Shown here piece by piece: positions 1 through 46,946 of a DNA stretch of 46,946 bases (position 1 is its first letter; the number at the start of each line of letters is the position of its first letter). This DNA is from Psammoneis japonica (lineage: Eukaryota): positions 1-46,946 of the forward strand of contig QPGO01000350.1 in assembly GCA_008632985.1 (NCBI GenBank), written 5' to 3'. A model generated the notes under the pieces. That model was not told where the DNA came from and did no database searches. It was given only the letters and a program-made list of their open reading frames with translations. Both the position numbers and the translations under genes were made by a program.

Positions 1-1267
1 TGTTCAAGGGGCAGAACGAAGACTCGGAGCTGCAGTTCAGTGCTGTTAAATCGCTTAGGGAGAGAAACTATCTTCGCGCTTCGGTTCGCTTCACTAATGA
101 GGTGATGGGAGAGGATCTCGATGCGGTAGAGGAGAGAGTGGAGGAGGAGACCAATGAGGAAAAGGCCGCTCGTCGGGGGAGCATGTCGACGCAGGGAAGC
201 CAGCTGGTGTTCTTTTCCGACCAGGCCGACAAAGGATATAGAGAACAGACGGAAATGGTCTATGGCATTGGCGTTAATGAGTAAGTGATGAGTACCGAAC
301 ATTTGCCTCTCGAGCTCTTGTCGTTTTTATTTGCATGTTATCACCCCATATCGCATAGCCTCACAGATGAATTCACCATTTGGACGACAAACAATCGAAT
401 AAAAGCATCGAGAGGCGCGTCACAGTTGTTTTTCGTGGCTCTCGGACACCCAGTGACTGGGCTCAGAACAAAAAATTCCAGGGGATTGCTGTTGCGAATC
501 CAGTGAAAGGCTTGAAAGAGTTTGAAAACGATACGTCCCTTCCAGAACAAGTGCATGTTCATGCAGGGTTTCACGAGTATCTGAATCGAAGGAATGGAAC
601 ACCGGAGGGTATATTTGAGGCACTTCTTCCCATCCTAAATGCTCGGCCTGGCTATGCGCTTTGGATCACGGGGCATTCGCTTGGCGGGTAAGTCGATGCA
701 ACGTGAAATGTCTGCTTGCTCCCGTCAATCCAACTTGATGCACCAACTCATCATGCATACCCACTCTTCTTGTTTCTTCTACTCAGGGGGCTTGCTAGCC
801 TCTTTGCTGTGCAAGCGGCATCGCGCGACGACATCCCAAAACCGGTCAACTGCATCACGCATGCACAACCTCTGGTTGGTGATATCCAACTTTTTCGATC
901 TGTTGAGAAATTAGTTGAGAGCAAGAATCTTTTCTTGTTGCGGACTCGGAACTGTGAAGATGGTGTACCTGCGGTGCCTGCGTTCTCGCCAAAGCCGAGC
1001 TTCACCTACGTTCATTTGGGGATGGAGCTCAAGCTGTATGATGATGACAGGTCGAAGAACGTCAAATTATCCGTATCCAAGCCCAGAGTCAAGAGCTTTC
1101 TCTTAAATTTCAAGGCTATGATGACGCTGTTTGTTATCAAGACTGGCAAAGACAAGCAGAGAAGGGCGCACAATCTTAGAGAGCATTTTCGGCGGCTACA
1201 GAAATACGAGGATGAAATCCGTGGCCTTGGTAAAAATCTGGAAGAAATCTGCTCTGTAAAGAAGTAG
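1..1267 (+). CDS. Lipase class 3 (alpha/beta hydrolase), 5'-partial; exons <1-280, 406-687, 787-1267
   Basis: Spliced reading gives YGIGVND|IERRVTVVFRGS...VHAGF...WITGHSLGG|GLASL...RNCEDGVPAVP...YVHLG...HNL (GxSxG nucleophile, D and H triad candidates). GTAAGT donors at 281 and 688; AG acceptors at 405 and 786 keep the frame. Normal Tyr/TpA content. Confidence 0.85.
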
Positions 1268-1649
1268 ATGGTACCTTGTCAGATCAAATGGCCTTACGGC
1301 AATCCCGGCGACACCACCAATGGAAATTATTAATATTATGTACCATGACAAAAATACAAAAATTTCGTATGAAAACATCTAGGATGAAAACTTCAAACGT
1401 AGAGAGATTTGATGAATGCTTCACCAGAGGCACTTTGTCATCGTGCCCGTTGAGGTGGTCTCGCCACAGTATGTTCACCTTGTCTTGCTCACGACGACCC
1501 AACACATGGTCACCTGGATGGCTTTCGGACATAGGAACCACAGGAACTCAATCGCGTTGTTGGAACATGCAGCGATGCTGAGAGATTGGTTGAATGCCCC
1601 CGATGTCGTGCTGAGAAACAATGAATGTCGCATCGCAACCCTTGTAACA

Positions 1650-4600
1650 TGTTTTATTGCTCTCCGTTGACTGCAGGACTCAACCCTGCTTCATTTCAAT
1701 TCAAGCCTGCAAGGAGGGAGCTCACCAGCATCAACCTCTCCCGAACAGTGCGGACGACATTCAGCAATGAGGGGCAAAATCCTGAGCTGGTTGAGTGTAG
1801 ATCAATCAACAAGTTTAACAACATCAGAAACATCCAGTCATCCAGACTCAGACACGGGAACCACACCTGTGTCAAAAGCAAGAACAAGAGTGCACCCTCA
1901 AGGTGTGAAGAGAAGGAAGGTGAGAGCCTGAGCAAGGAAGGTCACCACCACAGCTCCACATGAAGATGCAGGTGGGAGACCCCACAAAGCCAAAATGACA
2001 AGGCATTTTGCCCAACTGATGCACTGCAGAGTGGACTGACACCGGCAACCACCCACAAAAACTTGAAGAGATTGATGAGGCTAAATGCATGGTCCAAAAG
2101 ACCAAAGCTAGCTTCCTTGCAACTTTTTCACACTAAAAATGCTCTCAAAGTGTCCAAAGCAGCTTGTCACTGTGCTGATGCAGTGGCACAACTGGCAGAA
2201 CATGTGTGCTGTCACCTGGCTGTTGACAACATGCCCGACCTTGTGGCAAACAATGAGAAGGGATTTTGTGTTTGATTGCAATGGACTGGGCAGTCACCAC
2301 CTTTTTTGGGATGCTGTCAACAAGGCTGCAGGAACAAGGGAGCCCCCATCAGAGGGAGGGGCAAATTGGCCGAGGCCAAATCAAATCATGCACAGGTCAA
2401 ACCCGAGTTCTCCATGCATTTTCAACCTGCACTTCAATGTGGGTCCGATTCATTTGTTTTGGGTTTTTGCCACACAGACATGCCAAATTGTTCATGCAGC
2501 CATGCCGCTGTTCACATGCAGCTGAGCCTGTCATTTCCAGTTGTCACACCACCTGAATGACTTTGATGCATTGCCATTTTGCAGTGCACTCTTGTTTCAC
2601 ATTTTCACTTCATACTTTTGCTGTTTTGTTCCCTCCCATGTGGTCAATCAGCTGTTTCTTGTTTTGCCTTTCATTGCAAATTGTTGCTGAGCAACAACCA
2701 TGCTGCCTTCTGCAATGCTTCCAGAAACCACAACTCCTCTTCATCAATGTTGTCATTGTCCTCCATTGTCATGATCTCATTGCCCACCTCATTCATTGTG
2801 GCTGGCTTCTGTGCTGTTGGGGCATTCCCAGAATTGCTGGGACCACATTTCACCACATTGCTCTGCTGCGCGACCCTTGCTTGGTCTCTTTTTGCAAATC
2901 TCCAACCCCGACATTGCTCCCTTCTTGCTTGTTTTTCTTTCCCAACGCTGCACTTTGTGGCAAGAATGAGTCTCCTGTCCTTGAGCTCTTCCTCAAATTG
3001 CCCATGATGTCAGCAAGCTTCTTGTTCCAGCAAGGACTTGATTGGAGCCAATGTTTCTGCATGGTCTCCCCAAAGATGGTGAGCAGGAAGTGGCAGGTGC
3101 AGCAGCTGTGCACCTTTGCATTGTTTCTCCCCTCCAGCACATCCTCCAAGGACAGCTCCTCCTTGTCATGATCCTGCCAACCTGATTGTTCACAAGACAC
3201 AACAAAGCAGTGCAGGTTGGTGTTCATTGTCAATGCTCTGCAGCTGTTCCCACAATGGCACTTGCAGAAGAATGCCAATTTGAGTGCTCCACAGGTGTTG
3301 TTCCTTCATCATGTCATTTGTCTTCACACCCCATCCTTGGACATGTCCCACAATGACCACACCCTTTTGACTTGCAGCACATTGAGCATCTTGGAGAAAA
3401 CAGTTGTTGTCACCCTTTCGTTGTGGTGCCTTGTGGCCTTTTCATTCAGAAACTTGCACCCTGACAGAAAAACATGTTCTTGCAGCATTTTTTCAAAACA
3501 ATCTTGTCCCTCTCACTCATTTTGTCATTGTGTCATTTTTTCTTTCATTTGTCACTCATCACATCTTCTCTTTCATGACCCACATTGGAGGTGCTGGTTG
3601 CAAGAGCCCCACTGTGGTCACAACTGACCCCCCGCTCATCATCTGCGCCACCATCAACACGGGGGTGCATGTGTTTCCATTGCTTGCACTGCCCCCCCTG
3701 TGGTGCCTGCTCATTTCATTGTCTGCTGCAAAGCCAATGATTTCATCACAAGTTGTCTGAGCAGTTTGCACTGGTGTGTTGCTTGCCTCTTCTCTTGTCA
3801 GGCTTTGGTGTGGCAGGCTTGCTTGTCTGTCATGGTTCCTGGCTGCATGGTGCAGTTGTGTGTTTTGCTGGTTTCTGGAGAAGCAAGACTTTTGTCCATG
3901 GGATGCATTGTTCTAACCATGGCACCACCTGCTGCATTTGTGCACAGATTTGCCTGGCACTCTTGCATTGGAGCCCTCTGTCTTGCACATCCTTTCTGCA
4001 AATTTGAGCACCTGGTGTGCATTGTGGTTGGCAGTCTAAATTTTTTGCCACTGCCAATGCACACTCGTCAGCTCAAACATGATGTGCAGCTCATGATTTT
4101 ACTCTCCCACACTGCACATCATGTTGCCATGCCCTTTTTCCATGCCCCCAAGGCTGTGATTCATCTGACTCACAGTGATGAAGCTGTCTTCATGGAAACA
4201 ACTGTGTGGCCAAACCAATGGAGACAAGGAGCAGCCAACAGACAGCAACCAAGAAGCACAAGAAACCGCCAGCCATCCTGATCAGACAAGTTCTGACTCA
4301 GCTTGGTGAAAACAACACTGCAGCCAATGGGTTGGTTGTCCAACCCCAGGCAAGGGGCAGGGACAAGCTGGGTCATTGTTCCTGCAGGGATCCAGAAGCT
4401 TGTCAAGGGACCAGTCATTGGAGTTGCCATCATGGCCAGTGCCATGATGATGATCAGATGCACAGATTTGCTTCAAGTTCACTGTGGACACACCATGATC
4501 TCCATTGCAAGGAAGTTTCCCACAAAGGCCACCTTTCACCTCAACGTGCTGTCCTTCATGACTTGTGCTGGTTGCATTGACATGAACAAACAATTCCTTG

Positions 4601-7050
4601 ACAACAAAAAGATTCCAACCAGTGTGCGCTGTGTCAAAGAATTCTTTGCTGTCAAAACAAGTGTCAGATTTTGTTGTGCAAAAGGCTTTGAAAATTTGGT
4701 TTTCCCCTGCATGGCAAGTGACAACTTCCCCACTGTGATTTGCAAAGGCAGCACAAAGGTTCTTCATGATGGTTTCCACCATTTCATCAGCAACACTCTT
4801 GCATGTTAACTCCAAGGGAAGTGTCAGCAGCATCCACTGCTTTGCTGTGCCTTGCTGTTTTTGTTGACATTTGGGCAAGAATGATGAAATGGAAAGGCAC
4901 AAATCCAATGGCTGCCATCATCAACCCCATCAATCAGATGGTTGTCACAAAAATCTTTGAAGTTTGGAATGAGAGGTGCAATGGTGGGAAGACATGGCAT
5001 GGCACTCTCCCACTTGCAAGTGACAAGAATGTCCCACACTTCCTTTGCATCTTGCGTTGTCTGACAGAATCACATCAGCCATTGAGAAGCCCTCTTTGAT
5101 GAACCACACCTTGTGGGTGTTGTGAGGAACAATGGATGATGATGCAAGTGCCGCTGTGAAGGGCAGCCAACTCCTCTTCTCTTGTTGAAGCTTGTGGTTG
5201 ATCTCCATGACAGTGCATGCAACCAACCAGCCAATGTGAAGCTCCATGATGTGAATGGGTTTCAATTTCTGTTGGTCCACGGTGGCTGTGCACATGGCAA
5301 CTGCATGACAAGGCTGGGAAGACATGAGTGCCCAAGCACAGAACAATGACAGAGCACCAAGAAATGAAGTGAATGTTTGCAAAATCACCAGTCATCAGCA
5401 ACATTGACAGGAGAGGAAAGCAACTGATGACCATGAGGATCAACACTGCACTTCATCTTGACAACTTTGAAACCGGGGATGCACTTGTCAACCGGAGCAC
5501 CACTTCTGAAGTGTTCCATGCCAGTGCTTTGATGAGACTTGGGCAGAGAGTTGCAAACATCCCAGGAATCAATGTTCTCCTCCACCACCTGTCTGTCACA
5601 CTCTCATTGCATGCAACTGGTGGCAGCAGTGCATTGCAGATTGCTGCTGGCATTGCCAAAAACACCCCAAGACAGCAACACAGCAGTTTGTTTGGGGGGG
5701 TTCTCAAGCTGTTGTGCTTGTTGAAATGGCTTCCCAACAGAAGTTGGCAAGATGAACAGATGGCGCACAACATCCAAGATGGATCTCATTGTCTTTCTTG
5801 GTGTCAATGTCATTGGGGTCATTGTGGTTGAACAAAAATTTGTTGTCTGACAACCAACAAAGACTTTGAACTCAGTCAGAGAAACCAACAAAGGCCAGCA
5901 GAGCAACAGAATCTTCCAATTTACACACATGACTGATGCTTGCACCATTGCAAAAGAGCTTCCATCCAGTGTGCATTGACTTGCTTGAAGCACTGACACA
6001 GTCCTCAGGTGTGCCCAGCGCGATTGACGTTTGGCAACAGAGGAAGAAGAAGAGTGGGAGAATTGCAAGTCATGATCTCTGTCTGGCTGAACCAGATCTT
6101 TGGAAGGCATTTCACCAGCTTTCTTGAAAAAAGCCTTGAAATCCAAACAACCAAGGATGGGATGACCAACATCAAAACTGACGTGGAGGAAATCATTGCT
6201 GTTGCTCTGCTCAAAGCACGGCATCATGTGACAACAATGCCTCCCATCAATGCAAGCAGAAGCTTGGCCAGCATCAAGACTGAGCAACACAAAGTGAGTG
6301 CAGTTGATGTGCTGCCATTGCTCCTGGCTGGCCTTTTTGAGATTGCACAATTTTGGTGCACACTTTCAGCAGGAATCTTTGGGCTGCTTGCACACCATGC
6401 CAACATTTTCAAGTCCTCTCCATTTGCCAAGCACTGGACCAAGAATGGAGGCAGGACTCACAAGCAAAACAAGAGAAAGAGCTGGCTTGGAAGATGGAGG
6501 TGGACTGGGGGTGGCAACCACACATGGACTTGTGCCGAGACAGGCTCTGTGCATGCTGCGAGCAAGAAGAAGGCAGAGATCTCTTTTTTCATTTTGATGG
6601 TTGTGGCTCCTGCATGGAAAATGGAGCTCATTGGCATGCTGCAGCATGACTGTGACACCCACCCTTCAGGTGTCATGGGACACTCCACAGGCAAAACAGT
6701 GACAAATTTTGCCCTGCTGGAGCCAGTGACTCCCCCCCTTGAGCATCGGAAGAAAAGCTGGCTCCTCTGGCTTGTGCATCTTGACGCAGCAACAAAGAAG
6801 TGGAGCTCTGCAACCAATCTCACTTCAACGGTGCGGCAGTTCAATCATCCAATCATCCAATCACTCATCCACTCGTCACCTCATCACTCATCACACAATG
6901 CTGGCGTTGGGGAAAGCCAAGCAACCAACAAGCAACTGCCGGCGCCGAGTTGCGCGCGAGAAACATGTGGATGACGTCATCATGTCTGTCCTTCATTCAT
7001 CCGGGATTCCGCCGACCGTCCGAAAGCGCGCGCGCCACAGAATCTCCAGC
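1650..7050. mobile_element. Degenerate, TpA- and CpG-depleted repeat block of unidentified family
   Basis: Almost no TA over ~5.4 kb, with many overlapping Cys/His-rich, Tyr-free ORFs. 2198-2295 is homologous to 11688-11786. No recognisable catalytic motif. Confidence 0.55.
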
Positions 7051-7139
7051 TCTTTCTTGTGCCTAGAGTGCCTACCCTTCCTCTATCTCAACGCTTTTAT
7101 CGCAACCCCAATACCATCTTCTAAAGTCCAAGTATAGGT

Positions 7140-8021
7140 ATGGAAATGGCAGGCAATCTCATGATGCAATTGACTGTCGCTTTCCTCATGATTTCCGCGA
7201 ATCTCCTGTCCCACGCTTCTGTTGTATCAGGGTTTTGCTGTCGACGCGGCACGACACCACGACAAATAAGTTCATCCGCCTTGTTGTTGGACATGGTTCG
7301 CAACCGTGGACTCGAGGTACGAACGGAAAGTGCTACTCCTCAAGAGGGTGGAATGCAGCTATACATCAAGGCCGGTCCGGATGGTACCTCTGCGGGTGAT
7401 TGTCCCTTTGCGCATTACGTACAAATGGTTCTCAACGAAAAAGAGTTGGAGTACGAGATCAAGCCGACAACGTCTGAGACAAAGCCAAATTGGCTCGTGG
7501 AACACTATGAGGGAAAGTTACCAGCATTGCGACACCGTAAAGAATGTTATGTTGAGTCGGATGTGATTGCTCAGTATCTTGATTTCTTTTTTCAGGATCC
7601 ACCCCTGTCGATGAAAAAGCGTGACACACGGCAAGCACAGGATGCAGTCGATGGATTCTTTCCGGCGGTAGCAAAATACCTCAAGCACACGCCTGACGGA
7701 GATGACGATGATTTAGAACTGAAAGCCGATCTAGATGCATCGCTGAAACAGCTTGAAAACCACTTGCAACAAGATTCGAGAACCGGTCCGTTTCTCGTAG
7801 GAAATGGCGAGGCGATTTCTCTGTTGGATTGCTCATTGGCACCGAAACTCTACCATTTGCAAGTTGGTCTAGAAGAATTTAAGGACAAGTCCATTGATTT
7901 GGAAAAGGACTATCCAGCTGTCAAGGTGTACATGGAAACGATGTTTGAGCGGCCCAGCTTTGTCGATTCATTGTACCCGAAAGAAACAGTGGTATGGGGA
8001 TGGACTAACGCGAGAAGCTAA
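7140..8021 (+). CDS. DHAR: Dehydroascorbate reductase (GST/CLIC-like), with predicted signal peptide and plastid-type transit peptide
   Basis: Motifs LYIKAGPDG..GDCPFAHYV, KPNWL..EGKLPAL, ESDVIAQYL, SLLDCSLAPKLYHL and C-terminal VVWGW. Hydrophobic N-terminus ending SGF. The start may be a later Met (7161). Confidence 0.88.
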   Translation: MEMAGNLMMQLTVAFLMISANLLSHASVVSGFCCRRGTTPRQISSSALLLDMVRNRGLEVRTESATPQEGGMQLYIKAGPDGTSAGDCPFAHYVQMVLNEKELEYEIKPTTSETKPNWLVEHYEGKLPALRHRKECYVESDVIAQYLDFFFQDPPLSMKKRDTRQAQDAVDGFFPAVAKYLKHTPDGDDDDLELKADLDASLKQLENHLQQDSRTGPFLVGNGEAISLLDCSLAPKLYHLQVGLEEFKDKSIDLEKDYPAVKVYMETMFERPSFVDSLYPKETVVWGWTNARS

Positions 8022-8187
8022 CTAAAAAAGATTCCTGTTTGTTCAATCATTTCTATGGAACCCTGGTGGTGTAGAGTGAGTCAGCAAACCATAAACCATT
8101 CTATTGTGTTTTTGTTCCTCGTTTTGTCTCGGGCTGTTGGTTCTTGCCACTGTTTAAATTGCAAAAACCGACCTAATAATCATGCTT

Positions 8188-8259
8188 GTTTGCTTGGTCT
8201 AGAGGTATGATTCCTGCTTCGGGTGCAGGAGGTCCCGGGTTCGATTCCCGGAGCAGACC
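8188..8259 (+). tRNA. tRNA-Pro(CGG)
   Basis: Acceptor GTTTGCT/AGCAGAC, D-arm TGGTCTAGAGGTATGATT, anticodon arm CCTGC-TTCGGGT-GCAGG, T-arm CCGGG-TTCGATT-CCCGG, followed by a TTTT Pol III terminator. Confidence 0.93.
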
Positions 8260-8354
8260 TTTTGCGCCTTGTGCCCAGCTAGCTTGGGACCGAGTTGAGT
8301 CGTCGTCCTCGTCCCTGCACATTTTTACTGCGTAGCTCGAATTTGCAAAGACAA

Positions 8355-8877
8355 CTGTGCATTTACGTGGCTTTTACACCAGTCGCTTCGTGGGGCAATG
8401 CTGTTCGCCAGCCCCACCAATGAACTCTTTCTCAAGCAAACACACTTTGTGCACATGGGAAAGCTGCTCAAACTCGCACACTCATGCAATCACAACGGAC
8501 AGCAGCAAACACCACACTGAGCAACATTTGATGGTCATGACTGAGAGCTTCAGTCTTGGCTTTTCCAACCGAAAGTTTGAGCAACTGCTCAAACTTGCAC
8601 CCATCAGCATTTGCTGTGCATTTGCGTGGCTTTTGCACCAGTCACTTTGCTGGAACAATGCTGTCAGCCAGCCCCGCCAATGAGCTCTCTCTCAAGCAAA
8701 CACACTTTCACCTGCGCCACATGGGAAAAGTGCTCAAACGCGCACACTCATGCAATCACAATGGGCGTGAGCAAACACCACACTGAGCAACATTTGATGG
8801 TCATGACCGAGAGCTCCAGTCTTGGCTTTTCCAGCCAAAAGTTTGAGCAACTGCTCAAACTTGCATCTGTCATTTGC
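8355..8877 (+). repeat. Tandem duplication of a ~259-bp unit, each copy with the palindrome AAGTTTGAGCA-AC-TGCTCAAACTT
   Basis: Units start at 8355 and 8614 (CTGTGCATTT[A/G]CGTGGCTTTT[A/G]CACCAGTC) and align throughout. Confidence 0.9.
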
Positions 8878-10049
8878 CCAAACTTGGCAAGTTTGAGCAA
8901 CCCCTCAAGCTTGCACCACAGCAACCCTTCAAACTTGCACAAAAAGTTTGAGCAACAAGTGCAGCTGCAGATCAACCATGGCAATTTTTGGCTGCACAGT
9001 CGCGACAATCAAGCGCATTTTCAAGGATGGACCCGCGCGCCTTTCCCGTGTGTTTGTCAAGCCCTTCTGAGGGCCAACGCACCGGCAGGAGAGAGCTGCA
9101 TGCTCAAAGCTTCAAATGCCACTTGTTGGCCCACATGCCCTGTTGCCAGGTTGAAAAAACTGCCAATTTTGCTAAAAGAGCTGGGTTTCTTGTGGGAGAC
9201 AAGCAGCCGCAACTTTCTGGGGAGGACATCCAACAAGTGGCTTCCTCAGGTGTCATGATGACAATGGATCTCCTGCTTGCACGTGCCAGCTTCTGCTTTT
9301 TGCAAAAACTGAGCCATGTCAATGTGTTCATCGCCAGCACTGGGTGGGGCATCAACAATGCTGGGACAGCCCACACCCTCCACATCGCCTGCCCAGTCTG
9401 TCTCTGTCAGAAATTGTTGAAAAAGCACTCATGCACACCACCAGTCCTCTCCACGCTGCTGTGGCATTGTCATCTTGGATCAGAAAGCTGATCAAGCAAC
9501 ATGAGGACAGGTGTCCACACACCCGACCCTCCTCATCAATGAGTCATGTGTCCTGTGCCAGAAGCCCCAGCCATGCAAGGCGCCGATGGCCCACTGCATG
9601 AGTCAACACCCAGTGGCCCCACCGCACATCCCCATGATGACAGTGCATGAATGAGCTGTGCCACCATTTTGTTGACTTTCTGACTCCACCCTTTCCAGAT
9701 GGCAAGAGAGCCACATGCCAAAAATTGGAAAACCAGCACTGAAGCACAAGCTTTTCTTCTTGAGCCACCCAGACCTGGTTTTCAGCCCAGCACTGCCACT
9801 CCATTGACAGGCTGCACCAACGCAGGCTGGCTTGCACCTCCAGTGCACAAACGTGCAGCAGAAGTGCCATGGACCAGCCTGGATTGGTGCCGCCAGAAGG
9901 TGGTGCCTGATGGAAGCAGCTGATGATGGCACAGGTTTTGCAAAGTGGTGCCGAGTGCTTTGCTTCTTCTTTCAAGCTGTCTTTGAGTCATGGTTTTGCC
10001 ACAGCCATCAAGCTCTGAAGCCTGGCAGCCAGTGGAGCAGGTGCAATGT

Positions 10050-10800
10050 TCTTCAATGGAGTCCATCAGAGCATGCCACAATCCCCAGCCAAGCATTCTT
10101 GTCATTTTCTGGCCATCTCTGCAACAACTTTCTGGCACCTTCCTCATGTCCACAAGCCACTTTGTGTTGTGTGATTCCCAGAGATCCCACCATGAGTTCC
10201 AGTCAGGAGGGGATGAGCTCTCTTCTTGATGCTGATGAAGAGTCTCTGTTTGTTCAAATGAGCAGCTCAAACAACATTCCACAGCATCAACACATGCATC
10301 CATTGAGCATCTCACACCAGCCAACAGTGCTCTGATGTCTCTACAGCTGTCACAAGACACAACCACAATCCTGATCACAGACCATTTTGTCACAGAAACA
10401 AGCTTCCAATGCCAAAGCAGGGGAAATCATGGAGAGGCAGCATCATCTCAAGCTTGCCACAATGCTTGTGAAGACCTTGCAGAAACTTCTTCTGCCAGGA
10501 CTCATTGGGCGGGCATTTTGAGACATGGCTGTGGCCTTGTGTGGGACAACCACATGACAAGCAGTGGAGCCTTGCCAGACTGCAATGATGGATGAACTCA
10601 TTCATCAGGAGAGTGGACACATGTTGCTTGACCTGCCCCCTCCATGAGCATCTCACAGGACACCCCACCATCACCCTGTCAGGTCATCAGCAAAAAAGCA
10701 CAACACTGCCCCAGCAAGCTCCGCAGCTTCTCCCAATTCTTGGGTTGCACATCCACCATGTTTGTCAGCTCCTTCCATTTTGACAAGTTGGACAGATCAG
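10050..10800 (-). mobile_element. Degenerate 3' fragment of a LINE ORF2 (zinc knuckle and terminal W-rich motif)
   Basis: The minus strand gives CLSCGCPTQGHSHVSKCP, QSTVGWCEMLNG and WNSWWDLWESHN. These parallel CIHC..EDRDHILWC, QEEIGW and WEQWWDLWDSHN in the LINE at 22.3-23.1 kb. Confidence 0.6.
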
Positions 10801-11856
10801 CATTGTCACCCCACATGCCAATGTGGACAAGGACAGTTCTGTCCTTTGCTTCAACCAAGAAGCCATGGCACCCTTCCCCGATGCATTGTCAATTTGCAAA
10901 AATCACACAGAGCTGCTGTCACTCTTGTTGACCAAACCACCACAAGAGTGGGCTCAGAAGGCTCCAACTGGAGCCAGGAAACAGCACGAACCACAGGGGG
11001 TCAGCCTCACAGCAGACCCACCCTTCATGCTCTGTGGGCATCATTGCTCATCTGTCTTAGACTTTTCTTGTTTTGGGCACCACCCAAGGGTCACATGGAT
11101 CCCTTTCAAGAACAGAACAAGGAGTGGGCATGTCACAGTCAAATGAGCTGGGGGGGAGTCCATGTTTGCAGTCCAAACCCTTGCAAGTGAACTTGGACAA
11201 GCGACTCTCAGGGAGTGCCCCCCGCATCATGATGTTCTTTGATCAGGAGAGCTGGAGCCCCATGCCCTTGTCCTTGTCTCACTCAACTTGAGCAACAGAT
11301 GGCACAGCATCACCACCCACAACCCCTGAAAGATGCATCCAGCCCACACCCCAGTCTTGCATTGAGAGGGTGGGCAAACCTCATGACCAACATTTTGAAT
11401 GCCAAGGCACTGTGTCCAAGAGGCCATTTGGTGGCCAACTTGCCAGGAATTTTCCTTGCCTGCTGCGTCCCAAGGACCCTCAGAAACAAATTTACAAAAA
11501 AGTGATTTTTAATTAAAAATCCAAGGTGGTGTGGGTGCAAATTTCATGTGTGTTTTACACACACAGAACTCAGCGCTGCTGTGTTTTCCACACACAAATC
11601 TCGCCAAAGTCACCCCACCCACTGAACCCCCCCTCACTCCATGACTCCATGGCGATGGAAACTTGAACATTTCACATGTGACAAAATGAACATGCCGCTG
11701 TGTCCTGGTTGTTGACAGTGTGCCCAAACCTTGTGGCAAGCAACAAAAAAGGATTTTGTGTTTGTTTTCAATGGGCCAGGCAGCCAGTGCTGGGCAGAAA
11801 GGGGAGCTGTGCTAGCGCGACAACCTCAACCTCATGTTGACAACAGCTGTTCATTC

Positions 11857-11860
<4 letters not shown>

Positions 11861-11916
<56 letters not shown>
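11861..11916. repeat. (GA)28 microsatellite
   Basis: Perfect GA dinucleotide run. Confidence 0.97.
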
Positions 11917-11918
<2 letters not shown>

Positions 11919-12493
11919 ACAAGTGGCTCCACCTTGGCTGCTTGTGTCATTTGTTTGTCACACTTTCATGTGACCCAGCCACGTTGGTCAGAGCTCCTGT
12001 CTCAACAGTGCTGCTGAACAAATGACGGCAGAGAGAGAAACCGATGCTTGGCCAGCCAAGAACCACAAAGACTGTGACCAAATCTTAGAGTCAACACTTG
12101 TTGGGCAGTCCTGATGCACGCGTCTCGTCTCCATCTAAGCTGCTTTTTGAGCAGGTTTCTGCTTTTTCGAGTGGGAGGAAGCAGTTTCTTTCCCACACAC
12201 ACCACTCATTTCTCGCCAACAAACGAGAGATCACTGATTTAAGGCAGCCCATTGGCTCATTTTTTTGCACGTCTTTTCCAGGTTTTTCCGCGTTTTTGAC
12301 GTGTTGCGACAGAAAACAACACGACAAAAGCACGAGCGACAATGACGATGTTCGCGACGAGTGGTGTGAGTTGCAAAGAGTGTCACCTCACGAGGGATGC
12401 TCATTGGTTTTATTGTCGTCATGTGGTGCAGATTGATTTACATGCTTTCGTCCCTCGTGCCACTGGGCCAATTTTGAGAGATAGCGTAATTGC

Positions 12494-12626
12494 CGTCATC
12501 GTCGTGCTTCGATCGCGGTGCCTGATGTTCTCGTTTTCGTGGGCGATCGAACAATTCTTGTATTTAAAATTAATAATTATAAATAAACGTATTCAAACAC
12601 ATTGCTAATTTTAGGATAAACGCGGA
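12494..12626 (+). repeat. Conserved AT-rich element terminus, copy 1
   Basis: CGTCATCGTCGTGCTTCGATCGCGGTGC...TTGTATT...TTAGGATAAACGCGG matches the reverse complement of 35070-35227. Confidence 0.8.
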
Positions 12627-13701
12627 AAAAATAAGTCGGCGGTCCCCCTTAATGTCTTTAAATTTTGTTAAATAAGACGGAAAAGGTTTTTGTCACACTT
12701 GTGAATGAATCCCACATTTCACGGTGCTTATTTCGGCGACATAGTAGCGTAGAAATATTAATGTTGTACCACAGATCTTAATGTATATATAGTATATATC
12801 ACTGCTGCATGCCAACGCAAAAAACTAATTTTTCCACACTTTCACCGCGACAAAACAAAATGGTGAGTGCCGCTGCTGTTGACGATGTCGTTTGTCGAAA
12901 GCAATGTGTTCAACGCCGATGTTTCGGCGTGTTGTTGCTGTTGTATGCCATTGCCAACAATGTGTGCAAAACCATCGCTGTCACATTGTGCAGGAGACGG
13001 GAAACAACAACTCCACTTCGGGCATCCCAGCAGCTCTGAAGGCAGCCGCCAACAACAACCTGGAAGCCCTCAAAAGGGATGTTGACACCGGCATTCGAGT
13101 CTTTGTCACTCATGTCCAAGAACCTAATCGACACACAACATTTCAGGTGGGAAAGAAGTGGTTCCTAGTCTCAACACTGGTGAAAAAGCTCGAGACGAGT
13201 GCTCTGCGCCTCTCATCTTCTCGATCAAGTCGGCGTTGCGGAAGACGGTATGATACTGGAATATGAGCAGAAATGGATGAATCTCCTTTACTTCCCTTTC
13301 TCTGAGTTGGAAAAGAGGCCCATTGGCCAATGGAAATTTGTTACAGTAAAGCTTTGAGCCACCAAGACTCTGGGCATGGTGACACCTCCACCGCGCCATG
13401 CTGTCGTGACTTTCTCAAAGGAGATCCCATTAATCCATCAAGGCCACAGCTGTGTCAGAAACAAGAGGCAGGAAGGCATCCAGCCGACTCCTTAGAGATG
13501 TAAATAATGCATCTTCTATTTCTCTGTTGAAGACTCCTGCAGACAAGGAAACAGCAGAACCGTCAGCAGAGAAAGACCGCCAGTGAGTCATTCCCATTGC
13601 TTTCTTTGTGACTAATTAGCTGTAACATTTGCTATAAACAACATTTCAATTATCTATGCAATGAAAACTATGCCATGCTGTGTTTACAATTTCCTTAGAC
13701 A

Positions 13702-14735
13702 CTAGGAGCGACCCGCCACCTCCGACATCAACGACCGAGCGCGTCCAAAATATACAGTGTTGCGGCCTCTTGCTGTACCTCCAAGACTGCAAATTGCGGA
13801 AGATCGAATGTGTATCTCGTCATAACGATCCAAAGCAATGATGGATACCCTGTTATGACATTCTGTATCGTTTCTAGCCCCACGAGCGACCCGCCACCTC
13901 CGGCAACAACGACCAAGTGTGTGCAAAACCTGTAGTGTTCCGGCCTCTTTCCATGGCTCCAAGACCGCAAATTGCAGTAGATTGCACGTGTATCTTGTCA
14001 TAGCGACACAGAGTGATGTTTGATACCCTGTTTTGTCATTCTGCATCGTTTCTAGCCCCACGAGCGACCACCACCCCCTTACCTTGACGACCAAGTGCGC
14101 CCAAAAAAGCCAAGTTCCGGCCTCTCCTTGTGCCACCAAGGACGCAAATTGTAATGGGTCAAACACGTATCACGTCATAACAATCCAAAGCAATGTTGGG
14201 TGCACTGTCAAAATATTCTGCACCGTTTCTAGCCCCACAAGCGTCCGGCAACTGCCGACCGAGAACCAAAGAGCGAAAAAAATGTGTTGTGTTCCGGCCT
14301 CTTACTGCACCACCAAGACTGCATGTTGCAATGGCTCAAGCATATATCTCGTCATGACAGTCGAAAGCAACACTGGATGCCCTTTTACAGTTTACTCCAT
14401 TGTTTCTAGCCCCACAAGCAACCGGCAACCAACGACCGGAGAAAACAAAAAACCACCATGTCGATCTAAATGCCAAAGAAACACGAAACCTTTAGAAGAT
14501 GCCAACAAAACAACTACACCACCAAACTCAGCGTATTCGAATTACCTTGTACCAATATTATAGACGCCAAAATATCGTCCCGTTGATGGACGATTAATGA
14601 CTAGAGTCAAGTTTCGGAGAAAACAACAACCACCCTGCCCACACAAATGCAAAAGAAACTCAAAAGCTTTTGAAGATACCAACAAAAACAAAACACCATC
14701 ATACTCGCCATATTCGAATTACCTTGTGTCAATGC
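13702..14735. repeat. ~177-178-bp diverged tandem repeat (about 4 copies) followed by two copies of a second ~178-bp unit
   Basis: TTTCTAGCCCCAC recurs at 13871, 14049, 14226 and 14403. CGGAGAAAACAA...TATTCGAATTACCTTGT recurs at 14437 and 14615. Confidence 0.88.
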
Positions 14736-15868
14736 TCTCACCCCTGTGACATTGTCCCAGTGACAGTGTATTCATGAACGGAGCCATGCCGCCATGGTGT
14801 TTTTCTCGGATGAATGAGTTTCATTCGCACGAGTCCAGTCGCATTTTTGAGGTTATGGGCTGAACCACACTGTGTCGCCTCGCGCGTAGAAAAAAAGCAT
14901 CGTGATTTTTGTTAGAGACGAGAACACTGCTCAACTCTGCCTTTTGATTTGCACGTGGTAGATGTGAACAGGTTTCTGCATAAATACTATCGCACACTTA
15001 GGAGTCGTATTTTTCGAACGGAAATTAGATTCTTTCCATGTGTTTCTAAATAACGAGAGAACAGTGACAAATTTTGTCTTTTAACAACTTTCTTTATTTG
15101 AACAGCACAGGTTTCTGCATAAATGATGGGACACACTTATGAATCAATCTTCTTTAGAAAACTGCAGGGAGAAAATAATTTCAAAAAGTTATTCTTACTA
15201 GTAAAACGACGGATCACTAATCAATGTCATGTTTCGATGTCAGAAAACAAGATCAGACTTGTGACTACCGGTAGAACAGAGGATCCGAACACTCTTCTCA
15301 TTAAAAAAAAAGAAAACACTGCAGTGACAACCCAGCATCTTTCAAAACAAGCAAACCAAAAAGGTGAGTCCATGACTGAACCACATTCCATGACTGGTTG
15401 AAGCTGCATTCTTGTGATTGGATGAAGTGTCCACACGCCCACTGAGCGCCGGGCCGTTTGAAGAGTGAATGGCCTCGCGAGTTTTGAGTCTGGGTGTTCT
15501 CGTTCCCTCAAGATTGATTGTGTGTGATGTGTCTCTCCTTCTTGCAGACCACAACAGGAGCCACAGATGCAGAATCTGTCTCCAAGTCTGCAAGCACCAC
15601 CATGGCTTGGCTTGTCTCGTCTCATCGCTCGCGCCTAATGCTTTCGTATGCGTCTCGCATTGTTTGACACCCACCATGATGGATCGAGACGATATGTGTT
15701 AGCCTTATACGGCGATCATGCGTCACGATCGAGTTTGTCTCCTCAGCTTGTGCTGCACTTCATCTGTGTATTTCTTGCATGCCATGTATCTAACGAACTA
15801 TGCGGTGTGTTCATTGTCCATGTTGCAGTATCTTATACGAAACTACGACTACGAGACTTACCGGTAAG

Positions 15869-18800
15869 ATGAAACTGGCCAGTTCCATCGTTCTCTTCTT
15901 CGCTTTTGCCGCTCCGGCGGCAGTGGCCGCGGATGGTGACGATTCTCTCGAGAGCAAGTTCACCTCCTTTCTTCGCGCTCGATCGCCTGCGCAAAAGGCT
16001 CTCCGTGCTCGCGGTTTGCAAGAGACTGTTACTTTCTGCCACAGGTTTTCCGAGGGCAGCAGGTTTTTCACCCGCGGGTACAGAACCGTGACGACGTCCG
16101 ACAAAACGGAGATAGATCTGTACACGGAGCTTAAGGATCCCATTGGAACGTGCAAGGACCTGTGCCCCAGCCTCTGCAACCACCAGCCATGCGTCGAGGA
16201 CTTCTCGTGGGACGGGAGTCTCTGTGGTTGCTATAGGGAATCAAGGAAGAAGGACCGGAATTTTTGTATCTCCAAGCATTCATACTGCGATGATCAAGGG
16301 CTAGAGCTTATCTGCAGGTGCAACAAGGGATACGTAGGCAATCCAATGGAAGAGGATGGTTGCGTCCGCAAGATCGAGGTCAAGCCCTGCGAAGGAGAAA
16401 CTTGCGAATACGAAGCGGGCAGCATTGACTTTGAAGACAAAGCCCTTTCCTTCCAGGTCAGTGGCGGTGGAACCACCTTCAAATGCAATAGGCGTGATCT
16501 TACGAGCAGCTCTAATGAAGGCTTTTGGCATGGCGATTGCGAAGGCATCGGTAGAGGCAAGGTTAATCTACTCAAGCTAGGGAAAAGCCCCAGCGGCGTC
16601 GATCTCATCTATGGCTCCGTGCGCGACACTGACCAAATGTGTCGCTTGATGCCAGATCCTACTGGGACCAAGAATACGATGAATTGCATTCCTCTTTCTG
16701 AACTTGTCCATGACGGGCCTGATGTCGTTTACGAGGAGTCTCCAAGTCGAAGACTTGTCAACAGCTCTTTTGGTGAGCCCATTTCATCCCCTCATCAACG
16801 AGTTGACTTGGAGAGTGTCTATCACGAAAACAGTCGTGTTCTTGGAGAATCGCGACGTGTTTATCAATGCGATCCTACCAAGACACGAATCGATATCATG
16901 GTTGTCTGGACTAAGAAAGCAGAGCTTTCGAATGCAGGACGCGATGATATCACTCCGGCAACGAGTACCATGGAAGGTCTCATCGAGTTAGCCATAGCGG
17001 AGACCAATGCCGCGTTCATCGATTCAGGTGTTGATGTCTGTCTGTATCTTGTCCACAGTTATCGTGATGATTCTTTTGAGGAAAGTACACTCGAGGGTGA
17101 TTTAAGTGCATTGCAAGCCAATCCTGGCGTCAATGCCCAAAGGGAGCTGAAGGGAGCAGATATGGTGGCCATGATAACTGGCAACCATGGTACGAAAGCT
17201 TGTGGCATAGGTGCACAGCCTTGGTACATTGACGAAGAAGAAACATATGTTGGTCAGGGCGTGAAGAAGAAGCGGGGCATTGATTCTATGTTTTCTGTTA
17301 CTGATTATCAGTGTGCGACTGGGACGTTCATATTCGGTCACGAGTTAGGTACGGGTCCATAAGAGCGGAAGCTTTACCACATCCGGCTTGTACTCACATC
17401 TTTTCGTGTTTTCTTCGGCTCCGTTAGGCCATAATTTCCAGTGCAACCACGACAGGGGGCAAGATAAAAGCTGTGCAAATCCTTATACTGCCTATGGATA
17501 TGTCAGTCCCGGTGGAGGGTTTCGCGACATCATGGGCTACCCCTGCAAACAACGCGATACAGGGAGAACGTGTAGCGGCACCAATTACGCACTGCCTTGC
17601 CCAACTGTTCAAATGTATTCCAACACAGTCGCGAAACACAATGGTTCACCTATTGGGAACGCAAACAACAACTGTGCAGGAAAAATCAACGAGAATAAGA
17701 TTGGGGTCGCCGGCTATTTCGACTGCAAGATCGATTGCCCGGCTTCATGTAACTCCGTCGAAGACTGTAACGACAACGATCCCTGTACGGTCGATGAGTG
17801 CGTCGCGAACGTATGCAAAAACACGCCCAAGAAATGTAAGTATTGTGGAACGCCCTTACCGAACGAATCGGGGCTGTCATGCTCTCTCCCTGTCACTTTC
17901 CTGTCTCAACGTCGATTCTCTTTCCTTTTCTATAATACCATAGGTGATGACAGTAAACCATGTACAGAAGACTTTTGCGATGAAACGGGCGAGTGCCAAA
18001 ACACACCTGTCATCTGCGACCAGGGCGATTGTACTACCGGCGAATGCGACCCCTTGACTGGATGCGAGATTATCCCCAATTGTGGCCTTAGTGTGTGTAC
18101 CGCAGATTTCTGCGGCGCAAACGCGGACTGCTCCATGGTTGACGGCAAAGCCGTCTGCACCTGCAAAGACGGGTATCAAGACTTTGGTCCAGAAGTTGGC
18201 TGTTCCTGTTTTCGAACGTTTGAGGCGCTGAAGGATGCTATCGATTCGGCTTCTGGGCCCATTGAAATTGCTCTATGCTCTGGCACGATTCCGTTCCAGG
18301 AGCCCATTAACCTACGCGACAAGCACCTGAAGATGAAATGCAATACAGGCGGCGGAGCTTGCGTGCTTGATGGCAGAAACGAGGTGCAGTTGTTTTCTGC
18401 CTTAGGCGTGAGTGACCACGATCTTGTGATTGAAGACGTCACCTTTCAGAATGGCTTTCAGGTGAGAAAGATTACGTTCTTATTCTTACAACGAACGCTC
18501 TCTTAGCCCAGTCATTCCGTTTTGTCGAAGTGCAGGCGGAAGGTTACGGAGGAGCATTCCACTTTTACGGAAGTTCCACCGCTCAAGCCGTTTTCACGCG
18601 GTGCAGTTTTCTTCGCAACCGGGCTAGGGTAAGTCTCATGCCGTCTCCAAGCACCATCGCTTTCCCATGCAACTACTCACTCTCTATCGCACGATTGACT
18701 ATCATTCAGGATGGTGGAGCCATATCTTCTGACCACGGCAAGATAATTCTTAAAGATTGCACTTTCAAATTCAACACAGCCACAAGTGTATGTATTATGT

Positions 18801-19074
18801 GTGTACAATCCATTCCCTTCCGGGTTGGTTTTCTCACTTCTGCTATCATTTTTCTCAATGATCAATGGAACAGTTTGGGGGAGCCATTATTCTAGCAGGT
18901 ACAGGAGAGGCTACAGTTGATAGTTGCGAATTCGTTGCGAACAGTGCTCCACCCAGGAAAGGTCCGGATATATCTGCCTTTCCACAAACTAGCATCACTT
19001 GCCGAGATATCATCACCTGGAGTGAAGCGGGAAGTAATGGCATTCTGGGAACCAACGACGGTTGCTCCAACTAG
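15869..19074 (+). CDS. Secreted multidomain metzincin (M12B/reprolysin-like) with EGF-like and Cys-rich repeats and a C-terminal GGA/FxxN beta-helix; exons 15869-17348, 17428-17835, 17944-18461, 18536-18628, 18710-18787, 18874-19074
   Basis: Signal peptide MKLASSIVLFFAFAAPAAVAA; IDIMVVWT; spliced zinc motif HELG|HNFQCNHD; Met-turn DIMGY; CNDNDPCTVDEC repeats; EGF CGANADC..CTCKDGY; GGAF/GGAI plus FxxN repeats. Five GT-AG introns preserve the frame. Confidence 0.82.
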
Positions 19075-20689
19075 AAATGTTTCCTGGGAGAAGGTGTATG
19101 ATGTGATGCGTGTGAAGAGAAGTTGCATGCGAAGCGAAGCGTCTACCAAGGCTAACTAGAGTGAAACAAGACTGCCTGGTTTACCTGGTACGTGCTGGAA
19201 AACAAGAAAACATGCTCCTACTAGTCGAAAAAAGACGCCCATGCGTTTGTGCATAAGACCCATCATTCGCAAACTTTTTTATTGCAACCAACCAAACAGT
19301 GTTCGAATGGTGGGTCTCCACATCCAGCGGTCAACAAATCTTGGGGTGGCAAGAATGTGAGAATCCATGGACAAAGACCATTTCACAGTGCAAGGGTGGG
19401 ATTGACCCCCAATGCCATTCCAAAGAGAATCGAAACCATGTTCTAGAATGGATCATTGTGAGGCAAAACCTCAGAAGGTGCGCCAACAAATGTTTTTCTC
19501 TTTGTCAATGTTGGTGCATGTTCAGGGTTCGGGCACAGAAAAAAGTGCATCTCACAATGGAAAAAGGCACTTTCACAACCCATCCTGACAGCTCTTGTGG
19601 TGGTGCTCAAGTGTCTGGAACTTGTTGCTTGTTGACTGCACCCTGAAGCCACCACTGATGAGGGTGAAGCATGGCAGCTGTGCAGCCTGGTTTCTGACAC
19701 CACATTGAACAAACAAGCATTTTTGGCACAACGTGCACAATCAAGCAGGAACAGACCGCCGGCATTCCAACTGACACAAAGCAATGAGCCAGCGTGACTT
19801 CTTGGTTGGCAATGAGGTTCTTTGGTTGTCTGACCCTTGCTCTGTTGATGGAACAGAAAAAAGGCTTGCCACCACACTCCACACCAAATGCCAAAGCATG
19901 CTGTCAACCAATGAGACTCAAGTGCAGTGCAATGCACGCTGCTTCACACAATGACCTGCAAAAAACATTGTGCTGCTCTCCTCACCTGTGTCAGGTTGGG
20001 TGTTCAACGATGTGTGCTGGTGTCTCAAAGAACCAAACAGGGGCACATCCCTTGGGTTCATTGCATGTCAAGAAATGGGCTGAGCAGCAACAAAAAAATG
20101 CCATGCAAGAGAACAACCAGCAGCTGCACTGGTCTTGTTGCTGCTCCTCCCAATGCAGCACAATGACAAGACTCAGCATGCCACAGCTTGTGTGTTGCAT
20201 CACACAGGTTTGTTGGTGCCACAGTTGGAAGGATGCCATGTTGGTCAGATCCTTCTACACTGCAGCGGGGAGAGGTGCAAACCTCCACCAGCTTCTGCCT
20301 CAGTTTGTTGCTGATGCTGCAGCCCCACGCCAAATGTGCTTGGGTTTGTTGTGCCAGCAGCTGTGGCTCCATTGCACCCACTTGTGCAATGAATGTGAGC
20401 AAAGCTTCAAAAGAACTTTGATCTGTTGTGTGGGCTGTGCCAGCAGCCAGTTCTGACCCTGCAACATCCACTTGTGTTGGAGGCATTTGAGCAAGATTCA
20501 CCATGTTGTGACATTTTTTTCTTTTTGGGCAGAGCAGCTCTCACTGAGGACTTCTCAGAAAGAAGATGTGGAAGTCAACTGCCTCAGAATGGCTTCACTG
20601 CATGAGTGCTCATGGCTTCACTGCACTGCGGCCACTCTCCTGGGGATGTCACCTGTGCAAGCACAGGCCTCAACATCAATTGCCACATG

Positions 20690-21318
20690 ATGATGGCACA
20701 AACAACAACATTGCTTCTTTGTGATCATCATCTGTCTGCAACACCATGTCTGCCAAACAACTTGAATTCATGTTGGAGAAAGTGTGTGTTGGCAAGAGTC
20801 AGGACTTTTGGGACAAGCAGCTCCAACTCAGAAAGTGTGCGAGAAGCACAAGTTGTTGTCACCCTGCTGTGGTTGTCTGGCACAATGTCTTTTCTGATGA
20901 AGATCCTTGTCTTGAGAAGATCCGCACCTTGGCTGAGAAGGATCACAAGTTTTGTCACAGTCCAGAGGATGATGAGCAGCTTTGTGTCAAGTTCTGCAAA
21001 TGCAGTGATTCCTTGTCACCAGAAAATCAAAAATTCATTGGCCAGGCCCTTGTAGAATGTGTTGATCTCCCATTGATGCAGAAGGTGCTTCTTGGCAAGT
21101 GCTTTCACTTGCTCAGTGAGGATGAAAAGGTTTCACTTCATGGGTTGGCAAACAAGGAAATTGGTTTCATGCTGGCATTCTTGCCATGGCAGCATGATGG
21201 CATGAAGAACAAAGAAAAGATGAGCCTTGTGGAGGCACAGATCTTGTGCATCGATTGCTTTGCAATTGATGAACACAAAGCAAAACACACAATGAAGCCT
21301 CACATGTTTGATGATTGA
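20690..21318 (+). pseudogene. TpA-mutated copy A of an unknown repeat-borne protein gene
   Basis: ORF 20746-21318 aligns along its length with ORF 31433-32185(-), e.g. FWDKQ..ARST.CCHPAV.VWHN.FSDED..LEKIR.LAEKD. Confidence 0.7.
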
Positions 21319-22279
21319 ACAACTTGTGTCCCAAGTTTGATGGTTGAAGACCACGCAACGCAAGTCTGGTGATTGAAGACCACAGTGCAAGTTTGATGAT
21401 TGAAGAACTTGTTGCAAGTTGGGTGATCAAAAAATGGCAGAGTTTCAATTCTTGGTGATTCCAATTTGTGTTGTGGACATGATCGATTCACCATTGACTG
21501 GGTGATGCAAGTTTGATCCATGACTGCTGGCTCACAGCATCCTGTCAACATGCTGGGGAGGTGGTTGTGTTGTTTGTGCACCCCAAGCAAGTGATGTGCT
21601 GCACTTGGTGTCTTTGGTGGAATGACAAAAAAGTGGGGAGCAGGCAGAGAAGGGAGAGGAGAAAAAGGAAATGTGGAGAAACAGTTCATGTGCTGCATGT
21701 CCAAGATGTGTGTGTTGTTGCTTCTCTCTTCTTTTTGTTTCAATGCAAGAAAAGAGGGTTTTTGGAGCACCATCGGTTGTGCAATCTGATGATGAAAAAG
21801 ATGGAAAAGTCACAGAAACTAGAAACTGAACCACGCTCATTTGAAGAAAAAGGTCGTTGCACTCAATTGATGGTGCACGCACATGCCCAGATGACCCCAT
21901 TCCCGGTTGCCCTCTCACCTCTCCCTGTTCTGCTGTGGCTCCATCTGCCAGCTTTGCGATGATGCTTTCTCTCCTCCCTTCCACTCTTCTGCTCCTTTGC
22001 TGCCTCTGGCAGCATGGCCAGGTGGCTGGCAGGTGTGGTGGATGTCAGTGCATGGACAGGTGTGCCGCAGCAATTGAGCGACTTTGTGCTCATGAGTGTC
22101 TTGCAGCACACAGATGTTGGAGCATGTTGACAGCCAGATCACTTGAAAGAAAGACATGATCATCAGCAGGAGAGCAAGATGAGCAAGGAACAAAAAATTT
22201 GAAACAGGCCCTTTTGAGACATTTTCAACACCAGGTGGGTGTGACATTTGGCCCAAAGTTTGACTTTGTCATCATGCAC

Positions 22280-25200
22280 TTTTGACCATTTTCAACCAAG
22301 TGACAACAAAACAAAACCCAAAATCTACATTTAAAGTGCTGCTGTGCTTCCACCCTGCAACTCTGGCATCAAGCTGACCCACACTCCCAGTGCACAATTG
22401 TGGCATCATCTGATGGTGACGCCGCACCAAAGCAGCTTGCAACAGCATGAGTGCCTCTGGCAGCCAAGCATTTTGCCTCTCAAATGCCAGACTTGAACAA
22501 TGGCTGAACCATGGCCAACCAACTACAAAGATGATGAGTGGAGTGGTTGAGGTGCTCTTCTGCTGAATCCAACAAATGTGATCAATCTCGTGCAAGGCAG
22601 TCATCTGATCTTGAACAAATTGCTTTAACCGTGGCCTCCGCATCCCTGCATTGCAAAGATTTCCTGGTCTCCGAATCATGCCCAGGAATTGCATTGTTGT
22701 GGGAATCCCACAGATCCCACCACTGTTCCCAAATGCAACTGCCTGCAGTGGTGGCCCAGTCTTGGTGTTGCTCCTTTTTGGAAAGACTGTGAAATGTGCT
22801 GCTTGCCAACAAATGAGACAGTTGGATCTTGTTCCACTAACGAGAAACCATCCGCTAAAAATGCATCCCCAGCCAATCTCTTCTTGTGACCAAAATGCAG
22901 AAGTCACACTGCAACGGAAGTCCTCAGAACATGTCAATTCATCCCAAAGCCATGCTTCAAGTGCCTGCAAAATTAAGTCACGCAAGGATGGGGAAGTGTC
23001 AATGTCGTTGCACTTTTTCCGAAGACCCTGAAGAAATTTCCTGCACCAAGCTTTGTTGTCAGGGCACCAAAGAATGTGGTCCCTGTCCTCCATGGGATGT
23101 TCTTGACAATGGATGCAGCAGTCAAGCCAAATCGGGTCATGTTGATGTGCAATCTCATTTGTTGGCAACAAGTCCTGAACTGACTTGACTGTGCTCACTT
23201 TCCGACGCATGTTCCTGGACACAAGTTTGGAGTGAACAGTCCAGTCCACGGAAGAGCACACTGCATCAGACCATCCGCACTTGGCCTTCATGCAGTGGAT
23301 GAGAGCAGGACTTGATGCTTCACACTGGAGGATGGGCTGAAAGTTAGCAGAAATTGTGGAATCTTGGGCCACCAGGTTTGCCAAGCAGCGAGGCATGCGA
23401 GGGGCAAGGAGAGCATCCCCTGAACAGTGACCTTGACATTGACCTGCCAACTTGTCGGTGCACACATTGAGCTTGGCTGGCAGAGACAATGATTCACATG
23501 GAACAGCTTGATCTTGGTGGCCTTTTGCCCATTGGATGCCAACCTCTGCACCGGAGCAGTCGTTGGTCAAAAAACCCACAATCAATTCAAAGGACACAAA
23601 TGTTTTGTGCAATGAGCCCCATTCCAAGGAAAGTGCATTCGTCACGTGATGCCATTGAAAGAAATCCTGGTTGCCATCTGTTGCAGTTGGGTCTGCAGGT
23701 GCAGGTTGAGCTTGAAAGTTTGATGCAGTGTGGACCAATGAAAAATTGTTGCAGCATGAGTCCATGCCTTGCACGAAGACTTGATGACAAAACTCCATCA
23801 TCCTGAAAAGAAAATGCAAGAAGGAAAGAAGACCATGTGCCTCTGCTCTGTGTGACGATGGGCAGAAACTAAATGCTGGTCCTGCACAATCCACCAGTGG
23901 TGTGCCATTGACAGCAAGAGTCCAACCAAAAGCACCTTGAAATGCCAGTGTCAATCCATTGCTGCCCACTGAGGCTCTGGAGGATGAAAGACAATCTGCC
24001 ACTTCAAAAACCAAAACGTGCAATGTCAGGTCTTCGAACAACAAGGACTCCCACTGCAGAAGCGAGTGGAGCATCGAAATGAAATCATCAAGAATGGGAA
24101 TTGAGGATGGCAGGGACACCTCATGACAACAGGAGTTCACTTTCCAAAAGCCTTTTTGAGTGGCAGTTGCCAAAACTGGAGATGCCAACAGGGAGAGGTC
24201 ATGTGCCATCTCTGGCTTGCAAACCTCATCTGCACTGCCATTGCTGGTGGGAAACACTTGGAAGCTGGAGTTGGTCCAGACACTTAAAAATTGTTCTGCC
24301 GGTTTGCAGTGTGCAGCATGTGCCATTTGCATCTCCACAGCAGGTGCTGCCCAAGGGCCCAGAGGACCACGCAGTTTGTGGGAATCCATTTTACAGAGTG
24401 TGGTGCAGAATTGGCGCCATTGTTTCCAGGCCCGAGCAGATGGATGTTCTTGTTCAACTGGGGTCACTGCAGAAAAACTGCTGAGGAGGGATCATTGCCC
24501 TTCAATCTTGAACTCATCAATGAACCTGCCATCAGGAAGAGCAATCTCAGAGACAGTCAGCACATTGAGACTCAAGCGGCAACAATTGACCCATCTGATT
24601 TCCCTGTCAGCAAACATTCCAGACTCCAATGCCACATCCATGATGTGTTGATCATCATCTCGCTGCAGGGGAAGCACTCCTGTGTTGTTGAAGTCAATGC
24701 AGGCATTGGCTTGTGTGAGGAATGCTTGGAGAGACATGAGCCATTTCGATTTGGAATGAGGAAGTGCAGAGTGAACATTGCAAAGAAAGCTGATGCCGGT
24801 TCCCAGTTGGCACTGAATCCAAGACACTGCAACAGTTGACAGAAGCTGAGGCTGACCAGAACTGCGCCAATGCTTGAGAAATTGCAAGACTTGGGCAACG
24901 CCTTGCTCCACGTCCAAAGACCAAAATCCACCACCACCCAAAGAATGGCACATCTCGTTTTGTGTTCCTGTTGCATCCACACTTGGCCACAATGATCCGC
25001 ACTGCTTTTCTCTGCATCTCCAGCAGTTCCTTTGGCAGAAAATGAGCATTCGGCAGCACACAAGTCATGGATGACAAGTGACAGGCGTGGCAGTGAGTCC
25101 AAGCTTCACGCTGATCCAAGGGACAGGATCGAAGAAACAATGCAGCGTCATCACTCTTCTTCTTCAAGGCTTTGAACTGAGTCTTCTGGGTGCCGGCAGG

Positions 25201-28200
25201 AGCCTTGCAGTGGCCTGGAGCATCATGGGATGAACAAGCAGACAGTTGTTTGCTGCGATGGGACGTTGTGCAATCCGCCAAGGAAACAGCAATGAGAATC
25301 TCGTCATTGCAAGGGCAAAGACAGGGTTCGCCGTCTTTGGCAAACATCCACTCAATCATGTGAAAGGAGCACTTTGGCAGTTCAAGTTCGTGGCCTGCAG
25401 CATTCAACAAATTGCACCAAAGCTGATTGTCCTCCTGCATCTTGAAGGCGAGGTCCAACATGCAAGGTTGTGGGTGGGCACGGAAATCATTCACCTTTTT
25501 GGAAGTGTCATTGATGCAACCTTGGTCACAAATCTGTGGAGACAAGGAGCAGTCCGGAGTCTTGAAAAAAGCCCCGTGAGCATGCTGGTCAAAAAGCTGA
25601 AACAGGCCATTGCATGTCTGGTTCCAATGGAACGGAGAGTTGCTGCTGCCTTGTGTGCCATAAATTGGGAATTCATCAGAGTGAGAGCATGACGTTGGTG
25701 ACAGGCCAAGAACCGTTTTCAGCCAGCACTGAGTCTTGTGCAAGGTGGAGCCAGCCACTTGTGTAACTTCTTTGGGCACGCCGTTGCTGCGGCTCTCTAA
25801 TGTGGCCAAAGCTGGAACATTCCCATCATGGCATGATGTGCAATCATCATTGCTGTGGATGGCGGACTTGCGCGAAGCTCTGCTTGTTTCTAACATGAGC
25901 TCTTCAAGGTGCGATGGTGTGTTGGCATTCAAGAAAGGTCAAGTGCCGTAAATGCCAGGGTTGCAAAGACGTCGATGCTCCACATTTTGTGCCAAGGACC
26001 TCCACTCAAAGCTTGCAACAAGCTGGAAATCGGCTTCATAGATGTGGATGACCCACAGACGATGAAACTTGTTGTTGCCAGGCTCTTTGAAAATCATGAC
26101 ATTCACAATGTCTTTCCACCGGTCGAATGAATGCCCCCATTTTGGGCACAGTCAATGGATTTAATCTGATCTGAACAAGCAACTGTTGAACTTGATCCAA
26201 GGCTTCTCGTTCCTCTGCAATGGATCCATCAGAATCTACGGAGTCAGGGCAATGATGAGGAGTGCACATGACCTTCCAGTGTCCGAGGTGCAGACCAGAG
26301 AAAAGCAACGTGGACGTTGACTCTTTCCAAGATTCAATCTTTCCTTCCAAATCAGAGCCAGTGAGAAAAGCTGAGACTGACACTGGAGACCAGCGTTTCA
26401 GGTGTCGAACAAACCAAGAAGTGGTGTCGTTCAAGGTGAAGGTGTCATGTTTGCCGTCGAGAATGAGATCTGCCATTGTCGTGTCCCCTTTGCACCCCAA
26501 GTCCGCCAACAATGGAGGAACAGCAGGAGGGGTGCCATGTGCTTGTCCAAAATGTCTTTGATTGTGTTGGCAAAGTGCCGTGGCCACATCCTCCGGGGCA
26601 TCAACAATGACCCAGTCATGGCATTTCTTAGGATGAGCTGCCGGATTTCTGGGAACTTGGATGCCACTGATTCCAGTCTCTCTCTCTGCAAAGAGCTTTG
26701 TCATTTCTTTGGCTTTGTGGATGTTTTGCATGACAGTGGCCTGTCATCTAGATGACTGGGATCCCTCCAAGTCAAGGGCCGCTGTCTTTTCAGAAATCTT
26801 GCATTCACGGTGGACAGTGCTGGCTGCAGTGGTTTGTTTGCACTGGGCATGAGCTGTGCGCAGAGCTTCTTGACATTCATGAAGCATGTCAGGCATCATA
26901 AAAGAGTCTTGTAAAGTGTCGCCCATGATGCAGATTTGAGACACACAGTCCAATTGAGTCCGCATCACAGAGACCACATGGGACAAAATGTGTGCTCAAT
27001 GTCGAAGGTCGGCAAGTGCTGCTGACCACTCAGGTTCCCAGTGATGATGACAATGCTCAGCAGAAGCAAGCAAAAACTGCAGGAGGTCTCTGTCAAGGCA
27101 TTCTGCCAATGCATGATCTGGCACCTGGAGTCTGAGGAGCTTGACAGATCTTTCCAATGTGGATCTGCTCTCTGACATGGGGCCCATGGCCTGCAGTTGA
27201 GTGGTCACTTGGGGTTTGGAAGAAGCCTGGACATCTCTGAAGCAAGCCTTGGGGAGATCAACCGTTGGATTGCCAAACAACTCAACAGTGTCAAAATTGA
27301 CAAAACAGACACAACGGGTTCCAGTCCTGGGTGGGACTTTTTGTGACATTTGCCCCGTAGAATTCTACGTGCGAGCTCTGTAGTTCGTACTCTGGTCAAT
27401 GGACACATTCATCTTCGACATGAAATGAACGGCCAAGTTTGCAGCACATGTGTCTCTGTTCGTACTCGCAGTTTTGGACAATGCGCCTGCCCTGCGCCAT
27501 TCTTAAGACACTCGAGAATGGCGTAGAAGAAAAAAATGTTAAAAGTTGTTGAATGGATCGCCTGACAATTGTGCTGTGAAATGATGCAAAATTTCGCCAA
27601 AATCACGTAGAAATGTACGTGCGCGACATACGACGCGATTCAAAAAACTGTCGATGTCACAGTTCAGCAGCACGAGGTCCCACCTAGACCTGGAACGCGT
27701 CACACGATGGTCAGAAGCAATGTGACAACCAAATGCCTCACATCCACCTGAACGAGCTGCTGACAGGGCCCCAGGCGATGCTAAAATGCAGTCCAAGCAT
27801 TTGGTGCCTCGAGTGCATGTTGTAAAGTCGGTGTCACCAATCAGATCAAAAAGGGCATCAGAGAGATTAAAACGCTGAGCCAAAGAAGCCAAAGAGTCAA
27901 TGTCCAATGTGAAGTCTGTGTTGAAATCCCCAAAGATGACAACCTCTTGATTGGAGTCAGCCACAAAATCCTGTGAGAGACAAGACAGGTCCATGCAAAA
28001 GGTTTTCCGGGGGCCCAGTTGTGGATGACCTTGTTGGCGGAGCAGGGGTTCTGCCGGGCTGACATTGGTTTTTGGTGCAGACATGGCAGCAGGATGCAAA
28101 AACTTGACTTGGTGGCCATTCCAACCATCAAAGACTTGAGCAGACCATCATCTGAGAGGGCCCAACTCTTGAGAATGGCACCTGCAGAAACCAAGTTGCA

Positions 28201-30600
28201 CAAAAGAAGGGCGGTGCCACCTGATTTGTGTTGAGTTGCAAAGGTGGCAGAGCTGCTAGAAAAGGCCCCTTGACCATGAAGGAGAGGGTTGGTCACTGTG
28301 GACCTGCACACAGAGAGAATGTTGCACTGAGCGGCATCCAGGCACACTTCGGAAACACCCACAATGTCAGCCTGAGTTTCGTTTGCGACTTCACAACACT
28401 CATTAATGTCGCCACCATGTTCATCTAATTTGCAACCGCTGGTGTTGAGTGTGTGCAACCTGGTGTGATGTGAAAGCTTGGATTGCAGTGCATCACCAAT
28501 GGGTTCATTTGTCTTTAAATTGGAGAGATTTGTGTGTCGCTCTGGAGATGGCTGGAAGCATCAACCGTCTGGCAGAGATTGCCAGGATGCAGTGACATTG
28601 TCGGCAGAAGATGTGCTGCTCATGTTTGGGCCATGCTCCTCCAAAGAGAAGGCTGGGGCTCAGAGCACTGCAGGGAAGGAGGATCACAGTGAAAAGAAAA
28701 ACGGCGACAGCGGGATGCACAACAGAATGTGTGTTCAAGGGACGGCGACGAAGCTTGGCCAGTGATGTCAGGAGGACGCCCACGGGTTTGAGGAGGTGGA
28801 GGCGGCAAAGTCCAACTCCCTTCTAAAAATGCTGTTCCTTGTCGTCTGCTGGGTGCTCAGGAGTCTGCATGTCATTCGGTTGCTTCCGTGTCGAAGAGGG
28901 AGGCATCGGAGGGGCCAACGGCACTTGTGGGAGCTGTGTGATTTGATTCATTTGCACTTGCATTTGTTCCTGCATGGATTGATTCTGTTCCTGTAGATCT
29001 GACAATTGTTGGGAGCACTGAGCATGCATGTGAGCTGTGTCCTTGGCGTGTTGGTCTTTGAGGTCCTGAACAGCTTGCAGCTTGGTCAGTGCAGGTTTGA
29101 ACCTGTGAAATGGTTCGCTGCACTTCGGCCATCTGAACAGATGTGAGAGAGTAGCTTGAGCATGCGAAATTGGGGTTGGACTCATGCCGGAGATTCCCAA
29201 GTGACCAAAGGATGGAGACAAAGGCAAAGGGTGGGAGGTGCAGACATTCAGAGGAACAGCTGATCCAGGAACAGTGCCATGACCCAGCATGCCAGTGCAC
29301 CCACATCCTTGTCCTGCAAATGAATTGGGAGAGCATGCAGATCGAGAAGTGTTGGCATCAGTCAATGGAGACACATCAGAAAAGGTCAAGGATTCTAAGC
29401 TGCAGATGCTGGCTGACACGATTGATTTGCTGGCATCAGACACTTCATCCAAAATTCCCGACACTTGAGGATGATCTTCAAAGGGGGGGGGGGGGGAGGA
29501 TGTGATTCTTTTGGAATGTTGGGAATCTGATCCAAGACACATGTCAAGATTGTGGCCTTGGTCTGCTTGAAACAAAGTCAATGCACCAGGACATCGCAAC
29601 AGCCAGTGCTGGATGCAGAATTGGATGAGAAAATGTCAATCACGTGTTGGACAGCCTTGATGTGATTTTCCAAGAAAAACATCACATCCGGAGAAGTGCA
29701 CAGCAGTGGCACCATGCAGGCATTGTCATTGCGTTTGGCTTGAGTGATTGGCCATGAGAATGTGCGTTGCGAGCTTGTTGGATGCGCACAGCAAAGTCTT
29801 GGCTGCTTTGCGACAATCCTCCTGTTGAACTTCAACAGCACATGTCACAGCATGGATTGGTGCTGAGGTTTTGTTGTTGTCAGCATGGATGGTCACAGGA
29901 ACCAGCCCAAATTGAGGCATTTTTGTCTTGAGGTCGCCAAGGTCTTTCATCAACAATTTCGTGGCAATGTCTGCCAGAGTGTGCTTCGATGGGGTGGCAA
30001 CATGATGTGCCGGGGTTGTGGTGTCGACCGCCAACTCGTCCCAGCAGCAACGTTTCATGCCTGCATTGTTCGATTTGAGAATGCTCTGAATGTGAGGATG
30101 GGAACAGATGTTGCGCAGAGAAACTTTTGTGAGGATACGATGACATGAGTGATGAGTGACCGGGTGAAATTCTCCGCTGCGAGCAGACGAAATCCGAAAA
30201 TGGCACTCGTGCTTGAGAGCCACAACCCATTCAGCAACATTGGCATCAGCAGCTCTCTTGTTGTGATTGTCCAGAATTGTCATGTTGGTCTTGCAAGTGA
30301 ACAAAAGCTGGCTTAAGACTTGGAGATGGGCTGTGACGAGTGTCATGGGCTTGCACATTGCTGCTGCAAAACGAAGTGCAATCTCTTCAAACTGCTGCTC
30401 TTTTGGCTTGGACAAAGGTTCGAGAGAGGCTTGATTGACTGTTGCATTGTCAGCCATGTTGGCATCATGGGTGTGACAATCTGCAGTTGTGTCAACAGGA
30501 AACAAGAACAATTTTTGGCATGACAAACAACATGTTCTGTGCTGACTGGTGCTCTGCACATCAGCCACCATGTTTCATCTTGTGTTTTGTGCTGTGCAAA
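22280..30600 (-). mobile_element. Degenerate non-LTR retrotransposon (Ambal/L1-like; ORF1 plus APE-RT-RNase H-zinc knuckle ORF2), interrupted by a MITE
   Basis: APE motifs GVSE, IFGDFN, LDCIL(LDYIL) and SDHR at 28.4-27.7 kb. RT IYGTQGSSNSP..W and GCINDT (GFVDD-like) at ~25.6 kb. RNase H GAFGW, SSHRAEAHG, WAKGHQD, LNVCTDKLA. Knuckle CIHC..DHILWC. ORF1 remnants at 28.8-30.6 kb. Many frameshifts. Confidence 0.85.
27313..27701. mobile_element. MITE copy 1 (389 bp, ~25-bp TIRs, 4-bp TSD ACAC)
   Basis: TIRs AACGGGTTCCAGTCCTGGGTGGGAC / GTCCCACCTAGACCTGGAACGCGTC; ACAC at 27309-12 and 27702-05. Removing the element and one TSD restores the LINE frame SDHRVCFVNFD. Confidence 0.88.
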
Positions 30601-30699
30601 CTCTGCCCAATCAACATGGTTGCCTGCGTTGAACTGCATCATGACTGACCAACAAAAGCAACAAAAAATGGATTCAAACATGCCATGGCATGTTGTGCC

Positions 30700-31105
30700 C
30701 AGTTTGTTTGTTGTGGTTGGCTGGCTGGCTGTTGATCTCCATGGGGCCAGGCAGAGGGGGCAGATGTGTGCAAGAGGGGGGCCACGGGGAGCTCCTGCTG
30801 GTGCACAAATTTGCGCTTGTGTCTGAAGCACATGTGCAACAAAGTGGCACTCATGGCAATTCCCTGGGAACCCACGTTCCCTGCCACAAGGCAAAAAGTT
30901 CATGGAAAACCAAACTGGGGCTCTTGGGGGAACATGCTTTGCAACCTCTGCCCCTTCTGCGGCAGATGCAAGGGGCTTTGGCGTGTGTTGCTGATTGGGG
31001 AGCACACAGGACAAAACAACTAGAGGCACATTCTTCCACTCGCACACAGCTCAAAGATGTGCATCATGCAAAAAATCACCACAGTCTGATGAGTTTGCCA
31101 ATGTG
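30700..31105 (+). repeat. ~400-bp segment duplicated at 33790-34607 (that copy contains the MITE)
   Basis: GCTGTTGATCTCCATGGGGCCAGGCAGAG...CAGTCTGATGAGTTTGCCAATGTG is present in both copies. Confidence 0.88.
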
Positions 31106-31178
31106 CCAGAGTGGTTGAACACGTTCATTTCACAACATTTTGAGATTTTATGTTAAAAAATTGCACAAAGCAGATGTT

Positions 31179-31208
31179 GCCACTGTGTGCAAGTTGGTCT
31201 GAGGAGCA
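31179..31208 (+). pseudogene. Truncated, mutated 5' fragment of tRNA-Leu(TAA)
   Basis: GCCACTGTGTGCAAGTTGGTCTGAGGAGCA versus intact GCCACTATGTCCGAGTTGGTCTAAGGAGCA. Both share the upstream TTTCACAACA..AAAATTGCA..GATGTT. Confidence 0.8.
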
Positions 31209-31432
31209 TGGCACAGAAAAAAGATCTGAGTTGATGGCTTTGTCACCAACTTTGTGATGGGCTCATTGGCGTTGACAGAAACACTCTGGTGCAGTGAGCT
31301 GATGGTCGCACTAAGACCAAGCTTGTGTCATTGAGACAGAGGTGAATCATTTGCATCCACAACACTGACAAGATTCATTGACAATTGAATCTCAGTCATT
31401 CTTCAATCATCAAACTGCACACATTGCATTCT

Positions 31433-32060
31433 TTAATCATCAAACATGCAAGGCTCCATTGGGCAGGTTGGGTGTTTTGCTTCATGTTCATCCATCTTGA
31501 AGTGATCAACACACGGGATCTTGCCCTTGACAAAGCTCATGTTTTTGCAGTTCTTCACATTTCTGCACCCCTGGAAGAACCCCAGCATGAAACCAATTTT
31601 TTTGTCCACCTGTTCATGAAGCACAACCTTGTTGGTCTCATTGAGCAAGTGAAGACGCTTGCCCAGAAGCACCTTCTGAGTCAATGCAAGATCAGTGCAT
31701 TCTGCAAGGGCCTTGAAAATAAATTCTTGATCTTCCGGCACCAAGTTGTCACCATGTTTATAGAACTTGATGCAAATCTGCTCATCATCCTCCAGATGAC
31801 AACAAAACTTGCAATCCTTCTCAGCCAAGATGCGGATCTTCTCAAGATGAGAATCTTCATCAGAAAAGAGGTTGTGCCAGACAATCACAGCAGGGTGGCA
31901 ACAAGTTGTGCTTCTCGCATGCTTTCCAAGTTGGAATTGCTTGTCCCAGAAATCCTTGCTCTTGCCATGATGGGCTTTTGCCAACACAAATTTGAGTTGT
32001 TTGGCAGACATGGTGTTGCAGACAGATGATGTGTTGCAAAGAAGCAATGTTGTTTGTGCC
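31433..32060 (-). pseudogene. TpA-mutated copy B of the same unknown repeat-borne gene
   Basis: Inverted homologue of 20690-21318. Confidence 0.7.
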
Positions 32061-33804
32061 CCATGTTGTGTTGTTTGCTGATCCTCTTTGGCAAGATCCA
32101 AAGAATCTGTCTTGCATTCTGGAATTTTGTCATCCAAGGGCTGTCCAACTTGAGTCAACAACAACCAGGAAGGCAAGCCACTCACTCAACCAGAGTTGTG
32201 AATGTTGTTGTGGTGTTTGCAGCAAGAAAATCACCTCTGAAGATGGGGTTGGGTCAGACAGGCAAGTTGTTGTTCTTTGATGCTTTCATGTTCTCTGTGT
32301 GATGTTCTCATTCTTCTCAATTCCTCTTCTCCATCTCTCTCAGGTGCAATGACTGCCATGTGAAGCTTCTGGAAAAGACATTTTTTGTGCATCATCTGGA
32401 AAGCAAGCACATGGGCATGGACACCAACAAAGCTGTGTTGGCCATTCAAACTGCAATTGTTGAAGGGCACAATGTCATCAAAGTTGCTGGAGCCATTGAC
32501 GGCAACCACAAGAAAGACGACATTGACCCTGATTTTCCCTGTGACCGCAAGACCCAGCCGTGCACTTGCAAAGATGTGGTTGGTCACAAATGTTGTTTCA
32601 AGGAGATTCTCTTGAGTGAAATGAAGTGTTCGTCATCACCACTGACCATCATCACAAAACCATTCTTGAGCAAGACACAAGACAATCGCCGCTCAAACAA
32701 GAAATTCCTTGAGTTGTGTGAGAGCCACAAAGATGCTGTGAAAAAGAAATTGGATCTGTTGGATCCCACCGCTTTGGAAGAGTTCACCACTCCTCTTTGC
32801 AATCCGGTGCACAGCGGTTGTGCATTTGACCATCTGGGATTCCTTCACTCTGTTCTTCCTCATTGGAAGAGCAAGGCCAGCACCATCATGCCAGATGATG
32901 TCAAGCCAGAGAGTCCTCACTTGCAGGAGCTTGCAAGCAGGTGTGCCGAGCAGGCAAAAATTGGTTGGGGAAGAAGGGCAAGCTTTGCAGACAGATTCTG
33001 CTCTTGATGGCAGATGTGTGGCATTGTTCAACAAAGCAGAGTGCAGCACAAATCAACTGGACAAATTTTGGCTGGCAGAGTGTTGTCACCAATGCCCAGA
33101 TCAATTTGCACATGCCGCACCATGGCACTGCAGAGAAAATGGGAAATCATTCTTGCCACCCACGTCCCACACAATGACTGTCGTCTCTCTGCTTTCTCCG
33201 GCAAGCGACATGCTGTCACACAAGAATGACATCACACCGCTTCTTTCCCAATGCATCATTGTTTCACTTGATTGAGAACCCGTTCAAGGCATTTGCACAA
33301 TGAGCTGATGGATGGCAAGATGATTGGACCATCTGAATTTTGTTTTGCACTGGAAACTTTGTGCGCGCTGCACGCATCATCGCCAAAAATCGGCGACATG
33401 ATGGTGGTGCGTTGTTGTGACAACAGCCATGACAGCAATGTGCCCCAGAGTCTTTTGTCATTGTGGACATTTGGTTCATTGAGTTTGAGAATGTGCTCAG
33501 TCATGAAAGCCCCCGAGAGCAACCTCCATTTGAAAGCAAAACGTCACACCAATGACGAGCTCTGTTTTGGACCTGTCACTGTCATGCATTCATTGTTGAA
33601 CAATTGAGACTTTGTCAGGGGGGCTTTCTTTGCATGTTCGTGTTTTAAATGGTGCAATTGATCATCATGATGAGTGCCCATTGCAAAGTTGTCCTGCAAG
33701 AGCTTGAGAAAAATGTCATTGTCATCGTCGGCGTCGATGGCAATTTGTCGCACAAATCGCAACAAAAGCATGACTGTCGTCTGTCCATTTTGTTTGTTGT
33801 GGTT

Positions 33805-34198
33805 GACACGCTCCAGGTCCAGGTGGGACCTCATGCTGCTGATCTGTGACATTGACAGTTTTTTGAATCTCGTCGCATGTTGTGCGCGCAGATTTCTGCG
33901 TGATTTTTTGACATTTTGTGTCATTTCATGGCACACTTGTTGAGCGATCCGTCCAACAACTTTTGACATTTTTTGTTGCAGCACGATTCTACAATGTCTT
34001 AAGAATCGCACAGGGCAGGTGAATTTGCAGAAACGTCAAGTGGCGCAAGAGGCAAAACTGTGCCACAAACTTGGCCGTTTGTTTGATGTTGAAGACAAGT
34101 GTGTCCACCAGCTAAATTCTTGTGCTGCGGAGCTCGCACGCAGAATTCTGCGGGCCCAATCATGTCACACCGAGTCCCACCCAGGGCTGGAGTGCGTC
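33805..34198. mobile_element. MITE copy 2 (394 bp, inverted relative to copy 1, 4-bp TSD GGTT)
   Basis: TIRs GACACGCTCCAGGTCCAGGTGGGAC / GTCCCACCCAGGGCTGGAGTGCGTC; GGTT at 33801-04 and 34199-202. The empty site is visible in the paralogous segment at ~30715. Confidence 0.88.
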
Positions 34199-34949
34199 GG
34201 TTGGCCAGCTGTTGATCTCCATGGGGCCAGGCAGAGAGGGCAGAGGTGTGCAAGAGGGGGGCATGGGGAGCTCCTGCTGGTGCACAAATTTGCGCTTGTG
34301 TCCAAAGCGCATGTGCGACAAAGTGGCGTTCATGGGGATTCCCTGGGAACCCACATTCCCTGCCATCAAGCAAAAAAATTGTGGAAGACCAAGCTGAGGC
34401 TCTCAGGGGCACACGCTTTGTGACCTCTGCCCTTGACGGCAGGTGCAGGAGGCTTTGGTGTGCATTGCTGATGGGGGAGCACACAGGACAAATCAGCTGG
34501 AGGCACATTCTTCCACTCGCACACAGCTCAATTTGAGGCACATTGAGTCAGCTGCAAAACATGTGCTTCGCGCAAAAAATCGCCAGTCTGATGAGTTTGC
34601 CAATGTGACCGCAGAGTCATCACGCAGAAATTGTGTGCGTGGAGCAGCACCAAGACAAGTCTGTCTGTCCTGAGTGAATTTTAACTTTGCGAAAAATGGA
34701 CTTGACTGTTTTCTGATCAGGCGCATTTTTCTTCAACACATTTGCAAAAATGCGCCTGACAGTCAAGTCCATTTCTGCACAAATTGTGTGAAAATAACAG
34801 TTTCAGTGCAAAAACGTGTAGATTCTACAGGCCTCATTAACTTGTGCGTTCAACGTCACGGGTCATTTTCAAGAGATTCCCATTGCATTATTTCACAACA
34901 TGAGCTTTTCTTGAGTTTAAGGACTCAAAAATTGCATTTCTTGGATGTT

Positions 34950-35035
34950 GCCACTATGTCCGAGTTGGTCTAAGGAGCAGCACTTAAGATGCTGTGAACA
35001 TTCAGTTCGCGTGGGTTCGAACCCCACTGGTGGCA
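34950..35035 (+). tRNA. tRNA-Leu(TAA)
   Basis: Acceptor GCCACTA/TGGTGGC-A; anticodon arm CAGCA-CTTAAGA-TGCTG; long variable arm TGAAC-ATTCA-GTTCG; T-arm GTGGG-TTCGAAC-CCCAC; TTTT terminator. Confidence 0.93.
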
Positions 35036-35069
35036 CTTTTGCACAAAAGCACATTGAAGCATGGTCAGC

Positions 35070-35227
35070 CCCGCGTTTATCCTAACATTATAGTGGCATT
35101 TGAATAAGAATATTTATAAGAGTTAATTTTTGAATACAAAAATTATTCTTTGCATTCACACCCGATCGCCGATCGCGCACGAAAACGAGAACACCAAGCA
35201 CCGCGATCGAAGCACGACGATGACGAA
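35070..35227 (-). repeat. Conserved AT-rich element terminus, copy 2
   Basis: Reverse-complement match to 12494-12626 (CCGCGTTTATCCTAA...GCACCGCGATCGAAGCACGACGATGACG). Confidence 0.8.
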
Positions 35228-36169
35228 AATCGTCGATGTTTCTCAAAAACGTGGCATGTCGTGCACAAACTTTTCATGTGTGTAAGATCTTTGATGCATG
35301 AAGAACATAAAAAAAATGAGAATTGGTGCACGGACTGCCTCCATCACAGACTTGTGGCTTGCTGTTTTTCGCCACGGTGAAGCACAGTGAAGCTCAGGAA
35401 AAATGATGTAAAACACGAGCCATTCGGCCAAACTCGAGCTTAAAAAAGCAGCAACCGGCCACCATTGAGATCGCGTCACAGTGTCATTGGAAAGCTCATG
35501 GTGCAAAATCCAACGGATGCGGCATTGGTTGAAATGGGGTTCTGCATTGGCCGAAATGGGGCTCTGCATTTTGACTTTTTTTTCGTCCAGATTTTTCAAT
35601 GGCAAAAAAACTTTGCCACTTTTCATGCACCTCTGGTGAGCGCTCTCTCTGGCAAGCAACAGCTGTGCACAAGAAAACATTGTGCCTTTTGGGGGGGCTT
35701 TTTGGGGCGGGGCGCATGACACTGCACTGCTTTTGTTGCACAAACTGGCTCAGAGGGATGATGTGCCAATCTCTGCACTCATGCCACCAAAGAGAGACAA
35801 GATTTGTCATGTGGGTTTTGTGGCCCATGGGTGGCAAGAACAATTTCCAATTTTCCACTCTTTCCACCATGGCGCAGCATGTGCAAATGTCAAGATGTGC
35901 GACAGACGAGATTGACCAATCTCTTGGGTGCGCACATGCCTTTGCCTTGCAATTGACTTGGCTGCTGGTGACATCAGTGCTGTTGCAGTCCAGCCAGCGC
36001 ACAACACTCCACCAGCCAAAATTTGTCCGGCTGGTTTGTGGCTGCTGTGCTCCAGCAAATGACACTGTGAAGCTGCCATCAAGGGGGCAGAGTTTGTGGT
36101 GCTTGCCGCCAGCTGGCTCACCTGCTGCTTGGACTTTGCACACACTTGCTCAAGAGCTCCTGCAACAAA

Positions 36170-38427
36170 GGACTGGCGGACAACGCCACAGAGCTCGCAT
36201 CGTCAAGGCCATCGAAGACCACGAATGGAAAGTGAACGGCAATCCCGAGCTCACCAAGTTCGTCTGCTCTGTCAACAACGACGAATGCGAGGAAGTCCTT
36301 GCCTGCAACGACATCATGAATCACATTGAGCAAGAAGACGAAGACACTGCTGTTTGGAAATTCCGATGCATCGTGTCACACGAAGGACCTCTGAAGCCTC
36401 ATGACCCAACCTGGAAAGGCTCAAGCTGCAACATCATGCTTGAATGGGAAAGTGGGGAGATCACGTCCGAGCCTCTTGCCATCATCGCCAAGGACGACCC
36501 CGTCACCTGCGCCGTCTGTGCACGAGAGAACGGACTTCTCGACACGGATGGCTGGAAGCAGTTCCGCACCATCGCGAGGCGCCAAAAGAAGCCATTTTGC
36601 ATGGCCAACCAAGCCAAGCTTCGCTCCTTCCGCACTGCACCTCGCTGCAAGTGCGGATGCGAAGTTCCCCGGAACTGCAAACACGCCATGTCACTAGACG
36701 AGCGCAATGGCAACCGCAAATGGGGAGACGCAACTAATCTCAAGATGGACCAACTCGAGGAATGCGAAGTCTTCCATGACTGCGGGCCCTTCGAGTCTTC
36801 CACTCCTCCTGAGGGACACAAGAAGATCCGAGTGCACCTGGTGCATGACGTGAAACACGACGGTCGCCACAAGGCACGACTCGCAGCCGATGGGCACCTC
36901 ACGGACGTACCTGTCGACAGTGTCCACTCCGGAGCAGTCTCCCTCCGTGGCCTTCGGCTGATGATTTTCCTGGCTGAACTCAACGAGTTGGAGACATGGG
37001 CCACCGACATTGGCAATGCCTGCCTTGAAGCCACCACCAAGGAGAAGCTCTACATTGCAGCCGGACCCGAATTTGGCAAACTCAAAGGACACATCCTTGT
37101 CATCCACAAGGCCCTGTGTGGACTGCGCAGCTCCGGTCTCCGCTGGCACGAGCGCTTCGCCGACTGCCTGCAAGCTGAAGGCTTCTTCCCCTGCCACGCC
37201 GAACCCGACATTTGGATGCGCAGGAACGGCGACCACTGTGAACACATTGCCGTTTGTGTGGATGACCTCGCCATTGCTGTGAAGGACCCTCAATCTTTCG
37301 TCGATGCTCTCACGGAAAAGTGCAAGTTCAAGCTCAAGGGTGCGGGACCCATTGAGTTCCATCTGGGTTGCGACTTTTCCCGGGATCCCGACGGCACCTT
37401 GTGCCTGTCTCCGCGCAAGTACATCGAGCGCATGGTCGACAGCTGCACCCAACTGTTTGGGGAGAAACCCACCACCAACGCCCTGTCACCTCTGGAGAAG
37501 GGCGACCACCCCGAACTGGACACTTCCGAACTGCTGGAGCCCGATGGCATTCACAAGTTCCAGTCCCTTGTTGGTTCACTCCAATGGGCAGTGTCTCTTG
37601 GTCGAATTGACATCACCACGGCCGTCATGTCACTCTCTAGCTTCCGAGCTGCGCCCCGTCAAGGCCACTTGGATCGTGCCAAACGCGTCTGTGGGCACCT
37701 CTCCAAGATGCGACACGGCGCTCTCCGCGTTCGCATGGAAGAGCCTGACCATTCGGATCTCCCTGCTCCGGCCTGTGAATGGATGCATTCTGTGTGCGGC
37801 GAAGCAGAAGAGATGATCCCGAAGGACGCTCCACTGCCCCTTGGCAAGTTCGTCACTGCCACCCACTACGTCGATGCAAACTTGCACCATTGCATGCTCA
37901 CCGGATGCTCTGTCATGGGAATGCTCCACTTCCTCAACAAATTCCCGGCTGATTGGTTCTCTAAGAAGCAAGCCACCATGGAGACTGCGACCTGCGGGTC
38001 TGAATTTGTTGCCGCAAGGACTTGTGTCGAGCAGATTGTTGACCTGCGCATCACCCTGCGCTGCCTTGGCGTCCCGATCCGCAATGTCAGTTACATGTTC
38101 GGTGACAACAAGTCGGTTGTAGACAGTGCCACCATCCCGCACTCCAAGTTACACAAGCGACACACCGCACTGTCGTTCCACCATGTGCGTGAGGCAATCG
38201 CCTCTGGTTGCCTTGAGTTCCACTTCATCGAAGGCTCCCGCAACCCTGCTGACATTCTCAGCAAGCATTGGGGTTGCTCCCAAATCTGGGACCTTCTCCG
38301 CCCCCTCATGTTCTGGAACTTCATTCCATCCGAAGTCGAATCTGTTTCTGTGACTCCTCAAGCAAACTGGGGAGTGACAGGATTTGAACAGGATTTGGGT
38401 GCGCGCGAAATGTCGCGCGTTGTTTAG
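36170..38427 (+). mobile_element. Ty1/Copia (CoDi-like) pol fragment: RT (RVT_2) plus RNase H, with conserved Tyr converted to Cys/His; likely inactive
   Basis: KIRVHLVHDVKHDGRHKARL, WATDIGNACLEA, KALCGLRSSG, IAVCVDDL, FHLGCDF, DWFSKKQATMETATCGSEF, MFGDNKSVV, NPADILSKHWG. Possible PPT GGGGAG followed by TG at 38369-38376. No gag or integrase core was seen. Confidence 0.93.
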
Positions 38428-40494
38428 TTTACCGCGCACAGTTTTGTGTGCTTTAGTTCCGCGCGTTCGCGCACGATGTAGTTTGCTTTCGAGCCACAAG
38501 GCACAAGAATGACAACAGCAGCCCGATTGTGCCGACTCACACGTCTTTCGGCTCCTGCAACGGTCTCTGAGCAGAGACTCATCTGCCATTTAGACAGCAG
38601 CAAGGAGTTGTTGTTTGAATTCTTGCCATTTGCTTTCAATTTCCATCACAAGCTCTGGCACAGATGTCACCTTTCTCGAATGGTGCAATCACGGTTCTTC
38701 TTGCCTGCCCATTTCAACTGCTTCTCTCATTGATGTGCCTTTGTTTTGTCATCATGACCAATCTCATGCATTGGAAGGAAGAGGCAGCTGGCATTGAGCC
38801 CTTTTGGCTCGTGTTTGCCAATCAATTTTTTTCAGCATTTTTCTTTTTCCTCATGGGCGAAGTTCCAGGACAAGTTTCAGCGCAAATTCCACATGTTTGT
38901 GAGAGTCACATCAGATGGTCAACTTGCCAAACTGTCAGCTGCTTTCTGTCCACACCTCTCAGGCTGCAATGTGCACAATGCAGATCATTGCAGCATTGTC
39001 AACAATGCCCAACATTGTCAAGAGAATGACTGTTGACTTCGGCGCACAAAATTAAATTCGCCGAATGCATCGAACATGAGGCCACGAATTCTGTCAAAGT
39101 GCCACTTAAAAACCGAGCTCCCAAAAGATTGGCCAGTTCTGAAAGTGATGGCCAGAATGTCCAATGATTGAAAATGATCATCTTGATTGTTGCGTGCCCC
39201 ACTTTTGTGGGTTCCCCCAGATTTTCGGCACTCCAAAACAAAATCACGTGAATCAATTGTTGCTCACATCTGAAAATGCTCCATTCAACACATTTGTGAT
39301 GTGAGCAAGCAAATTTCTGCCGATGGAGATTTGCTCAAGTCTGGTGGTTGAAGGGTCAAGTTTTCTGCCTCGTGTGGCGAACAATCATCCTCCATTGTTG
39401 CTGCTCCCAGAAGTCTGAATTTGAGACTGGCTCAGCCCGGGTTGTTGGTCATTGCTTTGTGTCGTGCTCTTTCTCATGTCGAAACATTTCCAGACTGCCT
39501 GTTGTGCCTTTGCAATTGCAGCATCAAGCGATTTCACTTTGATGTCATTTTGCTGGTCCTGTTTTTGCTGCTGCCAGCTGTTTCCGGCGGGTGCCGCAGA
39601 AATGTGGCATCAATCTCGACTCATTGTCACATGTCCCTGCTGCATTACATTGATGCACTGGGAGTGTGGGCCAGCTTGTTGCTGGAATTGTAGAGCGGAA
39701 GCGAAACAGCACTTTACATTGTGTTTTATCTTGCCGGAAACAGAAGCAAGATGACATTTCAACATTGACCGTGTGTGTGCATTGACCGTGCGTGTGTCCT
39801 GACGAGCGCATCTTCCGGATTCGCGATCCCGAATCCCGATTCTTCCCAATGACTCCAGACTCCATTGCTGATCCAGATTGGCAGATCGGAGAAACATTCA
39901 AATTCACCATTCTTGTAAAGGAGGAGCCGCAATGCTTTGCTTTGATTTCAGTGGCAAAGCTGCAATTGTTATGATCTCCTTTGCCTCACAGAATGCTCTC
40001 TATTTCTTCTTCACATTCAGTTGTATTCTCGTTTTCCGTGACACCCACTCGGTTCCATCACACATGTTCCCTTTTGCTTTTGCCACTGTTGCACGTCCTT
40101 TCTCTCTAGAGGGAGATGGAGTATCTAGTTGATGCCGTGTGAACCCTAGCGTATCATGAAGGTGTCACTTGTTGTCCCTTACACCTCAATACATTCATCG
40201 CTTTTGAAACGACAACACTGACATGATGCATTGTGTGCCGGCCTTTTGCACTCGACAAACAGGTACGGATGCTGCGGTTCCTGGTGCTCTGAATAGTTTC
40301 CTGGATGAGGCGGAGCTGGAGATGCATCTCTGGACCACTGGACAGTGTTGTGGTCCCCTATAGCAAAGCGAGTTTTGCAAATTCACGCTGGCTGACGCGG
40401 TCTAAAAAAGGCAAAGTTCAGTAGGCTGACGCAGTAGCGTTTCATAACATCCTTCAGAGGCTTCTTATAATATGAAGATAAATTCTGGTCTCGT

Positions 40495-41147
40495 CTATTC
40501 GTCTTTCTTGTCTTTCTTATGAGGCGCCATTCCCGGAGCTAGCTTGAGGTTAAATTGATTCATTCCGTAGTAACCAATAAAGATCATTAACGTAGCAAAC
40601 TGAAGTATAATGAAACGAGAAGAAACAAGTAAGAAAGACGCCAATGGATCGATACACAAACTTTCATAAGTGCCAGAGTGTTTGACACCGCACTCACCTG
40701 AGCCCCTACCCGAGCACGCATCATGCGCTGAGACCTCATGGCATCACGCTGGTAGAAAGAGCGAATACCAGAGCCCAAGAAGTATGCTGTGACAAAGCAA
40801 CCGATCGGAATAAGCGGTTCTTGCTTAAACTGATGGAAACGAGAGAAGAATACGACAGAAACAAATATTTAGCAATTAGCAATGGTTAGAGAGGAGATAG
40901 CAGCGCGAACGCAACAACTCAATCTCGCCGCTGAGATTTATTCACATGCCACACCGACCTTACGATAAAGCTTTTCATCAAACGTTTCGACTCTTTGCAT
41001 TCGCGGCGGAGGCAAGCGTGGGATTGTTGGTGACATGGGAGCAACGGGATCCTCTTCCTGCTGCTGTTCAAACGAAGGGTCTGGAACTGATGGGTCCATG
41101 CTTGTGCGCCGAATCGAGGCAATACTCTGGCTATGAGCGGCACCCAT
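40495..41147 (-). CDS. HIG1-domain (Rcf1/HIGD2-like) mitochondrial membrane protein; exons 41147-40959, 40829-40698, 40599-40495 (141 aa)
   Basis: Spliced reading ETFDEKLYRK|FKQEPLIPIGCFVTAYFLGSGIRSFYQRDAMRSQRMMRARVGAQ|FATLMIF. Both GT-AG introns are phase 0. Confidence 0.88.
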
Positions 41148-41440
41148 TTTAAATCACAATGTTGCGTTTCTTTTTAAACAAAAGACTTCAAAACAAGGGC
41201 AGCGAAGGCGGGATGCTTCCTATGTTACTTGCACTGCGAGTGACGACGGTAATGAGGCATGCGATGGTGATGAGTGAGGTGGTGCGTGGTGAATGACAGT
41301 ATGTTGTATTCCGCGTTCCCGCGGTCTGTGCGCGGCGGTGGCCCCGCTTCCGGGCGTGGCGCGAAGCGAGATGAAAGCAACCAAACGCGCACGGCGCCAC
41401 AACTTCTCACATGGCGCCCTTCATCTCGCTCGAAAAGCCT

Positions 41441-41443
<3 letters not shown>

Positions 41444-41474
<31 letters not shown>
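41444..41474. repeat. (CT)15 microsatellite at the edge of a TpA-depleted block
   Basis: Perfect CT run. Confidence 0.95.
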
Positions 41475-41476
<2 letters not shown>

Positions 41477-41479
41477 ACC

Positions 41480-43920
41480 CTCCAGAGATCCAGTTCTGAG
41501 AGCAGAGTTTGTCAACATGGGTTCCATCCATTTTCACGGACTTGAACAGAGGAAACCCACTGGCACTCACGACCACACAGTGCACGCTGTGTTCACCAAC
41601 AAGAACAACAAAAAGAAAGCATGTTGCTCTGCACAAAAGCACGCCCAAAGGCAGTCGACCACACCAGCTTTGTTGGGCAATGTGTGTGCAGCTGCAATGT
41701 CAACAATTCCCATGAAACCTTTGGCACAAAAAGTCAAATGAGAAATTCTGCCCTCCCACTCGGTGCGCACCCAATGTGCAGGAAACACTGTGGGCTGCAC
41801 TTTCCCAAGATGCTGGGTTTCAATGCCAGACCACATGCACCACAGACTTTGCAGCTTGCTCACACTGAAAAGAACAGCTTCCACCACCGGAGCTGTGCTG
41901 CCATTTGGCACTTGTCATGCTGGAAGTTTTGCCAAATTTGCCTGACTGGAGCACCTCTTGTTTTGAGCATGACAGGATGCTCAGAGCTGTGTGGGTGTGT
42001 GCTGTGTGCAGTGTGCGGTGCGACAGGTCTGACTCTGTGCAAAAAGCTTCTCCTTGATGCAACTTCAGTGTGGCGGTGCACAAGGTGTTGATTGATGGCA
42101 ACTTGGCACTCTGTGCAAGAAACAGCTTTAAAGCTGACAGCTTTTTCTGTTGCCAGCACCCCTGTCCTTGTCTGGAAGTTTCATGAGTGCAGAGCTTCCT
42201 GTCAGTGTGGTGTGCTGCTGCTGGCTCTCCCATTGTGATGAAAACTTCAGAAATGAAGTGACAAGAGGGGTGAAGCCAGGGATTCCTTTGAATTGGCATG
42301 CTTGGAGCTGTTGCACTTTGGCTTGAATCTGCTGCCAAAACAAGACTGTTCAAAAGTTTGAGAGCTGTGGGCTGCAGTGCTTGTTGTCAACATTGGTGCT
42401 GGCTGGTGTCACCAAATGTGGACAATGAGGTGCAGAGCATTGCACATGGGACAGTTTGTGCTTGTTGTGTTCTCATCTGTTTGGCCTTGCAGCACGCGCA
42501 ACACTCATGACAACCATGGTGCCAACTGTGGCATGGCTTGCCCGTGGACTCCACAGAAAATGAGAAAACATTTGTGCATGGCTTGGCACAGCAATGAATG
42601 ATTGCAACTCAGCTTGTTCTCCTTTTTTGACAACACTCAGATTTGTTGCCACAGAAGCAAACAAGTTGCCACCAGGTCAAAGACCAGCACTTGCTTCAAA
42701 AATGCAAAGAAGCCTTTCTTTTGTGCACAGGGAGGTTGTTGACAGCACTGGCAGACACTGTGTTTGCAGGCTGTGACTCAAGGAAATGCCAGAAAGTGAA
42801 GACAGCAAGTCTTTTTTAAACACCCAAAGCTGCAGCTGGGGCATGTCTGAAAATGAACCATCTGAGAGTGAAGGCACAACAGAGATCACTGGTGGAGAGA
42901 CATCTCCAGCAAATGAGCGCTGAGGAAAATGCAACATGAGAGAAGTCTGCAACAGTCTCTTTTGGGCAGGAACTTTGGGCTCACCATCTCACTGAGCTGA
43001 CACTTTGGTCTGAGCTGCACGCTCCTGGCAGCAGGCAAGGCAGGCCAACACCACAACATGACCCAGCACAGATGACAAAGGTCAAACAAGCACTGCAGAG
43101 AGGATCTGTGAGAAATGCCAGAAATGCATGCTTGCCTCAGCAAGAGGCAGGCAAGAAGCTGCCTTCTGTGCATCTGGGGGCAACAAGAACTTTGGTGCAG
43201 TGGGCAGATCCCCAAGGTGTGAAACAAAAAGCAAAATTTCTTCAAGCACTTTCTTGTCAGAGCCTGTCTGCACAAGTGAAAAACAGAAAATGAGAATCAA
43301 GGGCATGTGTGAGACACTCACTCATTCCTCACAATTGCCACACCAGTGCAGGGCAAAAACCAATTGCAACACCTCCAATTGGGCACTGTGCAGCACCAGA
43401 AGCAGCTTTCTTCCTCCAAATCTTTTGCTCCACTCTGTCAAAACTTTGCCTCCTTGGCAATGCCAACAGCCAGTTCCAGACAAACCTCATCCACTGCAGC
43501 CTTGCCATCTTTGGCAGCAATCAATTCTGTTTGTTTTGTTCCAGTGTCTTTCACAAGCAGGCTGTGGAATCAGTGTGTGAAAATTTGAAGAGAGAGCACA
43601 TTGGGCAAAAAGCAACTGGGGAGGTGAAACGCCAATTGCGCACTGCGGTCATCAGTGAATTTGATCAAACTTGGCCCCAACAAGGCATGGTGCGGTCTCA
43701 CAATGAAAGTGAAGAAGCAGGTGTCACGAGGTGATTCGAATGGCAGATTCATTGTTTTGGTTTTCAAATGGCTGCACCCATGTTGCCGCAAAGTGTGGAC
43801 ACCTCATGCAATGTTGGAATTCATCGAACGACTTGTTGGAGAGTTTGAGTGAGATCAAGGAAGCAACTGTCCTGTCTTGCACCAGTTCCACCAATCAAAT
43901 GGCGAATGGGCCACAATGGG
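41480..43920. mobile_element. Degenerate TpA-depleted repeat block of unidentified family
   Basis: Almost no TA until ~43927, with Cys/His-rich spurious ORFs. No recognisable motif. Confidence 0.5.
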
Positions 43921-44175
43921 CGGACTCTAGTGTCTTGGATGTACTGCCAGTTGATTGTTGTGCACTTGTTGTACGGTACTCTAGCTTCGGTAGGACAAGG
44001 AAACTCATTAGGGAAAGCGGTGGACGTCACTGCCCTCAGCAGTGTAAAAGTAAGCTACAGTATCTTCTAGCTAGGTAATTAGATAAGTTGCTACCAATGA
44101 ATGCTAAACAATTATAGACGAACGGCTTGGTAGCCACAAGTCGTTACCCCGGTTAGTGCATTACACTAGAAGCAA

Positions 44176-45090
44176 CTAAGCTCGGGCCCTAATTTGAACC
44201 GACACTGCAACTGTTCCGGCCACACTTTTCACTGCATGATAGCAGTCTTGCGGAATGAGCAGTCCTTCTCCGGCTTTCAGCACAACAGTTGCCCATTTTG
44301 CACCTCCGTCATTTTCATTCGAAAAGGGATCTACAGACTGGAGTAGTGAGCGATGCTGATAATCGCCCACTGCGTCGGCTTGGTGCTGCGATTTCAAGTT
44401 CTTAGACAGGTGACGAGCGAGAATCTTCACGGTTTTCTTGCCGCGAAGCACATACAAAAAGGACGGATCTGCATCAGAGTGGGTGACACACTGCCCTGCC
44501 TTGACATTCACAAAAACTATTGCAGGGTTCTCAGCAGATGACTTAATTTGCAAAAGCGATGGAAGGTAGGGTGAGGCGTGTTTCATTGCTTTCCATTCTG
44601 AGCCAAAAAGGACGTCCAAGAAAGTGTCGTTCACATGAGGGGCAAAGTAGCCTTCCTCCTCCAATTTGCCTTCTCCCTGAAGCCATTCTTTTGCCCCGTC
44701 TTTCCGATTGCGGTGATAATTCGCATCAGAGTAATGAGCGAGAAACTTCTCGGCTATCTTTTTGCGATGATCTTTCAACTGAGGAGGAGGGTCGCGGAAC
44801 TTAGAAATTGGACTCATTTTGCCCCTGTCCATTTCTTTCCAGGAAACTTCAGCTACCACTGTGCGAGAAGATCGTAGTCCCATCTTGCACTTCCCCCTCT
44901 TGACTTGCGTTGTTACGAGACCATCGTCGTCTAGTCCCGATGAGTTGTGAGGAGCAATATCTGACACCATGCGTTTGCGCTTTCGAGAAACCTTAGCCGG
45001 CCGCTTTGCATAAGAGGAAGAATGACATTCATGAGTGACAGAAGTCATGAATGGGTTCCTGTCCGGTATAATGCTGAATGAAGACCCCAT
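44176..45090 (-). CDS. JmjC/Cupin_8-like 2OG-Fe(II) oxygenase domain protein
   Basis: VTHSD (HxD)...FLYVLRGKKTV...VVLKAGEGLLIP..CYHAVKS..TVAVS; basic N-terminal region; 304-aa single ORF. Confidence 0.7.
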   Translation of the reverse strand: MGSSFSIIPDRNPFMTSVTHECHSSSYAKRPAKVSRKRKRMVSDIAPHNSSGLDDDGLVTTQVKRGKCKMGLRSSRTVVAEVSWKEMDRGKMSPISKFRDPPPQLKDHRKKIAEKFLAHYSDANYHRNRKDGAKEWLQGEGKLEEEGYFAPHVNDTFLDVLFGSEWKAMKHASPYLPSLLQIKSSAENPAIVFVNVKAGQCVTHSDADPSFLYVLRGKKTVKILARHLSKNLKSQHQADAVGDYQHRSLLQSVDPFSNENDGGAKWATVVLKAGEGLLIPQDCYHAVKSVAGTVAVSVQIRARA

Positions 45091-45683
45091 TGTGTTGATC
45101 AGGGTGTTGATTGGAACGTGAAAACTCCGATTTATTTTTGGTCGTTGTTGTTGTTTTTTCTGTGTGTTTGAAAAGAGAAAAATCCTCTAACGGCAATCAA
45201 TAGTACTTCATTCATTTCTTTATTTGATCATTTTTCGTCCGTTGGGATATCGCCTGTGCTCGCCCGCTGGGCTTCTCTGTTCAGTCGAGTGGGTCAGTAC
45301 TCATCACCGCTCATCACATTTTTTGGAATACGGTGCAATACATTGTAAGCTTCAAACTCGTTAGCGTCCAGAAAAACTGCCAAGTTGTGAACAGAGTAAT
45401 TGGAGACTGGTCCAGAAACATGATGATAGCTCTTGCATGTACAGCATTCGTTCGTTGGCTTATTCTCGATATCCCCCATCGAACAACAGAGAAAATATGA
45501 TGACAAGTACATGATGCAATACCAACAACTCGCCTCACTAAGCAGAAGCAGGAGACGTTAAGAAGTTGTCTCTTTTCGGGGAGGATAGTGTTTTTCACCA
45601 CATGTCAATACAGCGCAGTACCCAGAGGTCTCCCCCCAACCAACAAAACGGCGTAGGGTGGTGTCCGGCCACCGGATCTATAT

Positions 45684-46751
45684 TCAGTTAATCCTCGTTT
45701 CCTTGCCAAGCACAGCATGACAACTCAACGTCGCTGGTAGCATTACAGTTGTAACTTTTTCAATCATTCTCTGAAGAGAGGCCTGTTGTGGGTCTTCTTC
45801 TGCAAGTCTCCATGCCCTCACGTCGTTTGGTAGTCCCACCTTCTGCAAGTCTTGCCAAGCACATTCTCTCCACAAGACATCTCTGTATATTCCTTGTTCT
45901 AAAAAATCCACCATGACTCGTACATCCCGTATCCGAATGACAACTCCATCAACTCGTACAAACAAGCGTTGCAAGACAAAAATACAGTTTGGCATGACAC
46001 GAATTTTTACACAAAGTGATACTTGGCCATTGTCGTGTAGGTCGTCTTCGTAAAGTACCAAGGAATCAAAAAACAAAATTGGAACAGAACGATCTTGTAA
46101 TTTTGAAACATCAATACCAGATTCCGTAAGAGGTATCCAGATATCATGAGGTTTTTGTTGTTTGTCGGAGGAGCTACTACTACTACGGCAAGAAGTGTGT
46201 TCGCAGGCATGCGGAGTGCTAAAGGTCCAATCATAGTGAAAGACATTGTCACGGTTCCCAACAATTTCACTTGCATTTTTTGACATCCACAATTCAGCAT
46301 CGCACGTCTTTAATACATTGACGCCGTTATCAACGTATTCTTTGTTCTTGTCGTCGTCGTCATCGCATAACGAAATCTGCGCATGCGCCTGTGCCCAAGC
46401 CTCGAGCGGTTGATACGCATCCAATACAAGCAGTAGTGTTTTGTTCTTACGTTCCATCGATACTTGTGCCTGAGAAAATACCATTTCTGGTAAACATAAT
46501 CTTCTTTGTTGTTGTTGTTGTGAAGCAGTAGTGCCTCGAAACTGTGATTGATGTTCCAACGCATCGGTCCATGCCGTCATGGTTTCTTCGTTTGCAATCG
46601 ACCCCTGATTGGTACGAATGCTCCAACCTCCAATTTCAATACCAACAACAACCACCGATTCATCGTCTTTCTCTTGAATAACAATAGGAGAAGCATCATG
46701 TTGCTTCAATGTTTGTAATGATGCAATGTGCCGTCTTTTCAAAGACGTCAT
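45684..46751 (-). CDS. TIP41: TIP41-like PP2A regulator
   Basis: LPEMVF, YDWTFST, ILFFDSLVLYEDDLHDNG, VKIRVMP..FVLQRLFVRVDGV.IR.RD. Confidence 0.92.
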   Translation of the reverse strand: MTSLKRRHIASLQTLKQHDASPIVIQEKDDESVVVVGIEIGGWSIRTNQGSIANEETMTAWTDALEHQSQFRGTTASQQQQQRRLCLPEMVFSQAQVSMERKNKTLLLVLDAYQPLEAWAQAHAQISLCDDDDDKNKEYVDNGVNVLKTCDAELWMSKNASEIVGNRDNVFHYDWTFSTPHACEHTSCRSSSSSSDKQQKPHDIWIPLTESGIDVSKLQDRSVPILFFDSLVLYEDDLHDNGQVSLCVKIRVMPNCIFVLQRLFVRVDGVVIRIRDVRVMVDFLEQGIYRDVLWRECAWQDLQKVGLPNDVRAWRLAEEDPQQASLQRMIEKVTTVMLPATLSCHAVLGKETRIN

Positions 46752-46946
46752 GGTGCGTTTTTGTTGTTGCTTTGTGCGTTTTTATTCAGCATGTGCGGGC
46801 ACGCGACGGTGCGGGCCGTCAGAAACCGCGCGACTGATGCGCGGACGATCCCGTCTGACCGTGGCCAGGAGAATAATCGACTACTCGTCCGAATTTTTCA
46901 TTTTTCTGCTTTCGATTTTGTGTTCACCGCCATGGCGGCCTGCGGT

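What the first reader, a model, noticed from the sequence alone, without database searches (positions are those of the whole stretch)
1650..43920. Repeat-targeted TpA->TpG/CpA hypermutation ('reverse RIP'): candidate genome-defence system
Seen: five multi-kb transposon blocks are nearly free of TA and rich in TG/CA, while the genes, introns and tRNAs between them have ordinary TA content. LTR, LINE and DNA (MITE) elements and a tRNA fragment are all affected. Both TA->TG and TA->CA occur on the same strand, which means A->G at TpA on either DNA strand. Established: fungal RIP does the opposite (CpA->TpA), and 5mC decay only removes CpG. Inference: a DNA-level, repeat- or heterochromatin-directed mutator. 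Candidate mechanisms are a TpA-preferring adenine deaminase (TadA/ADAT- or ADAR-like), deamination of a modified A, or Pol-eta-type WA error-prone repair. I know of no described pathway of this kind but could not search.
Basis: partly seen in the sequence, partly recalled or inferred. Interest (0 to 1): 0.93.

Follow-up and report, generated by a model that had tools for sequence, protein, structure and literature searches.

The report
TpA-to-TpG/CpA hypermutated transposons in a diatom
Five transposon-filled stretches of a diatom genome have had nearly every TA step rewritten to TG or CA while neighbouring genes are untouched, the footprint of a targeted A-to-G DNA mutator found in print only for one unrelated alga, in a 2026 preprint.

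Summary
Five blocks (31.6 kb) hold 114 TA where about 1,230 are expected. CpG is also reduced, TG and CA rise by the same amount, and block edges are sharp. Comparison with unmutated relatives gives the direction. At 44 conserved tyrosine positions of a LINE and a Copia element, 5 are kept, 24 became Cys (TA>TG) and 12 His (TA>CA). A tRNA-Leu fragment inside a block shows both of its TAs changed to TG. Both strands are hit, almost only by transitions, site by site. TAT is the most mutable context and TAA the least. Host genes, tRNAs and short apparently high-copy repeats are spared. An independent contig set confirms the sequence and shows TA/TG and TA/CA polymorphism inside blocks.

A 2026 bioRxiv preprint shows the same TpA-only A:T>G:C hypermutation of integrated viruses in Bigelowiella natans. 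This window is from a diatom, so it is a second, distant lineage. New here are saturation across retrotransposons, coupling with CpG decay and a +1 base preference. The enzyme is unknown; an ADAT2/TadA-like adenine deaminase is only inferred.

The parts
1650..7064 (.). Block B1: TA- and CpG-depleted, origin unknown (no transposon protein recognised)
   Evidence: TA o/e 0.033 (12 TA), CG 0.184, TG 1.84, CA 1.82. The right edge is sharp: no TA for 1142 bp, then 9 TA in 7064-7139. No significant Pfam match (two hits below their cut-offs) and no homologues. Polymorphic TA>TG at 2614, TA>CA at 4100, and TG/CA doubles at 2572-3 and 6793-4 against run X1.
8375..12300 (.). Block B2: TA- and CpG-depleted, with 260-bp tandem units at 8354-8872
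   Evidence: TA o/e 0.050, CG 0.241. The left edge is sharp, 116 bp after tRNA-Pro. Weak tblastn match to a LINE C-terminus at 10402-10563, E 1e-4.
19200..34682 (.). Block B3: 15.5-kb nest of hypermutated elements
   Evidence: TA o/e 0.066, CG 0.344. Contains the LINE, the LTR-like pair, the tRNA-Leu fragment and the repeat 20704-21350 / 31400-32054.
22429..28527 (-). Near full-length LINE (AP endonuclease, reverse transcriptase, C-terminal region) with frameshifts
   Evidence: tblastn of P0290 residues 13-1915 of 1934. Weak Exo_endo_phos at 27542-28147. Of 21 conserved Tyr columns, 2 kept, 8 Cys, 8 His, 1 Asp, 1 Phe, 1 Gln. ORF 22275-24491 has 0 Tyr in 739 aa.
30716..31105 (+). Left copy of an LTR-like direct repeat
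   Evidence: Pairs with 34196-34607. 385 columns, 50 mismatches of which 40 are transitions; RY-coded identity 96.8% over its 339-bp core 30716-31054 / 34196-34531.
34196..34607 (+). Right copy of the LTR-like direct repeat; block B3 ends 75 bp further on
31173..31208 (+). Copy of the 5' half of tRNA-Leu (with 6 nt of its upstream flank) inside block B3
   Evidence: Aligned to the intact gene at 34950-35036: both TAs are TG, its CG is CA, plus one C>G.
35441..39646 (.). Block B4: TA-depleted but still CpG-rich, judged the youngest
   Evidence: TA o/e 0.081, CG 0.719.
36109..38394 (+). 5'-truncated Copia-type pol (RVT_2, RNase H)
   Evidence: RVT_2 E 1.4e-22. tblastn P0003 residues 723-1473. 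CVDD in place of YVDD. Of 23 Tyr columns, 3 kept, 16 Cys, 4 His. Tyr 0.4% against 3.7-5.0% in 11 homologues.
41307..43928 (.). Block B5: TA- and CpG-depleted, origin unknown
   Evidence: TA o/e 0.018 (3 TA), CG 0.289. The right edge is sharp: no TA from 42817 to 43928, then dense.
7125..8018 (+). Spared host gene (DHAR/GST-type) between B1 and B2, used to place the organism
   Evidence: GST Pfam domains. Every hit whose source name gives an organism is a diatom, the first being Seminavis robusta at 67% identity. TA o/e 0.56 in 7065-8374.
8188..8259 (+). Spared tRNA-Pro(CGG)
34950..35036 (+). Spared tRNA-Leu(UAA) in a 0.76-kb TA-normal island between B3 and B4
12472..12625 (.). AT-rich short repeat (second copy 35071-35248) that keeps its TAs although the contigs laid over it sum to a high depth
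   Evidence: Summed X1 depth about 2394 in the bin 12007-12673 against about 61 elsewhere; the tool warns that this is not a copy number.

Best explanation
The blocks are transposon and other foreign-type DNA of a diatom that was hit in place, at DNA level, by a mutator. The mutator turns the A:T pairs of 5'-TA-3' steps into G:C. TA becomes TG when the A of the top strand is hit and CA when the A of the bottom strand is hit. It runs to near saturation, stops within a few tens of bases of the block edges, and leaves genes, tRNA genes and unique intergenic DNA alone.

Shown:
- Direction, dinucleotide specificity, use of both strands and near-exclusive transitions.
- Independent site-by-site outcomes.
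- A +1 preference: TAT most mutable, TAA least.
- Sparing of host DNA.
- Co-occurrence and correlation with CpG loss.
- Higher TA polymorphism inside blocks.

Inferred:
- The same silenced, CpG-methylated chromatin state that causes CpG decay marks the DNA for the TpA mutator.
- TpA loss is faster than CpG loss.
- The enzyme is a polynucleotide adenine deaminase of the TadA/ADAT2 kind. Its natural tRNA target, A34, always follows U33 (recalled knowledge), and the resulting inosine is read as G at replication.

The process destroys coding capacity (Tyr>Cys/His and other changes), so it would act as a genome defence like fungal RIP but with the opposite chemistry. It is the same kind of process as that reported for integrated giant-virus and virophage DNA in Bigelowiella natans.
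For: Composition and mass balance:
- Blocks have TA o/e 0.056 against 0.551 outside. The TA loss (-3.54 points) plus CG loss (-2.97) is matched by the TG gain (+2.94) plus CA gain (+3.40).

Direction from outgroups:
- Of 44 conserved Tyr columns, 5 are kept, 24 are Cys (TGY), 12 are His (CAY) and 3 are other. An independent MAFFT count on Copia gives 27 Tyr columns with 2 kept, 16 Cys and 4 His.
- Relatives of the Copia family have TA o/e 0.49-1.02 over 80 loci.
- The tRNA-Leu fragment has both TAs changed to TG.

Both strands:
- LINE 8 Cys to 8 His; Copia 16 to 4.

Mutation after the copies diverged:
- Five repeat pairs show 38 adjacent CA/TG double mismatches; the next commonest double type has 5.
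- The pair 20704/32054 has 23 such doubles in 642 columns.

Still ongoing or recent:
- In the 17 displayed X1-versus-window differences inside B1+B2, 2 of the 24 block TAs are TG or CA in X1 and there are 2 TG/CA doubles. None of the 4 displayed differences in unique normal DNA is at a TA.

Context and pattern:
- Among surviving TAs, TAT readings are 5.6% against 27.7% outside and TAA 43% against 25% (chi-square 69, p 7e-15). ATAT, GTAT and CTAT are 0 of 108.
- TG/CA order is random along the blocks, runs z -0.2 to +1.2.
- Edges are sharp.
- TA and CG depletion correlate across 60 block windows, rho 0.43, p 5e-4.

Sequence confirmation and precedent:
- The block sequence is confirmed by separately assembled contigs at depth about 61, the same as the genes.
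- In B. natans mutation-accumulation lines, 230 of 231 mutations in two viral insertions were A>G or T>C, all of these at TpA, and an ADAT2-like candidate was named.
Against: - No genome, methylation map or raw reads were available. Targeting by methylated heterochromatin and the enzyme are therefore inference.
- In the LTR-like pair only 6 TG/CA discordances occur, and CpG decay alone could give about 5 of them (my estimate). That element may have arrived already TA-poor, or its LTR was natively TA-poor.
- CA/TG doubles cannot be assigned to a TA or a CG ancestor.
- B1, B2 and B5 are not shown to be transposons.
- Copia shows a 16:4 strand bias (p 0.012) that the LINE lacks, unexplained.
- displayed only 40 of 139 differences, so polymorphism counts are partial.
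- T>C through a modified thymine cannot be told from A>G on the other strand.
- This is one 47-kb window only.
Confidence: 0.7

Rival explanations
1. Editing before integration. The RNA or cDNA of retroelements is hyper-edited (ADAR-like on RNA, or a deaminase on single-stranded cDNA, as APOBEC3 does to retroviruses), so copies arrive dead and already TA-free.
For: Block edges are very sharp. The LTR-like pair shares most of its TG/CA states: 66 concordant against 6 discordant. The two identified elements are retroelements.
Against: Sense-strand T>C is common: His is 12 of 36 Tyr changes, and 8 of 16 in the LINE. Editing of the transcribed RNA cannot give this. A host tRNA fragment is affected. 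TAs inside B1 are polymorphic at the same locus between the window and X1. The pair 20704/32054 has 23 independent TG/CA discordances. In B. natans the process hits single-copy integrated DNA viruses in place.
Confidence: 0.1
2. It acts in place and is targeted, but through a modified base rather than an adenine deaminase. One example is thymine of TpA oxidised to 5-hydroxymethyluracil by a TET/JBP-type enzyme and mispaired with G. Another is deamination of a methylated adenine.
For: TA is its own complement, so T>C and A>G cannot be separated from sequence. Site-by-site random strand choice would suit an enzyme that reads double-stranded TA. The link with CpG methylation decay shows these blocks are chemically marked DNA.
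Against: No tool result bears on base modification here. Modified thymine at TpA in dinoflagellates and 6mA at ApT (not TpA) in other protists are recalled facts, not tests.
Confidence: 0.15
3. Artefact of sequencing, base calling or polishing over modified DNA.
For: Both depleted dinucleotides are classic sites of base modification. The sequencing platform is not on record.
Against: Separately assembled k-mer contigs of run X1 carry the same TA-free sequence at depth about 61, equal to the genes. One contig of 4,691 bases differs at 7 letters. X1 differs from the window at scattered sites, so it is not a copy of it. Frameshifts and other decay in the LINE show old, real degeneration.
Confidence: 0.02
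4. Native composition. These elements were always TA-poor (foreign origin or selection against TA) and nothing was mutated.
For: TA is under-represented everywhere in this window (o/e 0.55 in genes).
Against: Tyr is 0-0.4% in the three long element ORFs against 2.9-5.0% in the homologues compared. 39 of 44 conserved Tyr positions are changed. The catalytic YVDD reads CVDD. 80 related Copia loci have TA o/e of 0.49 or more. The tRNA fragment has a known ancestor.
Confidence: 0.02

Closest known systems
TpA-restricted A:T>G:C hypermutation of integrated NCLDV and virophage DNA in Bigelowiella natans (Mettrop et al., bioRxiv 10.64898/2026.01.13.699255; abstract, Results and Discussion read; its supplements are closed)
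   Same: TA>TG and TA>CA only, both strands, confined to foreign or transposon-type DNA, host genome spared. Low-TpA coding sequences there are enriched for reverse transcriptase and DDE domains.
   Different: The organism there is a chlorarachniophyte (Rhizaria) and here a diatom. There the viral regions are only partly depleted (Rho TpA 0.45) and 124 clusters were found in about 95 Mb. Here five blocks in 47 kb are saturated (o/e 0.02-0.08). The preprint's main text has no mention of CpG, flanking-base context, diatoms or other species. Here there is no mutation-accumulation proof.
Repeat-induced point mutation (RIP) of ascomycete fungi
   Same: Saturating, dinucleotide-specific transitions that ruin transposons while sparing genes; mutated copies diverge independently.
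   Different: RIP is C>T at CpA and makes TpA (as recalled; abstracts). Here TpA is destroyed and CpA/TpG are made. RIP lowers GC, while here GC is 0.494 in blocks against 0.468 outside. Duplication as the trigger is not shown here. RIP's strand-coordinated runs (recalled) are absent.
5-methylcytosine deamination at CpG in methylated transposons (DNMT5-dependent CG methylation of transposons in the diatom Phaeodactylum tricornutum, PMC9998398, abstract read)
   Same: CpG>TpG/CpA loss in the same blocks (CG o/e 0.18-0.72). CG/TG polymorphisms against X1: 7 of the 17 displayed differences in B1+B2.
   Different: It cannot remove TpA. B4 and the stretch 6740-7064 have lost TA while keeping CpG.
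ADAR hyper-editing of repeat-derived double-stranded RNA; ADAT2/3 and TadA tRNA adenine deaminases
   Same: A>G with a preference for a 5' U/T (preprint Discussion; U33-A34 is recalled).
   Different: Those enzymes act on RNA. Here the changes are inherited DNA changes on both strands, including T>C on the sense strand.

Membership tests
B. natans-type TpA hypermutation of foreign DNA | Changes are almost only A>G / T>C transitions | tested here: met
   36 of 39 changes at conserved Tyr codons are TA>TG or TA>CA. TA+CG+TG+CA is conserved, 24.19% against 24.36%.
B. natans-type TpA hypermutation of foreign DNA | Restricted to TpA dinucleotides | tested here: met
   TA falls from 3.90% to 0.36%. 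AA, AT and TT change by less than 1 point, explained by flanks of lost TAs. CpG loss is a separate, slower signal.
B. natans-type TpA hypermutation of foreign DNA | Confined to integrated foreign or mobile DNA, rest of the genome normal | tested here: met
   Blocks against genes, tRNAs and intergenic DNA. LINE and Copia identified. The origin of B1, B2 and B5 is unknown.
B. natans-type TpA hypermutation of foreign DNA | Directly measured elevated de novo rate in the region | not testable with these tools
   Only an indirect hint: 2 of 24 block TAs and 2 TG/CA doubles differ between the window and X1, among 40 of 139 differences displayed.
Fungal RIP | C:G>T:A at CpA, raising TpA | tested here: not met
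   The opposite direction is seen.
Fungal RIP | Triggered by sequence duplication | tested here: inconclusive
   Short repeats with high summed contig depth keep their TAs, but they may be below a length threshold. Copy numbers cannot be had without the genome.
CpG decay by 5mC deamination | Loss limited to CpG | tested here: not met
   TpA is lost more completely than CpG. CpG decay is present but explains only part.
ADAR-type RNA editing fixed by retrotransposition | A>G on the sense strand only | tested here: not met
   Sense T>C (Tyr>His) is 12 of 36 changes, and 8 of 16 in the LINE.
Pol-eta WA-motif mutagenesis | Hits AA as well as TA, with many transversions (as recalled) | tested here: not met
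   AA is barely changed, 8.22% to 7.92%. 3 of 39 Tyr changes are not simple TA transitions.

The most novel reading that the evidence does not exclude
Diatoms, and perhaps much of the SAR supergroup, have a natural DNA adenine-deaminating genome defence. It reads TpA (best TAT) in CpG-methylated, silenced DNA and erases transposons and integrated viruses to saturation. That would be a chemical mirror image of fungal RIP and a natural counterpart of laboratory adenine base editors.
Probability: 0.4. Interest if true: 0.88.

Novelty: new member of a known kind. Interest (0 to 1): 0.74.

Why it matters
As far as I recall, no natural enzyme that deaminates adenine in DNA as a defence has been characterised, and laboratory adenine base editors had to be evolved from TadA. 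A TpA-specific, domain-restricted A>G mutator in diatoms would have four consequences:
- It would show that the process just reported in one chlorarachniophyte is phylogenetically wide.
- It would place the process in a group where CRISPR knock-outs are already done (P. tricornutum; PMC9998398, abstract).
- It would link the process to cytosine methylation.
- It would give a sequence preference (TAT over TAA) against which to test candidate enzymes.

There are also practical effects. Such relics escape repeat and homology annotation (no Pfam match above the curated cut-off in B1, B2 or B5). They carry long false ORFs because TAA and TAG stops are erased. They push local GC upward, against the usual mutation bias.

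Tried and rejected
- Whole genome: none is held, so there is no genome-wide profile and no deaminase screen.
- Sequencing runs: no RNA holder is listed. Only Logan contigs of one sample are served, so read-level checks were impossible.
- Run X2 has GT..AG joints and so behaves like RNA. Its contigs lie only on gene parts. The lack of cover on blocks is not evidence of silence.
- Organism through the protein atlas with the TIP41 ORF: unusable hits.
- Cluster look-up of 10 Copia homologues: no names.
- Pfam on 117 + 10 block ORFs: only a weak LINE endonuclease hit.
- Homologues of the 325-aa B1 ORF: none. Atlas on a B3 ORF: nothing.
- Rfam at E up to 1: only the two tRNAs. The tRNA fragment was found by blastn-short instead.
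- Terminal inverted repeats for a MITE in B1, B2 and B5: none convincing.
- Metagenome scan for Copia relatives. Its search patterns required Tyr, so it could not find mutated copies. It served only as a baseline.
- Among 160 Copia and 149 LINE homologues of 200 aa or more, none is as Tyr-free as the window's copies.
- Strand-coordinated clustering of TG against CA: none.
- Earlier findings of this scan: nothing on this genome and nothing relevant.
- Literature on the same signature in diatoms: searches found none. The SPLASH paper PMC9258296 (passages read) was irrelevant.

Full report
OBSERVATION. A 1-kb sliding profile shows that TA observed/expected drops from about 0.5-0.65 to 0.00-0.10 in five stretches, while TG and CA rise from about 1.2 to 1.7-2.0. 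From the positions of all 714 TAs I set the blocks at 1650-7064, 8375-12300, 19200-34682, 35441-39646 and 41307-43928.
- The blocks total 31,652 bp with 114 TA (o/e 0.056), 686 CG (0.355), TG 1.75 and CA 1.71. The other 15,294 bp have 597 TA (0.551), 786 CG (0.94), TG 1.25 and CA 1.21.
- At the normal-region frequency about 1,234 TA would be expected in the blocks.
- Of 60 500-bp block windows, 15 have no TA and 36 have at most one. The 27 normal windows have 8-35.
- TA-free runs reach 1885 bp. At 3.9% TA per position such a run has a chance of about e^-75 (my arithmetic).
- Edges are step-like. For example, there is no TA for 1142 bp up to 7064 and then nine TAs within 75 bp. Dense TAs run up to 8375 and then none until 9173.
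- The sum TA+CG+TG+CA is the same in blocks (24.19%) and outside (24.36%). The loss of TA (-3.54 points) and CG (-2.97) is balanced by the gain of TG (+2.94) and CA (+3.40).
- The smaller shifts are what lost TAs leave in their flanks: AT, TT, GT down and GC, CC, GG up.

IS THE SEQUENCE REAL. No genome is held. Only Logan contigs of one sample are available.
- Laid on window 1-20000, contigs of run X1 cover blocks B1 and B2 at word depth about 49-76 in most bins, up to 205 over the tandem units at 8005-9338; the genes lie at about 58-61. One contig of 4,691 bases differs at 7 letters. The TA-free sequence therefore stands in an assembly made separately from reads that support exact 31-mers at about 60-fold.
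- X1 is not identical to the window, so it is a second haplotype or strain, or the other allele.

WHAT ORGANISM. The intact GST/DHAR gene at 7125-8018 has as its named best hits only diatoms, at 55-67% identity: Seminavis robusta, Cyclotella cryptica, Thalassiosira, and Ditylum brightwellii, whose hit lists 65% identity. Further hits come from diatom transcriptomes whose names are cut short in the listing (they begin 'Chaeto', 'Eucampi', 'Aulac', 'Amphip', 'Entom', 'Astro'). There is no near-identical hit. The window is therefore from a diatom whose proteome is not in that collection. It is not from Bigelowiella natans.

WHAT IS IN THE BLOCKS.
- B4 holds a 5'-truncated Copia pol: RVT_2 E 1.4e-22 and tblastn to residues 723-1473 of P0003.
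- B3 holds a nearly full-length LINE on the minus strand, 28527 to 22429. It matches residues 13-1915 of the 1934-aa P0290, with endonuclease, reverse transcriptase and C-terminal region, broken by frameshifts.
- B3 also holds an LTR-like direct repeat (30716-31105 / 34196-34607), a 650-bp inverted repeat pair (20704-21350 / 31400-32054), and a copy of the 5' half of the neighbouring tRNA-Leu gene at 31173-31208.
- B1, B2 and B5 gave no significant Pfam match (two hits below their cut-offs), and the one B1 ORF that I searched (5997-6971) no homologue. Calling them transposons is an assumption.
- There are 23 ORFs of 200 aa or more in the blocks. My estimate is that about 3 would be expected even with TGA as the only stop. 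Part of this excess is relic coding sequence and part is the by-product of erased TAA and TAG stops.

DIRECTION OF CHANGE. Unmutated relatives serve as outgroups.
- In a MAFFT alignment of the Copia pol with 60 homologues, 27 columns have conserved Tyr. The window keeps 2, has Cys at 16, His at 4, Trp at 2, Leu at 2 and Phe at 1.
- In a tblastn-based count, the LINE has 21 Tyr columns: 2 kept, 8 Cys, 8 His, 1 Asp, 1 Phe, 1 Gln. Copia has 23: 3 kept, 16 Cys, 4 His. The codons read TGY and CAY.
- So 36 of 39 changes at Tyr are TA>TG or TA>CA.
- Tyr makes up 0.4%, 0.0% and 0.2% of the three long ORFs, against 2.9-5.0% in the homologues compared. The catalytic YVDD reads CVDD.
- Arg>Cys/His/Gln changes (8 of 39 Arg columns) show CpG decay as well.
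- The tRNA-Leu fragment has a known ancestor 3.7 kb away. Both of its TAs are now TG and its one CG is CA.
- Eighty related Copia loci from metagenomes have TA o/e 0.49-1.02, and their lowest 1-kb window is 0.335. The family is not natively TA-free. That scan's patterns required Tyr, so it could not have found mutated copies.

HOW IT BEHAVES.
(a) Both strands are hit. Tyr>His means T>C on the sense strand, which editing of the element's RNA cannot produce.
(b) Copies mutate independently. In five repeat pairs (1,753 columns, 309 mismatches, 216 of them transitions) there are 38 adjacent CA/TG double mismatches, against 5 for the next commonest double type. There are also 17 TA/TG or TA/CA and 37 CG/TG or CG/CA pairings.
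(c) The order of TG and CA along each block is random, runs z from -0.20 to +1.24. Strand choice is made site by site, without long strand-coordinated tracts.
(d) Survivors are not random. Reading each surviving TA on both strands, TAT is 5.6% in blocks against 27.7% outside, TAC 20% against 26%, TAG 31% against 21%, and TAA 43% against 25% (chi-square 69, p 7e-15). TTAA is 22% of survivors against 6%. ATAT, GTAT and CTAT are 0 of 108. The mutator thus prefers a T after the target A and dislikes an A.
(e) TA loss is faster than CpG loss. B4 has TA 0.08 with CG 0.72. The 325 bp before 7064 hold 22 CGs and no TA. Within blocks the two depletions are still correlated, rho 0.43, p 5e-4, n 60.
(f) It looks recent or ongoing. 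Seventeen of the displayed X1-versus-window differences lie in B1+B2. Seven are CG/TG, two are block TAs read as TG (2614) or CA (4100) in X1, two are TG/CA doubles, and four are other changes. Of the four displayed differences in unique normal DNA, none is at a TA. Only 40 of 139 differences were displayed.
(g) Repetition alone is not enough. An AT-rich short repeat and a 177-bp tandem array, both with high summed depth in X1, keep their TAs. The tool warns that this depth is not a copy number.

AGAINST A PURELY IN-PLACE HISTORY. The LTR-like pair has only 6 TG/CA discordances next to 11 half-decayed and 3 intact CpGs. A simple two-copy estimate makes about 5 of the 6 explainable by CpG decay. 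That element may have been TA-poor when its two repeats were made. The Copia strand bias (16:4, p 0.012) is not seen in the LINE and is unexplained.

MECHANISM. The best reading is a DNA-level, domain-restricted mutator that converts A:T to G:C at TpA.
- Near-exclusive transitions and the unaffected AA dinucleotide argue against Pol-eta-type WA mutagenesis.
- Sense-strand T>C, the tRNA fragment and the locus polymorphisms argue against editing of retroelement RNA alone.
- An adenine deaminase of the TadA/ADAT2 kind is attractive because its tRNA substrate A34 always follows U33 (recalled). The B. natans preprint names such a candidate. Nothing here tests this.
- A modified-thymine route (T>C) cannot be excluded, because TA is its own complement.
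- The link to CpG decay suggests that CpG-methylated, silenced chromatin is the targeting signal. DNMT5a-dependent methylation controls young transposons in the diatom P. tricornutum (PMC9998398, abstract).

WHAT IS KNOWN. A full-text search found bioRxiv 10.64898/2026.01.13.699255. I read its abstract, Results and Discussion; its supplements are closed.
- In B. natans mutation-accumulation lines, 231 of 302 nuclear mutations fell in an integrated NCLDV and a virophage region. 230 of the 231 were A>G or T>C, and all of these lay at TpA.
- Low-TpA coding sequences there are enriched for reverse transcriptase and DDE domains, and an ADAT2-like protein is proposed.
- The main text has no occurrence of CpG, context, trinucleotide, diatom or stramenopile.
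- Six further searches found no report of this signature in diatoms.

VERDICT. This is a new member of that kind in a distant and important lineage. New details are saturation of retrotransposons, coupling with CpG decay, a +1 base preference, site-by-site strand choice, sharp domain edges, and sparing of two short repeats.

Noticed in passing
window 13706-14733: Tandem array of about 177-bp units (63-81% alike) in TA-normal DNA, with high summed depth in run X1. It is not hypermutated.
   Followed up: partly
window 12472-12625 and 35071-35248: AT-rich short repeat in inverted orientation. One copy sits just after tRNA-Leu, next to a CG-rich stretch (35160-35235). X1 depth in its bin is about 2394 against about 61. 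It keeps its TAs.
   Followed up: partly
window 280-406 and 686-786: Contigs of run X2 skip these stretches with GT..AG ends, so X2 behaves like RNA and these are introns of the class-3 lipase gene.
   Followed up: no
window 15794-18506 (+): Gene with weak reprolysin-like metallopeptidase, Dicty_CTDC and EGF matches, all below the Pfam cut-offs.
   Followed up: no
window 6740-7064: The last 325 bp of block B1, next to the GST gene, hold 22 CpGs but no TA. TA loss here occurs without CpG loss.
   Followed up: partly
blocks, e.g. 22275-24491 (-), 35575-38427 (+): Very long open frames (739 and 950 codons) persist in dead elements because TA>TG/CA removes TAA and TAG stops and makes no new in-frame stop. 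Gene callers could take them for genes.
   Followed up: partly
window 2572-2573, 6793-6794: Adjacent two-base differences TG against CA between the window and X1 at the same locus. This is the pattern expected if two haplotypes resolved one ancestral TA (or CG) on opposite strands.
   Followed up: partly
L003, L004, L007 (metagenome Copia relatives): Some environmental relatives are strongly CpG-depleted (o/e 0.22-0.24) with TA about 0.5 and TG about 1.5-1.6. This is CpG decay without the TA signature.
   Followed up: no

Follow-up and report, generated by a model that had tools for sequence, protein, structure and literature searches.

Features of the locus

The window analysed here is a stretch of 46,946 nucleotides from the diatom Psammoneis japonica, which has a TE-rich genome (contig QPGO01000350.1, positions 1 to 46,946, forward strand, assembly GCA_008632985.1). 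Its host genes are diatom-like. The GST, TIP41, JmjC, lipase and tRNA gene blocks have a TA observed/expected ratio (o/e) of 0.4-0.7 and a CG o/e of about 0.9-1.0. These blocks are interspersed with long stretches of DNA almost free of TpA (Table 1), in which 1-kb windows give a TA o/e of 0.00-0.13 and a TG and CA o/e of 1.6-2.0. The depleted set has 97 TA in 30,253 bp (3.2 TpA per kb), compared with 494 in the 13,449 bp of the normal set (36.7 per kb). The signature covers ~30 kb of the 47 kb, about two thirds of the window, and the longest TA-free run is 1885 bp, against a mean TA spacing of 24 bp in the host-gene blocks. ApA and ApT are unchanged in the depleted blocks, the AA o/e being 1.17-1.22 everywhere. 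CpG is lost alongside TpA, with a CG o/e of 0.07-0.5.

Table 1. Coordinates of the features in the window
Feature	Positions	Strand	Remarks
TpA/CpG-depleted block 1	1500..7064		0-3 TA per 250 bp; TA-free runs up to 1301 bp
TpA/CpG-depleted block 2	8375..12250		TA counts and TA-free runs
TpA/CpG-depleted block 3	19444..34682		Includes the LINE-like element; longest TA-free run 31761-33646, 1885 bp
LINE-like (APE endonuclease + RT) ORF2 remnant, hypermutated	22272..28458	-	1259 homologues at E<=1e-3
731-aa ORF of the LINE-like remnant	22272-24467	-	0 Y, 39 C, 32 H
Normal TpA/CpG island inside depleted DNA	34682..35441		TA o/e 0.38 (24 TA), CG 1.08
tRNA-Leu(TAA), at the island centre	34950-35036	+	ARAGORN; Rfam 54.9 bits
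TpA-depleted block 4	35441..39999		Includes the Copia remnant and flanks
Spurious 5' extension of the 942-aa ORF	35599..36176	+	TA-free flank at or near single-copy depth
Ty1/Copia pol remnant, 5'-truncated (RT and putative RNase H part)	36177..38427	+	Surviving TAG stop 38425-38427
CKCGCEVP	36646-36669	+	Motif with Tyr replaced
RVT_2 reverse-transcriptase domain	36805..37443	+	PF07727, E 1.4e-22, 81 bits; residues 403-615 of P0001
GHKKIRVHLVHD	36814-36849	+	Motif with Tyr replaced
SVHSGAVS	36919-36942	+	Motif with Tyr replaced
GNACLEA	37012-37032	+	Motif with Tyr replaced
KALCGL	37108-37125	+	Motif with Tyr replaced
CVDD (mutated YVDD; relatives carry YVDD)	37255-37266	+	Codon TGT 37255-37257
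ATCGSEF	37987-38007	+	Motif with Tyr replaced
LRCLG	38056-38070	+	Motif with Tyr replaced
HWGC	38266-38277	+	Motif with Tyr replaced
3' tail of the element, probably part of the 3' LTR	38428..38640	+	Summed contig depth 2-3 times that of the internal part
TpA/CpG-depleted block 5	41307..43928		TA counts and TA-free runs

Recognisable domains are absent from most of the depleted DNA. A Pfam search of 39 long ORFs of these blocks returned no more than a weak Exo_endo_phos match and a phage match at chance level. The contents are a Copia element, a LINE-like element and unclassified blocks. The normal island around the tRNA gene could be plain host DNA between TE insertions. A direct repeat (30716-31105 and 34196-34607) was considered as the LTR pair of one element, which would have placed the changes after integration, and rejected, as neither ends nor TG..CA termini nor a target duplication could be defined.

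The Copia remnant

The 942-aa ORF that first drew attention belongs to a very abundant Copia family, of which it is a dead copy truncated at the 5' end. Three relatives (P0011, P0022 and P0004) align to it by tblastn in a single segment (36109/36157-38340/38394, 62-64% identity). Residues 873-1618 of P0011 correspond to 36157-38394 in one such segment, with no frameshift or stop in the homologous part, as the preliminary description had said. The RVT_2 domain scores 81 bits, compared with 105 bits in intact relatives. The region C-terminal to it aligns full length to the relatives; the Pfam RNase H models match neither the window copy nor the intact relatives.

Everything upstream of the reverse transcriptase is missing, and the claim that the element was disabled by missense changes alone therefore fails. 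There is no tblastn homology to the relatives upstream of 36109, and the N-terminal 730-880 residues of three relatives match nowhere in the window, even at E 10. This upstream gag-protease-integrase part is absent from the window copy; Pfam names no integrase in the relatives either. Other copies of the family were seen in contigs of the source-study sequencing run (X1), which comes from the same study as the window and is not independent of it. These copies continue upstream of 36177 and diverge from the window there, leaving loose contig ends, so the window copy is 5'-truncated at about this point. The first 190 codons of the ORF are stop-poor flank only. Depth bins spanning 35436-36137 are 118, 59.6 and 59.6, and 35441-36176 has a TA o/e of 0.02 and a CG o/e of 0.36. 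A TA-free run (35441-36695) spans the truncation point and reaches into this unrelated flank.

At the other end, the summed contig depth of the tail is 218,940-288,440 vs 64,905-110,910 for the internal part. It drops to about 75 past about 38,711, with loose ends at 38626-38643. The 2-3-fold depth step over 38244-38711 suggests a 3' LTR. No 5' LTR and no direct-repeat partner for the element were found in the window.

The TA o/e of the element is 0.11 (36170-38340) and its GC content is 0.565, against about 0.48 for the window. Despite this TpA loss the element keeps its CpG (o/e 0.85-0.87), while the older blocks are CpG-poor. A tie between the loss of TpA and cytosine methylation is thus not evident for the Copia copy.

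Loss of tyrosine and the substitution spectrum

The nine Tyr-replaced motifs of the preliminary description are all present in the translation of 35599-38427, and relatives have Tyr at these sites. Its count of only four remaining Tyr is also exact: there are 4 in residues 200-942, and 4 Tyr codons among the 749 of 36177-38427, all TAC and none TAT.

Hundreds of relatives at about 57-67% identity come from aquatic metagenomes. The comparison set consisted of 118 of them (P0004-P0121); P0002 and P0003, which are internally duplicated, were left out. Tyr is the residue of at least 70% of relatives in 26 columns, where the window copy shows Y 3, C 16, H 4, F 2 and W 1. The 3068 cells of the relatives at these columns hold Y 2736, F 175, H 55, C 12, other 78 and gap 12, so that Tyr fills 2736 of the 3056 cells without a gap. 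The window copy retains the other types of conserved residue in 401 of 485 columns (62-100% by type; Fisher p 4.7e-14 vs Tyr). Lost Tyr became Cys more often than His, 16:4 (binomial p 0.012), or 19:5 with a 50% threshold (p 0.0066). These Cys and His residues are not common property of the relatives, only one of the 12 Cys cells at Tyr columns falling among 116 of the 118.

The proposal that TpA transitions lie behind the Tyr losses and dominate the changes also held. At columns conserved in at least 90% of relatives, 16 of the 23 differences are of the TpA type. The other seven are five CpG>TpG/CpA changes and two transversions, so non-TpA changes are not equally frequent. Homologous DNA of the metagenome relatives has a TA o/e of 0.61-0.82 in 25 of 26 cases and 0.34 in the remaining one, L001. 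L001 is partly mutated, with 15 Y, 10 C and 5 H of 33, and two more such relatives (P0061 and P0117) were found, all three in unrelated assemblies.

A second class of element

The signature had been described as a feature of the Copia element, where it is indeed found; as a one-element feature it does not stand, since the LINE-like and other blocks carry it together with CpG loss. The LINE-like remnant represents a second TE class with the signature, at a TA o/e of 0.10 and a CG o/e of 0.38. Its 731-aa ORF has no Pfam match; a weak Exo_endo_phos match lies at 27539-28099. Of five homologues scanned, P0175 matches Exo_endo_phos and P0174 matches RVT_1 in Pfam, both below threshold. The LINE-like ORF keeps none of three conserved Tyr columns and two of nine Arg columns, and the Arg>Gln/Cys/His/Trp changes are of the CpG type.

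Both strands are affected

Non-synonymous changes in the Copia ORF include 20 TA>TG and 6 TA>CA. Sense-strand T>C changes also occur, Y>H at 4-5 sites and V>A at two. As Y>C and Y>H are both found within one ORF, both strands were hit. Over the depleted blocks TG and CA are equally frequent (3459 vs 3475). The preliminary description had read the excess of Cys over His as a partial strand bias. The excess is real; the bias is not needed, because the excess follows from a preference for 5'-TAY (below), which fits better. Processive one-strand patches were also considered and rejected, a runs test on TG vs CA showing no clustering (z +0.96 in depleted, -1.48 in normal blocks).

The balance of strands bears on whether editing took place before integration, by an adenosine or adenine deaminase acting on retrotransposon RNA and cDNA in each round of retrotransposition. 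APOBEC3 edits C on retroviral cDNA in an analogous way. Every target identified in the window is a retroelement, either Copia or LINE-like. The patterns are copy-specific, and independent editing at each retrotransposition would also generate copies with CA and TG at the same site. However, the two kinds of change in one ORF, and their balance over 30 kb, would need several different single-stranded intermediates to be edited about equally. ADAR has a 3' preference for G, and the preference seen here is for a pyrimidine. Moreover, the near-total depletion (TA o/e 0.00-0.10) runs unbroken across the truncation into the flank of single-copy depth. The 5' U preference of ADAR, noted in a preprint on Bigelowiella natans, favors this route, but in B. 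natans, in the part of that preprint available, mutations of this spectrum appear de novo in DNA already resident in the chromosome (10.64898/2026.01.13.699255). On balance we regard editing before integration as quite unlikely.

Sequence context

Survival of TpA relative to normal blocks is lowest for ATAT (0/33), ATAC (0.011) and GTAC (0.026) and higher for TTAA (0.39) and CTAA (0.21). Inside the element the TpA survivors are 7 YTAR, 2 RTAY and 7 mixed, vs 257, 547 and 819 in unmutated relatives (Fisher p 0.0068). The baseline in these comparisons is genic blocks or distant relatives rather than the true ancestor. The gain of YTGY+RCAR is 26.7 per kb vs 15.5 per kb for YCAY+RTGR. In the partly mutated L001 the RTAY/YTAR trend is present and not significant (p 0.13). 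A purine precedes Y>H in 3 of 5 cases vs 5 of 19 for Y>C, which is the predicted direction in numbers too small to carry weight.

Since TpA is palindromic, a T-centered rule (5'-RTA) fits these data exactly as well as an A-centered one (5'-TAY). This would suit an in-place process with another chemistry. One option is thymine modification at TpA, by TET/JBP-type oxidation to 5hmU/5fU that mispairs with G; the other is error-prone repair after 5mC deamination, with a polymerase-eta-like WA>WG activity at TA. 5fU does mispair with G, polymerase eta does cause WA>WG changes, and CpG decays in the same blocks. ApA, however, is not depleted as a WA motif would require, and the Copia copy lost most of its TpA while keeping CpG, which would demand many TA changes per repair event. 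Neither option is favored by enzyme evidence, and together they seem unlikely.

Stop codons

Enumeration of the four YR transitions shows that the only stop-creating change is CGA>TGA. Transitions at TpA destroy TAA and TAG and cannot create a stop codon, so the frame stays open. Decay by missense changes only thus follows arithmetically from the mutation spectrum. The mean stop-to-stop distance is 35 codons in depleted and 25 in normal blocks.

Copies of the family in the same genome

The Copia family is roughly 1000-fold repeated, as judged from X1 contig depth. Copies vary among themselves by 105 transitions vs 6 transversions in these contigs. Variants were taken as an alternative letter at >=10% of depth, giving 112 over 7 kb, 40 of which are listed, 34 of these in the element. 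Among the 34, 29 lie at YR steps. Six have TA in other copies and TG or CA in the window, one of them being the YVDD codon. Here, at 37256, the window has G and 0.83 of the summed depth of other copies has A (TAT). Twelve have TG or CA in the window and CG in other copies. Swaps of CA and TG between copies number at least four among the variants listed. In six repeat pairs inside depleted blocks, the YR pattern seen most often is CA in one member facing TG in the other (39 of 95). Five pairs in normal blocks give 22 of 95, mostly from one 178-nt tandem array, so swaps are fairly common there too, and counting them is by itself weak evidence.

For most ex-TA sites of the window copy, no alternative letter is seen at >=10% of depth. 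The shortage of TpA in the element may therefore be in good part family-wide rather than acquired by this copy. At its extreme, this reading would have no hypermutation of the window copy at all. Either codon usage, or selection acting against UpA in the RNA, would have made the family low in TpA, or else Cys and His would mark a functional variant. The invariance may mean that the family is poor in TpA at dispensable sites. However, invariant residues are lost, including that of YVDD, the codon kept as TAT by most of the family. In addition, a truncated copy cannot be under selection, and non-coding and LINE-like DNA has the same loss. We consider this reading very improbable.

The X1 contigs also bear on whether a modified base at TpA in heterochromatin could have been systematically miscalled. 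The platform is unrecorded for both window and X1, and the data come from one study only, which leaves room for such an artefact. But contigs of even depth, about 60, match the TA-free flanks without a single difference (e.g. 38614-39352), and family copies read TG, CA or TA at the same sites, unlike a deterministic miscall. The reading frame runs intact for 750 codons, free of indels. The TpA survivors obey a sequence-context rule, and the partly mutated relatives belong to unrelated assemblies. A sequencing or assembly artefact thus has hardly any claim on the data.

Proposed mechanism

The substitution spectrum, the context preference, the action on both strands, the restriction to blocks and the copy-specificity are all observed in the window. 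They are best accounted for, we think probably correctly, by an in-place mutational process that turns TpA into TpG or CpA in transposon-derived diatom DNA and spares host genes. Either strand would undergo A:T>G:C transitions, with 5'-TAY changing fastest. CpG has likewise been lost to TpG/CpA from these blocks, at a slower pace, as expected of cytosine-methylated DNA. In the Copia copy it would remove TpA otherwise kept by the family, chiefly at Tyr codons, where TAY>TGY gives Cys and a change to CAY gives His. It is likely that the process works on chromosomal DNA in place, following a mark of silent chromatin.

Enzymatic deamination of adenine to hypoxanthine by a putative ADAT2/TadA-like deaminase is a reasonable candidate for the chemistry, at somewhat less than an even chance. 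The natural substrate of such enzymes is A34, which follows U33 in tRNA and so already stands in a UA context.

A more speculative proposal, which we hold as doubtful, joins two parts into a 'reverse RIP': chromatin-guided TpA erasure by a DNA adenine deaminase derived from A34 enzymes, together with purging of TpA by Copia. Diatoms, and perhaps SAR protists generally, would possess a dedicated deaminase descended from tRNA A34 deaminases and still reading 5'-TAY, and its targets would be silenced transposons and viral inserts. Tyr codons and TAA/TAG stops would be removed and stops never created. Copia families would in turn have purged dispensable TpA, keeping it only at essential Tyr. Such purging would explain both the family-wide ex-TA sites and the loss of the YVDD Tyr codon only in dead copies.

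Significance

If the in-place process is real, this diatom would represent only the second lineage in which invading DNA undergoes TpA-specific A:T>G:C hypermutation, and the first among stramenopiles. This would be a rarely reported kind of mutational genome defence, which cripples proteins without creating stop codons, and raises the prospect of a defence widespread among protists. Sequence preference could be read from many more sites in the near-saturated diatom blocks than in the B. natans lines. A natural A>G activity on double-stranded chromosomal DNA would also interest base-editing research.

There would be consequences for annotation as well. With stops and Tyr removed, dead TEs would leave long 'zombie' ORFs in all six frames. 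Such ORFs escape Pfam, as does the 731-aa LINE-like ORF, and can be mis-called as genes. The process would also raise local GC and inflate divergence-based TE ages, for which current calculations, in the part of the source available, use one nuclear mutation rate (10.1101/2025.10.24.684338).

Comparison with known systems

The Ty1/Copia elements of diatoms ('CoDi') were reportedly described by Maumus et al. in 2009. Like them, the window copy has an RVT_2 reverse transcriptase; unlike them, it has no gag, protease or integrase. None of the hits was a named CoDi element, and the label goes back to the preliminary description. A search of the literature found TpA hypermutation reported for no diatom and no other stramenopile.

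In animals, ADAR is said to hyperedit retroelement RNA and APOBEC to edit LTR retrotransposons, with the edits fixed in genomic copies. These systems resemble the window in that context-dependent, deaminase-type transitions inactivate retroelements. They are strand-specific, however, with A>G on the RNA strand for ADAR and G>A from minus-strand cDNA for APOBEC, whereas both strands of the window are equally affected. The motif also differs, being TpA with a 3' pyrimidine in the window.

Diatom TEs are CpG-methylated, according to the portion of the source available (PMC9998398). Decay of CpG to TpG/CpA driven by 5mC is shared by the older blocks and only slight in the Copia copy. It cannot explain the loss of TpA, the Copia TA o/e being 0.11 vs 0.85 for CG.

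The closest parallel is B. natans, where, as far as the available text of the preprint goes, TpA>TpG/CpA mutations arise de novo in chromosomal viral inserts of mutation-accumulation lines, and reverse-transcriptase and DDE domains are over-represented among predicted CDS poor in TpA (Mettrop et al., 10.64898/2026.01.13.699255). In that text, as in the window, nearly all changes are A>G/T>C, only at TpA, to TpG or CpA by strand, and they are limited to DNA of foreign or mobile origin, the remaining genome being ordinary. The process was observed there directly, whereas in the window it is deduced from its end state. The lineages differ, B. natans being a chlorarachniophyte, a rhizarian, and the diatom a stramenopile. 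Loss in the window is near-saturated, compared with a Rho of 0.45 in the NCLDV region of B. natans in the same text, and the identifiable targets are retrotransposons rather than integrated viral DNA. The window adds CpG loss in the same blocks and a 3'-pyrimidine preference; the available B. natans text does not mention CpG, context or diatoms.

RIP of ascomycete fungi likewise consists of dinucleotide transitions on both strands in repeats and mobile DNA, with host genes spared, and the diverged copies differ mainly by transitions. RIP changes C:G>T:A mostly at CpA, so that TpA goes up, GC goes down and stops are created, as given in the part of the source available (PMC2621366). The window shows the opposite: TpA is destroyed, CpA and TpG are gained, GC is raised and no stops can be made.

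Tyrosine loss in the Copia fragment

The only Pfam domain in the 942-codon ORF is RVT_2, a Copia-type reverse transcriptase (residues 403-615, E 1.4e-22). A database search in which 7999 candidates were scored returned 1315 relatives at E<=0.001, and the best 120 of these show mostly 57-67% identity across ~95% of the query. When three long relatives were compared with the window by tblastn, a single segment was found, from 36109/36157 to 38340/38394, corresponding to residues 873-1618 of the long reference polyprotein P0011. Their N-terminal 730-880 residues find no counterpart in the window at thresholds up to E 10, so that the first ~190 codons of the ORF represent flank lacking stops by chance. 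Judged by homology, the window copy appears to be the C-terminal RT/RNase H half of a Copia polyprotein and no more. Four other frames of the region hold ORFs of 170-252 codons.

The ORF was aligned with 118 relatives (P0004-P0121; the internally duplicated P0002 and P0003 were excluded). Tyrosine occupies 26 columns in at least 70% of the relatives; at these the window has 3 Tyr, 16 Cys, 4 His, 2 Phe and 1 Trp. Every motif for which a preliminary description had reported Tyr replaced by Cys or His was located in the translation, with Tyr in the relatives. As to whether relatives share the Cys/His residues, the 26 columns stay Tyr in 2736 of their 3056 non-gap cells. At columns conserved for other residues the window retains 401 of 485, or 62-100% by residue type (Fisher p 4.7e-14). 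Overall, the fragment contains 0.5% Tyr, 4.5% Cys and 5.2% His, against 4.3-5.0%, 0.7-1.1% and 3.2-4.4% in four relatives. The loss of tyrosine is confirmed and far beyond chance.

Codons were compared from residue 200 of the ORF onward. The 23 differences at columns at least 90% conserved comprise 11 TA>TG, 5 TA>CA, 2 CG>TG, 3 CG>CA and 2 transversions. At 70% conservation there are 63: 20 TA>TG, 6 TA>CA, 4 CG>TG and 6 CG>CA, the remainder being 3 other transitions, 13 transversions and 11 multi-step changes. In 25 of 26 metagenome relatives the corresponding DNA shows a TA observed/expected ratio (o/e) of 0.61-0.82, so the ancestral state was TA-bearing. The fragment itself has TA o/e 0.11 and CG o/e 0.85, and is alone among the depleted stretches in losing TpA while keeping CpG. 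Its GC content, 0.56-0.58, is the highest in the window, as expected from many A:T>G:C changes.

Partial TpA mutation is seen in three relatives from other assemblies, with Cys at least as frequent as His in each. The metagenome contig L001 (2759 nt, TA o/e 0.34) has 15 Tyr, 10 Cys and 5 His at the 33 Tyr positions of P0011; the Tyr columns of the proteins P0061 and P0117 have 12 Tyr, 7 Cys, 4 His and 12 Tyr, 4 Cys, 4 His, respectively. Thus the process seems to be present in other environmental organisms too.

TpA-depleted blocks and spared genes

By dinucleotide counts the window is a mosaic. A peculiarity of the Copia element was ruled out as the basis of TpA loss, since depleted stretches are spread through the window; host genes and a tRNA island are spared.

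Features of the window
Feature	Position	Strand	Remarks
TpA-depleted stretches	1500-7064, 8375-12250, 19444-34682, 35441-39999, 41307-43928		0-3 TA per 250 bp
GST gene	7140-8021
tRNA-Pro(CGG)	8188-8259	+	170 nt 3' of GST ORF, shortly before depleted block 2 (8375)
Putative LINE-like (APE + RT) ORF2	~22272-28458	-	homologues and weak Pfam matches
C-terminal ORF of LINE-like element	22272-24467	-	731 codons
tRNA-Leu(TAA)	34950-35036	+	centre of island 34682-35441
942-codon ORF	35599-38427	+	holds the Copia fragment
TIP41 gene	45684-46751	-
Further host genes			JmjC/cupin protein; class-3 lipase fragment (the two tRNA genes as above)

A conservative depleted set (30,253 bp) contains 97 TA and 612 CG, and the normal set (13,449 bp) 494 TA and 620 CG. 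The longest TA-free run is 1885 bp; in host-gene stretches TA spacing has a mean of 24 bp, a median of 16 and a maximum of 334. TG and CA rise to 1.6-2.0 times the expected level in the depleted 1-kb windows, with AA, AT and other dinucleotides unremarkable. The depleted blocks have thus lost both self-complementary pyrimidine-purine (YR) steps, TpA and CpG, to TpG/CpA. CpG in GCGC context is undepleted (ratio to normal blocks 1.06), and ACGA/TCGT and TCGA contexts stand at 0.27-0.30; either CpG loss too is context-dependent or most surviving CpG comes from the GC-rich Copia copy. Microsatellites of (GA)n/(TC)n, ~40 nt long, lie at 11879-11921 and 41440-41482, close to the borders of two depleted blocks.

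TIP41 has 52 homologues. Organism names are attached to four of them, every one a diatom (Cylindrotheca fusiformis, C. closterium, Attheya sp. and Stephanodiscus triporus; 35-38% identity), and the host is taken to be a diatom whose close relatives are absent from the named entries of the database searched. The tRNA-Leu island, 760 bp with normal TpA (24 TA) and CpG o/e 1.08, lies within ~20 kb of TA-free DNA. Its contig depth of 1100-3200 indicates that it is multi-copy, and the flank downstream of it has an inverted match at 12472-12625. The island may reflect protection of active Pol III genes or, alternatively, insertion of transposable elements (TEs) on both sides of it.

The LINE-like element is a second, independent case of the same Tyr/TpA loss. 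Its 731-codon ORF has 1259 homologues at E<=0.001 and no Pfam match. Among five homologues scanned against Pfam, P0175 matched Exo_endo_phos (27.7 bits, curated cut-off 24.5), P0174 matched RVT_1 below its cut-off (22.6 bits against 29.6), and three had no match; a weak Exo_endo_phos match also lies upstream of the ORF, at 27539-28099. Together these weak matches point to a LINE-like ORF2. The 731-residue protein has no Tyr, 39 Cys and 32 His and retains none of 3 conserved Tyr columns and 2 of 9 conserved Arg columns; the Arg replacements (Gln, His, Cys, Trp) are those predicted by CpG decay. It exemplifies a hypermutated "zombie ORF". Within the element, a 500-bp patch (27251-27750) is intermediate, with 5-7 TA and 12-16 CpG per 250 bp; copies of it at 75-87% identity occur elsewhere in the window, with inverted matches at 33804-34191, and it may have inserted more recently or been less exposed.

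Such frames can stay open without constraint. When every sense codon was enumerated in every flanking context, the sole new stop arising from TA>TG, TA>CA, CG>TG or CG>CA was CGA>TGA, and TpA changes also remove TAA and TAG. Per kb and strand, depleted blocks contain 1.49 TAA, 0.94 TAG and 24.4 TGA, against 9.6, 8.9 and 18.3 in normal blocks; mean stop-to-stop distance is 35 and 25 codons, respectively. In the Copia copy, 8 CGA codons remain in frame and CpG decay is slight. An open frame is thus what these changes would leave, and no sign of constraint.

Sequence context and strand

The surviving TA of depleted blocks, relative to normal blocks, depends on the flanking bases. RTAY contexts (R, purine) are nearly devoid of it. 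By context, survival is 0/33 for ATAT, 0.011 for ATAC, 0.017 for ATAG, 0.026 for GTAC, 0.13 for CTAG, 0.21 for CTAA and 0.39 for TTAA. These ratios are compatible with half-sites acting additively, the A after T mutating fastest before T, then C, G and A. Because TpA is palindromic, a thymine-centred chemistry with the rule 5'-RTA is indistinguishable from the adenine-centred rule on these data and fits equally well. The 16 surviving TA of the Copia element are 7 YTAR, 2 RTAY and 7 mixed, against 257, 547 and 819 in unmutated relatives (Fisher p 0.0068). The product class of TAY>TGY (YTGY and its complement RCAR) gained 26.7 per kb, and the opposite class 15.5. Directly past the stop codon of the Copia ORF, TA survives in TTAG, TTAC and GTAG contexts.

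Cys exceeds His at the Tyr columns by 16 to 4 (p 0.012), or 19 to 5 at a looser threshold (p 0.0066). The partial strand bias that had been suspected from this excess did not hold up: depleted blocks have 3459 TG and 3475 CA, a runs test found no one-strand patches of either (z +0.96), and the asymmetry is better explained by sequence context. In a Tyr codon (TAY) the A is followed by a pyrimidine and so always meets the favoured context, and the route to His requires a purine before the codon. Such a purine is present at 3 of 5 His and 5 of 19 Cys sites, the predicted direction in small numbers. Of the preliminary description, then, the observation of tyrosine loss stands, and its interpretation does so in part: TpA transitions, without the strand bias.

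Six diverged repeat pairs within depleted blocks differ by 226 transitions and 95 transversions. TG against CA is the commonest pattern at YR sites (39 of 95), the outcome expected when one ancestral TA or CG is resolved independently in two copies. Five pairs in normal blocks, mostly from one 178-nt tandem array, also have such swaps (22 of 95), so their count alone is weak evidence. The array (13706-14733, in a normal-TpA block) has a 177/178-nt unit in at least 4 copies at 63-81% identity, plus further units; two comparisons gave 10 and 8 CA/TG double differences. A direct repeat, 30716-31105 and 34196-34607 (~400 nt, 80% identity, spacing 3.48 kb), differs by 40 transitions against 10 transversions, mostly at YR sites; it might represent the two LTRs of a small element.

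Copies of the Copia family

Contigs of sequencing run X1, from the single study that produced the window sequence, were placed on 34500-41500. The flanks of the Copia fragment, TA-free and normal alike, have a depth of ~60-120 and agree well with the contigs; 38614-39352 and 39657-41435, for example, show 0 differences. Summed depth rises to 64,905-110,910 at 36138-38243, indicating that the family is repeated on the order of a thousand-fold, and to 218,940-288,440 at 38244-38711, a terminal part at 2-3 times the internal depth that is probably an LTR. Runs X2-X4 of the same sample, very small at 0.43-0.54 million contig letters, contain only the Copia part of the window (36138-38711, depth 14-290), consistent with very high copy number. 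Upstream of 36177 other copies continue with different sequence, which confirms the truncation of the window copy.

Variable positions across the copies comprise 105 transitions and 6 transversions. Among the 40 of 112 variant rows listed, 34 lie within the element and 29 of these are YR steps: others CG and window TG/CA (12), others TA and window TG/CA (6), window CG and others TG/CA (3), and CA/TG swaps (8 rows, 4 swaps); 5 lie outside YR steps. At 37256, position 2 of the Cys codon in CVDD, A makes up 83% of depth, giving TAT; at 36925, 73% of depth has TAC where the window has CAC (His443). The family in the same genome thus mostly retains these Tyr codons, and the window copy lost both. 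The truncation, together with the TAT that the family keeps at the YVDD codon, excludes both selection and a functional Cys/His variant as explanations. With 112 variant rows in all, most sites expected to have TA in distant relatives do not vary among the copies placed, and much of the element's TpA poverty may be family-wide, not the window copy's own.

A sequencing or assembly artefact, for which the unrecorded platform and the common origin of X1 and the window leave room, is unlikely: the contigs are exact and of even depth, the copies are polymorphic for TG, CA and TA, the reading frame is intact, and other assemblies contain partly mutated relatives.

Mechanism and known systems

The main interest lies in the underlying mutational process, more than in a single dead Copia copy. 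The changes are A:T>G:C at TpA on both strands with a 3'-pyrimidine preference; they are restricted block-wise and copy-specific and, in older blocks, co-located with CpG decay. In their tRNA substrates, A34 deaminases act on an adenine preceded by U33; UAC is the sequence read by bacterial TadA, and YAC was favoured by early base editors derived from it. ADAR has a 3'-G preference. The TadA-type preference would match TAY better than that of ADAR.

We think that the process would act in place on chromosomal DNA, because depletion is near-total over mixed TE types, because the TA-free run 35441-36695 crosses the truncation point into unrelated flank of single-copy depth, and because B. natans lines show the TpA spectrum de novo in resident DNA. 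If RNA or cDNA were edited ahead of integration, copy-specific patterns would result as well; this improbable reading has to account for equal hits on both strands and for depletion continuing into flanks. According to the accessible text of the 2026 B. natans preprint (10.64898/2026.01.13.699255), an NCLDV insert and a virophage insert undergo TpA>TpG/CpA changes at a rate of ~6e-7 per site per generation, 324 TpA-poor CDS are enriched in RT and DDE domains, and adenine deamination by an ADAT2-like enzyme is proposed; a term search of that text found no mention of CpG, flanking context or diatoms.

No literature report of TpA hypermutation in diatoms or other stramenopiles was found, and the accessible portions of a 2025 diatom TE preprint (10.1101/2025.10.24.684338) and of a diatom DNA-methyltransferase paper (PMC9998398) do not mention it. 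The window is a further case of the recently described TpA hypermutation, in another lineage than B. natans. The two agree in spectrum and in type of target; the window differs in being near saturation, in its explicit context preference and in its coincident CpG decay. Compared with fungal RIP, the process runs the other way, and its consequences for stops and GC are likewise reversed.
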